Source: Blepharisma stoltei ATCC 30299 (Eukaryota; Protista; Ciliophora). From it: a stretch of DNA of 64,000 bases. A program made the translations under genes and the position numbers. Location of the stretch: the NCBI GenBank assembly GCA_965603825.1, contig CBFDEM010000060.1:558001-622000 (forward strand), read 5' to 3'. The notes below the pieces were generated by a model. That model did not search any database. It was not told where the DNA came from and saw only the letters and a program-made list of their open reading frames with translations. Positions 1 to 64,000 of this stretch are shown here, piece after piece (within the stretch, counting starts at the first letter, position 1; each line of letters opens with the position of its first letter).

Positions 1-291
1 GTTATTCTCACTCGCTGCATTTTCTAATTTTTTTCCTAACTCTTTCACAACTCCTAACTCTTTTTCATACAATTCCGCAAAATTCACATTATAAACTTCT
101 TCCTTGTTTGAGTTTTCTCTCACAGTGTCCTCTACTATCATACTCATCGAAATTTTGTATTTTATTGCTTTTTCATTCTTTGGGAAAGTAATATATATCG
201 GAGTCGCAATAGCCCCCGAGCTTGACCTTTTCGCCTTCATAGGAGTGTTTTTGTCACACCTCTTTCTTTTCAAATAGTTGCTAAAGTCCAT
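1..291 (-). CDS. Hypothetical protein, 5' part only (runs off the window start)
   Basis: ATG at 291-289 opens 97 stop-free codons to base 1 (MDFSNYLKRKRCDKNTPMKAKR...ELYEKELGVVKELGKKLENAASENN). Basic NLS-like start, then coiled-coil-like sequence. Not in the ORF track because there is no stop in the window. Confidence 0.65.
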   Translation of the reverse strand, partial: MDFSNYLKRKRCDKNTPMKAKRSSSGAIATPIYITFPKNEKAIKYKISMSMIVEDTVRENSNKEEVYNVNFAELYEKELGVVKELGKKLENAASENN

Positions 292-318
292 ACTTTATTT
301 ATAGTCTTCTAATAAAAT

Positions 319-1188
319 ATGAAACCTGGGCTACTTTTAGGTATTTTAGGCGCTGGGGAGAAAGGTCTTCGAATAGCTCTTCTCGCAAGCCGCAACGCAA
401 AATTCAATGTAAAATTGATTGATACATGTGAAAAAAATTTATCATACGCAAACCTGTCAATGGAAACCCTACTGATGAGCATGCAAACTTTCGAAGCAAT
501 TTCTGATAAAGAGTTATATGAAATTCCTCAAAGGATTTCGGTTTCCACTAAAATTGATGCACTCGAGGCATCTGATTTTGTAATAGAATGTATACATGAA
601 GACTTGGATGCAAAGCGTAATGTATTTCGAAATTTGGAACAGATAGTTCGAAACGATACAATTATTGCTAGTAAATCTTCAAAATTCCCAATAACACAGA
701 TTGCTCATGACACCTCCCACCCCGAAAGAATAATTGGGTTGTCATTAAAATGGGTAGATTTCAAAAATTGCTTAGACGATGGCCAAGCTATCATAAGGCC
801 TGGCCTCCAAACATCTCACAGCACTATTCATATTGCCATACAGTTCGTGAAGTCTATAAATTGCACACCGCTCTATGCATGTGACAGTTTAGGCTTTATG
901 AAATATAGAGATATGTATGCATTTATAAACGAAAGCACTTTTCAAGTCAAAGAAGATTTGTCAACTATTAAGGACATTGATGAAAAATTGAAATCGGAAA
1001 TGAAAATTCCTTTTGGGCCTTTTGAGCTTGCAGATTTAATAGGACTGGAAGACGTATATGCAAAGCTAGAGAAGTATTATCAGAAATTAGAAGACGAAAG
1101 GTTCAAGCCTTCAAAAATCCTGAAAAAGTATATATCTGCTGGTTGGACTGGGAAGAAAGCAGGTCGAGGATTTTATGAATACCATTAA
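319..1188 (+). CDS. 3-hydroxybutyryl/3-hydroxyacyl-CoA dehydrogenase family protein, degenerate active-site motifs
   Basis: Rossmann GILGAG motif, DFVIECIHEDLDAKRNVF, HPERIIG, PFGPFELADLIGLE and C-terminal GWTGKKAGRGFYEY are typical of the family; TAA stop. Confidence 0.85.
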   Translation: MKPGLLLGILGAGEKGLRIALLASRNAKFNVKLIDTCEKNLSYANLSMETLLMSMQTFEAISDKELYEIPQRISVSTKIDALEASDFVIECIHEDLDAKRNVFRNLEQIVRNDTIIASKSSKFPITQIAHDTSHPERIIGLSLKWVDFKNCLDDGQAIIRPGLQTSHSTIHIAIQFVKSINCTPLYACDSLGFMKYRDMYAFINESTFQVKEDLSTIKDIDEKLKSEMKIPFGPFELADLIGLEDVYAKLEKYYQKLEDERFKPSKILKKYISAGWTGKKAGRGFYEYH

Positions 1189-1234
1189 TAATCCCAGATA
1201 ATAGGAATTAGACAAATTGTTGTTAATTTTTACA

Positions 1235-2648
1235 TTAATGCTTTTTTTTGGGTATATCAAGGGTATCAACTTTTCTTTGGGGAAACCTTTGGGTTTTCGG
1301 TCTTTCTAAAGCTGGGTTATTTGAAGCTATTTTAGATGCTGTTTTATTTCTGAATAGAGGCTTTGGGTCTGCAACTTTTACTCGAGAAGCTCGTTTAGTT
1401 TCTGCTTGGTTGATTTCTAGTTTTGGCTGCTCTTTTCTTTCAGGGATAGTTTCATTTGATAATTGTTGATCTCATTTATTAAAATTAATAGCAGAGCTGA
1501 TTCAGTCTCCAGCCATTGCTGCAAATGAAATTGCTTTAGAATTTTCAAAAGACCTATATATGAGCTGCTCAGGTTTGCTTTTTGGTGTTAAATCGAGCCT
1601 CCCAGGAGTTTTGATATTTTTTGAAGTGATATCAAGGCTCATTCGCCGACTTGGTTTTTTCAATTGTTCAAAATTTTTGCTTTTTGTTCTCTCATAAGTT
1701 ATAGGTGCGATTAACAGTTGAGCTGTTTTCGATCGGTCACTTTCAGTTATTAGAGTTTGCTCTAACAGTTCATATTTCTTTTTTATTACTGATCAGTTGA
1801 ATTTCCTCGTTGACCATAACTGCTTCATCTTGATCCATAAGAGTTTGTCTCTGATCTCTGTTAATTTTTTATGTTTTTCTTTCAATTCTTTTAAATTTAT
1901 TATGCAATCAACAGTTTTTATCCAAGAAATAATCATTTTGGTAGCCTTATCTCTACGCATAAGTTTTTCCTCTCTTAGTCTATTTGCAGCGGCTCGAAAT
2001 CGTTTTCTCTTCAAGTACCCTTTGATATGCTTTTGTATCAAAACCACTTTATCAATAATGCTACAACCCAGCTTTATATAAATATTTTTGACTTCCTGAT
2101 CTAAAAACTCAATTGATTTATTTAATTTCTTTTTCCATAATTCCATCATTTTTGACTCAATTTTTTTTCTTGTTAAAAAGCCTCTTATATGTTTTTGTAT
2201 AATAACAGCAGCATTATTATATTTTATTAATAACAGTTCTCTGAAAAGTATTGTATCTTTATATGACCTTAGCCTTTCAGTTTCTTGTTTAATTTCATTT
2301 TCTATTTTACTTCTTTTTGTTCGGGCTATCTAAATAAAAATTTACATCTAATGCATAAGCGAGTTTATTTCTTCTTAATGCTTCAGCACTTTTTTGCCTT
2401 GTTGGGCTGGATTTTTCAAGTGAATTATCTTTAAAAAAGCGATCAATTGATCGATTTGTAAACTGGCTTGATTTTCCGAATCGCGATGTTAAGCTAGGAC
2501 GACTTGGAGAAATTCGGAAATTTCGTTTTGTGCTAAGCGAAGGAAGGATTTTTGTTGCTGTTTGAGAGCATTTAGAGGTAGGTCTTTGGATCTCATTAAA
2601 ACTCAAATTTAAAGTGATTTTGCTTCTTAATGACGGAACAAATGACAT
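1235..2648 (-). CDS. IQ calmodulin-binding motif protein, about 465 aa; join(2648..2346, 2329..1235)
   Basis: Removing a 16-nt intron links ORF 2307..2648 to the frame of ORF 1793..2149. Two IQ motifs (IQKHIRGFLTRK, IQKHIKGYLKRK). Three in-frame TGA read through to TAA at 1237-1235. Confidence 0.75.
2330..2345 (-). other. 16-nt spliceosomal tiny intron
   Basis: GTAAATTTTTATTTAG on the minus strand. Its removal restores the frame (YALD|IARTKR); the unspliced frame hits TAA within 13 codons. Confidence 0.8.
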
Positions 2649-2739
2649 AATTATAACTGGAAAACATTATTATCTAGCACTAAAACTCAGATTCGACCAT
2701 TGTTTTTAGAGGAAAATCTGATTATTAAATCTTTAATAT

Positions 2740-3156
2740 ATGAAAAAGCAGCATAATCATAAAAGCAGCTACTCCCTTTCAAGAAATGGAAGTTTCGATG
2801 TGCTTGAAGAGCTGGAAAAAACGAAGTTTGAAATTGCATCAGTTTTTAGCCCAATTGGCTCAAAATGCTCCTCACCTCTATTTGAAAATAGAGCAAAACC
2901 TATAAGGGTTAAAGAAAGCCCGTACGGGAAGTTACCAGCAATCAGTATTCATCGAAATCCGATGAGCATGATAAGTGGTAGGGAGATTAGTTCTGAATGG
3001 AAAAAGAAATACCAGCATGTCAATAAAAGTAGGCTTCATCAATGAGCTGTGGCAAAAAGTATAATAGACAGAAATATTAACCTCAATAGAGCCGAATTAT
3101 TTTTAGAAAACCACGGAATTCGGTTTTCCCACTATTATTCAAACTCAAATGTATAG
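2740..3156 (+). CDS. Hypothetical protein, 138 aa (one TGA=Trp)
   Basis: ORF 2740..3045 continues through TGA (SRLHQ-W-AVAKSIIDRN...) to TAG at 3154-3156. Confidence 0.55.
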
Positions 3157-3999
3157 TTTTATGACTGGATTAAATAATTAAAGTATTATCTCAAATCATA
3201 AGATTGATAAGTTTTAGTCAATCAAAATAAAAAAAATTATTTAGCCCTTTTGGTCTTGAGGTTTCGATAAGTAATTTAATAATTCAAATATGCTCTTATT
3301 TCTTCTTTAAAGATTTATTAATATATTGTAAAAATATAATTGCAGCAATCTTTTATACTCGAGAAAGCATCCATTTTGACTAATCAATTAGCCTATAACT
3401 GACTAATGAGTTTATATGATTAATGAATGTTGTTGCTCCATTTAGTGAATAAGAATAGAAAGAAATCCAAAGTATATTGTTTACCAATATTAGTAAAATC
3501 TTTTAATAATTTTTAAATTAAATTTTTCAGCTAATAAGTTGATATGCTTATTTGTTTAATTTATGATAATTATATTTAAGAGGCCAAAGATTATAAATAT
3601 TTAGGTGAGACATTGTTTCTCTTCCTATAAAATTAAAAAATCCTCAGAACTCGATAATTTCTTGAAGTCTTCGTGATATCTGGCCCATTCTTCATTTTCA
3701 TATTTTCTAAGAGTTCTTTTTTAAGAACATTTACGAACAAAATTTATCTTTTTCGCTCACGAAGTAAAAGAGGGTGAGGGAATTGTGCAAGGAGGGCATC
3801 TCAATCATATTAATAATGTATTAATATTTGGAGAAATAAATTGTTAAACAGATTGAACCTTATACTATTTAATCAGCTGATTTTTGTAGATTGCACTCAT
3901 ATTTCAAAGTTAAATAAAAAAAGTGACTATATAATATTAGCAAATAGTAAATAACCTATTTATTTCTTAAAAACATTAGAATTTTGTTCCATTAATAAA

Positions 4000-6090
4000 A
4001 TGCAATTATTCCTAAAATGTTTAGATGGGAAGTATCTGGCGATTTGTACATCTCTAGAAGAAACTGTTAAAAGCTTCAAAAAAAAAGTTTCAGAGAAAAC
4101 TAAAATTCCAATTGAAGAAATTTGCTTGATTTCTCACTCAAAAATCCTTACAGACTCTTTTCCACTGCATTATTACCAGTTACACCATGGAGAAACAGTT
4201 TCGCTCCACCTGCCCTTAAAAGGAGGTGGATGTGCAAATTCAAAATCCAATAAGAATACAGTAAAACCGATCATAAAAAAATTAATTGTTTCGACTTCTT
4301 GTGAAAAGATCCCTAATATTGATTTCGCTGCTGAAAATACATTTGGCAAAACACCTCAAAGTAAAGGGAACACTCAAGCCCGCTTCACAGATATTTCCCC
4401 AAATCAAGCTGCAAGTGAAGAATTTAAAGATTTTGAAATAAAATCTCCAGATTGCACCCCAAAAGATCTCGACCCAATTGAGGTGGAAATCAGTCAGATT
4501 ATATGCTCCGAAATTTTAGAAAAATTTTTATATTCTATGAGCCAAGAATATTTACAATGAATAAACCAAGAAATTGAGCTCCGTGAACAAATAATGCTTA
4601 GAGACTCATTTCGAACTCTGAGTGTAAAATCCATCGAGCTTATAGGATCCCAGCTCATTGAAACAATTTTCCGAATCCTCGTTGAAACTATAATACACCA
4701 ATCCAGCATCGATCGTTTGGTAGAATCGTTAATTATTAACGAAATCGAAGCAAAAATCAGCACCACAAAGAACGTTGATGAAATCAAGAAATTTCAATCA
4801 AAAATAAAATCAATTTACAACGAAAGACTGCAAGAGTTAATTTATGAAGAAATCTTAGAAGCACATATAAACGAGCTCAATCTTCAAAAAATTTCAGAAA
4901 ATACCATCAAATCTTATGAATCTGGGAAAAGAAGAACCACTTTAGCTTCGAAATCGTCATTAATTAAAGTAGACAGTGTAGATGAGCCAGAAGACTACGT
5001 AAATGAAGTTTTTACACCTGGAGAGCATAGTCCTAATGAATATTCGCTAAATGATGTACAGGAAGAAGAAAAAGTCGAAAAAAGTATCGTCGAAAATGAG
5101 AAAACAAATACAAAAGCCAAAAAAAATGGAGCAAATTATGCAGTTAATTTAAAAACAAGCTGCGTTATTGAAGTTATTAATGAAAGAATTGAGATAAGTG
5201 AAACATTTTGCGACGAAATCTTAGAGTTTGGGAATAGACAGTGCTTATTGTATGGCCTTTTGAATCTTTTTGGAGCTGTTCCAAAAAATTCAATTATTTT
5301 ATCCCAAAATGCTGCAGATATTCGCTTACAAAATGATACAACGAATATGCTAGAAATTATAAACTCAATTGATTCATATTCATTTATGAATATCACAGGA
5401 AAAGTCCTGCCAAATAAGGCAGGAAACGAAAAATTCCTTCGAGAAAACAATCTCCCAGCAAATTTAGCCTCCAATGGAAAATCAGCTATTTCTATATTAG
5501 ATCTTTCTTTTCAATGGAAATCAAGCAGAGATTTAGTTCAACCAATTTTAGGTAAACCAAGGAGATTTATTAGTTTTGAGCCCAGTGACATAGAGGTATA
5601 TAAGTCGTATAATCTAGAAATTTATAATGTCACGACTAGTCAGCCTCATTTAATAGCTATTTTTATACAGTCAGAAGACTTGAAAAATGAGCTAAAAGGA
5701 TGGGCGAAGAGGAACAAAACTGATCTTTATAGCCATTTTGAAGATACTTTTAAAGATTTCGGGGAAAATGGTAAAAAACCTTCTGAATTATGGGTCCCAG
5801 CGTTTAGAAAACAAATTAGTTATGATGTGCCGTGGATTCAAGGGTATGAAATTCCTCCACAAGGAAATAAAAATAATTTTCAATTTGTAAAGAAATGTAG
5901 AGAAACTATAAATCTTGATTTCAGCACTAAAAATCCGCCTCCAAAAGGAAACCAAACAATCAAACAAAAAGGGAAGATTTTAAATAAAGATTTTGTGTTT
6001 GGGCTGGCTTATACAAATTTAGATAAAGAATTTCACGGTCCTCTCTTTTTGTGTGTTGTCGAGCCGAAAGATTTTGTCCCTGCAAACTAA
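4000..6090 (+). CDS. Ubiquitin-like N-terminal fusion protein, 696 aa, with helical middle and possible serpin-like C-terminal domain
   Basis: ORFs 4000..4560 and 4594..6090 are in one frame, separated only by TGA at 4558-4560. The N-terminal 76 aa are ubiquitin-like (MQLFLKCLDGK...LHLPLKGG). TAA stop. Confidence 0.8.
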
Positions 6091-6471
6091 TTCAGGTGTC
6101 TTTTAATCTTAATTAATTTTAGTCTTTCTACAAATTATTAATATACTTTCAATCTGGACATGAAAAAATTTATAATTCAAAGATTTTCTCAATAATTTAA
6201 TCTATAAATGTTTACTTTTTTCATAAATCATAATTGTTTCAATGTCCTCTAGATGCATTGAAGAGTTAAAATAAGATTTTCAAGATAAAATAATAAAGTC
6301 AATCGTAAATCGCATTTTCAAATTTAAAAAGCTATTACCTTTAAAGCATCTTTATAATCTATTTTAAAATCTAATAAATTAGCTAGTTAATTTTTAATAA
6401 ATATTAATTTAACATTTAGAGCCTTATTTAAAATACTTATATTAAAATGCAAATTTTATAAAAATTGTTAC

Positions 6472-8723
6472 TTAAAGAGTTTCTTTCCCTTTGCTTGTTC
6501 TTACTCTCCTTGACTTAATCAGAAGAGCAATGTAGCGAATTAGTATGCAGAAAATCATAAGGACAAATCCAATGAAAAATGAGATTATCATTGGTATAGC
6601 TGGGGCTAAATTATCCCCACATTCAGGAGTATAAGTATGAGGAATATAAGGGACATAATCTGTTTTTAAAGAATAAGTAAATGGATAGTCTTCCTTCTTG
6701 GTCATAGCACCCATCAATTGAAATTAAAAACGTTGTTTGCAAAGCAGCTCCACTTGTTGGCTGTATATCTACAGACCCATCGCAGGTGGTCCCATTGTTC
6801 ACATTTACTATAAATGATGATAATGAGTTTCCTGAAGACTCAGTGATGGTAAAATTGAATTTATAAGAACTTCCTGGAAGAAGGAATTTGGTGGGATAGA
6901 AATTGTTTGCTAATTATCAGGAAAAATATTTATTGCAATCAGTTGATCCTGAAACAAATGGAACTTGAAGTGATGGAGCTGCCTCAATATTGATACAGAG
7001 TTTTTGTGCCCAAAGACGTTTGTTACTTTAAAAGTAACCATTAGTGAAGAGCCAACTTTGCTAGTAAATAGAAGTCTTGTGTCACAGGCACAGTCATATA
7101 TGGTCGTATTAAAGTCTGTATGGTTATCTAAACAATTATAAAAAGAGCCATCACTATTGAGATTAAGAACTATGCTTTACCAACAGTTTGGCATTACAAG
7201 CAATGTGCTTCATCTAAAATAGTGCAGGAGTTTCATTGGTAGTATCGTATGTCGCACATTTAGAGTCGCATTCAGAAGTAATTTTATTTATATAGCAATA
7301 ATATCAATCGTCTGGAGCACATTCATTAGTATTGCTATCAACGGTAGAGTTTCCTGGGAATTATAGTCTGGAGCAGCTGACATGTGATAAGTATCTACGC
7401 ATTAAATGCAAGTTGAGCCTGATGTAGAATTACAAGTAGCACATTGAGGCTAATACTCAACACAAGATTTATCCGTATCGAAGTATAATCCATCATCAGG
7501 TATGCAAGTATCATTAGCATATCCAGAATGTTCTGGACATTTGCAGTCAGACTCTACAAGCATATGCGTTGTATCTATACACATAAGTACCGAAATTCCA
7601 TTAGTAGTAAAATTTAACACATTTAGAATCGAATTCTGTAGTGCTGTTATTTGCATCAAAGTAAATCCGTCATCTGGAACATATTCTGATCCAGTCGATC
7701 GATACTACTTTGATACAAATGATACTTGCGTCTGAATGCGACTCTAAATGTGCGCATATGATACTATCAATGGAACTTCGTGAACTATTTTGTATAGACG
7801 AACACATATGCTAGGAGTTCCCGAATGTCCTAGTAACTCACTTTCACGGAATCAGAATGTTTTCCAGTGACGGATATTCCTTCGAAACAAATGCAACTTG
7901 TGCCGAGTGCGACTCTATATGAAACATGCAATACAAGCAATGGAACTTCCTGCACAGCTTGTGCAGAAACAACACATATGTCAGCTTCTCAGAATGCGAA
8001 AGTCCTGGTAACTCAACTCTCAATTGATCTTAAACAGCCAGATCGTCAACATAGTCTGGAAATATCGAGATTATCTGATAAAGCAGCTAGATCCTAAAAG
8101 ATTCTTGCTTTTTTTGGCTATTGCCAATTAAAATCCAAAAATACTAGTTATTACCCAAGGGGATTAGATGGCGCAGAATGATTCATGCTCTCTAGTTCGC
8201 TTCTAAACATTTTTGTAAGCTTATATCTATAACACAAAAGTTTTGCTTCTCAAATCTCGGATTTCAAAAATCCGATTTAGAGATTGCAGTTCACCATATT
8301 ATTTGTGTAAAAGACCATATAACCTCACAAGAAGGAACTCTATATAAATTCATCCTCGCCCGTAATACAAGTTCCACCATTGGTTCTAAGAACTATATTG
8401 CAATGGTCAATATCCGAATTTTTGCAACCACCTGCATCTTCAGGTATGTGATCATCTGGATAAGCGGAAGAACTACAAATTGTATCATTATAGCAATAAT
8501 CGCTATAACTTGCACTGTCTGTGCAAACACCTGTTATTTGTCTTTCGTTTTCCCACCATGATCCGTCTTTAGATGTCTCATGGTCTTTTTCTGGAAGGGT
8601 CTCATTATTTTTGGCAAGTTGATTGACTGTCTCAGAGTCGTCGACGAGCAGTTTTGAGTTATCTTAGAGCTTCCAAGAAGGCTATTTCTTTGTAATTGGA
8701 TTAAGCTCCTCAGCTATAGACAT
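6472..8723 (-). pseudogene. Heavily deleted relic of the Cys-rich/REJ/GPS receptor family, with an internal inversion
   Basis: Ordered fragments match the 28179 and 42015 genes: AEELNPI, GSWWENERQ, PEDAGGC, PDDGLYFDT, REJ pieces, YVPYIPHTYTPECGDNL, LIRYIALLIKSRR. Stops and frameshifts are present, and the signal peptide is deleted. About 7690-8030 carries repeat units on the + strand. 5' and 3' flanks match the intact paralogs. Confidence 0.85.
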
Positions 8724-9107
8724 ATTATTTTATAGGGTTCATATTACGACCGAATAAAATCGCCAATAAGGAAATTAATTTATATAAGAAAAATATATGA
8801 AATTTAAATGATCTAGATGATCTTTCTCTGTTATACCAATATTTTTGAATGAGAAACCAACTGAGCCTATCTTAAAAATTTTTGAGTTTTTTGATCTCAG
8901 CTCTTTAGAAGCCTAATTAAATGATAATAGCATTTAATGCTGCTAAAAGACTAAAAATGTAATTTTTAGACGACGTAAATGCGAGTCTGTATTCATACTT
9001 ACTAACTCTATTAAATAAGGTTACAAATTAAATATTTTTTTTTGCTTTACAAATTATTTGTAATAGTAGTTTGTTTGCTACTGTAAATTAAAAATTTTAT
9101 ATTGAAT

Positions 9108-10258
9108 TATAGGATTCCAGCTCATCGAAGCAATTTTCCGAAGCCTATAGAATCATTGATTATTAACGAAATCGAAGAAAAAATCAGCACCACAAAGAAC
9201 GTTGACGAAATCAAGAAATTTCAATCAAAAATAAAATCAATTTACGACGAAAGACTGCAAGAGTTAATTTATGAAGAAATCTTAGAAGCGCATATAAACG
9301 AGCTCAACATTCAATCAGAGCTTACGAATCTGACAAAAGAAGAACCACTTTAGCTTCGAAATCGTCATTAATTAAAGTAGACAGTGTAGATGAGCCAGAA
9401 GACTACGTAAATGAAGTTTTTACCCCTGGAGAGCATAGTCCTAATGAATACTCATTAAAATATGTGCAAGAAGAAGAAAAAGTTGAGAAAAGTTTCGAGG
9501 AGAATGAGAAAACAAATACAAAAGCAAAAAGGATTAAGAAAATTATACAGTTAATTTAAAAACAAGCTGCATATTGAGGTCAGTAATGAAAGAATTGAGA
9601 TAAGTGAAATATTTTGTGACGAAATCTTAGAGGTTGGGAACAAACAGTGCTTATTGCATGGCTTTTGAATCTTTTTAGAGCTGTTCCAAAAAATTCAATT
9701 ATTTTATCCTAAAATGCTGCAGATATTCGCTTACAAAATGATACCACGGATATGCTAGAAATTATAAACTCAATTGGTTCGTATTCATTTATGAATGTCA
9801 CAGGAAAGAATAAGGCAGGAAACGAAAAATTCCTTCGAGAAAACAATCTCCCAGTAAATTTAGCTTTCAACGGAAAATCAGCAATTTCTGTATTAGATCT
9901 TTCTTTTCAATGGAAATCAACCAGAGATTGAAAAAAAGCCTTCTGAGTTATGGGTTCCAGCGTTTAAAAAACAAATTAGTTATGGGATTCAAGGGTATGC
10001 AAGGAAATAAAAATAATGTTCAGTTTGTAAAGAAATGTAGAGAAACTATAAATCGTGATTTCAGCACAAAAAATCCGCCTCCAAAAGGAAATCAAACAAA
10101 AAGGGAAGATTTTAAATAAAGATTTCGTGTTTGGGCTGGCTTATACAAATTTAGATAATCGTCTTTTTTTGTGTGTTGTTGAACCAAAAGATTTTGTCCC
10201 TGCAAACTAATTCAGGTGTCTTTTAATCTTAATTAATTTTAGTCTTTCTGCAAATATT
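9108..10258 (+). pseudogene. Truncated duplicate of the 3' part of the 4000..6090 gene
   Basis: Closely matches about 4642..6135, including the stop and 3' flank (cctgcaaactaattcaggtgtc). Has several internal deletions, frameshifts and a CAA>TAA change near 9710; lacks the ubiquitin domain. Confidence 0.9.
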
Positions 10259-10383
10259 AACATAATTTATCCAAAAATTATACTAAGTCGTTATAATTTT
10301 CGATATTTATTAAATTTTAATTTTTATGATATCCTTTAATCAAAGAAATTATTTTATTGAGACTTTTTAAAATAAAAGATTAT

Positions 10384-13300
10384 TTAAGGTTTTACTTTGC
10401 ATGTTTCAACTGGTGGATACATTTGCACAATAATATATCTCATAATCATGTAAATGGTTTGCATGACAAAAATCTCAATCAGAATCCCCCACAAGAAACT
10501 AACTGCCCAATACCCGCTCCACTCGTGGCAGAAGTCATTGCTTAGCATCACGACTCCAATGATAGATCCTATAAGAATTGAAACTCCAACAGTGACTGCA
10601 GCTGCTGTCCATACAGGCAATTTCACCCTATAAATACTAAATGCAATTATCATGAATACCTCTACAGGAATTGATACCGCGATGGCTAAAATCATATAGC
10701 CAAAGTAATCCCCTTCATAGTCATCAAACAAGGACTGGGTTGACATTTCGCTTCCGCTATCTGTGTCTTCTGACCCATAGAAAAATAGTCCTTCTAGTAG
10801 CAATTCGAAAATAATAACAGTTATCAATGTAAAAAGTCTGGTAGCTCTTGAAAACCCTGGTCTGTAATAAAGAAGTCCTATAGTTAAATGTCCTTCTATT
10901 AAACCCTGAAACTTACTATGATATTTTGGCGAATTTTGAGAGTTTTCAGGTTTGGATACATTTACAGCTTGTTCAGTTCATTCAATTTCCACTCCCCTCT
11001 TGGTCTCAGCTGCCTCTACAGGGGCATCTCCGCAGCAGCTTTCAAGATCATGGATTACTACTGGCATCGTTCCTTTGCAGGTATCGACCAAATTTCTTGA
11101 GCTTTCCCTTGGAGTATGCACAGGGGTGTTTTCAGGAACTATATCAAGCTTTCCTACACTTGTAGATCTATTTAATCTATCAATTACCACCACAACTGGA
11201 GCAAGCAGTATTCCAATAAACAGTGTCACCACAAGAATATACAATGGAGCTAAATTTTGGTCGCAGCTTGACGAGACTGTAGGTGGGACAATTGGTGGTG
11301 GAACTTCAATTGGGGTTTCTGACAGTTTATACATTGAAAAGTGATAGACTTGGAAAGTAACGATTCTTGTCTCATTATTAATTCCCACAATTTTACAATT
11401 TGTCTCGTCCCAAGTCTTATTCCCTTCATTATAATACACACAAGTCCAGTTCATATCTTTCGAGAGGTCCTTATAATAAGGTAACTGGATTAGAAATGGA
11501 TATTCTGTAGAAGAAAATGCCAAGTCTGTTTCGGCATATGTAGAAAGGGTAAAGTCTGAATAAGTCCCTGACTGTCCTAAGCTGAAAGAAGCAATGTCAG
11601 AGAAATCATTGGCAAAGCCGTGATAGTAATTAGCCCTCATGTTCATAATAATAGAAGAATCGATTGCAAGCACTTCTGGGTACTTAAAAGATCTATCGTC
11701 GTCATATTCTCTTGTGGTGTTTTCAAAGCCAGTGATAAAGTTCCTTTCTTTGTAAATCTTGGTGTCATCGGTGTTTTGGTTTCCGTTTATAGAGGATTGG
11801 GTCACTAAATCGTTTATGGTAGCTGCATTGATCCATGTGATATAGAAACTGTCGACCGCTGAAATGTATTTTTCAAAGGATTGTTCAGTGTAATTGGTTC
11901 TGTTTCCATAAGACAAATAGCCTTCTCCAAAAGTGACAATTAAATCAATACTGTCTTGGTCAGGCACAAGTGAAGAGAAAGAGGATAAAAGGCTATTTAT
12001 CCAAGAAATAAATTCCTGGTACATGCTTAAGCTCATTAAAGACGTATGATCTGCCAAAGAACTGATAGCGCCAATTACAGTTTGCAGTTCTGAGTTCGTC
12101 ATGCTAGCAATTGTCGCATAATACTGCAAGTCAGACCACATCTGAGTGAATAAAGCGCTATCAATCTCTGCGCTGGAATACAAGAGAATTGCGGATGGAA
12201 TATTGTCTGAGTCTAGTGTCATAGATTTATAGCCGTCCCAAAGCCAAGTGGAATCAAGCATTCTTCCTGTGTATTTATTAACTGTGAAATCAGAAGATTG
12301 ATAGTCTGAGCAGGTTCCTAGCTGATCACAGACATGAGCAGTAGCTCTATTTTGTCCTGATGGGAAAACAGACGACACTTCATTACTTTGGGTTGTGTAG
12401 CCGACTGTATAAGGAGTCTTATTATTACGGGAGTTCTTAAAGGTGTATAGAAGAGGGTAGTCTTCATCATCTCGGTCATAGCAACCAGATATAGAAAGCT
12501 GAAAAGTATCAATTAAAGCAGTTCCACTGGAAGGACTTACACTTGTAGAGCCTGTACAGGATGCTCCTAGGTTAATATCTACATCTAAGTCTACGCTAAA
12601 GCTGGTCGAAGCAGTTTTTACAGTCAATGTAAATACATATGAAACTCCTTCACTAAGAGAATTGGCTGGGAAATTAATTGTGGGAAGGTTGTTAGGAGAA
12701 ATCGTCACAGCAGTTCCTGATGTTTGTGTCCAGGTCAAAGTTGAGCTTGAGCTTGCAGAGACTGAGGCTGTATACGAATTAGATTGCTGATTATTTACTT
12801 TGATACCGAGCGTAGGAAGTTCTATTGAAGTTGAAGTACTCTGAGATAACACAAAAAGAGTTATAGTTGCGGAAGCAGTCCTGGTGTCTTTTGAGATGGT
12901 GCAGGTTATATCCCATTCTGCCCCTTTGGTGATTTTTGCAGAAGGAATCGTAAGTGTGCTTGAGGTTTCTGAAGAAAACAGTACACTATTATCAGCTGCC
13001 AAACACTGAGAGCCATCAGCATGGTTTAAACAGGTCCATTCATAATTTAAGGTTGAAGTAGGGTTGTCTGGGTCTTTAGAGTTTTTAGCATTAACAGTGT
13101 AGTCTTTGCTTGGGTTGACATCGCCGCTTCCTTTAGATAATTTGATATACAGAGGAGATGCAGTAGTCGTCACATACACTGTAGCGTTTCCTGATACAGT
13201 TGAGTCACCGTTAGACTGAGAAGCAATTGCCATGAAGCCATAAGTGCCGCCAGCAGGAAGAGAATTTTTAGCAATTTCTAACTTACTAGTAGCACTGACA

Positions 13301-16300
13301 GCTAGACTAGACCCAGAAAAACCAGTAGGCCCTGACACATAGGACCATTTCCAAGAAATAGAGCTCGTAGACCCTCCACAGACGTCAGTAACTTTTGCTT
13401 TTAGTTTTGTGGTGTCAGAAGTTTTGACTGATACAGAATTTCCTGAGTCAAAGGACACATTTAAGGACTCTTCAGGGGACAAAATCGTGGACACTGTCGC
13501 TGTGCTTGTGGTTGAGCTGATTCCATTTTTGATTGTCACAGTTACTGTTAAGCTTGTCTGGGTTGTCACTTTTGTCAAATAATTTCGCGTAATTGATAAG
13601 CTTGAGCCTTTTTGAGATGAAATATAAGTGGATAGGCTAGAAATTGCAGGAGAAATGGTAGAGCTCCAGGTATAGGTCATAGAAGTTCCATAGGAGCCAG
13701 TAGATTTTTCAGCGGAGTATACAATAGTAGTGGATCCGCAGCCTAAGGAGACTAGCTCTGGGCCTGATAGCTTAGCTATTGGAGCTGGATCTGATGTCAT
13801 GGTTATTTGAGTGCTAAGTGGCTGATAGTTAGTTGTGCATTGGTCTGTGGTATCTTTAACAATATAAGTGCCGTCCAAATTAATTGTGCCACTTCTCAAG
13901 GTAAAGCCAGCCCCCAGTACAATTTTCAAAGTCTTTGAGTCAGCCCAAGAACATACTGGTCCAGTTCCCATCAACAAAAGAGTATCATAGCTCAGTACTT
14001 CAGAACAAGTCGGGTCTAGACCAGTATTTATAGGAACCTTAAAGGTCACTGACACAGAAGTAAACGAAAAGCTAAAGGAAGCCCCAGTTACGTCTGAAGA
14101 CGCTAAATAATTCTTGCACAAAATGCATTTGCTATTCACCAAAGAGTATCCATTATTACAAAGACAGCTATTTGAAGCCTGGTCATACGAAGAATTCTGT
14201 GTGCATTTACAAGCTTTGTTATTGAACTCAGCATTGGTTATACATGCTAAGCAATTTCCATTATCTTCGTCACAAGAAGAGCATAAACTGCTACAGACTG
14301 CGGTGCATGCGTTATTGGAGTTTAAGGCAAAACCGGTGTCACATTGACAAATATTGTTGGAGTTAAGAGAAGCGTGTTTATTGCAAGTTAAACATTTAGA
14401 AGCTGAGGTACAGGTTGCACAGCATGTAGGACACTGATAACATTTGCCATTTAATGGGAAATAGCTGTCAATGCATGAGCAAGTTGGGTAATATTTGGAT
14501 TTAGGTACAGAATTTTCTGCTTTTTTAGCATTAGGGACACAGTCAATGCAGCTGGTAGATGATGCACAGGTCAAGCATTGGTTTGAGCAAGCCACACAAG
14601 TTTCAGCTTGATAATCAGTCCAAGTTCCAGATGGGCATTGGCAGACAGAAGTTCCACTGCCATCAAATCCATCCTTACACACATCACAAATCTGCCCATT
14701 TTCACTATTACAAGTATCACAAAAGCTTACATCACACGAGCATTCTCCATTATTTTGAACATACCCGGCCTGGCAAATATCGCAGATTCCTCCATCATAT
14801 TCATTGCAGCTTGCACAATTATCAACCCCACATGTGCATGTAAAAGTATTAGTAAGGATATATCCTCCTAAACACATATGGCATTCTGTTCCAGTCGTCT
14901 CAACAACAATACATTTCTCTAAAGAAGACTGTGTGCATATGCCGTCTGTATTTATCATATAGCCTTCTGCGCAGGAATTGCAGGCTACTCCATCAATTTC
15001 GATTATATTGCAGTTTGAAACGGTAGAATAAATACAGACCGAGGTAGATGTCGGCAAATAGTCTTTATCACAAGTAGAACATGTGTTGCCTGCGTAGCCT
15101 TTTTCACAAATATAACAGGTATTAGCATCAGTCACTGTTATGCAGTGAGGTATTGAAGAGACAATACAGCTTTTAGATGAAGTTGGCAAGTAGCCTATAT
15201 CGCAGCTTTCACAAGTAGGTGTGATATAGCCGTTGTCGCATATGTTACAAGATTGCCCATTATTGCTGTCAAGAATTAAACAATGAGATAACGAAGATAC
15301 AACGCAATTTGTATTTACGTCTGGTAAATAGCCTATATCGCAATTTTGACAACTCCTGCTTACATAGCCAGTTTCGCATTGCTGGCAATTTTCTGGATCA
15401 GTAGCTATAATGCAGTGGGTCATTAACGATTGAATACATTGAGTGTTTGTGTCCCTTACATAGCCAACATCGCATTCTGTGCATGTTAGACCTGCATAGC
15501 CTGTTTCGCATTGATGGCAAGTGTTAGGGTCATTGGCTTTAAGAGTAGTGCAATGGGATAGAGAACTCAAAAGACAAAGAGAGCTTTGGTCACGCAAGTA
15601 GCCTTTAGAACAGTCAGCACATTTAGATCCAGAATAGCCTGTGCTGCATGAGAAGCAAGAATTTGGATCGCTGCTATAAAGAGTAGCGCAATGAGTTAAT
15701 GACGATTGAAGACATAAAGAATTCTGGTCATGTACATATCCTTGAGCACAATCAGTACAAGTCGTCCCAGCATAGCCAACTTCACAGAGTTTGCAAGAAT
15801 TTGCATTTCCGCTTACCAGAGTTGTACAATGAGTAATTGTTGACGAAATACATTTACCAGTTTCATCAAGCAAATAGTTTGTAAAACAAATTGAACAATG
15901 TGTAGCATCAGTAGCTGTTAGACAGTATATTAATGAAGAAGCGATACACAAATCTGCTGTATTTCTAACGTATCCAGTATCGCAGAAATCACAAGTGTAT
16001 CCTGAATATCCTGTTTCGCAAGAGAAGCAGAGTGTAGGATTACTAATTATATTGCAATGGGCTATTGATCCTTCTGCACATTTGCCATTATAGTCAATCA
16101 TGTATCCCTGAGCGCAGGCCGAACAAGTAGTTCCAGTATAGCCAGTTTCACAGGCTTTGCAGACATTTCCATTCCCGGTTTCAAGGGTAGTGCAATGGGT
16201 AATTGTTGTCGAAATACATAGGCCAGTTTCGTCAGGCAAATAATTTGAATCACAAACTGAGCAACGTGTAGTATCGGCTGCTACTTTGCAATTGAGTAAA

Positions 16301-19300
16301 GTAGAAATCACACAAACTTGAGAAGAATTTTTTACGTATCCACTAGAGCAGCTTCCACAAGTATCACCATCATATCCGGTTTCACATGTGGCACAGTGAG
16401 TGGCGTCGGTGAGTGTTGTACAATGTGTGAGTGATGTTTGAATGCACTGAGAGTTTGTGTCCATTAAATACCCAGTATCACATGTTGCGCATGTGGCTCC
16501 AGAATAGCCTGCCTTGCATTGGTAGCAAGAATCGGGGTTATTGCTCACTAAAATTGCACAATGAGTTATTGAGGATTCAAGGCAAATAGAGGTTTTGTCA
16601 TGCACAAAACCTTGTATGCAATCAGAGCATGAATTTCCTAAGTAGCCATGTTCGCATTGGTGACAAGTAGATGCATCTAAAACACTAGTGCAGTGAGTTA
16701 ATGATGATTGAATGCATTGAGCATTAGTATTAACCAAATAGCCGTCATCGCATTCTGTGCATGTGGAACCTGTATAGCCTGCTTCACATTGATGGCAAGT
16801 CTCGGGATCATTGCTTATAAGAGTAGTGCAATGAGTAATTGAGGTTTGAAGACAAAGAGCGTTTTGGTCATGCACATAACCTTCAGAACAGTCAGAACAT
16901 GTAGCTCCAGAATAGCCTGTGCTGCATAAGAAGCAAGAATTTGGATTGTTGCTAGCAAGAGTAATGCAACGAATTAATGACGATTGAAGACATAAAGAAT
17001 TCTGGTCATGCAGATATCCTTGAACACAGCTAGCACATGTCGTCCCAGTGTAGCCAGTTTCACAGAGTTTGCAAGAATTTGCATTTCCGCTTACCAGAGT
17101 TGTACAATGAGTAAGTGTTGATGAAATACATTGACCAGTTTCATCAGGTACATAATTTGCAGCACAAACTGCGCAATTTGTAGCATCAGTAGCTGTTTGA
17201 CAGTTGGTTAATGAAGAAAGGATACAGAGCTGTGATGTTGTTTTGACATACCCACTATCACAAGTCCCACAATTGTCACTTACATACCCTTCTTCACACT
17301 CAGCACAATGAGTAGCATCAGTAACTTTTGTACAGTGTGTTAAAGATGTTTGAATACAATTTGAGCTATTATCAATCAAATACCCTATATCGCAAACAGT
17401 GCAGGTAGACCCTGTATAGCCTGTTTGACATTGATGGCAAGAATTTGGATCTCCAGCAGCAAGAGTTGTGCAATGAGTTATTGATGGCTGGAGACAAGAA
17501 GAATTCTCATCATGTAAATAACCTTGTGAGCAATCAGTACATTTAACTCCAGAATAGCCTGTATCGCATTGGTGACATGAATTAGGATTATTGCCGGTAA
17601 GTTTAACGCAATGAGTTATCGACGTCAACAAGCAATTATAGCTTTCATCACGCAAGTAGCCATCTGCACAAAGATGGCATTGGTTTCCTACATAGCCTGT
17701 TTCACATGTATGGCAAGTATATATATCACCTGCAGCTAGAGTTATACAATGAGGAAGAGACGTTTTCAAACAAGCATAATTTACATCATATATGTAGCCT
17801 TGAGCGCAATCACTACATGTCGCCCCGGTATAGCCAGTAGCACAGCTATCACATTGTGTCCCAGACCAGCCTAATTCGCAATTAGCACAAACTGCACCAT
17901 TCCCTATCTCGACAACCGAACAATGTTTTAATGTAGACGAAATGCAAGCTTTGTTTGCGTCAGGCAAATAATTAGCTGCACAACTATCACAGACTGTCCC
18001 TGCATATCCTGTTTCACATTGGTTACAAGCCTCTCCATTATTGCGTTCAAGAATTGTGCAATGTTGCAAATTTGATGGAATACAGTTTGAGTCGACATCA
18101 CGATTGTAATTTTCTATACACTCTGAGCAGTCGTCTTTCTGGTATCCAACCTCACATTGTTTACACTGAGTAGGGGTTTGTAGAACAAGAATAACGCAGT
18201 GGGTAATTGATGTTTGCAGACATTGGAGTTGTTCGTCCCATATGTAACCTTGTGCGCAGGATTCGCAGCCAGTGCCAGTGTACCCGGCTACACATTCGAA
18301 GCAAACATCTGGAGTGTTACTCTTAAGTATTTTACATTGAGGCATATTTGGATGAAGACAAAGCAAGTTTTCATCATGCAAGTATCCTTCTGCACAATCG
18401 CCGCAGGACGTTCCTGAATAGCCATTTTCACATTGATGGCAAGAAGTAGGAGTATTAGCTGTAAGAGTAGCGCAATGGGAAATTGATGGTTGAAGACAAG
18501 CTGAAGCTTCGTCATGTAAATAGCCTTGAGCACAATCAGAGCATGTTGTCCCAGTGTAACCAGCCTCGCATTGGTGGCATGAATTAGGATCAGCGCTTGT
18601 AAGAATAGTGCAATGAGTTACTGATGTTTGAAGACAAGCTGAGCTTTCATCATGCAAATATCCTTGAGCGCAATCGGTGCATGAAGCTCCTGAGTAGCCT
18701 GTTTCGCAGCTGTCACATAGAGTACCAGTCCAACCTTTATTGCATTTTTCGCAAGCATCACCATTGTCACTAACAACATATGTGCAATGCTGGAGAGTAG
18801 AAGGAGTGCAATACTTATTTTTGTCAGGTAAATAATTAGGTGCACAACTGTCACATAAAGTTCCAGTATATCCATCTATACATTCATGGCAAGCAAGTCC
18901 ATTTCCGCTCGCAATAGTTTTGCAATTAGTCAATGATGACTGAAGACAAAGTCCTTCAGTATCAGGCAAATAATTTACATCACAATTAGTGCATGTTTCT
19001 CCTGTATAGCCAGTTTCACATGTCATACACAAATCAGGATTATTGGCTGCTAGACAGGAACAATGAGTTAGCGATGATTTAAGACAATTAGAATTATAGT
19101 CAAGTAAGTATCCCTGAGCACAATTATCGCACTTCTCTCCAGTTCAAGCTTCCTCGCATTCATAGCAAGTGTTAGGATCATTACTCTTAAGTGTGATACA
19201 GTTTGTAATTAAAGTTTGAAGACAAGCTGAATTTTGGTCATGTAAGTATCCTGCTGAGCAATCAGAGCAAGTAGTTCCTGTATAGCCTGTTTCGCATTGG

Positions 19301-22300
19301 TGACAAGATTCAGGAGCATTGGCTGCAAGAATAGCGCAGTGAGTAATAGACGACTGGAGACAAGCTGTATTTTCGTCATGTAAATAGCCTTGAGCACAAT
19401 CAGAGCATGTAGCACCAGAATATCCTATTTCACAAGTATGGCAGACATTAGGATTATTGCTTGCTAGTGTGATGCAATGATTTATTGATGTTTGAAGACA
19501 AAGCAAGTTTTCGTCATGCAAGTATCCTTCTGCACAGTCACTGCAGGACGTTCCTGAGTAGCCATCTTCACATTGATAACAAGAAGTAGGAGTATTAGCT
19601 GTGAGAGTAGCGCAATGGGAAACTGATGGTTGAAGGCAAGCTGAAGTTTCGTCATGTAAATAGCCTTGAGCACAATCAGAGCATGTTGTCCCAGAGTAAC
19701 CAGCCTCGCATTGGTAACATGAATTAGGATCGGCGCTTGTAAGAATAGTGCAATGAGTTACTGATGTTTGAAGACAAGCTGAGCTTTCATCATGCAAATA
19801 TCCTTGAGTACAATCGGTGCAAGAATCTCCAGAGTAGCCTGTTTCGCAGCTGTCACATAGAGTACCAGTCCAACCTTTATTGCATTTTTCGCAAGCATCA
19901 CCATTGTCACTAACAACATATGTGCAATGCTGTAGAGTAGAAGGAGTGCAATACTTATTTTTGTCAGGTAAATAATCAGGTGCACAACTGTCGCATAAAG
20001 TTCCAGTATATCCATCTATGCATTCATGGCAAGCATGTCCATTTCCGCTCTCAATAGTTTTGCAATTAGTCACATATGACAGAAGACAAAGTCCATCAGT
20101 ATCAGGCAAATAATATACATCACAAGTAGTGCATGCTTCTCCTGTATAGCCAGTTTCACATGCCAAGCATTTATCTGGACTATTGGACTGAAGTGTGAAA
20201 CAATGAGTTAGCGATGATTTAAGACAATTGATATTATAGTCAAGTAAGTATCCCTGAGCACAATTATCGCACTTCTCTCCAGTTCACGCTTCCTCGCATT
20301 TATAGCAAGTTTCAGGATCATTACTCTTAAGTGTGATACAGTGTGTAACTGAGGTTTGAAGACAAGCTGAGTTTTGGTCATGTAAGTATCCTACTGAACA
20401 ATCAGAACAAGTAGTTCCTGTATAGCCTGTTTCGCATTGGTGACAAGATTCAGCAGTATTGGCTGTAAGAATAGTACAGTGAGGAAGAGACGACTGGAGA
20501 CAAGCTGTATTTTCGTCATGCAAATAGCCTTGAGCACAATCAGAGCATGTAGCACCAGAATATCCTAATTCACAAGTATGACAGGCATTAGGATTATTGC
20601 TTGCTAATGTGATACAATGAGTTATTGATGCTTGAAGACAAAGTGAGTTTTCGTCATGCAAGTATCCTTCTGCACAGTCACTGCAGGACGTTCCTAAGTA
20701 GCCATCTTCACATTGATAACAAGAGGTAGGAGTATTAGCTGTAAGAATAGCGCAATGGGAAACTGATGATTGAAGACAAGTTGAGGTTTCATCATGTAAA
20801 TAGCCTTGAGCACAATCAGAGCATGTTGCCCCAGAATAGCCAATCTCGCATTGGTGACATGAATTAGGATCAGCGTTTGTAAGAATAGTGCAATGAGTTA
20901 TTAATGTTTGAAGACAAACTGAGGTTTCATCCTTCAAATATCCTTGAGCACAATCGGTGCATGAATCTCCAGAGTAGCCTGTTTCACAGCTGTCACATTG
21001 AGTGCCAGTCCAACCTTTAGTGCATTGTTCGCAAGCATCACCATTGCCATTGACAACAACATTGCAATGCTGTAAAGTAGAAGGAGTGCAATACTTATAT
21101 ATGTCAGGTAAATAATTAGGTGCACAACTGTCGCATAAAGTTCCAGTATATCCATCTATACATTTATGGCAAACCTGTCCATTCCCACTTGCAATAGTTT
21201 TGCAATTCATCAATGATGACTGAATACAAAATCCATCAGTATCAGGCAAATAATATGTATCACAAGTAGTGCATGTTTCTCCTGTATAGCCATTTTCGCA
21301 TGACATACACGAATTAGGATTATCTGCTTGAAGTCAGAAACAATGAGTTAGCGATGTTTTAAGACAATTACCATTATAGTCAAGTAAGTATCCCTGAGTA
21401 CAACCTTCTTCACACTTCTCTCCAGTTCAGCCTTCCATGCATTTATAGCAAGTGTTAGGATCATTACTCTTAAGTGTGATACAGTGTGTAATTGAGGTTT
21501 GAAGACAAGCCGAGTTTTGGTCATGTAAGTATCCTGCTGAGCAATCTGAGCAAGTAGTTCCTGCATAGCCTGTTTCGCATTGGTGACAAGATGAAGGATT
21601 ATTGGCTGCAAGAATAGTGCAGTGAGTAATAGACGACTGGAGACAAGCTGTATTTTCGTCATGCAAATAGCCTTGAGCACAATCAGAGCATGTAGCACCA
21701 GAATATCCTAATTCACAAGTATGACAGGCATTAGGATTATTGCTTGCTAATGTGATACAATGAGTTATCGATGCTTGAAGACAAAGTGAGTTTTCGTCAT
21801 GCAAGTATCCTTCTGCACAGTCACTGCAGGACGTTCCTAAGTAGCCATCTTCACATTGATAACAAGAGGTAGGAGTATTAGCTGTAAGAGTAGCGCAATG
21901 GGAAACTGATGATTGAAGACAAGTTGAGGTTTCATCATGTAAATAGCCTTGAGCACAATCAGAGCATGTTGCCCCAGAATAGCCAATCTCGCATTGGTGA
22001 CATGAATTAGGATCAGCGTTTGTAAGAATAGTGCAATGAGTTATTAATGTTTGAAGACAAACTGAGGTTTCATCCTTCAAATATCCTTGAGCACAATCGG
22101 TGCATGAATCTCCAGAGTAGCCTGTTTCACAGCTGTCACATTGAGTGCCAGTCCAACCTTTAGTGCATTGCTCGCAAGCATCACCATTGCCATAAACAAC
22201 TAATGTGCAATGCTGTAAAGTAGAAGGAGTGCAATACTTATTTGTGTCAGGTAAATAATTAGGTGCACAACTGTCACATAAAGTTCCAGTATATCCTTCT

Positions 22301-25300
22301 TTACATTCGACGCAAACCTTTCCATTCCCACTTGCAATAGTTTTGCAATTAGTGAATGATGACTGAATACAAAATCCATCAGTATCAGGCAAATAATATG
22401 TATCACAAGTAGTGCATGTTTCTCCTGTATAGCCATTTTCGCATGACATACACGAATTAGGATTATCTGCTTGAAGTCAGAAACAATGAGTTAGCGATGT
22501 TTTAAGACAATTACCATTATAGTCAAGTAAGTATCCCTGAGTACAACCTTCTTCACACTTCTCTCCAGTTCAACCTTCCATGCATTTATAGCAAGTGATA
22601 GGATCATTACTATTAAGCGTGATACAATGTATAATTGAGGTTTGAAGACAAGCCGAGTTTTGGTCATGTAAGTATCCTGCTGAGCAATCTGAGCAAGTAG
22701 TTCCTGTATAGCCTGTTTCGCATTGGTGACAAGATGCAGGAGTATTAGCTGTGAGAATATTGCAGTGAGGAAGAGACGATAGGAGACAAGCTGAATTTTC
22801 GTCATGTAAATAGCCTTGAGCACAGTCAGAGCAAGTCAAGCCTGTATATCCTGTATCACAGCTATCACATGCAGCTCCTTTCCAGCCAATACTGCATGTA
22901 TGGCAGGTAGTAGGGTCATTGCTTGCAAGAGTAGCGCAATGGGTTAATTCTGTTTGAAGACACACTGAATTTTCATCAGGTAAATATCCATCAACGCATT
23001 CTGTGCATGTAGTACCTTTATAATATTGTTCACATTCAGCACAAGAATCAGCTTTACCTACTTTTAGCTTCACACAGTGGCTAATTGACGTTAATAGGCA
23101 AGCAGAATTTTCATCAATAAGGTAGCCTGCATTAGCGCATATATCACAGTCATCCCCTGAATAGCCTGTATCACATTCATCACATGCAACCCCTTTCCAG
23201 CCTGCTTTGCATGTATCGCATACATCACCGTTTCCGCTAGCAACTATTTTACAGTTTCACAGCCCAGAAGGAACACAAACACCGTTTGTATCAAAAATGG
23301 AGCCACCCTGGCATTCTGAGCAGTGATTTGGGTCATTACGCACTAATTTTACACAATGATCAACTTGTGCTAGAAAGCATTGAAAATCTGTATCTGGCAG
23401 ATAGTAATCTTCACACCATATGCATTTATTTGGATCTTCTTTTTTAAGCATTTTGCAATGAGGAAGAGTTGACTGGATACAATGACTTTGCTCATCTACT
23501 AAGTAGCCTTCAATACACTGCAAGCATTTAGTTGCATCAGGATTATTAAGTATCTTGCATTGTGTAAAATCTGAATAAATGCAATTGAACAAGCCATCAA
23601 TTATATAATGAGCATCACAAGTTTTACAGTCAGCTCCACTATAGTGCTCTTCACATGTATTACAAAGGTCATGATCGTTGCTCTCAGTTTTAAGACAATG
23701 GGAATATCCATATAATGATGAGCGGAAGCACTCCCCAGTTGTGTCAGGTAAAAACTCATCATTACAGGTATGGCAATGGGCGCCATCTCCACTTTCAACT
23801 ACCCTGCAGAAGCCTAATTCAGAAGGAATACAATTATTATTTGTATCTGGTAAGTGATAAGATTCGCAGCTGTCACATAAGTCACCTACATAGCCATCAT
23901 AACAGTCTTGGCATTTAGTCCCATCAGCGCTGACTGTATTGCAATGCTTTATAGTTGAGGGAACACAGTTCGAGTTTACATTAAGCAAGTAGCCTTCAGC
24001 GCATTTATCACAAGCCGGCCCTGTATAGCCAGTTTCGCATAAGTCACAAATGCTTCCGTCGTTTGCATTACAAGTTTTGCATAGAGAGACTCCACATTCG
24101 CATGATCCCGTACTGCTGAGCTTGTAGTTTCTTTGGCATTTCATGCAGAAAGGATTTCCAGAATAAGGGCAATTGCAATTTGAAGCTGAGGAGTCACAAG
24201 AAACACAGTTTAAGGTGTAGCCTGCAGAGCAGGCTGTGCAGGTTACGGCATTAGAAAAGGTGTTACAGTGTTGGATAGGCGATTGAACACATTTTGCTTG
24301 GCTAAGGACATGTCCACTCTTGCATGAAGTGCATGTATTCTTATCTGTGCATGTATCACAACCATCCATGACGCTGCTACACAAAGTGCATTTATCATTG
24401 TCTTTATAGTAACCTGACTGGCATGTAGAGCACATTATTTCATTTAGGCAGATCTCACAGCCAGTAATCTTGTCTCCGCAGAGTTTGCATAGTTTGTTAT
24501 CACTGTCCCAGATACGGCCACTTGAGCAGGTTACACAAGACGTAGGAAAAACATTGTCAACTACGTCACAATTAGTCAGAGACGAAAGCGAACAAGTTTT
24601 CAAATTATTGACAAGGTAATTCTCATCGCAAGCTGTACAAGTTAATCCGTCATTACTACAAGTTTTGCAGTTAGGAATTTTGACGCTGCATTGTGCACAA
24701 GCGTGGGGAGAAATTGAGGCTTCTAAGTAATAGCCGCTTGCGCATTTGTAGCAAGTTGATGTGTCCTGATTGGCAGGGATATCACAATTATCAAGTTCAC
24801 TGTTAGAGCATAAGCCTAAGTTATCAATTTTTGCGCCATAGCCATTGTCACATTGATAACAAGTTGTTCCATCAGCGTTACAGGACAGGCACAGTGGGAT
24901 GGGAGTATTGCATACTTCACAAACTTTGGAGTTAGGATTCCAGTAATAGCCATATGAACATTGGCCACAAGTGACTCTATCTGAGTTTCAAAGATCACAG
25001 TTTCCTCCGAGACTGGTAAGCGATTTGCATTCGCTAACGTCCCAGTACCAGCCACTTGAGCAAGTCTTGCAAGTCGATTCATCGGTAACTACATCACAAT
25101 GTTCAAGACTTGTCTGAGTACAGCCACCATCATTATTTAATAAAAAGCCTGGATTGCATGTTGTACAACTATTGATACTTGAGCAAGCTATGCAGTTTGC
25201 ATCTATATCACTGCATGCTCTACAGCTGCCTTCAACCTCGACAAAACCATCTAGACATGCATTACAAACTGGGCCATTTGTGCAAGATTTACAAGCGGTT

Positions 25301-25839
25301 AGAGCGTCACTGCATTTTTTACAGCTTGAGCCGTCGACATAGTAGCCTGAGTTACATTCTGTGCAAGTAGCAGTGTCTGAACAAGTATGGCAGTTAGGAA
25401 TTAGTGAGCTGCATGACACACAGTCTAAATAATAGTGATCTGAGCACGTGTCACAGGTATTAGTAGAAGCAACAACGGCACAATAGTCTAAAGAGGACTC
25501 TGTGCAGCCTCCTTTATTGTCTGGCTTGCGAGTATCTGGATTTACACAAGTTTCACAAAGGTTTGACAATGCACAAGTTAGACAGCCCCCACTTCCATTC
25601 ATGCAGAAACCTTGGAGATTCCTTTGATTTTGGCTTTCTGAAGTGTTATTTGATGCTTTTGATTCGTTAAAAGTTGAGTTGCTTTGAATTAATTGATTGA
25701 ATTGCCCAAAGTCATGGAAGGGTGGATTTCAATCAATGTTAGAGTTTTTGAAGCTTTCATGAGTCACTGAATTTGTTTCCTTTGAGACAGAGACTCTTAA
25801 TGTTGAGAAGATGAGGAAAAGTATTCCAGCCACAGACAT
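10384..25839 (-). CDS. Giant Cys-rich repeat / REJ-like / GAIN-GPS / multi-TM polycystin-1-like surface receptor, 5151 aa
   Basis: ATG 25839 (signal peptide MSVAGILFLIFSTLRVSVS). Eight listed ORFs share this frame and are separated only by TGA, with no TAA/TAG in the gaps. Ten TGA in total: 25729, 24988, 23257, 22570, 22477, 21427, 21334, 20284, 19144, 10978. CxxC repeats, REJ-like SKDPD/YEWTC/DEDYPLLYTF, GPS WTCVYY..WDETNC..HFSMY, about 5 TM, TAA at 10386-10384. Confidence 0.88.
18200..22830 (-). repeat. Higher-order coding repeat, about 4 units of 1140-1143 bp built from roughly 44-aa Cys-rich subunits
   Basis: Homologous TGA-ACT-GGA-GAG-AAG sites at 19144, 20284, 21427 and 22570 (spacings 1140, 1143, 1143). 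The translated units are near-identical. Boundaries approximate. Confidence 0.9.
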
Positions 25840-28178
25840 TTTATAAAGACCTTATAATTTGCCACAAATATGGACTAATGACAGTTATACTTTGCAAAAA
25901 TTTAAATGAAAAAATTAAGTTTTTGGAAGAGTTAGAAAGATATTTTAAGGAATTAGCTTTAACTTTTGTGACTACAGATATTGGGCTTAGCTTTGTAAAT
26001 CTCAATAATAGAGGGATTTGTAGATGGGGTAAAAAGATATTTTGCAAATTAATACTTTTTTGGCAGGAAATATCCTAATACTGATATTTTTAATAAAAAT
26101 TGATCTTATTTTAGGCATTCAAAGCTAGTAGTCTTTTATAAATAAAATCCATTAAGACATATTTATTCAATTAAACGAGAAACTATAGACTAATTAAAAT
26201 GGAGGAGGAGCCTCATTAAGTCATGATGCTCTTCTTTATATAGCTAATTTACTATTCAAATGTGCCTTTCCAAGATGACTCTTTAGCCTCTTGCTTAATA
26301 ATGGGTTTTCTTCCAAAAATTCTCTTCAAAATTGATGGAGAAAAATTAAATTATAAAAAATTATAAGCTTAATTTAACGAGGACGCTTTTGTGAGGACAA
26401 GCTACCCAAAGAAAATTGTAAAATATCATTTAAAACCCTTTTGGGTGAGTCTTATTGAATTGAAGAAATTAGCATTCTGTAATTATTTTTCAAGGGCCTA
26501 AACTCGTGTCTAAATTTCTTATAAAAATTTAAGCATTTTAAGTGAAGCCTATCACTGCAAAGTAGACTTTTGATGACTGGCAACTGCTATGTTGGCCAAA
26601 TTATTACACGTTCACAGAGTGGTTAAAATGGTGGGAAATCCAAACAAGAGGTTATTTTTGAATTATCGTCAAGGTTTTTATCATTAGAATGGTCGAATTA
26701 GCTAGACCCAATGATTATTCATCTATTATCTTAGAAGCTTTAATATACCTATACAACTTTTCTTAATTATGCAATAAAATTTAGATTTAATTTAAGCACG
26801 AAAATTGAGGTGCTATATACTTTAAAGGTAGCATTGAAGTCTTTTTCAAGTGATGAGAAGAAGACTTTCTTATTTAAATCAGTTATCCCAAGAAATTTTT
26901 AAAATTTATAAAAAAGTCTTATGGGCAAAATAGCTTAAGAATAACTTTTTATTTGAGTCATAAATTTACTCAAAGTTTTCTAAAAGATTTTGTTTAATCA
27001 AAAAGAATGTAGCAGTTACTTTTATTTATTGATTATTTTGTTAAAGACTAAAGAATTTGTGTGCTTTAGAAAGAAATTTTTATAAGAATTAGGAAACCTT
27101 CTTTGAAGCCAAGCTAATGTTTGCATCTAAAAATTAAATGATTTTTTTGAGATGTGGTTGTTGGGCAATATAAAGATCTTTAATTTATCACAGACTCTAA
27201 ATTAAGTCTTTGAAATTTTCTAAAACTTTAAAGCCAAAAATCCATAAAATTATTTAAGAATTCGATTGCTTTGGAGCATCGTTTCTAATTTGAGTATAAT
27301 CAACATCAAATTCATAAATTTTAATTAATTTTCATAAATGAAAATGCAACAGTTTCATTTGACGAGAAAATTCGAACTAACACGCTACTCAAATATTAAT
27401 TCTTATAGTTTTACATAAGAACTTTTAGAAACATTTACCAATTGAAATGAAAATTGAGTTTTTACCCGAGATGAGTCAATCAATAGATAAATTGATGAAC
27501 TCTTTCATAAAAACGTATAGTGTAAAATGGATCTCTTTGGAGAATTTTTAAAAGAGCCTAAATATCAATTCATTCTCATATAAAAAGTTGTTCAAGAATC
27601 AAATGTTAATTATTTCCAATTGATTTTCTTCATATTATTTCATATAAATTTAAAAAGTTTGTTTATAAATCGGTAAAATAGACGTTCTTTAGTGAAAAAC
27701 ATAATTTTGATGGTCTCATTTTTTGTTTCCAATTTGCAACATTGCAAGTCAAATTTTATAAGTATACGCTTCTTGGACACAATTACTTAATTAGAGTTTA
27801 ACACTTCTTAAAATTTTGCTTAAAAATTTTGATAAATAAAACTGCTAATTAGAAGAATTCTTTCATAAGTCATTTTCTATGAAAACCATTTCAATTCAAA
27901 ACTCCTCTTAAAAGTTTATATTATAGATGCATGCTTTTCTCATAAATAAATTGTTTCAATGTGCATGACCTCTAGATATATTAAGCCTTTAAGAAAGTTA
28001 CTTTATAAAATAATGAAGTTAATCATAAATTGCATTTTCATTAGCTTTAAAGTAATCTTACAAACTATCTTAAATATAATATTAGCTAGTTAATTTTTAA
28101 TAAAGATTAATTTAGCATTTAGAGCTTTATTAAAAAGACCTAAATAATTAGATTAAAATGCAATTTTATAAAGAATGA

Positions 28179-31100
28179 TTACTTTAAGAGTATCTTTCCA
28201 TTTCTTGTTCCTGTTCTCCTCGACTTAATCCGAAGAGCTATGTAACGAATAAGCATATAGAAAATCTGAACAATAAAGATCTCCATAAGAATTCCCCATA
28301 AGAAGCTTTCAGCCCAGTAGCCACTCAAATTGTGACAGAAGTCAACATTAAGTATCACAATTCCAATGACCGACCCAATAAGAACTGCAATGCCTAATAA
28401 TAAAGCAAAAATATTCATTAATATTCTTCCTGTCTCCATGAAAGCTATCATTGCACATTCTAAGTGTACTCCTATAAGGACTGCGAGGACTGTATATCCA
28501 AAATAGTTTCCTTCATAATTGTCAAATATTGATTGAGTTGACATTTCTCTGCCTTTATCAGTGTCTTCAAATCCTGAGAACAAGCAGCCCTCTACTAATA
28601 ACTCGAAAATAATAACGGTGAGCAAAATGAATGCTCTTCTCCATCTTGGCAACTTTTTTCTATAATAAACCAGCCCAAATGTCAAGTGGCCTTCCAAAAG
28701 CATATGGAAATTCCCTTTAGCTCTATAATCAATATATAGTTCTTTTGGATAAAATTCGACTTCTGAGCCTTTTTTAGTATGTCCTGAAGGGTCTAAATTA
28801 TTTACCTCTCTTCCTCCATTTTCTTCAAGTTGAGTTTTTTCAGGGCCACTTTTCACTTCATCGGTCTGCACTATATTCATTTTCACCTTCGTAAATGCCT
28901 CAGACTGCTCTGAAAGGGCTTCGACCTTCAACGGCTCTACGTCTTCTTTTTCCATTTCATCAACCTTCATAGGCCGCTCTCCAGGGTTATTTGCACATTC
29001 AGGTACTGGAGTCACTTTTTTATCTCCTTTTACTGAGACTTTATAGTGGGATTTATCCACAAAGACAGCTATTATCATAAGGAGGAATCCAATGAAAAAT
29101 GAGACTATCATTATGATAGTTGGGGTTAAATTATCCCCGCATTCAGGAGTATAAGTAGGGGGAATGTAAGGGACGAATTCTGTTTCTGAGAGTTTAAATA
29201 AGGAGAAATGGGTAACAGAAACTGTAATTGTGCCAACTCCTTGGCTAGTAATGATACAGCCATTTACGTCCCAAGTTGAAGTTGTAGTGTCATAATACAC
29301 ACAAGAAAGGCCCCTAGTCGCATTTTTATAATAAGGAATAGTTACTGTGACTGGATATCTGTCATCATTGAAGGATTGATATTGCTCATCTGTAGCAGTA
29401 TATTGATAATCTTGATATCTACCGCTAGTTGTATAGCTTACAGAGAACCAAGGTGCATAGCCGTCAGTAATATTATAAGTATTAGCTTTGAAGTTTGTGA
29501 CTTCAGTCTCATCAATTGGGATTTTATTAGGGAAAGCTACATCAATAAACCCAAAGGTCTGAGAAGTTTTACTGATTGAGTCAGGGAAATTTCTGACTTT
29601 TCCAAATTGGATAAAGGAAGTTGAATCTGAAGCTGGAAGTGAGCTCTGGCCTGGAAGGTCATCAACTGTAATATAAGTCATAAAAGTAGTTAAGAAATTA
29701 TCTGCTGCCAGCAAATAAGTCTCAAATGGCATTTTTGAGTCAGCATTTTTGCTGCCGAAATCTAAGTATCCGTTAGAAAGCGATACGATGATTTGCAAAA
29801 TGCTGCTTGAGTCAGTATTAATAGCAATTGAGTTGGCTGCAACTAAGTTATTGAGCCAAGTCATGAAATTTTCATAAAGAGTGACTGTCATTGAATCAGT
29901 TTGGCTTGATAAAGCCAAAACTGCAGCCGCGAAGCTCTTAAATAGTGAGACTGATACTGAATCTTGGCTTGCTGCATATGATTGTAAGTCACTCCACATC
30001 TGTGAGAAAAGAGTATTATCTATTGTTGCAGAGGTAGCAATCAATGAGATTTCGCTTGGAATATTGTCAGGGTCAAGAGTTGCAGAGGCATACATAGCAG
30101 CGTAGTCTGTGTCTTCTAGTTTTCTCTTTAGAGAATCGACTGTGATTTTGCTTTGATAAGTTGAGCAGCTTAAAAGCTGATCACATGCCTTGATTTTAAT
30201 TGTATTACTGTTAGGGAATAAGCCAGTTGATAAGCTGCTGTCTTGAGTGGCTCCAAGGACATATTCCACACTATTCCAGACATCATCATAAGAATAAGTT
30301 AAAGGATAATCTTGTCCATCTTGGTCATAACACCCAGCAATTGAAATTACAAACGTTGTTTGCAAAGCAGTTCCGCTTGTTGGCTGTATGTCTACAGATC
30401 CATCGCAGGTAGCCCCGCTATTTACATTTACTATAATTGATGATGATAAAGAGTTTCCGGAAATCTCAGTGATGGTAAAGCTGAATTTATAAGAACTACC
30501 TTGGGTAAATGTATTTGGTGGGATAGAAATTGTTGGCAAGTTATCAGGAGAAATCTTTATTGCGGAACTATCACAAATCCATTTAATTTTAGAGCCAGAT
30601 GATATAGTAGTTGTAGGAGATAAGGTATAAGAAGATCCTGCTGAGATTTTGGCTGAAGAATAAGGAACTTCTATTGAAGAAGAGGAGGCAACTGTTGCAG
30701 CTGAGACTTGCACAGTGACTGTGGCCGATGCATTTCTACTTCCTGAACTTATTAATAGGGTTATATCGTAGCTTGCTCCTGGTATCATTTTTCCTGAAGG
30801 AATTGAGAGGCTTGAGGTGGTAGCAGAAGAGACAAGGTCTTTATCATCAGTTCCAAGACAAGAAGATGCATTTACTACATATAAACAGCTCCATTGGTAA
30901 CTTAAAAGAGTAGAAGAGCTATCTGGGTCTAAAGAACCATCTCCATTAATAGAGAAGGCATTTTTGGATGCAACGGTGCAACTGGATTTGGAAAGTTTTA
31001 TTTTGAGAGGAGAAGAAGTCACTGTGATGGTAAGCAAAGAATATCCAGATACAGATGGCTCTGTCGAACTTTGGCTAGTTGCAGTTGCATTGAATTGGTA

Positions 31101-34100
31101 TGAGTATCCACTTGGAAGCATATTTTTGTTGATAACAAGCTTGTTCTGCTGCTTGGATGCAGAAAGGATTGCTGAGGAATCAATTGTAGGAGCCCCTGCT
31201 AAGGCAACATAGCTCCATTTATAAGTCACTGAAGAGACATCTCCACAGAATGTAGCAACTGAAGCCTTGTAAGTTCTTGAGTCTGAAGCTTTAATTGTAT
31301 CAGTTGATCCTAAATCAAATACAACTTGAAGTGAAGGAGCTGCCTTAATTGCTGTAGTCATTGATGCAGAGTTTGTGCCGCCAAAGGCGTTTGTTACTTT
31401 AAGAGTAATCACTAGTGTAGAGTCAACGTTGCTTGTAAATAGAAGTTTTGTGATTGCTAAAGATGCTGTAGTTTGCTTAGCAATATAATTAGTCAGATCT
31501 GAGTTCTGTGGAGTACTGGTGGCTGACCAAGTGTATGCCGTAGGGTTATTCAAGTTTCCTGTTGACTTTGAACCTGAGTACTGAAGAGCTGTGTTTCCAC
31601 AATCTAAAGAATAGCTTGCTGGTCCGGAAATGACAGCATTAGGAGTAGGATCGGCTGTTTGCCTTACAGTAATATATAGCGGAGTATAATTTAAGCTGCA
31701 AGTTCCTTCCGTTTTAACAATATTTGTTCCCAACAAATATAGTTTTTCAACTCTAATAGTAAAGCCTTTTCCTAGTTGAATTCTCAGCTTATGGGATCCA
31801 TCCCATGAGCAACTGGCTCCAGTTCCTAGTTTGCTAATGCTTTGCCAATCAATGGTATTTGAGCATGCTGCACTAACTGTAGTATCAACACCTACACTGA
31901 AAGTAACTGTAATGGTAGAGAAATATTCATCGAAATAGGCGTCAGTCACATCTGATAATACGAAATAATTCTTGCAAGCTATACATTTATTGCTGACTAA
32001 GGTATATCCACCATTACAAACACACGACTGTGAATTTGAGTCATAGCTTGAATCTGCAGTGCAAGAACACTTGCTCTTTACTAATTCTGCATTAGTTACA
32101 CAAGCTGTGCAAGAGTCTCCATCATCTTCGCTGCATGTAGTACATACTTGGTTGCAGGTAGCTACACATTTAGTATCTTTTTGGTAAAATCCACTAACAC
32201 AGCTGCAAGTGCCATCTGAATTTGCTGAAGCATGCTTTATGCAAGTATTGCAAGTATCTACTGATTTAGTGCAGATGGAACAATTGATCTTACAAGCCTG
32301 ACATGTATTTCCAGATTTTCCATATCCATTACTACAGCTGCATAAGTTAGTATTATCAACTGCTGCATTATCCACACAAGAGCTGCAGGACCAATTAGAC
32401 GAGCATTTCTTACAAAGTCCTGGGCAGGCTGTGCATACTGCATTTAAAGAGTAATAATAGTCATTGCATGTACAAACACTTGTATCTAAATCAAAGCTTG
32501 CATTTTCGTCATTACAAGTACAAACTCCATCAGTGAGAGTCATATGGCTTGCGTCTAAACATTCTGTGCAATTGGTAGCTTCTTCTGAACATTCTTTGCA
32601 AGGAGCATCACAGGCTTCGCATGAATTTGTATCATTATAATAGAAGCTAGAATCGCATTGGTCACATGTAGATCCATCAACACACTCAGCGCAATTATCC
32701 ATACACTTAGTGCAGTTTCCTGGATCATCATAATATCCTCTGACACAGACACAGTCATTAATGGTTGTATTAAACTCTGTATGATCATCTAAACAATTAT
32801 CACAAGAGCCATCAGTATCCAATGTATTGTAGACTCCACTGCATTTTGTACAATGAGTTTCAGAGTTGCACCATAAACAAGGTTCAACACAAGGGGAAGT
32901 AGCTGTATTAGAGCTGAAATAGTAAGTATCATCAGCAGCACATACTTCTGTATCATTATCAAGTGAAGAATGAGTTGGGCAGTCACAGTCAGGAATTCCA
33001 AGCATATGAGTTGTATCTATACATAAAGTGCAGATTGAGGCTGAGGCAGTATCACAAGTTGCACACTGTATATCGCATTCAGCACAGGTGGTATTAGAAT
33101 CAAAGTAATAGCCGTCGTCAGGGATACATTCATCGGTATTAATATCAAGGGTAGAGTTGCCTGGACAGTCACAGTTAGGGATGGCTGACATGTGTGTTGT
33201 ATCCACACATGAAGTGCAGGCAGAGGCTGACATTGTATCACATGTTTCACATTGTGAGTCGCATTCTGCGCAAGTTGTATCTGAGCTGAAGTAATATCCA
33301 TCGTCTGGAATGCAATTATCAGTATTATTATCAAGTGTAGAATGCTGAGGGCAGTCACAGTTTGGCACTCCAAGCATATGTGTTGTATCTAAGCAAGAGG
33401 TGCAGATGGAGCCTGAAGTGGTATCGCATGTAACGCATTGTAGGTCGCATTCAGCACATGTGGTATCTGTATTGAAGTAATATCCATCATCTGGAACGCA
33501 ATCTGATTCATTGAAAGTTGAGTTGCCAGGACATTCACAATCAGGCTCTCCAAGCATATGAGTTGTATCTGCACAAACTGTGCAGGAAGTTCCATTGGTA
33601 GTATCACATGTCTCACATTTAGAGTCGCAATCAGCACATGTTGTATTTGAATCGAAGTAGTATCCGTCATCTGGAACGCAATCTGATTCATTAAAAGTTG
33701 AGTTGCCAGGACATTCGCAATCAGGCTCTCCAAGCATATGAGTTGTATCTGTACAAGCTGTGCAGGAAGTTCCATTGGTAGTATCACATGTCTCACATTT
33801 AGAGTCGCATTCGGCAGTAACAGTATTTGTATCGAAGTAGTATCCGTCATCTGGAACGCAATCTGATTCATTGAAAGTTGAATTACTCGGGCAAGCGCAG
33901 TCAGGCTCTCCTAGCATGTGCGTTGTATCTGTACAAGCTGTGCAGTAAGTTCCATTGTTAGTATCACATGTCTCACATTTAGAGTCGCATTCGGCAGTAG
34001 CAGTATTTGTATCGAAGTAGTATCCGTCATCTGGAACGCAATCTGATTCATTGAAAGTTGAGTTCCCAGGACAGTCACAATCAGGCTCTCCAAGCATATG

Positions 34101-35870
34101 AGTTGTATCTGCACAAGCTGTGCAGTAAGTTCCATTGGTAGTATCACATGTCTCACATTTAGAGTCGCATTCGGCAGTAGCAGTATTTGTATCGAAGTAG
34201 TATCCGTCATCTGGAACGCAATCTGATTCATTGAAAGTTGAATTGCCAGGACATTCACAATTAGGTTCTCCAAGCATATGAGTTGTATCCGCACAAGCTG
34301 TGCAGTAAGTTCCATTGGTAGTATCACATGTCTCACATTTAGAGTCGCAATCAGCACATGTGGTATCTGTATTGAAGTAATATCCGTCATCTGGAACGCA
34401 ATCTGATTCATTGAAAGTTGAGTTCCCAGGACAGTCACAATCAGGCTCTCCAAGCATATGAGTTGTATCTGTACAAGCTGTGCAGTAAGTTCCATTGGTA
34501 GTATCACATGTCTCGCATTTAGAGTCGCATTCGGCAGTAGCAGTATTTGTATCGAAGTAGTATCCGTCATCTGGAACGCAATCTGATTCATTAAAAGTTG
34601 AGTTCCCAGGACATTCGCAATCAGGCTCTCCAAGCATGTGCGTTGTATCTGCACAAGCTGTGCAGTAAGTTCCATTGGTAGTATCACATGTCTCACATTT
34701 AGAGTCGCAATCAGCACATGTAGTATTTGTATCGAAGTAGTATCCGTCATCTGGAACGCAATCTGATTCATTAAAAGTTGAGTTCCCAGGACATTCGCAA
34801 TCAGGCTCTCCAAGCATGTGCGTTGTATCTGTACAAGCTGTGCAGTAAGTTCCATTGGTAGTATCACATGTCTCACATTTAGAGTCGCAATCAGCACATG
34901 TGGTATCTGTATTGAAGTAATATCCGTCATCTGGAACGCAATCTGATTCATTGAAAGTTGAGTTACCAGGACAGTCACAATCAGGCTCTCCAAGCATATG
35001 AGTTGTATCTGTACAAGCTGTGCAGTAAGTTCCATTGTTAGTATCACATGTCTCGCATTTAGAGCCGCATTCGGCAGTAGCAGTATTTGTATCGAAGTAG
35101 TATCCGTCATCTGGAACGCAATCTGATTCATTAAAAGTTGAGTTCCCAGGACATTCGCAATCAGGCTCCCCAAGCATGTGCGCTATATCTGTACAAGCTG
35201 TGCAGTAAGTTCCATTGGTAGTATCACATGTCTCACATTTAGAATCGCATTCGGCAGTAACAGTATTTGTATCGAAGTAGTATCCGTCATCTGGAACGCA
35301 ATCTGATTCATTGAAAGTTGAGTTACCAGGACATTCGCAGTCTGGAGCCACTGACATATGTATTTCGTCTATGCATACAGTACAATCAGATGAATTGGTA
35401 TCGCAAGTACTGCATTTATTATCACAACAGCTTGCACCGCTACGGTGAATTGTAAATTCATTTTCACACGTAACACAAGTTTCATTATCGATGCTATTAA
35501 CTACTGCACAATGGTCAAAAGTCGAATTTGTGCATCCACCTGCATCATCAGGTATTGCATCTGAATAAAGGCAAGTATCACATGTTGTACCATCTGCACA
35601 AGTTACACACTCATTTGCACCGTTAGTGCAAGTAGCTGTTAAATATCTTTCGTTTTCCCACCATGATCCCTCTTCAGGTGTATTTTGGTCATTTTCTGGA
35701 AGGGTATGACTATTTTTCATAAGTTGATTGACTGCCTCAAAATCGTCGATAAGCAGTTTCGAGTTAATTTCAGAGCTTCTAAGGCTATTTTTAGTAATTG
35801 GATTGAGTTCTTTCGCTGTAGTTGCTTCAAGGATCAAGAGCAAAAGATAAGCTATTCTAGCCGCAGGCAT
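28179..35870 (-). CDS. Cys-rich repeat / REJ-like / GAIN-GPS / multi-TM polycystin-1-like receptor, 2563 aa (paralog A)
   Basis: Signal peptide, 60-aa Cys-rich repeats, REJ-like (SLDPD, YQWSC, DGQDYPLTYSY), GPS LSCVYY..WDVNGC..THFSLF, TM1 plus 4 C-terminal TMs, TAA stop. Confidence 0.9.
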   Translation of the reverse strand: MPAARIAYLLLLILEATTAKELNPITKNSLRSSEINSKLLIDDFEAVNQLMKNSHTLPENDQNTPEEGSWWENERYLTATCTNGANECVTCADGTTCDTCLYSDAIPDDAGGCTNSTFDHCAVVNSIDNETCVTCENEFTIHRSGASCCDNKCSTCDTNSSDCTVCIDEIHMSVAPDCECPGNSTFNESDCVPDDGYYFDTNTVTAECDSKCETCDTTNGTYCTACTDIAHMLGEPDCECPGNSTFNESDCVPDDGYYFDTNTATAECGSKCETCDTNNGTYCTACTDTTHMLGEPDCDCPGNSTFNESDCVPDDGYYFNTDTTCADCDSKCETCDTTNGTYCTACTDTTHMLGEPDCECPGNSTFNESDCVPDDGYYFDTNTTCADCDSKCETCDTTNGTYCTACADTTHMLGEPDCECPGNSTFNESDCVPDDGYYFDTNTATAECDSKCETCDTTNGTYCTACTDTTHMLGEPDCDCPGNSTFNESDCVPDDGYYFNTDTTCADCDSKCETCDTTNGTYCTACADTTHMLGEPNCECPGNSTFNESDCVPDDGYYFDTNTATAECDSKCETCDTTNGTYCTACADTTHMLGEPDCDCPGNSTFNESDCVPDDGYYFDTNTATAECDSKCETCDTNNGTYCTACTDTTHMLGEPDCACPSNSTFNESDCVPDDGYYFDTNTVTAECDSKCETCDTTNGTSCTACTDTTHMLGEPDCECPGNSTFNESDCVPDDGYYFDSNTTCADCDSKCETCDTTNGTSCTVCADTTHMLGEPDCECPGNSTFNESDCVPDDGYYFNTDTTCAECDLQCVTCDTTSGSICTSCLDTTHMLGVPNCDCPQHSTLDNNTDNCIPDDGYYFSSDTTCAECDSQCETCDTMSASACTSCVDTTHMSAIPNCDCPGNSTLDINTDECIPDDGYYFDSNTTCAECDIQCATCDTASASICTLCIDTTHMLGIPDCDCPTHSSLDNDTEVCAADDTYYFSSNTATSPCVEPCLWCNSETHCTKCSGVYNTLDTDGSCDNCLDDHTEFNTTINDCVCVRGYYDDPGNCTKCMDNCAECVDGSTCDQCDSSFYYNDTNSCEACDAPCKECSEEATNCTECLDASHMTLTDGVCTCNDENASFDLDTSVCTCNDYYYSLNAVCTACPGLCKKCSSNWSCSSCVDNAAVDNTNLCSCSNGYGKSGNTCQACKINCSICTKSVDTCNTCIKHASANSDGTCSCVSGFYQKDTKCVATCNQVCTTCSEDDGDSCTACVTNAELVKSKCSCTADSSYDSNSQSCVCNGGYTLVSNKCIACKNYFVLSDVTDAYFDEYFSTITVTFSVGVDTTVSAACSNTIDWQSISKLGTGASCSWDGSHKLRIQLGKGFTIRVEKLYLLGTNIVKTEGTCSLNYTPLYITVRQTADPTPNAVISGPASYSLDCGNTALQYSGSKSTGNLNNPTAYTWSATSTPQNSDLTNYIAKQTTASLAITKLLFTSNVDSTLVITLKVTNAFGGTNSASMTTAIKAAPSLQVVFDLGSTDTIKASDSRTYKASVATFCGDVSSVTYKWSYVALAGAPTIDSSAILSASKQQNKLVINKNMLPSGYSYQFNATATSQSSTEPSVSGYSLLTITVTSSPLKIKLSKSSCTVASKNAFSINGDGSLDPDSSSTLLSYQWSCLYVVNASSCLGTDDKDLVSSATTSSLSIPSGKMIPGASYDITLLISSGSRNASATVTVQVSAATVASSSSIEVPYSSAKISAGSSYTLSPTTTISSGSKIKWICDSSAIKISPDNLPTISIPPNTFTQGSSYKFSFTITEISGNSLSSSIIVNVNSGATCDGSVDIQPTSGTALQTTFVISIAGCYDQDGQDYPLTYSYDDVWNSVEYVLGATQDSSLSTGLFPNSNTIKIKACDQLLSCSTYQSKITVDSLKRKLEDTDYAAMYASATLDPDNIPSEISLIATSATIDNTLFSQMWSDLQSYAASQDSVSVSLFKSFAAAVLALSSQTDSMTVTLYENFMTWLNNLVAANSIAINTDSSSILQIIVSLSNGYLDFGSKNADSKMPFETYLLAADNFLTTFMTYITVDDLPGQSSLPASDSTSFIQFGKVRNFPDSISKTSQTFGFIDVAFPNKIPIDETEVTNFKANTYNITDGYAPWFSVSYTTSGRYQDYQYTATDEQYQSFNDDRYPVTVTIPYYKNATRGLSCVYYDTTTSTWDVNGCIITSQGVGTITVSVTHFSLFKLSETEFVPYIPPTYTPECGDNLTPTIIMIVSFFIGFLLMIIAVFVDKSHYKVSVKGDKKVTPVPECANNPGERPMKVDEMEKEDVEPLKVEALSEQSEAFTKVKMNIVQTDEVKSGPEKTQLEENGGREVNNLDPSGHTKKGSEVEFYPKELYIDYRAKGNFHMLLEGHLTFGLVYYRKKLPRWRRAFILLTVIIFELLVEGCLFSGFEDTDKGREMSTQSIFDNYEGNYFGYTVLAVLIGVHLECAMIAFMETGRILMNIFALLLGIAVLIGSVIGIVILNVDFCHNLSGYWAESFLWGILMEIFIVQIFYMLIRYIALRIKSRRTGTRNGKILLK
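33421..35400 (-). repeat. 180-bp (60-aa) coding tandem array, 11 copies, followed by two more diverged units toward 33000
   Basis: tatcc(g/a)tcatctggaacgcaatctgattca recurs every 180 bp from 33481 to 35281. Confidence 0.95.
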
Positions 35871-36340
35871 ATTTTATTAGGTTAATAAAATGGATCAAAT
35901 TAAATCAACATATAAGAATGATTACTTATGAAAGAAATATATAGAATTTTAATAATCTAGATGATATTTCTCAGTTTTACCAATATTTCGAATAAAGAAA
36001 CTAGCTGAGCTTATCTTAAAAATTCTTTAGTTTTTGGAAATCATTATTTATAGCAGCCTAATTAAATAATGATATTTAATGCTGCCACAAGAGCCTAAAA
36101 AATGATTTAAGGGAACTGAAATGTGAGTCTGTATTCAAATTAACTAACATTTTTATTTTATTGCAAGCTCCATAATATTTATTCAGCGGCAAAATGGTGT
36201 AATCTTCCTAAAATGGTTTATGAATAAAATTTTTAAAGAGATGAAGAATTAATTTTTTGATGTTCTAGTATCAAATTACCTTAAGTCATTCTAAAATGAT
36301 AATTTTTATCTCTTGAACAATAAAAAATTTTATGAAGTTT

Positions 36341-37430
36341 CAGAAAATTTTGCCTTTACATTGACTCTGATTGCTTAATCACATAAGGAGAAATACTGCT
36401 TCTGGTAATGCTCACTAGGACTTATTTTTCCAAAATAAAGGGGATAAATATAGCTCCTCCTCATTCACCTAATAAAATATAAAAAATGGCTTATACGCAC
36501 CTAATTATGGAAAATGGCTTAATATCTTTATAAAATATGAATTAACAGCATCTTTATAATAGGTCTAAAATTGATAAATAGCTCTATCAGCACATTTTAA
36601 AGCCTTTTAAAAAATTAGAAGCTTATTATCTTAAGTTAAATAAATTATGAACTCTATTTTTGGATTTTAAGGGTTGTATTTTCCTTGAAAATATGAAGTA
36701 CAGCTCATAACTTTAAGCCATTCCGATTACAAAATTTTTTTTCTTCATGCTAACCATCTCTCTGGGTGGATGCAAGCCGCTTGGGTAATGATTTAGGTTC
36801 CACTGGAGCTGGGAGGCTTCCACGGAGTTTTTATGCCTCAGGCTTTTTCTCCTGGCCGTGTTGTAGTAATGGAATATCGGCACATTTTCATCGAAGCCAC
36901 TGGGAGCATCAAAACCCTGCTCTTGGAGGAGAGCAGGCAGTGAAACCCTGAAAAGAGAAGTAAAAATTAATCACGAGAACTGAAAACTTTGCAATTTTTA
37001 CTAAAATTTATTTAATTCTTATATAAATCTAAGAATTCAGAAAATTTGCCTTTACATTGATTCTGATTACTTGATTAGGAGGAATATTCTTCTTGAAATG
37101 CTTACTAGGCTTGAAATAAAGGGGGAAAATATAACCACTCATTCACTTAATAAGATAGGCAAAATGGCTTAACATTGTTACAAAATATTGATTAACAGCA
37201 TTTTATAAAAGGTCTAAAATATCACCTTATAATAGGTCTAAATTAAGAAATAGCTTTTTCAACACATTTTGAAGCCTTGCATAAAATTAGAAGTTTATGG
37301 CCTTAAGTTAAATAAATTATGAAATGGAAATTTTGGATTTTAAGGATTGCATATTCCTTGTAAAATGATGAAGCACACAGCTCATGACTTTAAGCCATTC
37401 CGGTTATGAAATGTTTTTTCTCATCCTAAG
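36341..37430 (+). repeat. Diverged direct duplication of about 400 bp (36341-36750 and 37038-37430) flanking a GC-rich insert
   Basis: cagaaaattt(t)gcctttacattga ... ctttaagccattccg occurs twice with colinear internal matches. Confidence 0.8.
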
Positions 37431-38820
37431 AAAGCTTTAAAATTATTAGGTTGCTATAATCTATAGGTTTTAAAGCTAATCTGGGTTAATAAAATTCTTA
37501 AAAATTCAGCCCATCAGTAAAAGGGATAACTTGAAAATATTTGGATTATTTTATGCATTTGCAATATAAAAATCTAAAAATAAATTTTATTTAGTTATTG
37601 CCCTGAGAGGAGTAGCTTTGCATTTTATAAGTATCTATTCGTTCGAAAGAACCTTCATAACTCATAATATTTAGAAGATTTGATAAAGATGATGAAGCAA
37701 TTAAAGTAACTTGCCTAATATAAGAGCATGTGAAAACTTTGCAATTTTTTAAATTTAATATTAAATCAAGCTTTCATGCAGAAATTTCGACCATAATGGC
37801 TCATTCATATAATTCAAAATTCTAAATTTGATAAATATGGAATTCATGAGGGTTCAATTTAATATTAAAACTTTTATGAGAGTTTTCTTAATTATATACA
37901 TTTCGATAATTCAAAGATTTCAATATTTCTATGAATTTAGTTACTTAAACTGCTATCATTTGAGAATTATTTTTCTCGCTTTAAAAAATTTGACATAAAT
38001 TATTTTTTCGATACAAATCTAATTGCTAGCTTTTAATACTTATATCCACTTAAAAATTCTTATCATTTTCTATATTAAAACAAAACTCCAGCCAATTTCT
38101 TAATGAATGTTTTACATAATCAGAAATCAAGATAGGCTCTAAAGCTCACTAGAATTTAAATCTGTTTTCTTATGCTTATCAAGGAAATAAACCAAAAAAC
38201 CTTTATAGATTTCATTTCTTGCAAAGAAGAATAAGATATTGACTTTAAAATATAAAATATTGAAATATTTGCAAAGTATTATGAAGACATTGAAAATCTT
38301 GACCATTTTATCTTAATTTCAGATTAAATAGAAATTTTGGCCTTAATAAAGAATACATAACAAAATTTTGGGTTTTCAGATGCAGATCTGTGCTATTGAA
38401 TTCTTGCCGCAATATCAAGAGAAATAAGCAAAAGATTGAGGAAAAAGAAATATAGAGTCATATTGAAATAAAATACCTTTTTTATTCAAGATTTAAAAAT
38501 ATCTCAGTTGTAAATTAAGGATGCTTAGAGTGATTCATTGTTGACAGCACAGTAATGAAATAGTCTGCTGGAATTGGAAAGAAACTAAAAAAGTGTCTTT
38601 ATATGAGAATATTGAATTTTCTTATTATTGAAGAAGCCTATAGAGATTTTAATAGAAATTTTGGTTCTATAATTTAGCTTTTTTGTAAATATTGGATAGC
38701 CTATAACTTGTCTTATTTTCAAGGGAATATTATCAAGAAAATCCAACTTTTTATTCTCACATGTTAATAACTAATATTTTCCTATCTTAAAATTATTACA
38801 AGGAAGAAAACTGGAATATC

Positions 38821-40200
38821 TAAGGAAGAAGAGTTTGTAATACTCGACTTAATAACTCGTGAACGTGCCATCCTTATATGTGCCTACAATGACTATCTCT
38901 ATGACTATACAGCAGAACTCCAAAATCAGCCAGACTTTATTGAAAAAGTGAAGAGCTGAAGCTATTGGTTGAGCTTGACAAGCCTATAAATAAAAAAGCT
39001 TTTGCATAAAACCTTCCTGAACTCTTGGTCTATGAAATCATGAATACAGAATCTCCTCTCCCTCTTGAAGAAAATACAAAAATCTAGGCCTGCCTCCGAA
39101 AAAAAAGGAAAACTTAGCCTAAGAAGAAAAAAGCTGGATGAGGCTTCATCGTAAAGCTTAATTGTGCATAAGCCTACAGAGCAAAGCAAAATTGCAAGAT
39201 TACCCCTCCAAAGCTTCCAGTCCTTGATAGACCGACACAAAGAATTGGCTCGATTAACGTCTGAGACAAAGAAGATCCAGTTATCCAGAAGTTCTTGAGA
39301 ACAGAGCATTTAGAAATCCATGAAATGTATGAGCGAAAAGAGCATATTTGGAACCAAATTAAAAAAACTTATATGGATTTTGCCCCATTATTAAGTAGCT
39401 ATGCTGAAAAGCTAGAAAATATTGACTCTGTTTAAAATTTTTTAAGGGATTGACTATATTAATAGACTTATAGCTGAGCATATAGATGGCTAAAGAGAAG
39501 TAATGGCAAAAAATATTCTGCTGTCATTTCCAATGCCTGTGGCTAATTGAAAGATATACAGAAAACCTTGGCAGATACATCAGAAAAAACTCGTGGCAAA
39601 AGACGTATGGAGCAAGATAGTAGGGATCAAAGACAACACTGAAAAGTGACTGAAAGAGAAAGAAATGATGGAACAAAAAGCAAGAGACGCTATAATACTT
39701 GATAAAAAAGACAGAAAGGAAGCCTTAAAACACATATCTTCAGGAAAAGGGGACGGGTTCTTAGTGAGGAGAGATTTGAGCTCTAAAGATGGCCAGCTGA
39801 TCAAGAAAATGAATGTTTTATCAGAACAAACAGGAATGCAAGCCGCCAAGTCTAAGAAAGAGTTTAAAATGAAATCTACCAAAACAGAAGTCTCTATTAT
39901 AAGCACGAAAAACTTCGAGCCAATGAAGAAGGAGAAATCACATCGACGCTCTTATTAAAATGCTATACTTGAACAACGCAGATTCGACTACTTATGATTT
40001 AGAGTTTTGGGCTGAATATTATAGCATTAGGCTCCAGAGCTTGAAAACTTTTTTAACATTTCAGCTACCCTGTTCTTGGAGAAAAGCAGCCAGTTGGGCT
40101 ACTCACATTTATTAAGGTTCAAGGAAGAAAGAAATTTTTGACTCTTCTAGGAGAACCAAAAGAGGGAAATGAAAAAGCGTGAAAATAAAATAAGTTGTTT
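38821..40200 (+). mobile_element. Probable decayed non-LTR retrotransposon (LINE-like) insertion
   Basis: Absent from the right duplicate. Purine-rich broken coding sequence with QRIGSINV(W) near 39238 (APE endonuclease N-terminal-like) and DRKEALKHISSGKGDG near 39710 (RT region-0 KAPGPDG-like). Many stops. Confidence 0.5.
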
Positions 40201-41127
40201 TTTATATCATAAGCATAATTAGTGTTATATTTCACCAGAAGAAAACATTTTTGCCGAGAAATTCGAGCTTGATTATTATTGAAGAGAACATTATTGCTTC
40301 ATATAAACATATAAAAAAAATGCTTAAATAAATTCTTCTTGAGTTGTGGAATGAGAAAATATTAGATCTAGAGAATTATATATTTAGCGGTTATCCTCAT
40401 GATAGAGATAAATACTGGACTAAGAGGAAGTGATTATATAATGATTTTTATGGCTTACATAGGGGGCTATTTAGTGAAGAAATTTTATAACTTCTTAAAG
40501 AAACTCTTTACTACCGTTTTCAAAAGTAGAATTAAGATCCCCCAAATAATATTTTATTTAGAAAGGTCAAGAATTTCTCATTTGTCTGTGAAATAAAGAT
40601 TCTTCTAAGATAGAAAAAGTCATATGAGATCTCATTTGCCAAAGTAGGTTTAACTATAATGACTAAAAATTGGTAATAATTGGATAATATAAGAATCAAT
40701 TTTCTGTGCAGTTTTATGGAAATAGAGTAAGAATGCATGGGGATAATAAGAAATTAAATAGATTTAAGCATGTTAGCTTGTTATGCATATCAACTTTACT
40801 AATCTATGCAATAAATCCCAGCATACAAAATTTTAAAATGGCAATCATTTATAAGAATAATAAAGAATTAATAGATAATATGCTGAATTTCGCATTATTG
40901 TCTTACTTAATCATGAATCATAAATTTGGCTTTACTATAGCCATGCGATTTCAATTTATTGCAAATTAATTTTAAATTTTCCTATCTTCGTTTATCTAAA
41001 GAGCTTATATATTGAACTAAAAAGTTCCTGCTCTCTTCTGCATAAGAATTCTATGTTTATTATAAATTGGGGCATAAGAAACTCTAAAAATGTTGGCAGT
41101 TAAATACATAAATATTTTTATAAAATT

Positions 41128-41475
41128 ATTAGAAGTATTTAATCATTAGCTTTTTTTACAAATTAAACTTGTAGTAGCTTCATTTTGCAAAGAATCCGCA
41201 CATTTATTGTATTACTAATAAACTTGTGAAGAATTTTGATCGCTAATAATCGATTTTCCTATTTTTTCCACACATTTCATTACCTGTTTCGCTTTTATAA
41301 CTGATCCCCATTCAACCAAATACAGACTTTTTGTATTTATCAAAATTTTTCTTTTCCACTCTGCAAAAGAAAAAGAATTCTTGATAAATTGTCGTTTTTC
41401 AATAGAATAGCGCAAAATATTGGGATTTCAGCACCCTGGTATCAAAATATTTTCATTAAATACAACGCAATTTTT
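41128..41475 (-). pseudogene. 3' fragment of the U-box/Kelch gene left at the duplication breakpoint
   Basis: Matches 55577-55940 (ILRYSIE, KRKILINT, KSIISDQ, YYKFNL) with indels and a premature TAG. Confidence 0.85.
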
Positions 41476-42014
41476 TCCCACTCACTACAAGGGGAATTTT
41501 GATGACCTCGTTTCTTTTTCCCATGCAGCATTGAGAGTTAGAAGTATACGCTTTTTGGATGCAATCGTCTGAATTACTTAATTAGAGTGTAACACCTCTT
41601 TAAAATTTGCCAAATAATTTATGAATAAAAGATACTGATTTGGAGAAAGTCTTTCATAGGGTATTTATTTATGAAAAGCATTTCAATTCGAAGATTCAAT
41701 AATTTAAACTATAAATGCTTGCTTTTTTTATAAACCTGAATCGTTTAAATGCAGCTTTGACCTCTAGATACATTAAATAGCTAAAATAAGCTTTTCAAGA
41801 CAGTTTTTTTATAAAATAATAAAGTTGTACATGAAGAATTATTGTTTGCATTTTCAAATTTAAAAAGTTATTACGACTAAAGTAATCTTACAAGCTACCT
41901 AAAATCTAATAAATTAGCTAGTTAATTTTTAATAAAGATTAATTTAGCATTTAGAGCTTTATTAAAAAGACTTAAATGATTAGATTAAAATGCAATTTTA
42001 TAAAGATTGATTAC

Positions 42015-45000
42015 TTAAATAGTATCTTTCCCTTTTCTTGTTCCTGCTCTCCTTGACTTGATCAGAAGAGCAATGTAGCGAATGAGCATATAGAAAATCT
42101 GAACAATAAAGATTTCCATAAGAATTCCCCATAAGAAGCTTTCAGCCCAGTAGCCACTCCAATTGTGACAGAAGTCAACGTTAAGTATCACAATCCCAAT
42201 GACTGATCCAATAAGAACTGCAATGCCTAGTAATAAAGCCAAAATATTCACTACTCTTCTTCCTTTCTCCATGCAAGATATCAATGCACATTCTAAGTGT
42301 ACTCCTATAAGGACTGCGAGGACTGTATATCCGAAATAGTTTCCTTCATAATTGTCAAATATTGATTGAGTTGACATTTCTCTGCCTTTATCAGTGTCTT
42401 CAAATCCTGAGAACAAGCAGCCCTCTACTAATAACTCGAAAATAATAACGGCAAGTAAAATGAATGCTCTTCTCCATCTTGGCAAATCTTTTCTATAATA
42501 AACCAGCCCAAATGTCAAATGACCTTCCAAAAGCATACGGAAATTCCCTTTAGCTCTATATTCATTATATAGTTCTTTTGGATAAAAGTCAACTTCTGGG
42601 CCTTTTTTAGTATGTCCTGAAGGGCCTAAATTATTTACCTCTCTTTCTGTATTTTCTGCAGCAAGTTGAGCTTTTTCAGGGTCACTTTTCACTTCTTCAG
42701 TCTGCACTAAATCCATTTTCACCTTCGTAAATGGCTCAGATTGCTCTGAAAGGGCTTCGACCTTCAAAGGCTCCACGTCTTCTTTGTCCATTTCATCAAC
42801 CTTCAAAGGCTCTACAGGATTATTTGCAAGTTCAGGAACTGGAGTCACTTTTTTATCTTCTTTTTCTGAGGCTTTATTGTGGGATTTATCCATAAAGACT
42901 GTGATTATCATAAGGACGAATCCAATGAAAAATGAGACTATCATTATGATAGTTGGGGCTAAATTATCCCCGCATTCCGGAGTATAAGTAGGAGGAATGT
43001 AAGGGACAAAATCTGTTTCTGAGAGCTTAAATAAGGAGAAATGGGTAAGTGAAACTGTAATTGTATCAACTCCTTGGCTAGTAATGACGCAACCATTTAC
43101 GTCCCAAGTTGAAGTTGTAGTGTCATAATACACACAAGAAAGGCCCCTAGTCGCATTTTTATAATAAGGAATAGTTACTGTGACTGGATATCTGTCATCA
43201 TTGAAGGATTGATATTGCTCATCTGTAGCAGTATATTGATAATCTTGATATCTACCGCTAGTTGTGTAGCTTACAGAGAACCAAGGTGCATAGCCGTCAG
43301 TAATATTATAAGTATTAGCTTTGAAGTTTGTGACTTCAGTCTCATCAATTGGGATTTTATTAGGGAATGTTACATCAATAAACCCAAAGGTCTGAGAAGT
43401 TTTACTGATTGAATCAGGGAAATTTCTGACTTTTCCAAATTGGATAGAGGAAGTTGAATCTGAAGCTGGAAGTGAGCTCTGGCCTGGAAGGTCATCAACT
43501 GTAATATAAGTCATAAAAGTAGTTAAGAAATTATCTGCTGCCAGCAAATAAGTCTCAAATGGCATTGTTGCGTCAGCATGTTTGCTGCCGAAATCTAAGT
43601 ATCCGTTAGAAAGCGATACGATGATTTGCAAAATGCTACTTGCGTCAGTATTAATAGCAATTGAGTTGGCTGTAACTAAGTTATTGAGCCAAGTCATGAA
43701 ATTTTCATAAAGAGTGACTGTCATTGAATCAGTTTGGCTTGATAAAGCCAAAACTGCAGCCGCGAAACTCTTAAATAGTGAGACTGATACTGAATCTTGG
43801 CTTGCTGCATATGATTGCAAGTCACTCCACATCTGTGAGAAAAGAGTATTATCTATCGTTGCAGAGGAAGCAATCAATGAGATTTCGCTTGGAATATTGT
43901 CAGGGTCAAGAGTTGCAGAGGCATACATAGCAGCGTAGTCTGTGTCTTCTAGTTTTCTCTTTAGAGAATCGACTGTGATTTTGCTTTGATAAGTTGAGCA
44001 GCTTAAAAGCTGATCACATGCCTTGATTTTAATTGTATTACTGTTAGGGAATAAGCCAGTTGATAAGCTGCTGTCTTGAGTGGCTCCAAGGACATATTCC
44101 ACACTATTCCAGACATCATCATAAGAATAAGTTAAAGGATAGTCTTGTCCATCTTGGTCATAACACCCAGCAATTGAAATTACAAACGTTGTTTGCAAAG
44201 CAGTTCCACTTGTTGGCTGTATGTCTACAGATCCATCACAGGTAGCCCCACTGTTTATATTTACTATAATTGATGATGATAAAGAGTTTCCTGAAGTCTC
44301 AGTGATTGTAAAGCTGAATTTATAAGAACTACCTTGGATAAAGGTATTTGGTGGGATAGAAATTGTTGGCAAGTTATCAGGAGAAATCTTTATTGCAGAA
44401 CTATCACAAACCCATTTAATTTTAGAGCCAGATGATATAGTAGCTGTAGGAGATAAGGTATAAGAAGATCCTGCTGAGATTTTGGCTGAAGAATAAGGAA
44501 TTTCTATTGAAGAAGAGGAGGCAACTGTTGCAGCTGAGACTTGCACAGTGACTGTGGCCGATGCATTTCTACTTCCTGCACTTATTAATAGGGTTATATC
44601 GTAGCTTGCTCCTGGTATCATTTTTCCTGAAGGAATTGAGAGGCTTGAGGTGGTAGCAGAAGAGACAAGGTCTTTATTATCAGTTCCAAGACAAGAAGTT
44701 GCATTCACTGTATATAAACAGCTCCATTGGTAACTTAAAAGAGTAGAAGAGCTATCTGGATCTGAAGAACGATCTCCATTAATAGAAAAGCCGTTCTTGG
44801 ATGCCACAGTGCAGCTGGATTTGGAAAGTTTTATTTTGAGAGGAGATGAAGTCACTGTGATGGTAAGCAAAGAATATCCGGATACAGATGACTCTGTAGA
44901 ACTTTGGCTAGTTGCAGTTGCATTGAATTGGTATGAGTATCCACTTGGAAGCATATTTTTGTTGATAACAAGCTTGTTTTGCTGCTTGGATGCAGAAAGG

Positions 45001-48000
45001 ATTGCTGAGGAATCAATTGTAGGAGCCCCTGCTAAGGCAACATAGCTCCATTTATAAGTCACTGAAGAGACATCTCCACAGAATGTAGCAACTGAAGCCT
45101 TGTAAGTTCTTGAGTCTGAAGCTTTAATTGTATCAGTTGATCCTGAATCAAATACAACTTGAAGTGAAGGAGCTGCCTTAATTGCTGTAGTCATTGATGC
45201 AGAGTTTGTGCCGCCAAAGGCGTTTGTTACTTTAAGAGTAACCACTAGTGTAGAGTCAACGTTGCTTGTAAATAGAAGTTTTGTGATTGCTAAAGATGCT
45301 GAGGATTGCTTTTCAATATAACTAGTGAGACCTGAGTTCTGTGGAGTACTGGTGGCTGACCAAGTGTATATCATAGGGTTATTCAAGTTTCCTGTTGATT
45401 TTGAACCTGAGTACTGAAGAGCTGTGTTTCCACAATCTAAAGAATAGCTTGCTGGTCCGGAAATGACAGCATTAGGAGTAGGATCGGCTGTTTGCCTTAC
45501 AGTAATATATAGCGGAGTATAATTTAAGCTGCAAGTTCCTTCCTTTTTAGCAATATTTGTTCCCAACAAATATAGTTTTTCAACTTTAATAGTAAAGCCT
45601 TTTCCTAATTGAATTTTCAGCTTATTGGATCCATCCCATGAGCAACTGGCTCCAGTTCCTAGTTTGCTAATGCTTTGCCAATCAATGGTATTTGAGCATG
45701 CTGCACTAACTGTAGTATCAACACCTACACTGAAAGTAACTGTAATGGTAGAGAAATATTCATCGAAATAGGCGTCAGTCACATCTGACAATACGAAATA
45801 ATTCTTGCAAGCTATACATTTATTGCTAACTAAGGTATATCCACCATTACAAACACACGACTGTGAATTTGAGTCATAGCTTGAATTTGCAGTGCAAGAA
45901 CACTTGCTCTTTACTAATTCTGCATTAGTTACACAAGCTGTGCAAGATTCTCCATCATCTTCGCTGCATGTAGTACATACTTGGTTGCAGGTAGCTACAC
46001 ATTTAGTATCTTTTTGGTAAAATCCACTAACACAGCTGCAAGTGCCATCTGAATTTGCTGAAGCATGCTTTATGCAAGTATTGCAAGTATCTACTGATTT
46101 AGTGCAGATGGAACAATTGATCTTACAAGCCTGACATGTATTTCCAGATTTTCCATATCCATTACTACAGCTGCATAAGTTAGTATTATCAACTGCTGCA
46201 TTATCCACACAAGAGCTGCAGGACCAATTAGACGAGCATTTCTTACAAAGTCCTGGGCAGGCTGTGCATACTGCATTTAAAGAGTAATAATAGTCATTGC
46301 ATGTACAAACACTTGTATCTAAATCAAAGCTTGCATTTTCGTCATTACAAGTACAAACTCCATCAGTGAGAGTCATATGGCTTGCGTCTAAACATTCTTC
46401 ACAATAGGTAGCTTCATTAACGCATTCTTTGCAAGGAGCATCACAGGCTTCGCATGAATCTGAATCAGTATAATAGAAGCTAGAATCGCATTGGTCACAT
46501 GTAGATTCATCAACACACTCAGCGCAATTATCCATACACTTAGTGCAGCTTCCTGGATGGTCATAATATCCTCTGACGCAGACACAGTCATTAACGGTTG
46601 TATCAAACTCTGTATGGTCATCTAAACAATTATCACAAGAGCCATCACTATCCAATGAATTGTAGACTCCACTGCATTTTGTGCAATAAGTTTCAGAGCT
46701 GCACCATAAGCAAGGTTCAACACAAGGAGAAGTAGCTGTATTAGAACTGAAATAGTAAGTATCATCAGCAACACATACCTCTGTACCACTATCAAATGTA
46801 GAATGAGTTGGACAGTCGCAGTCAGGAATTCCAAGCATATGAGTTGTATCTGTGCAAGCTGTGCAGGAAGTTCCATCTGTAGTGTCACATGTTGCACATT
46901 TAGGGTCGCATTCAGCACATGTGGTAGCATCACTAAAGTAATATCCGTCATCTGGAACACAATCTGATCCTGTGAGAGTTGAGTGCTCAGGACATTCACA
47001 GTCTGGAGCCGCTGACGTATGAGTTGTATCTGTGCAAGCTGTGCAAGAAGTTCCATCGCTAGCGTCACATGTATCACATTTAGGGTCGCATTCAGCACAT
47101 GTGGTAGCATCACTAAAGTAATATCCGTCATCTGGAACACAAACTGATTCATCGAAAGTTGAGTGACTTGGGCAAGCGCAGTCAGGTACTCCAAGCATAT
47201 GAGTTGTATCTGTACAAGCTGTGCAGGAAGTTCCATCGCTAGTGTCACATGTATCACATTTAGGGTCGCATTCAGCACATGTGGTAGCATCACTAAAGTA
47301 ATATCCGTCATCTGGAACACAATCTGATCCTGTGAGAGTTGAGTGCTCAGGACATTCGCAGTCTGGAGCCGCTGACATATGAGTTGTATCTGCACAAACT
47401 GTGCAGACAGTTCCATCGCTAGTGTCACATGTATCACATTTAGGGTCGCATTCAGCACATGTGGTAGCATCACTAAAGTAATATCCGTTATCTGGAACAC
47501 AATCTGATCCTGTGAGAGTTGAGTGCTCAGGGCATTCGCAGTCTGGAGCCGCTGACGTATGAGTTGTATCGGTACAAGCTGTGCAAGAAGTTCCATCGCT
47601 AGTGTCACATGTATCACATTTAGGGTCGCATTCAGCACATGTGGTAGCATCACTAAAGTAATATCCGTTATCTGGAACACAAACTGATCCTGTGAGAGTT
47701 GAGTGATCAGGACATTCACAGTCTGGAGCCGCTGACGTATGAGTTGTATCTGTACAAGCTGTGCAAGAAGTTCCATCGGTAGTGTCACATGTATCACATT
47801 TAGGGTCGCATTCAGCACATGTGGTAGCATCACTAAAGTAATATCCGTCATCTGGAACACAATCTGATCCTGTGAGAGTTGAGTGCTCAGGACATTCGCA
47901 GTCTGGAGCCGCTGACATATGAGTTGTATCTGCACAAACTGTGCAGACAGTTCCATCGGTAGTGTCACATGTATCACATTTAGGGTCACATTCAGCACAT

Positions 48001-51000
48001 GTGGTAGCATCACTAAAGTAATATCCGTCATCTGGAACACAATCTGATCCTGTGAGAGTTGAGTGATCAGGACATTCACAGTCTGGAGCTGCTGACGTAT
48101 GAGTTGTATCGGTACAAGCTGTGCAGGAAGTTCCATCGCTAGTGTCACATGTATCACACTTAGGGTCGCATTCTGCACATGTGGTAGCATCACTAAAGTA
48201 ATATCCGTCATCTGGAACGCAAACTGATTCATCGAAAGTTGAGTGCTCAGGGCATTCGCAGTCTGGAGCCGCTAACATATGAGTTGCATCTTTGCAAGCT
48301 GTGCAGGAAGTTCCATCGGTAGTGTCACATGTCTCACATTTAGGGTCGCATTCAGCACATGTGGTAGCATCACTAAAGTAATATCCGTTATCTGGAACAC
48401 AATCTGATCCTGTGAGAGTTGAGTGCTCAGGACATTCGCAGTCTGGAGCCGCTGACGTATGAGTTGTATCTGTGCAAGCTGTGCAGACAGTTCCATCGCT
48501 AGTGTCACATGTATCACATTTAGGGTCGCATTCAGCACATGTAGTAGCATCACTAAAGTAATATCCGTCATCTGGAACACAATCTGATCCTGTGAGAGTT
48601 GAGTGCTCAGGACATTCGCAGTCTGGAGCCGCTGACGTATGAGTTGTATCTGTGCAAGCTGTGCAGACAGTTCCATCGCTAGTGTCACATGTATCACATT
48701 TAGGGTCGCATTCAGCACATGTGGTAGCATCACTAAAGTAATATCCGTCATCTGGAACACAAACTGATCCTGTGAGAGCTGAGTGATCAGGGCATTCGCA
48801 GTCTGGAGCCGCTGACATATGAGTTGTATCTGTACAAGCTGTGCAGACAGTTCCATCGCTAGTGTCACATGTATCACATTTAGGGTCGCATTCAGCACAT
48901 GTAGTAGCATCACTAAAGTAATATCCGTCATCTGGAACACAATCTGATCCTGTGAGAGTTGAGTGCTCAGGGCATTCGCAGTCTGGAGCCGCTGACGTAT
49001 GAGTTGTATCTGTGCAAGCTGTGCAGACAGTTCCATCGCTAGTGTCACATGTATCACACTTAGGGTCGCATTCAGCACATGTGGTAGCATCACTAAAGTA
49101 ATATCCGTCATCTGGAACACAATCTGATCCTGTGAGAGTTGAGTGCTCAGGACATTCGCAGTCTGGAGCCGCTGACGTATGAGTTGTATCTGTGCAAGCT
49201 GTGCAGACAGTTCCATCGCTAGTGTCACATGTATCACATTTAGGGTCGCATTCAGCACATGTGGTAGCATCACTAAAGTAATATCCGTTATCTGGAACAC
49301 AAACTGATCCTGTGAGAGCTGAGTGATCAGGGCATTCGCAGTCTGGAGCCGCTGACATATGAGTTGTATCTGTACAAGCTGTGCAGACAGTTCCATCGCT
49401 AGTGTCACATGTATCACATTTAGGGTCGCATTCAGCACATGTGGTAGCATCACTAAAGTAATATCCGTTATCTGGAACACAATCTGATCCTGTGAGAGTT
49501 GAGTGATCAGGGCATTCGCAGTCTGGAGCCGCTGACGTATGAGTTGTATCTGTACAAGCTGTGCAGACAGTTCCATCGCTAGTGTCACATGTATCACATT
49601 TAGGGTCGCATTCAGCACATGTGGTAGCATCACTAAAGTAATATCCGTCATCTGGAACACAATCTGATCCTGTGAGAGTTGAGTGCTCAGGACATTCGCA
49701 GTCTGGAGCCGCTGACGTATGAGTTGTATCTGTGCAAGCTGTGCAGACAGTTCCATCGCTAGTGTCACATGTATCACATTTAGGGTCGCATTCAGCACAT
49801 GTGGTAGCATCACTAAAGTAATATCCGGCATCTGGAACACAATCTGATCCTGTGAGAGTTGAGTGATCAGGACATTCGCAGTCTGGAGCCGCTGACATAT
49901 GAGTTGTATCTGTACAAGTTGTGCAGACAGTTCCATCGCTAGTGTCACATGTATCACACTTAGGGTCGCATTCAGCACATGTGGTAGCATCACTAAAGTA
50001 ATATCCGTTATCTGGAACACAAACTGATCCTGTTAGAGTAGAGTGATCAGGGCATTCGCAGTCTGGAGCCGCTGACGTATGAGTTGTATCTGTGCAAGCT
50101 GTGCAGACAGTTCCATCGCTAGTGTCACATGTATCACATTTAGGGTCGCATTCAGCACATGTGGTAGCATCACTAAAGTAATATCCGTTATCTGGAACAC
50201 AAACTGATCCTGTGAGAGTTGAGTGATCAGGGCATTCGCAGTCTGGAGCCGCTGACGTATGAGTTGTATCTGTGCAAGCTGTGCAGACAGTTCCATCGCT
50301 AGTGTCACATGTATCACATTTAGGGTCGCATTCAGCACATGTGGTAGCATCACTAAAGTAATATCCGGTATCTGGAACACAAACTGATCCTGTGAGAGTT
50401 GAGTGCTCAGGACATTCGCAGTCTGGAGCCGCTGACGTATGAGTTGTATCTGTGCAAGCTGTGCAGACAGTTCCATCGCTAGTGTCACATGTATCACATT
50501 TAGGGTCGCATTCAGCACATGTGGTAGCATCACTAAAGTAATATCCGTTATCTGGAACACAAACTGATCCTGTGAGAGTTGAGTGATCAGGGCATTCGCA
50601 GTCTGGAGCCGCTGACGTATGAGTTGTATCTGTGCAAGCTGTGCAGACAGTTCCATCGCTAGTGTCACATGTATCACATTTAGGGTCGCATTCAGCACAT
50701 GTGGTAGCATCACTAAAGTAATATCCGGTATCTGGAACACAAACTGATCCTGTGAGAGTTGAGTGATCAGGGCATTCGCAGTCTGGAGCCGCTGACGTAT
50801 GAGTTGTATCTGTGCAAGCTGTGCAGACAGTTCCATCGCTAGTGTCACATGCATCACATTTAGGGTCGCATTCAGCACATGTGGTAGCATCACTAAAGTA
50901 ATATCCGTTATCTGGAACACAAACTGATCCTGTGAGAGCTGAGTGATCAGGGCATTCGCAGTCTGGAGCCGCTGACGTATGAGTTGTATCTGTACAAGCT

Positions 51001-51674
51001 GTGCAGACAGTTCCATCGCTAGTGTCACATGTATCACATTTAGGGTCGCATTCAGCACATGTGGTAGCATCACTAAAGTAATATCCGGTATCTGGAACAC
51101 AATCTGATCCTGTGAGAGTTGAGTGCTCAGGGCATTCGCAGTCTGGAGCCGCTGACATATGTGTTCCGTCTATGCATGCAGTGCAATCCGACGAACTGGT
51201 ACCGCAAGTACTGCATTTATCATCACAACAGCTTGCACCGCTACCGTGAACTGTAAATCCATCAATGCACGCAACACAAGTATCACCATCACCACTAGCA
51301 ACCATACTGCAATGCTCAATAGTCGAAGCTGTGCATCCACCTGCATCATCAGGTATGTCAGTAGCTGAATTAGTGCAAGTTTCGCACGTTGTTGCATCTT
51401 TGCAAGTTTGGCATCCACTTGCACCACCAGTGCAAGCAGCTGTTAAATATCTTTCGTTTTCCCACCAGGATCCCTCTACAGTCGTATTTTGGTCTTTTTC
51501 TGGAGCAGTTTCATTATTTTTGACAAGTTGATTGACTGCCTCAGAATCGTCGATAAGCAGTTTTGAGTGAATTTCAGAGCTTTTAAGGCTAGTTCTGGCA
51601 ATTGGATTGAGTTCTTCCGCTGTAGTTGCTCCAAGGATCAGGAGCAAAAAATAAGCAATTCCACCAGTAGGCAT
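42015..51674 (-). CDS. Cys-rich repeat / REJ-like / GAIN-GPS / multi-TM polycystin-1-like receptor, 3219 aa (paralog B)
   Basis: Same architecture as 28179..35870 and near-identical to it outside the repeat array; TAA stop. Confidence 0.9.
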   Translation of the reverse strand: MPTGGIAYFLLLILGATTAEELNPIARTSLKSSEIHSKLLIDDSEAVNQLVKNNETAPEKDQNTTVEGSWWENERYLTAACTGGASGCQTCKDATTCETCTNSATDIPDDAGGCTASTIEHCSMVASGDGDTCVACIDGFTVHGSGASCCDDKCSTCGTSSSDCTACIDGTHMSAAPDCECPEHSTLTGSDCVPDTGYYFSDATTCAECDPKCDTCDTSDGTVCTACTDTTHTSAAPDCECPDHSALTGSVCVPDNGYYFSDATTCAECDPKCDACDTSDGTVCTACTDTTHTSAAPDCECPDHSTLTGSVCVPDTGYYFSDATTCAECDPKCDTCDTSDGTVCTACTDTTHTSAAPDCECPDHSTLTGSVCVPDNGYYFSDATTCAECDPKCDTCDTSDGTVCTACTDTTHTSAAPDCECPEHSTLTGSVCVPDTGYYFSDATTCAECDPKCDTCDTSDGTVCTACTDTTHTSAAPDCECPDHSTLTGSVCVPDNGYYFSDATTCAECDPKCDTCDTSDGTVCTACTDTTHTSAAPDCECPDHSTLTGSVCVPDNGYYFSDATTCAECDPKCDTCDTSDGTVCTTCTDTTHMSAAPDCECPDHSTLTGSDCVPDAGYYFSDATTCAECDPKCDTCDTSDGTVCTACTDTTHTSAAPDCECPEHSTLTGSDCVPDDGYYFSDATTCAECDPKCDTCDTSDGTVCTACTDTTHTSAAPDCECPDHSTLTGSDCVPDNGYYFSDATTCAECDPKCDTCDTSDGTVCTACTDTTHMSAAPDCECPDHSALTGSVCVPDNGYYFSDATTCAECDPKCDTCDTSDGTVCTACTDTTHTSAAPDCECPEHSTLTGSDCVPDDGYYFSDATTCAECDPKCDTCDTSDGTVCTACTDTTHTSAAPDCECPEHSTLTGSDCVPDDGYYFSDATTCAECDPKCDTCDTSDGTVCTACTDTTHMSAAPDCECPDHSALTGSVCVPDDGYYFSDATTCAECDPKCDTCDTSDGTVCTACTDTTHTSAAPDCECPEHSTLTGSDCVPDDGYYFSDATTCAECDPKCDTCDTSDGTVCTACTDTTHTSAAPDCECPEHSTLTGSDCVPDNGYYFSDATTCAECDPKCETCDTTDGTSCTACKDATHMLAAPDCECPEHSTFDESVCVPDDGYYFSDATTCAECDPKCDTCDTSDGTSCTACTDTTHTSAAPDCECPDHSTLTGSDCVPDDGYYFSDATTCAECDPKCDTCDTTDGTVCTVCADTTHMSAAPDCECPEHSTLTGSDCVPDDGYYFSDATTCAECDPKCDTCDTTDGTSCTACTDTTHTSAAPDCECPDHSTLTGSVCVPDNGYYFSDATTCAECDPKCDTCDTSDGTSCTACTDTTHTSAAPDCECPEHSTLTGSDCVPDNGYYFSDATTCAECDPKCDTCDTSDGTVCTVCADTTHMSAAPDCECPEHSTLTGSDCVPDDGYYFSDATTCAECDPKCDTCDTSDGTSCTACTDTTHMLGVPDCACPSHSTFDESVCVPDDGYYFSDATTCAECDPKCDTCDASDGTSCTACTDTTHTSAAPDCECPEHSTLTGSDCVPDDGYYFSDATTCAECDPKCATCDTTDGTSCTACTDTTHMLGIPDCDCPTHSTFDSGTEVCVADDTYYFSSNTATSPCVEPCLWCSSETYCTKCSGVYNSLDSDGSCDNCLDDHTEFDTTVNDCVCVRGYYDHPGSCTKCMDNCAECVDESTCDQCDSSFYYTDSDSCEACDAPCKECVNEATYCEECLDASHMTLTDGVCTCNDENASFDLDTSVCTCNDYYYSLNAVCTACPGLCKKCSSNWSCSSCVDNAAVDNTNLCSCSNGYGKSGNTCQACKINCSICTKSVDTCNTCIKHASANSDGTCSCVSGFYQKDTKCVATCNQVCTTCSEDDGESCTACVTNAELVKSKCSCTANSSYDSNSQSCVCNGGYTLVSNKCIACKNYFVLSDVTDAYFDEYFSTITVTFSVGVDTTVSAACSNTIDWQSISKLGTGASCSWDGSNKLKIQLGKGFTIKVEKLYLLGTNIAKKEGTCSLNYTPLYITVRQTADPTPNAVISGPASYSLDCGNTALQYSGSKSTGNLNNPMIYTWSATSTPQNSGLTSYIEKQSSASLAITKLLFTSNVDSTLVVTLKVTNAFGGTNSASMTTAIKAAPSLQVVFDSGSTDTIKASDSRTYKASVATFCGDVSSVTYKWSYVALAGAPTIDSSAILSASKQQNKLVINKNMLPSGYSYQFNATATSQSSTESSVSGYSLLTITVTSSPLKIKLSKSSCTVASKNGFSINGDRSSDPDSSSTLLSYQWSCLYTVNATSCLGTDNKDLVSSATTSSLSIPSGKMIPGASYDITLLISAGSRNASATVTVQVSAATVASSSSIEIPYSSAKISAGSSYTLSPTATISSGSKIKWVCDSSAIKISPDNLPTISIPPNTFIQGSSYKFSFTITETSGNSLSSSIIVNINSGATCDGSVDIQPTSGTALQTTFVISIAGCYDQDGQDYPLTYSYDDVWNSVEYVLGATQDSSLSTGLFPNSNTIKIKACDQLLSCSTYQSKITVDSLKRKLEDTDYAAMYASATLDPDNIPSEISLIASSATIDNTLFSQMWSDLQSYAASQDSVSVSLFKSFAAAVLALSSQTDSMTVTLYENFMTWLNNLVTANSIAINTDASSILQIIVSLSNGYLDFGSKHADATMPFETYLLAADNFLTTFMTYITVDDLPGQSSLPASDSTSSIQFGKVRNFPDSISKTSQTFGFIDVTFPNKIPIDETEVTNFKANTYNITDGYAPWFSVSYTTSGRYQDYQYTATDEQYQSFNDDRYPVTVTIPYYKNATRGLSCVYYDTTTSTWDVNGCVITSQGVDTITVSLTHFSLFKLSETDFVPYIPPTYTPECGDNLAPTIIMIVSFFIGFVLMIITVFMDKSHNKASEKEDKKVTPVPELANNPVEPLKVDEMDKEDVEPLKVEALSEQSEPFTKVKMDLVQTEEVKSDPEKAQLAAENTEREVNNLGPSGHTKKGPEVDFYPKELYNEYRAKGNFRMLLEGHLTFGLVYYRKDLPRWRRAFILLAVIIFELLVEGCLFSGFEDTDKGREMSTQSIFDNYEGNYFGYTVLAVLIGVHLECALISCMEKGRRVVNILALLLGIAVLIGSVIGIVILNVDFCHNWSGYWAESFLWGILMEIFIVQIFYMLIRYIALLIKSRRAGTRKGKDTI
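46841..51170 (-). repeat. 180-bp (60-aa) coding tandem array, 24 copies
   Basis: gt(g/a)gtagcatcactaaagtaatatccg recurs every 180 bp from 46921 to 51061. Confidence 0.95.
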
Positions 51675-54600
51675 ATTTTATTAGATTAATAAAATGGATC
51701 AAACTAAATCAACATTAGAATGACTGATTTATGGAAGAAAATATATAAAATTTAATAATCTAGATGATATTTCTCAGTTTTACCAATATTTTGAATAAAG
51801 GAACCAGCTGAGCTTATCTTAAAAATTTTTTAGTTTTTTGGATATCATTATTTATAGCAGTCTAATCAAATAATGATATTCAAAGCTGCCACAAGAGCCT
51901 AAAAAATGATTTAAGACAACTGAATTTGAGTCTGCATTCAAATTAGCTAACATTTTTTATATTTTATAGCGACTCCTTATTTTTTATTCAACGACAAAAT
52001 GGTGCAATAGTGTAACCGTTCCTAAAATGGTCTTATTTAATAAAAGTTTTTAACTCGATAAAGAATTAATTTTTTGGAGTCCTATTACCAAATTACCTCA
52101 AAAACCTTATTAATTTCATTTTAAAGTCTTATCTTTGTATTTTTTGAACAATCGTAAATTTATTTCATTATCTTTCGAATAACTGATCTGCTTCAAATTT
52201 TCTTTTACTCTAGCTGAGATAAAAGCTGTATCTTATTGCAATGAAAAAGAATGATCTGGGAAAACCATTCGGTTTCTATTAATTACTATATCCTTTATTA
52301 TGGGAAAATGGTTAAAATATTTGAAAGCAAATTTTTTTTTTCAACAGATATTTCTAAGGAACATTTTAATATTAGTCCTAGATCAAATTTAAGTGTCAAG
52401 AGTCTAAAAACAACAATTTCTTAAATTTAAATTTTTTATTTTAAAAACTTATATATTTTAACTGCTTTCATCCCTCTATAGGCTTCTCTTAGGGACTTAA
52501 AAAATAAATATTGATGATTTTGGGTGGTTATCTTAAGAATTTTCTAAAAGTTTTTTTGGTAGAATTTATATCTGTTTTTGTTTCTAAATCTAATAAATTT
52601 ATAAAGGCTACTTATTTTGAAATTTTTAAATGCTCAAAATTCAATTGAAGACAATTGCTTTCAATAATAATCACAGAATGCTAAGAATTATAAGAGTTTA
52701 AGGGTCAATTTAAATTAAAAGGTCCTTTAAATGAAAAAGTTTAAGTATATGAGTGGTTTACTATTTTCTGCAGCACGGAGACTATATCTTTATTTGCTGA
52801 AGGATTTAACTTTTTATTTAGCTTTTAAATTAAGTGATTTAGGAAGCTAGTTGCACAATCAAATTTCAACAAAATTTTGTCTAAAAAATTATATATATTT
52901 TTTTGAAAAAATCTAAGAAAGCTTTTTAAAATTAGTGAGTTGCTAAATATCTATAGGTTTTAAAGGCTAATCTGAGCTGAAAGCTCTTCTAATTAAGTTC
53001 AAAAAAAATCAGTCCCACAGCAAAAGGGATAGCTTTCTTAACTTATTAAATAATAGTCTTAATTGCATCCAAAAAATTTTGAGTACCTTCTCTAATATAT
53101 TAATTGCAGTGTTTTCTCAATAGTTTTATGATTTATTGAATTTCAGAAATAGCTATTTATATTTTGATGAATTTATATAGGTGTTTAATAGAGTAATTAA
53201 TAAATTAGACCAGCCTTTTTAATCATACTATTTTGAAAAATATTTGGATTTTCTGATGCGTTTGCGATATATAAAAATCTAAAATAAATTTTATTTAGTG
53301 CCGTGAAAGCAGTGGCTTTGCATTTTTTAAGCATTTTTTTGTTCGAAAGACCTTTCATAATTCATAAGATTTGGCAAATATGATGAAACAATTAAGCAAT
53401 GAAATCTATAATAGAAGTTAAATCACTAATAAAAAAGCTTTGAATCATTTCTTAAAATAAATAGCATTAAAGGCAGATAAATTAAAGTAACTTTCCCTAA
53501 TATAAGAGCAGCATATGAAAACTTTGCATGTTTTGCTAAAATTTAGTTAGCTCTTATATTAAATCCAAGCTTTTATGAAGCAATTTCAACCATGATAGCT
53601 TATTCATATTGTCCCAAATTCTAAATTGGATAAATATGGAATCTGTTAGGCTTTATCTTTATATTTCTTAAACTCTCTTAGAATTTTCTTAGTCATATTA
53701 ACTTCGATAATTCAAGGGTTTAATATTTCTATTAATTTAGTTACTTAAACTAAAATAAAATTGCTCCTATCATTCGGGAAATTGCTTATTTCACTTTATC
53801 AAATTTAACATAATTTTTTTTGGTTTCAAATCTAATTGCCAGCTTTAATACTTATATCTAATTTAAAATCATTATCGTTTTCTATATTAAAACAAAGCTC
53901 TAGCCAATTTCTTAATGAATGTTTTACATAATAACAGAAATAGAATTATTTCCTTTTTTGAATTTTAAAGCTTTCAATCAGAATTATTAGATTTTCTATA
54001 AGAGACAAGATTTTTATCTTAAACTTTTCCAGGAGGTAAAGCAAAATTAAGATCTATTTGTATTTTAGTATTTTTATCTCCTGCTTATTATTATTATTAT
54101 TGAAATTAAAGCAATTTTAATAAAAATCAAGTGGCAAGTCTTCTTCGTTTTGGGTGGAATATATGAATTGGTATGAACTCTTTCTAATCTCTACACTGTA
54201 AATGGCCTTTATAAAGCATATCAAGATAGACCCTAGAGCTCACTCGAATTTAAATCACTTTTTTGTACTTATTAACAGAATGAATGCAAAACTTTTTAGG
54301 CTTCATTTCTTACACAGAAGAATAAGCAATTGCATTTAAAATATAAAATATTTACAAAGTATCATTAGATATTTGAGTTACTTATGAAGTCATGAAAATC
54401 TTAGTCATTTTATCTTAATTTCAGATTGTAAAGAAATTTTGGCCTTAAGGGAGAATTCATAACAAATTCTGGGATTTCAAATGCGGATCCGATTCTATTG
54501 AATTCTTGCCGCAATATCAAGAAAAATAAGCAACAGAGAGAGTAAAAGCGAGGTATAGAGTCAATTGGAATAAAATACCTTTTTAAAATCAGTTCAGTTG

Positions 54601-55576
54601 TATATTGAGGATGCTCATAGTGATTTATTATTGACAGCACGATATTGAATTAGTCTGCTGGGATTGAAAAGAAATTAAAGCAAGTATCTTTATATGAGAG
54701 TACTGAGTTTTCTTATTATTGAAGAAGCTTGTAAATATTTTAATAAGAAATTTTCGTCCAATATTTAAGCTTTTGGTAAATATTGAATAGCCTATAGTTT
54801 ATCTTACTTTAGTAGGAATATTCTCAAAAAATCCAACTTTTTATTATCTCAAATATTAAAAACTTAATAGCATAATACGGAAATTTAAAATTAATTTACA
54901 ATAAATTATAAATAATACCACTATAGCAAAGCCAAATTTAATATTCATGGCTAAATAAGACAATAATGCAAAATTCAGCATGCTATCTATTAATTCTTTA
55001 TTTATTCTTTAAAATTATTGCCATTTTAAAATTCTGTATACTGGGATTTATTGCATAAATTAGTAAAGATGACACGCAGAACTATGCTGGCATTCTTAAA
55101 TTTAGTTAATCTATCATTATTCTCATGCATTCTTGCTCTATTTCAATAAATCTGCGCAGAGTATATATTCTTAATTGTCCAATTATTAAAATTAGTATTC
55201 ATTACAAATTTTTAGTCATTATATTTAAAGCGGCAAATGAGAACTTGTATGGCTTTTTCTATCTTAGCAGCATCTTTATTTACAGATGAATGAGAAATTC
55301 TTGACCTTTCTAAAAAAGAATTTACTTGGGGGATCTTAATTCTTATTTTGAAAATTGCAGTCAAATAGTTTCTTTTAGCTAGAAGATTTCTGATATTCCA
55401 GTTTTCTCCCATTTGTAATAATTTTTAAGATAGGAACCCATAATATAGTAGCATCTATTTTTATCTAAAAAGCTTATATATTCGACTAGAAAATTCTTGT
55501 TCTCTTCAGCGTAAGAATTCATGTTTATTATGTAAAAATGTTGGCAGTTAAATATGTGTATATTTTTAAAAAATTA

Positions 55577-57304
55577 TTAGAGGAATTTAATCATTAACTT
55601 TTCCTGCAAATTAAACTTGTAGTAGCGTTCATTTTTCAAGCTAGTCGCAATATAAATTGCACCTTTATTGTATGACCAATAAACTTGAGAAGGGTATTGA
55701 TCGCTAATAATCGATTTTCCTACCTTTTTCCACACATTCTCATTACCTATTTCGCTTTCATAAACTGATCCATTATCGCATTCAATCAAATACAGCCTTT
55801 CTGTATTTATCAAAATTTTTCTTTTATACTCTGCAAAATCAAAAGGAATTCTTGAGAAGTCGTCATTTTCAATGGAATAGCGCAAAATATTGGGATTTCA
55901 GCACCCTGATATCAAAATATTTCCATTAAATACAGCACAATGGCACTTGCAGTCTGCTATTGGAAGAGGATTTAAATAAATTCATTGATTTTCATCTAAA
56001 CTAAATTTATCTGAAAGGGTTAGAAGAATTGTATTTGATCCTCCAAAGCAGTAAATATTTCTGTTGAAATAAATAGCTGATGACCCTTTGCAGGGTATCC
56101 CAGAAGGTAGAATTCTAACTCTATTATTTCCATCAATCACCAATGAAATGCCAGACGCTGGATTATTCCCAAAACAAAATAATTCCCCATCTGGGAGCTG
56201 AGCTATACATGTTCCATCAGTCAAAATCTCTGGAGCCTCAAAATTTTGAGCTTTTTCTCTTTCATTTTCAGTATCGTAAACAATCAATCTATTTCTGTCA
56301 TATTTATCTCTGTCAATAAGATAGAGAGATGTTTTCTGATGATAAGCATCAATATATCTTTGAAAAGCCAAGCTTACTGCTGGATTAGTAGTATAGGCAT
56401 ATTTAGTTACAGGCTCTCTAAAATCTTCCTCTATTTTTGAGTTATTTGGGATATTTCAAATATTAAAAATTTTGTTTTCGAGAAGCAGCTGAAGATTTTC
56501 GTCTGAATTTTTGGCATCTTGAGGAGGATTTTGCTGGTTTTCTATTAGGAGATTAGGTTTTTTAAGGTCTTCAAACTCAAATTTAGAATTCTCTGAAATG
56601 AGATCTGAAATAGAAGCTCTTATCCCTGCTAATTGATTATTAGCATTTAATTTATTTGAAGTTATATCTTTTTCATACTGCTTAAGGCATTGCTGGATTC
56701 TCAAAAGTTTATTTACAAAATTTCCATTATTAGCTTTAATGAATCTTTTAAGTTCGCTATTCTCATGCAAAGATGTTGCTAGCTCCATGTTAAGTCTTTT
56801 AATTTCGTTGTCCTTTTCAAAGCTTAAACTCTGAAAATGGTCTAAATTTGTTTTAAGCCACTCTATATGATTGATTTTTATCTCGATTGATTTTTTGTAA
56901 GAAATTAGCTTATTTTCAAGCATCAGATTTTTTTCTTTTTCATTGTTATACAGACTTGTAATATTTCCTATCTGCTCATTTCCCTTTTTTAAGCTGTCTT
57001 CAAAGAACGCTTCTCTAATATTAATCGCTTCTATTAAATCTCGCTTAATTTGGCATTCTCGCTGAATTTCAGGCATTTTTTCTTTAAAACTGCTAATTAT
57101 TGCTTTAAGCCGATGATTGTCAATTAGGACTGTGTTTTTTAATGCTGCACCTGTAAGAGGACTGGTTTTATTTTTTTGAAACCAAGCAGTAATTGATGCT
57201 CGTTCATAGCTGTGGCCATCTGGCGCTACCACCGGATCTTCCATCAAGTCTCCTGTTATAGGGCAGCAGTAGTCATCTGGAACATCAACAAAGTTTTCTA
57301 CCAT
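55577..57304 (-). CDS. U-box E3 ubiquitin ligase with coiled coil and C-terminal Kelch-like propeller, 575 aa
   Basis: Canonical U-box (PDDYCCPITGDLMEDPVVAPDGHSYERASITAWF..SPLT). Three ORFs share one frame and are joined through 3 TGA. Kelch features: ELFCFGN, NIYCFGG, FSLDENQ-W-IYLNPLP. TAA at 55579-55577. Confidence 0.88.
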
Positions 57305-57399
57305 TTCAATAAAAATTTAAGAGATATTTTCAAATAATCAATAAAACATAAATATGAAGTATAAGAATCTTGATGACTTGCTTTCTTCGAGATGCTCGC

Positions 57400-58480
57400 C
57401 TGTATCCTATTTTGGTTTCTCATAGGGCCATAGGGAACCAACTATTAAAGTCATTTTTGCAGACCACCCTAAATCTTCCATCACTCTTATCAGCCGGCCT
57501 AATTTTTGTCGTACTCACGATTTCTCCAGAATAGCGTCTTTATCTCTTTATCTCCACAGTTCTATCTTCCATCAAATATCTCAGATTTGTATCGGATTTG
57601 CAAATTTTAAAGAGCAGCAGTGATGATTTGCCTCTTTATCTTAAGTCTTTCTATATTTTAGCTGATACAATTAATACTCCTTAACAGTTATTTGAGAACC
57701 CCCTTATAAAGGATCGTTTTCTTCATGCCAATTGAGTAGTTGTATATATCTATACTCCTCAAATCTTCACATTTCGTAGAATCAAAACCTTTACTAATGC
57801 CGAGAAAAGCACAAGGCATCCGCTTTTTAGTCTGCAGTAATTTATTAGTGTTTAAAAGCGACAAAATTTGTCTAATGTCACCATCTTGACATAATTTCCG
57901 ATTGTATTCTGACTTAGAATGGCTTTTGTATATCTAATCAATCTTCTTGCTAATCTACATGCCCTAAAGATGTGGTCTAAAATCATCCAGTTGCATTGAA
58001 TAAGGCTTCTTTTGATTATTATTACTGTTTTGTATCCAATCCTTCGAAAAATCTCCTTTGCCTTCATATGCGTTGAACCAATTTATAGTTATTCCTTTAA
58101 TTGATAATAAGACTAGCAGATGCATTATCTGGGCTTGCTACTTTTTGTTGACAAATGTTTTTATACCGTGCTAAATTCATTTCTTGTAGGTAGAATTCTA
58201 GTAATCAACTCTTCTAGCTTAATCCTGCCCTAGCCTTGATATTTTTGCACGATCATCACATAATGCTTTCTTATTCCTGCTTTGCAAATTTAGCAGGGAC
58301 TGCTCTCTTTGCTCTTACTATCCTCATGAATATTCGAGGGTCCTGACTCTTACCAGCACCTATATAGCCATTTTTCTAATGGCTGTTTCTCATCCTTTTC
58401 TTAACTATTTCTACTTAAAGTCATCACGGTCTCTCTTATATTGGCGAATTTGTCTTTTCCTACACGTTGATTCGACAACT
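57400..58480 (-). mobile_element. Decayed non-LTR retrotransposon reverse transcriptase relic
   Basis: Ordered RT motifs on the minus strand across frameshifts: KVASPDN (about 58145-58125, region 0), GDFSKDW..TVIIIK (domain 1), LDDFRP-SL (about 57990-57965, domain 2), CAFLGISKGFDST (about 57813-57775, FxDxSKAFDS motif), KGVL (GVPQG position). Boundaries approximate. Confidence 0.75.
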
Positions 58481-61014
58481 TAAGCTAAAAGGATAAATTC
58501 TAAGAGATGTGATGATTTTTGGCAGTGCAACATAAAATCGTTTTAGAATTATAGGCCCCTTTTTGAATTAAGGCTGAATATTTTAGGAATATAAGTTAAT
58601 AAATTTATAAAATTATCTTAGAAGAATGATTATTTTCGATCTAATAAATAAAATTCTAAAACTTTTACAATCCAAATACATTTTGGTAGATGTCGATATG
58701 GAAGTTAAGCTTCAAAATGAATAATATTTTCTTTGCCTATTATATTTTTGTGCCTTCTTAGGTTTTTTAAAGCATTTCTTTAGCTTCTCAAAGTTTCTGG
58801 ATATTGCGATAAATGCTCTAAATCTTAACTTGAAATGTCATAAAGTTATTTATTAGAAGTAGCATACATCATGTGACCTTTCTTCAGATTTAAATAAGTA
58901 TAAATTATGCTGAGGAAGAAGTCGGGCAAACTATAATCAAAAAGGTCTCGATCTTAGTGCTGTTGCCTCTTCTAAGGGAACGTTGAATAGCTTGATTGTT
59001 GTATTTTTAGTCAAAGTTTCTCCAGCAAAACAATCGTTAAAATTTGTTAAATTGTTTATAAAACTTAATAGAATCTAAAAAAGATACTTTTAATATAGAC
59101 AGCAATAAAAATTTATAATTTATCAGTTGATAAATAATAATTCTATAAATTTTAAATAATTTTATGTATTAATTCTAAAGTAAATATATTTCTTACACAA
59201 TAATTGCGGCTTAGCTGAATAGAATACATGCTGATGATCATTAAAAATATATCTCAAAGTAGGGGAATTGTCACAATCGTTGCATTTGCTCATAAAATTT
59301 AGTTTAGAATATAGTAAATTCTCTATTTTTAATTAAATTATTATATAAATAACTTTTTATAATTAAATCATGCTCTTCAGTTAAAAATTCAATTAATAAC
59401 AGAATTTTAATTTGAAAACTGAATTTAATTTTTATTTTTAAGTTCTAATTTAAAAAATAAATCAATTCAGCGTGAAGACTGTATAAAATAATAAGGCATT
59501 TTAGACGGGGCGATGACTAGTGGGTTGCCACTTATGGCCGAATTCTTATTTGAATTTTAATTTCACGAACGGAAACTCCATAAACTGCAAAGCTTGATTC
59601 TCAATATAGCACTTGCTTGAACATTCCTCATCCGATTTAGGTTAAAAAACCAATGGTAATCTTACACTCTTCATTTCCTGAAATTATATAATCAAATTTC
59701 TAAAACTCTCCACAAACTCTCACTCAATGCATGCGCCTCAAATCCTCCACAAAGCACCAAATCCGCTGTTTTTTCTCTTATTTTTGGCACAAAGTGCTAA
59801 AAATGAAATTAAAATTAATTAAATATCTCTTTATAGAATGCATATTTTATCATTTTAATCGTATTAAATGCCAATAAAATTTGTTAGTTAAGTATAGAGA
59901 TGCTATGGTGCACTAAAAATCATGCTATTTAAATAATTCTAGACTTTTAAAGAGAAAAGCCAAAACAGGAAGAAGGTATCAGACTTATAGTAAATGTGTC
60001 TCATGACTCAGAATTCTGTAAAAGAAAACTTATCTGGGAAATTTACATAATCCTTTTATTAAATAAAAGATATAGCTCCTACACTGCGTGATTACTAATA
60101 TAATTTTGTGTAATTGAATATTTCAATAATTGTAACAAATAATGATAAAAATAGTTAACCTTAATAATTTATTTTATCTAAATTAGGAAAATTTAAAGAT
60201 CCAAAACCCTTTTATTTGCTTAAAGGCTATATTTATATTAATTTATATTAAAATAATGAGCTGAAATGAATAATATTTTTTAAAGCGCTTTAAGTTTAAG
60301 AATACGATGCATATTTACATTCTCTGCTTCGAAAAAAATCATAACAGCTTAAGATAGAACCAAAATCCTATAATTTTCATTTTCTGTGGAAATTTTACAA
60401 ACAAAATCGCCATTATATGAGTTCTATTCTTATCCGATTAAATTAGCTAACCTGAGTATTTGAATAAACATAGCAGCCCATAGCCTAGACAACGGTTTTT
60501 AATATTTTGATATGCTTCTGTGGTTATCAGCACTTAATAGAATGCAAAAGCTATAATTATAATTACTAAAATTGGCTCATTAAACTTTTAGATTTATAAA
60601 TAAACCAGAAATTAATAAAGCTTTATTTGTTAATTAATATTAAAATTGAAAACTTTACAAAGAAGGAGATCAATTAAAATATAATTAATTAAAAGCAGAG
60701 ATTAACTAAATAAATAAAGCCATTAATTTAGCAATGCTTTATTGCAAAATCTACTTAAATAGCATAATAAGTTTACTTTATTTTATAATACCATAAATAA
60801 TTCAAATTTTAATATAAATTAACTATTTGCGACATAATTTAGGTACAGAGCTCAACAAGTTTAAATTGATTTTTATTTTTATGGTAGTCTTTTGGTTATT
60901 TCTGAACATTTAAAAAAATAGCAGTTTCTTAATTCGAAAATCTGGAATATATATAGGGATTATTAAAGTCAATATTCAAATTATTTTGTATTTATTATTC
61001 AGTTTATTTATTTA

Positions 61015-64000
61015 ATGGAGTTTTATTTGCTATTCCTATCAATATCTACCCTTGCATCAGTTGAGCTTCTCATCTTTTATGGAGAAATGACTCCAGTGTC
61101 CCTTATTTCATATTTTCAGGCCAATTTAGCAGGAATGATAGGAAATCCCAATATTTTCGAGATTGTTTTTGTACTAGCAAATAGCCAAACAAATTTTATA
61201 TCATCACTTAAAGGTGATATTCAAATTGCAATTGATGCTACATTTGATATAACTTTAAGCCATCGCTTATTGACTGCTACAGAAGAACAAGGAATTATAA
61301 ATTTGTATTTAGACTCAAATTTGCTAACTAACGGTGAGCTGCAGTATTATGCTCATGTGCCTTTGCAAAGCCAATTGGCTATTATGCAGCAATTCCTAGA
61401 TTATTTAGGATGAAACGAAATTACAATTATTGGCAGCAATTCACAAGAATCCTTAGCGCTTTCTGATAAATTTGTGGAAAATACTGAAAATAGGGTAAAG
61501 CTTAAACTTTTGTTAACAGAATCTTCTAATATTGGTAGAATGAATGACATTGCCGGCAAGATTTTCAAGCTAAAAGGTTTGCAAATCTTTATGGTGCTTT
61601 GCGAAGGAAATTATATTAGCAATATCATAATTTCTTTTGCTAATAAAAAATTATATAAAGCTGGACTAGGAATTTTAATATGAAGTCAAGGCATATGAGG
61701 AGGGTCTGAAAATGGACTTTTATATTTAGTAGAGCAAGGCCTTGAAGCTGCTACATCTTATGAGCAATACGAAGCTCTTTCAATTAAATTCTTTACAAAC
61801 TCAATATTGGAGTACATAGAAAATCTTTCAAGCAATGAGCTTCCTAGAATCACTAATGACTCCTTAAAGCAATTTATACAATCCAATTGGCCAAACCATG
61901 GGAAACCCCAAAGCTATTCCATAATAAATATTGTCAATTCTACAAAAAAAATAGTCGGAACCGCCTCGAACGCTTTAATCAGCATTTCATCAGATCCTAT
62001 ATACCCAGGAAACACCACTAATAAGCCAACAGCTTCTAAAGCAACCCTTTATATGTCCTTAACTACTTCAGGCAAAGAGCCTGATGGCAGCTTCAATTCT
62101 TATCAGCCAGTCCAAGCCCAAGGCAATTTTTTCGCCCGAGACTGAATAAATAACAGCTCTTTAATCCTTGAAAATTTCCATATCAAATTTGTAGAAAATA
62201 GTTGTGGGACGATGAGTTTTATAAAAAATATTGATGCTGCATGCTATTCGCCGCTAAAAGAAAAGTTAGGCGTGGTTTTTCTCACTTCGGATTATGTAGC
62301 AAGCGTTGTAGGTATAATTATGCTGTTTAGAGAATGAAATATTTCGCTTCCCCATATAGCTCCAGGCCCAAGTAGTCCGCTTCTTTCCAATAAAACTAAT
62401 TATCCAGAATTCATGAGGGTAGCTCCTAATGGAAATTATAATGCCGTGGTTATTCTTAGACTTTGCCAAATTTTTGCCTGAAAAAATGTAAATGTTCTAT
62501 ATGCAAATTCAAGCTCAAATATCGCTATGTACCAAACCTTTGCAAGCGAGGCCCAAAAAGGAGGAATCACAATTGCAAATGGTGAAAATGAGCGAATTCT
62601 CCCAGCAAACTATGACAGAACCCAATTTTCTAATTATAAACATATTTTCCAAGCAATTAAGAACACCAATGTCAAAATTTTTATTTCATTTCAAACGGCC
62701 AATTCTAATTATCAGTCAATTGAAGGCCTTTATGATATAGGGCTAAGAAAGGGAAACCTTGTCATAATTTTACCTTCCAAAACTGGCGGACAAGCTATAA
62801 TCCAAAACTACGCCCAAGCCTATCTTCCAAAGCTACTAGAACTTCTAACTGGCTCTATAAGTGTCGGCACAATTGAATATATAGGCGAATTTGGCTTAAA
62901 AATAAAAAAAGCTATGACTGACTACTGAGGAAATTCCCCAAATTTCAAAGCCACGCATTTTGATCAAACTTTACTTGCTGCATATGGCTTAGATTTTACT
63001 ATTAATAAAGGTGATGATTTTGAAAATGCTACAATTTTAGCCAAAAATGCAAGGCTCCAAAGGTTCACAGGTGCTTCTGGATCTATCGCAATCGATTCTA
63101 CATCAAATGACAGGAGTTTTATGATTTTGGGTATAAATAATTTTTATACAACAAATTCAACTGGGATTTATAATGAAAGCGTGGCGGGATATTATATTCC
63201 AACTTCAAGCATCCCTATACAGCTTAGTACCAATATTATATGGCCTGGGCCTTCTTATACGCTTCCCCACGACTCCGTAGTGATAGATTCTGAATGCGGC
63301 TTTGATAAATCAAAAACTAGCAAGTCTGTTAAAGGAATTGCGGTTTTTACGACCATTTGTGGGGCAGTGTCTTTATTAGCTGTTTTAATTGCATTTTATA
63401 CGTGGAAAAGGAAACTGGTTATGCATTATCCTAAGCTTGTGGAGGCAAGAGAGATACAGTTTGCGGACTCAGTAATTATGATGACATTGCTGGTGGAAAC
63501 TTTTCAGTATATTAATATAGGGCCAAAGGTGAAGAATGATCCCGCTACAAGGTATTTGAGCAGCTTAATTAATATTGATATTACAATGCTTAAAAGCAGC
63601 GCATATTGGATTGGACTTGATATTGTGCTTGGAATAGTATGCTTTTGGCTTCTTATGTGTTTATTGGCGGTGTCAAAAAATCGGGCTGTAATTCAGAACG
63701 TATTTATCCTTAGATGGCTTTATGAAGTAAAAAACTACTTAATGCCCTTATTAGGAAATATGCTTTTTATCCCAATAATAAATATTCTACTTACTGTCCC
63801 TAAGTGCTCAAAGTCAATCGGAGATGAGCTTGATGAAAGCTATATGGATATCAACTGCAAAGAATTTTGCTGAAAAGAAACTCATCTAACCTATGCAATT
63901 GTTTGCGCCTTCTCACTTGCCCTGTACATTCCTATATCGGTCATATATAGGCCTCTTTGAACTAATCTTCAAGGCGACTACAATCAAAATATCCGACCCC
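61015..64000 (+). CDS. Venus-flytrap (ANF-receptor/type-1 PBP) ectodomain multi-pass membrane receptor, class-C-GPCR-like, 3' partial
   Basis: Five listed ORFs lie in one frame, open to the window end through 9 TGA. Signal peptide; YLG-W-NEITII; SSPLLSNKTNYPEFMRVAP; IFA-W-KNVNVLY; FTGASGSIAIDSTSNDR; IIWPG; then several hydrophobic helices. Confidence 0.82.

Follow-up and report, generated by a model that had tools for sequence, protein, structure and literature searches.

Giant REJ-GAIN proteins of Blepharisma stoltei resemble the receptor half of polycystin-1

We analysed a window of 64,000 nucleotides of macronuclear DNA from the ciliate Blepharisma stoltei, in which UGA is decoded as tryptophan, and found on its minus strand three intact long frames (genes A, B and C) together with a single rearranged relic. 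In order, the product of each intact gene comprises a hydrophobic N-terminus that may serve as a signal peptide, a Cys-rich stalk, a REJ domain, a GAIN-like domain containing an H-F-S site, and five transmembrane (TM) helices. We consider it reasonably probable that these genes belong to a large ciliate branch of the PKD1/REJ family that has only the receptor half of polycystin-1 (PC1), and that they encode cleaved surface receptors whose membrane bundle acts on a partner. Most dominant polycystic kidney disease involves mutation of PC1, and debate continues over the role of its REJ-GAIN ectodomain and first five TM helices. The existence of a family with this receptor part and nothing else shows that such a module can exist by itself as an evolutionary unit, and probably as a functional one too.

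Gene content of the locus

The initial annotation had described three intact co-oriented genes and one relic, with the order signal peptide, Cys-rich repeats, REJ-like region, helical segment, GPS-like motif, TM1, acidic loop and four further TM helices. Translation with UGA as tryptophan and self-BLAST upheld the gene count, and the domain order proved real. The protein lengths given there, about 1300-3900 aa, were too short, the actual range being 2563-5151 aa (Table 1). Under the standard code, gene A had appeared as eight open reading frames separated by gaps of about 110 nt, for which introns were suspected; this was ruled out, the region forming one frame of 5155 codons. The intron reading was dropped because decoding UGA as tryptophan gives a single frame with TGA codons at conserved tryptophan positions: four of them encode the Trp of a recurring G/A-W-T-G motif, where other repeats have TGG. 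Exact translations of genes B and C are present in NCBI/UniRef as annotated B. stoltei proteins. The relic was found by self-BLAST to consist of deleted and partly inverted pieces of a B/C-type gene with 66-87% identity.

Table 1. Features of the locus, with positions counted from the first nucleotide of the window
Feature	Position	Strand	Description and basis
Gene A	10387-25839	minus	5151 aa; 10 in-frame TGA; single frame with UGA=Trp
Gene A stalk	15160..25782	minus	~3500 aa of laminin-EGF-like 46-aa Cys-rich units; higher-order repeat ~1140 nt
Gene A REJ	12295..13365	minus	Pfam PF02010, E 1.5e-33, 116.6 bits
Gene A GPS site H-F-S (aa 4833-4835)	11335..11343	minus	motif and family conservation
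Gene A TM1, acidic loop and TM2-TM5	10387..11262	minus	hydropathy; 36-55% identity to gene B
Gene B	28182-35870	minus	2563 aa; no TGA; annotated protein
Gene B stalk	32950..35339	minus	~11-13 copies of 60-aa 8-Cys repeat; 38 N-x-S/T sequons
Gene B REJ (aa 1536-1922)	30105..31265	minus	Pfam PF02010, E 7.7e-34
Gene B GAIN-like domain (aa ~1923-2232)	29175..30104	minus	helical subdomain, then beta sandwich; AF2 model
Gene B GPS site H-F-S (aa 2221-2223)	29202..29210	minus	predicted site of autoproteolytic cleavage, F|S
Gene B TM1 helix (aa 2249-2283)	29022..29126	minus	hydropathy and models
Gene B acidic disordered TM1-TM2 loop	28743..29021	minus	pLDDT <50; position of PLAT in PC1; no PLAT match
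Gene B pre-TM2 helices and TM2-TM5 (aa 2377-2562)	28185..28742	minus	pLDDT >90
Gene C	42018-51674	minus	3219 aa; tandem duplicate of gene B; annotated protein
Gene C stalk	46838..51165	minus	24 copies of 60-aa repeat, 95% alike; zero N-glycosylation sequons
Gene C REJ	43941..45098	minus	Pfam PF02010, E 6.6e-34
Gene C GPS site H-F-S (aa 2878-2880)	43035..43043	minus	motif
Gene C TM1, loop and TM2-TM5	42018..42962	minus	hydropathy
Relic of B/C-type gene	6160..9006	minus	pieces of the 3' and 5' ends (the latter with its upstream region), a single internal segment, repeats in both directions
Relic 81-aa ORF	6472-6717	–	TM1 joined straight to C-terminal tail

The membrane-proximal module and polycystin-1

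The region initially called REJ-like is a REJ domain in all three genes (Pfam PF02010, E 6.6e-34 to 1.5e-33), with scores far above the Pfam cut-off of 25 bits. In the AF2 model of gene B (mean pLDDT 81), REJ is followed by a GAIN-like domain predicted mostly at pLDDT above 90. A Foldseek search of the PDB returned GAIN structures as all of the top matches (E 2.7e-7 to 7e-4, probability 1.0), the best being BAI3 (4dlo_A, E 2.7e-7), and comparison by VIA yielded Z scores of 14.7-15.9 to GAIN crystal structures of adhesion GPCRs. The top matches in these searches comprised BAI3, BAI2, GPR110, GPR126, CELSR1, latrophilins including latrophilin-3, and CD97. The GAIN fold that had been proposed to precede TM1 is therefore borne out on the predicted structure (Foldseek E 2.7e-7; VIA Z 15-16).

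The GPS motif, C..W..GC..H-F-S-x-F, lies approximately 25 residues upstream of TM1, and the consensus residues His -2, Phe -1, Ser +1 and Phe +3 are found in each of the three genes. Across 42 family members, we observed His at -2 in 35, Ser, Thr or Cys at +1 in 36 and Phe or Tyr at +3 in 38, and both flanking cysteines were invariant; two of the four canonical cysteines of the GPS region are present. Of the profile results anticipated in the initial annotation, the REJ match (E ~1e-33) and the absence of PLAT and PKD_channel held, whereas the Pfam GPS model gave no score on these proteins. When the family profile was searched against PDB sequences, neither PC1 nor GAIN chains were significant (best E for the GPS region 0.2-0.4), so that the links to PC1 and GAIN are made by sequence through REJ and otherwise through predicted structure. 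A protein-language-model look-up, taken as a source of leads only, pointed to a cluster of GPS domain-containing proteins (0.90) and a ciliate REJ cluster (0.79).

Hydropathy and both models gave five TM helices, the chain ending about 20 residues past TM5. Genes B and C share 92% identity across their final 670 aa. Using a model of the gene B TM region only, a VIA comparison with 48,161 chains placed human PC1 first (8z6b_A residues 3068-3610, which span TM1-TM5; Z 18.0 over 191 residues aligned); the runner-up chain scored Z 6.8. The full gene B model matched the same PC1 chain at Z 18.3. The best 11 rows in Foldseek were all PC1 chains, and the best ESM Atlas cluster was PKD1L2 (PLAT 98%, GPS 95%; TM-score 0.54 over 216 residues). 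The earlier assignment to the first five-TM module of PC1 thus stood on predicted structure: the modelled five-helix bundle has the PC1 TM1-TM5 fold, with homology read from that structure.

The initial annotation had further proposed that PLAT and the channel domain are missing, and our searches agree. No PLAT match was obtained with Pfam in the three proteins at E up to 0.1-1, nor in a six-frame search of the B. stoltei genome that ran without a positive control; Pfam likewise found neither PKD_channel nor 7tm_2 in these proteins, and hydropathy and models account for five TM helices.

These proteins share with the animal PKD1, PKD1L1-3 and PKDREJ a REJ domain, a GAIN/GPS domain directly before TM1 and a large modular ectodomain, and with PC1 a TM1-TM5 bundle predicted to fold alike (Z 18 against residues 3068-3610). 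By contrast with PC1, their TM1-TM2 loop (90-140 aa in genes A, B and C) is acidic, disordered, variable in length across the family and free of PLAT, the TM3-TM4 connection is much shorter, the TM6-TM11 channel-like domain and the TOP domain are absent, and the tail past TM5 leaves no room for the C-terminal coiled coil. The stalk consists of Cys-rich repeats, where the PC1 group has PKD/Ig repeats, LRR or C-lectin domains, and the ciliate GPS has two cysteines only. Adhesion GPCRs (latrophilin, BAI, CELSR, GPR56) also combine a membrane-adjacent GAIN/GPS with a very large adhesive ectodomain, and they probably share a mechanism in which autoproteolysis leaves a tethered peptide; their membrane part, however, is a class-B 7TM, and the ciliate five-TM bundle reached only Z 5.5-5.7 against such chains, compared with 18 for PC1.

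The architecture is not wholly new. Ciliate GAIN domains are known from Arac et al. 2012 (PMC3321182), and sea-urchin PKD1-family proteins with fewer than 11 TM helices from PMC1934368. Sea-urchin SpREJ1, 2, 7, 8 and 9 keep REJ and GPS without the channel-like half, and SpREJ proteins form a multigene family with varied ectodomains (PMC1934368). Their TM helices number one in SpREJ1, 8 and 9, two in SpREJ2 and six in SpREJ7, and PLAT follows TM1 in most SpREJ and human PKD1 proteins (PMC1934368); these are animal proteins, and that paper gives no account of a free REJ-GAIN-5TM form lacking PLAT. According to the available part of Arac et al. 2012 (PMC3321182), Tetrahymena thermophila has more than eight GAIN domains with conserved GPS motifs, and Dictyostelium has GAIN as well. 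These proteins probably represent the same or a related protist family; in that portion of the paper they are treated for the GAIN/GPS part only, by secondary-structure pattern, with no mention of a REJ and five-TM arrangement, of its likeness to PC1 TM1-TM5 or of the missing PLAT and channel half. In another protist lineage, the Ectocarpus protein Esi0130_0068 (1427 aa, 6-7 predicted TM helices) combines REJ and GPS with a short multi-TM region (PMC4700764); unlike the ciliate genes it is brown-algal and male-gamete specific, and it is likened to them here by description rather than by family comparison.

Stalk diversity, selection and transcription

The paralogues were initially said to differ mainly in the type and length of the stalk, which repeat analysis supports, and sequon counts revealed that glycosylation sites differ as well. 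In gene A, Pfam recognised EGF_laminin (E 7.8e-15 and 4.4e-14) and DUF7630 (1.2e-8), and TRF found periods of 138 and 276, the periodicity of the open reading frames agreeing with the repeat structure. In gene B, TRF found a period of 180 with matches of 84-92%. Neither the 60-aa repeat nor the N-terminal head of genes B and C matched any Pfam family. Comparison of gene B with gene C gave dN/dS values of 0.24-0.72, below 1 in every region and highest in the N-terminal head. The REJ-GAIN-5TM core of 1100 aa is conserved across hundreds of homologues, and is under purifying selection.

Contigs from four runs, presumed to be RNA, cover the gene ends and leave out the 2-kb spacer between genes A and B, although contigs are no measure of expression. 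At the 5' end of gene A, they run past the ATG and end 43-270 nt upstream of it. Genes A and B are represented in all four runs and gene C in one of the four over the stretch examined, contigs being unsuited to deciding whether expression is exclusive.

One alternative is that the proteins form a variable surface coat resembling ciliate immobilisation antigens or Giardia VSPs, with function residing in the repeats, each paralogue supplying a different coat and the REJ-GAIN-5TM region serving as a mere anchor. In favour of this, the Cys-rich periodic stalks differ in number and type between neighbours, with 38 sequons in the gene B stalk against none in that of gene C; the head has the top dN/dS (0.72); gene A has a weak, sub-threshold Pfam VSP match (E 3.6e-4); and the restriction of gene C contigs to a single run points the same way. 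We nevertheless regard a coat as unlikely. Hundreds of homologues conserve the supposed anchor, which is under purifying selection, the occurrence of genes A and B in every run fits strict mutual exclusion poorly, and homologues with leishmanolysin, lectin or laminin-G heads in place of the Cys-rich stalk point to a modular receptor. Moreover, the classical surface antigens of ciliates carry a GPI anchor and are not known to possess a polytopic membrane domain, and coats of this general kind are attached through GPI or a single TM helix, whereas the anchor here is a conserved five-TM domain.

It is highly improbable that the long frames are functionless, decaying or silent duplicates. The relic adjoins the genes, gene A contains 10 TGA codons and the runs have no RNA label on record, all of which could be read in that direction. 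However, open frames of 2563-5151 aa would not persist by chance, the TGA codons stand where tryptophan is conserved, and UGA means tryptophan in B. stoltei, dN/dS is below 1 in all regions, and the contigs end at gene borders as transcripts would.

Family size and a proposed receptor mechanism

The family is large: we found more than 25 loci in the B. stoltei genome and 394 family matches in an exhaustive HMMER library search. The ending of 1+4 TM helices is common to most of the long library matches examined, including a protein of Stentor coeruleus, and labelled homologues among the matches came from Blepharisma, Stentor and, as one fragment, Rhodomonas. A word-index search with TM2-TM5 of a short paralogue returned Blepharisma proteins only, a result without bearing on distribution. 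REJ as such occurs at about 50 loci of the B. stoltei genome, with many different heads. Among the giant surface receptor families of heterotrichs this one ranks with the largest, and its heads are modular.

Pairing in Blepharisma occurs after exposure to pheromones, and the proteins might act in this setting as receptors for cell-cell recognition during conjugation, a special case of the adhesion-receptor reading that parallels the REJ proteins of gametes. In one library match, REJ and GPS are combined with filamin repeats and a GEX2 N-terminal Ig-like domain, which fits such a role, as do precedents elsewhere. In sea urchins, REJ proteins belong to sperm and have been linked with gamete recognition and the acrosome reaction (PMC1934368), the Ectocarpus REJ and GPS multi-TM protein shows positive selection in and near REJ as well as its male-gamete specificity (PMC4700764), and REJ-like proteins lie at the male gamete apex of Cryptosporidium (bioRxiv 10.64898/2026.10.13.757955). 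Yet a repertoire of some 50 REJ loci with many heads seems to exceed the needs of a mating system, and every dN/dS value between genes B and C is below 1. A dedicated conjugation role therefore appears improbable to us.

For the reading that we prefer, we infer a GPS-cleaved surface receptor for adhesion or mechanosensing, possibly working with separate TRPP channels; of the functions initially suggested (adhesion, mechanosensing and surface antigen), all of them conjectural, surface antigen is the weakest. The protein would reside in the plasma or ciliary membrane with its stalk outward, and cleavage by the GAIN domain would fall between F and S, like that of PC1 and adhesion GPCRs, so that the giant ectodomain stays attached non-covalently to a short tethered peptide. 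Mechanical pull on the stalk, or a ligand bound to it, could then change the five-helix bundle, which would act on a partner, most plausibly a separately encoded PKD2-like (TRPP) channel controlling Ca2+ entry and, through it, contact between cells or the behaviour of cilia. The channel-like half of PC1 sits among the PC2 subunits in the solved structure of their complex; because that half is absent from the ciliate proteins, TRPP coupling here is without direct precedent. Stalks may have diversified by tandem duplication, change in repeat number, gain and loss of sequons and partial gene conversion; the REJ-GAIN-TM core remains under purifying selection. As a culturable single cell, Blepharisma lends itself to testing cleavage, location, partners and behaviour.

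We identified at least 35 separate PKD_channel (PKD2-like) loci in the B. stoltei genome, with open frames of up to 613 aa, and in none of the matches listed, which include the roughly 50 REJ loci, did a channel follow a REJ on the same strand. The family is consistent with PC1 being a fusion of a receptor module with a TRPP channel subunit. Whether the free-standing REJ-GAIN-5TM form is also the ancestral one, with animal PC1 arising by later fusion to a PKD2-like subunit and gain of PLAT, is a more doubtful matter, and we offer it tentatively. The protist receptor half and the TRPP channel would then be two gene products that assemble in the membrane, Blepharisma with its many REJ and PKD_channel loci would represent a natural split polycystin complex, and the long-disputed function of the PC1 TM1-TM5 module could be studied on its own.

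Two family members were found near PKD_channel genes, one on contig 54 (about 9 kb apart, opposite strands) and one on contig 58 (7 kb apart, in the wrong order for a fusion); both pairings were treated as chance.

Gene models and the tandem array

Three intact co-oriented receptor genes and one relic had been proposed, and the ORFs read with UGA as Trp, together with self-comparison of the window, bear this out. With standard decoding, two very long ORFs and a chain of eight ORFs are seen on the minus strand; the chain merges into the single frame of gene A when UGA is read as Trp. Four TGA codons of gene A coincide with the Trp in a G/A-W-T-G motif, a position encoded by TGG in sister repeats, and we therefore regard this gene as intact rather than broken; only its TGA-free pieces were used for database searches. 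The predicted protein size of about 1300-3900 aa was too low (lengths in the table). None of the gene models called for splicing. B. stoltei entries were the nearest protein relatives in NCBI/UniRef, which also list protein sequences identical to those of genes B and C.

Features of the window, ordered by position
Feature	Positions	Strand	Remarks
3-Hydroxyacyl-CoA dehydrogenase	319-1185	plus	E 6e-29; ordinary flanking gene
Gene adjoining the relic	3955-6087	plus	about 700 aa; no Pfam match over last 498 aa
Relic	6160-9006		scrambled copy, 66-87% identity (self-comparison)
Short ORFs (within 9102-10119)	9102-9353, 9910-10119	plus	echo parts of the protein of the gene adjoining the relic
Gene A	10387-25839	minus	5151 aa; ten in-frame TGA, UGA=Trp
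Gene B	28182-35870	minus	2563 aa
Gene C	42018-51674	minus	3219 aa
U-box protein	56459-57304	minus	E 2.9e-20; ordinary flanking gene
Open frame	60967-63999	plus	>1000 codons, hydrophobic N-terminus, continues past window end; no Pfam match in last 250 aa

Self-comparison placed genes B and C within a tandem duplication (27703-36284 versus 41495-52101, 88% identity), with spacer pieces matching as well between the two segments. Their non-repeat Cys-rich, REJ and GAIN regions are 94-96% identical (dS 0.04-0.07), whereas the N-terminal head is 69% identical (dS 0.26, dN/dS 0.72) and the loop with TM2-TM5 81-90% identical (dS 0.14-0.18); dN/dS is below 1 in all regions. Because dS in the centre is threefold to sixfold lower than at the two ends (0.14-0.26), these data suggest that gene conversion homogenised the middle of this pair of tandem paralogues. 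The relic still has both ends of the gene, the 5' end along with upstream sequence, as well as a single internal piece and repeats of either orientation; in its 81-aa ORF, TM1 is fused straight onto the C-terminal tail. The local duplication behind the receptor copies seems to have taken the gene adjoining the relic along, since the two short ORFs repeat its protein sequence.

The stretch is contained in four runs of one study, only tentatively taken to be RNA and represented by contigs alone. Within 25000-30999, the 5' end of gene A was represented in all four runs by contigs of 2.1-2.4 kb ending 43-270 nt upstream of the ATG, and B-specific contigs without differences covered 28589-29114, again in all four. 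No contig in any of the runs covered the spacer at 26110-28163, and no joints were seen in contigs over the region. One run, X2, yielded further contigs over 29260-30926, in which all 31 differences from gene B were gene C letters. Such coverage is compatible with transcription of A and B in every sample and of C in a single sample, bearing in mind that contigs give no level and that the RNA label is unproven.

Ectodomain and GPS site

All three proteins start with a hydrophobic signal-like segment, and their stalks, the Cys-rich repeat parts of the ectodomain, vary in type and length, as anticipated. A 180-nt repeat (60 aa, eight Cys) is present in 24 copies in gene C (95% identity) and in about 11-13 copies in gene B (84-92%); Pfam recognised no family in this unit. 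The stalk of gene A comprises about 3500 aa of laminin-EGF-like 46-aa units (EGF_laminin, E 7.8e-15; DUF7630, E 1.2e-8), which in turn form a larger repeating unit of about 1140 nt. Counting N-x-S/T sequons, we found 38 in the gene B repeat stalk (32950-35339), about three per unit, and zero in the roughly 1500 aa of the gene C repeat stalk (46838-51165); on this count, the homologous 60-aa stalks should differ greatly in glycosylation potential. C-terminal of the stalk lies a beta-rich region whose PKD-like match is weak in gene B (E 0.08) but reaches E 1e-9 to 2e-12 in homologues; next comes the proposed REJ-like region, which Pfam identified as REJ in C (E 6.6e-34), B (E 7.7e-34) and A (E 1.5e-33).

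For structure prediction, the C-terminal 673 residues of gene B were aligned with 41 homologues. The resulting model (mean pLDDT 81, mostly >90 apart from the loop) contains a GAIN-like region in which seven helices precede a sandwich of about thirteen strands, the last of them just ahead of TM1. Foldseek against the PDB ranked GAIN domains at the top (BAI3, E 2.7e-7; further BAI2, GPR110, CELSR1, latrophilin-1, latrophilin-3, CD97 and GPR126), and an independent all-against-all structure aligner gave Z 14.7-15.9 for the same set. The last strands of the sandwich bear the motif C..W..GC..H-F-S-x-F; across the 42 sequences, both Cys are invariant; position -2 is His in 35, +1 is Ser, Thr or Cys in 36, and +3 is Phe or Tyr in 38. 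This residue pattern is that of the autoproteolysis site of PC1 (polycystin-1) and adhesion GPCRs (PMC3321182, PMC4810088). The GPS-like motif noted before TM1 stands with respect to the modelled GAIN fold and the site residues, but none of the three proteins scored with the Pfam GPS model, and the region lacks two of the four canonical Cys. Cleavage at the predicted site is likely.

Membrane module and the channel half

Hydropathy and both structure models gave the same order: TM1 is followed by an acidic, disordered loop of roughly 90-140 aa, after which come short amphipathic helices, TM2-TM5, and a tail of about 20 residues. The 1+4 pattern recurs in most long homologues examined; conserved within it are a basic L-E-G-H-L-x-F-G motif ahead of TM2 and single invariant Gly and Trp residues. 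The decisive evidence on this module came from structure: among 48,161 PDB representatives, the full model matched PC1 best of all (8z6b_A, from the PC1/PC2 complex; Z 18.3 and rmsd 3.3 A over 184 residues, covering PC1 residues 3069-3610). A separately predicted TM-only model (pLDDT 80, pTM 0.73) matched PC1 residues 3068-3610 with Z 18.0 over 191 residues, the second-best chain scoring 6.8. The aligner cautions that helical bundles may reach Z of about 13 by chance; the PC1 match is well over this level, isolated, and covers all helices. The top 11 Foldseek rows were all PC1 chains (modest E of 0.014-0.5, probability 0.82-1.00), and the top ESM Atlas cluster was PKD1L2 (PLAT 98%, GPS 95%; TM-score 0.54). 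Human PC1 residues 3068-3610 comprise TM1, PLAT and TM2-TM5, stopping short of the channel-like TM6-TM11. Predicted structure supports the proposed likeness to the first five-TM module of PC1. For the "half-polycystin" reading as a whole, support comes from sequence in the case of REJ and from predicted structure in the case of GAIN and TM1-TM5.

The suggested lack of PLAT and the channel domain also held: Pfam found neither PLAT nor PKD_channel in proteins A, B and C or in six homologues scanned, and a six-frame genome search, run without a positive control, returned no PLAT. In the genome, PKD_channel gave at least 35 matches, none in an open frame longer than 613 aa, and REJ about 50. When coordinates were compared, no REJ among the matches listed preceded a channel match on its own strand, and these matches accordingly do not point to a canonical 11-TM PC1; receptor half and channel half look to be encoded by separate genes. 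Because two defining features of PC1, PLAT and the channel half, are missing, we file the proteins as a variant within the PKD1/REJ family.

Family, function and modular heads

The last 673 aa of gene B detected about 25-30 genome loci, often clustered (contigs 25, 37 and 56), with open frames up to 9202 aa. Members on contig 25 (326-331 kb) and contig 37 (63-121 kb) have open frames of 9202, 6696, 5879 and 4904 aa, and contig 37 has three consecutive giant genes of the family. At E <=1e-3, an exhaustive HMMER search returned 394 cluster representatives, of which 61 reached E <=1e-30; the named matches were from B. stoltei, a Blepharisma transcriptome and Stentor coeruleus (UniRef title "GPS domain-containing protein"), most others being unnamed metagenome proteins. 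Public titles read "EGF-like", "PKD/REJ-like" or "GPS domain-containing".

A 2012 report records GAIN domains in Tetrahymena (>8) and Dictyostelium (PMC3321182), and sea urchin has PKD1-family proteins with 0, 1, 2 or 6 TM (PMC1934368). In the literature searched, there was no description of a REJ-GAIN-5TM family or of its membrane domain in relation to PC1 TM1-TM5. We consider the proteins most likely to be GPS-cleaved surface receptors. In the mechanism we infer, the five-helix bundle would respond to a pull on the stalk or to binding there and pass this on, perhaps to TRPP channels encoded by other genes. A surface-coat role is less likely, as is one in mating recognition; an Ectocarpus REJ and GPS protein with 6-7 TM is male-gamete specific (PMC4700764), and REJ-like proteins mark the male gamete apex of Cryptosporidium (bioRxiv 10.64898/2026.10.13.757955).

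The family is a modular receptor scaffold. In homologues, the stalk is replaced by leishmanolysin, laminin-G or H-lectin heads, and in more distant REJ-GPS matches we saw filamin together with GEX2 Ig-like domains, FG-GAP repeats, or a tetraspanin domain alongside TSP1 repeats. The metagenome protein P0096 (2998 aa), whose cluster contains a Rhodomonas salina fragment, combines nine filamin repeats and a GEX2 N-terminal Ig-like domain with REJ, GPS and TM helices. GEX2 is a gamete-attachment factor, a role that would tie this domain of P0096 to the REJ-GPS scaffold. Another metagenome protein, P0132 (2119 aa), has REJ, TSP1 repeats and a C-terminal tetraspanin domain, which is an alternative membrane ending on the REJ scaffold.
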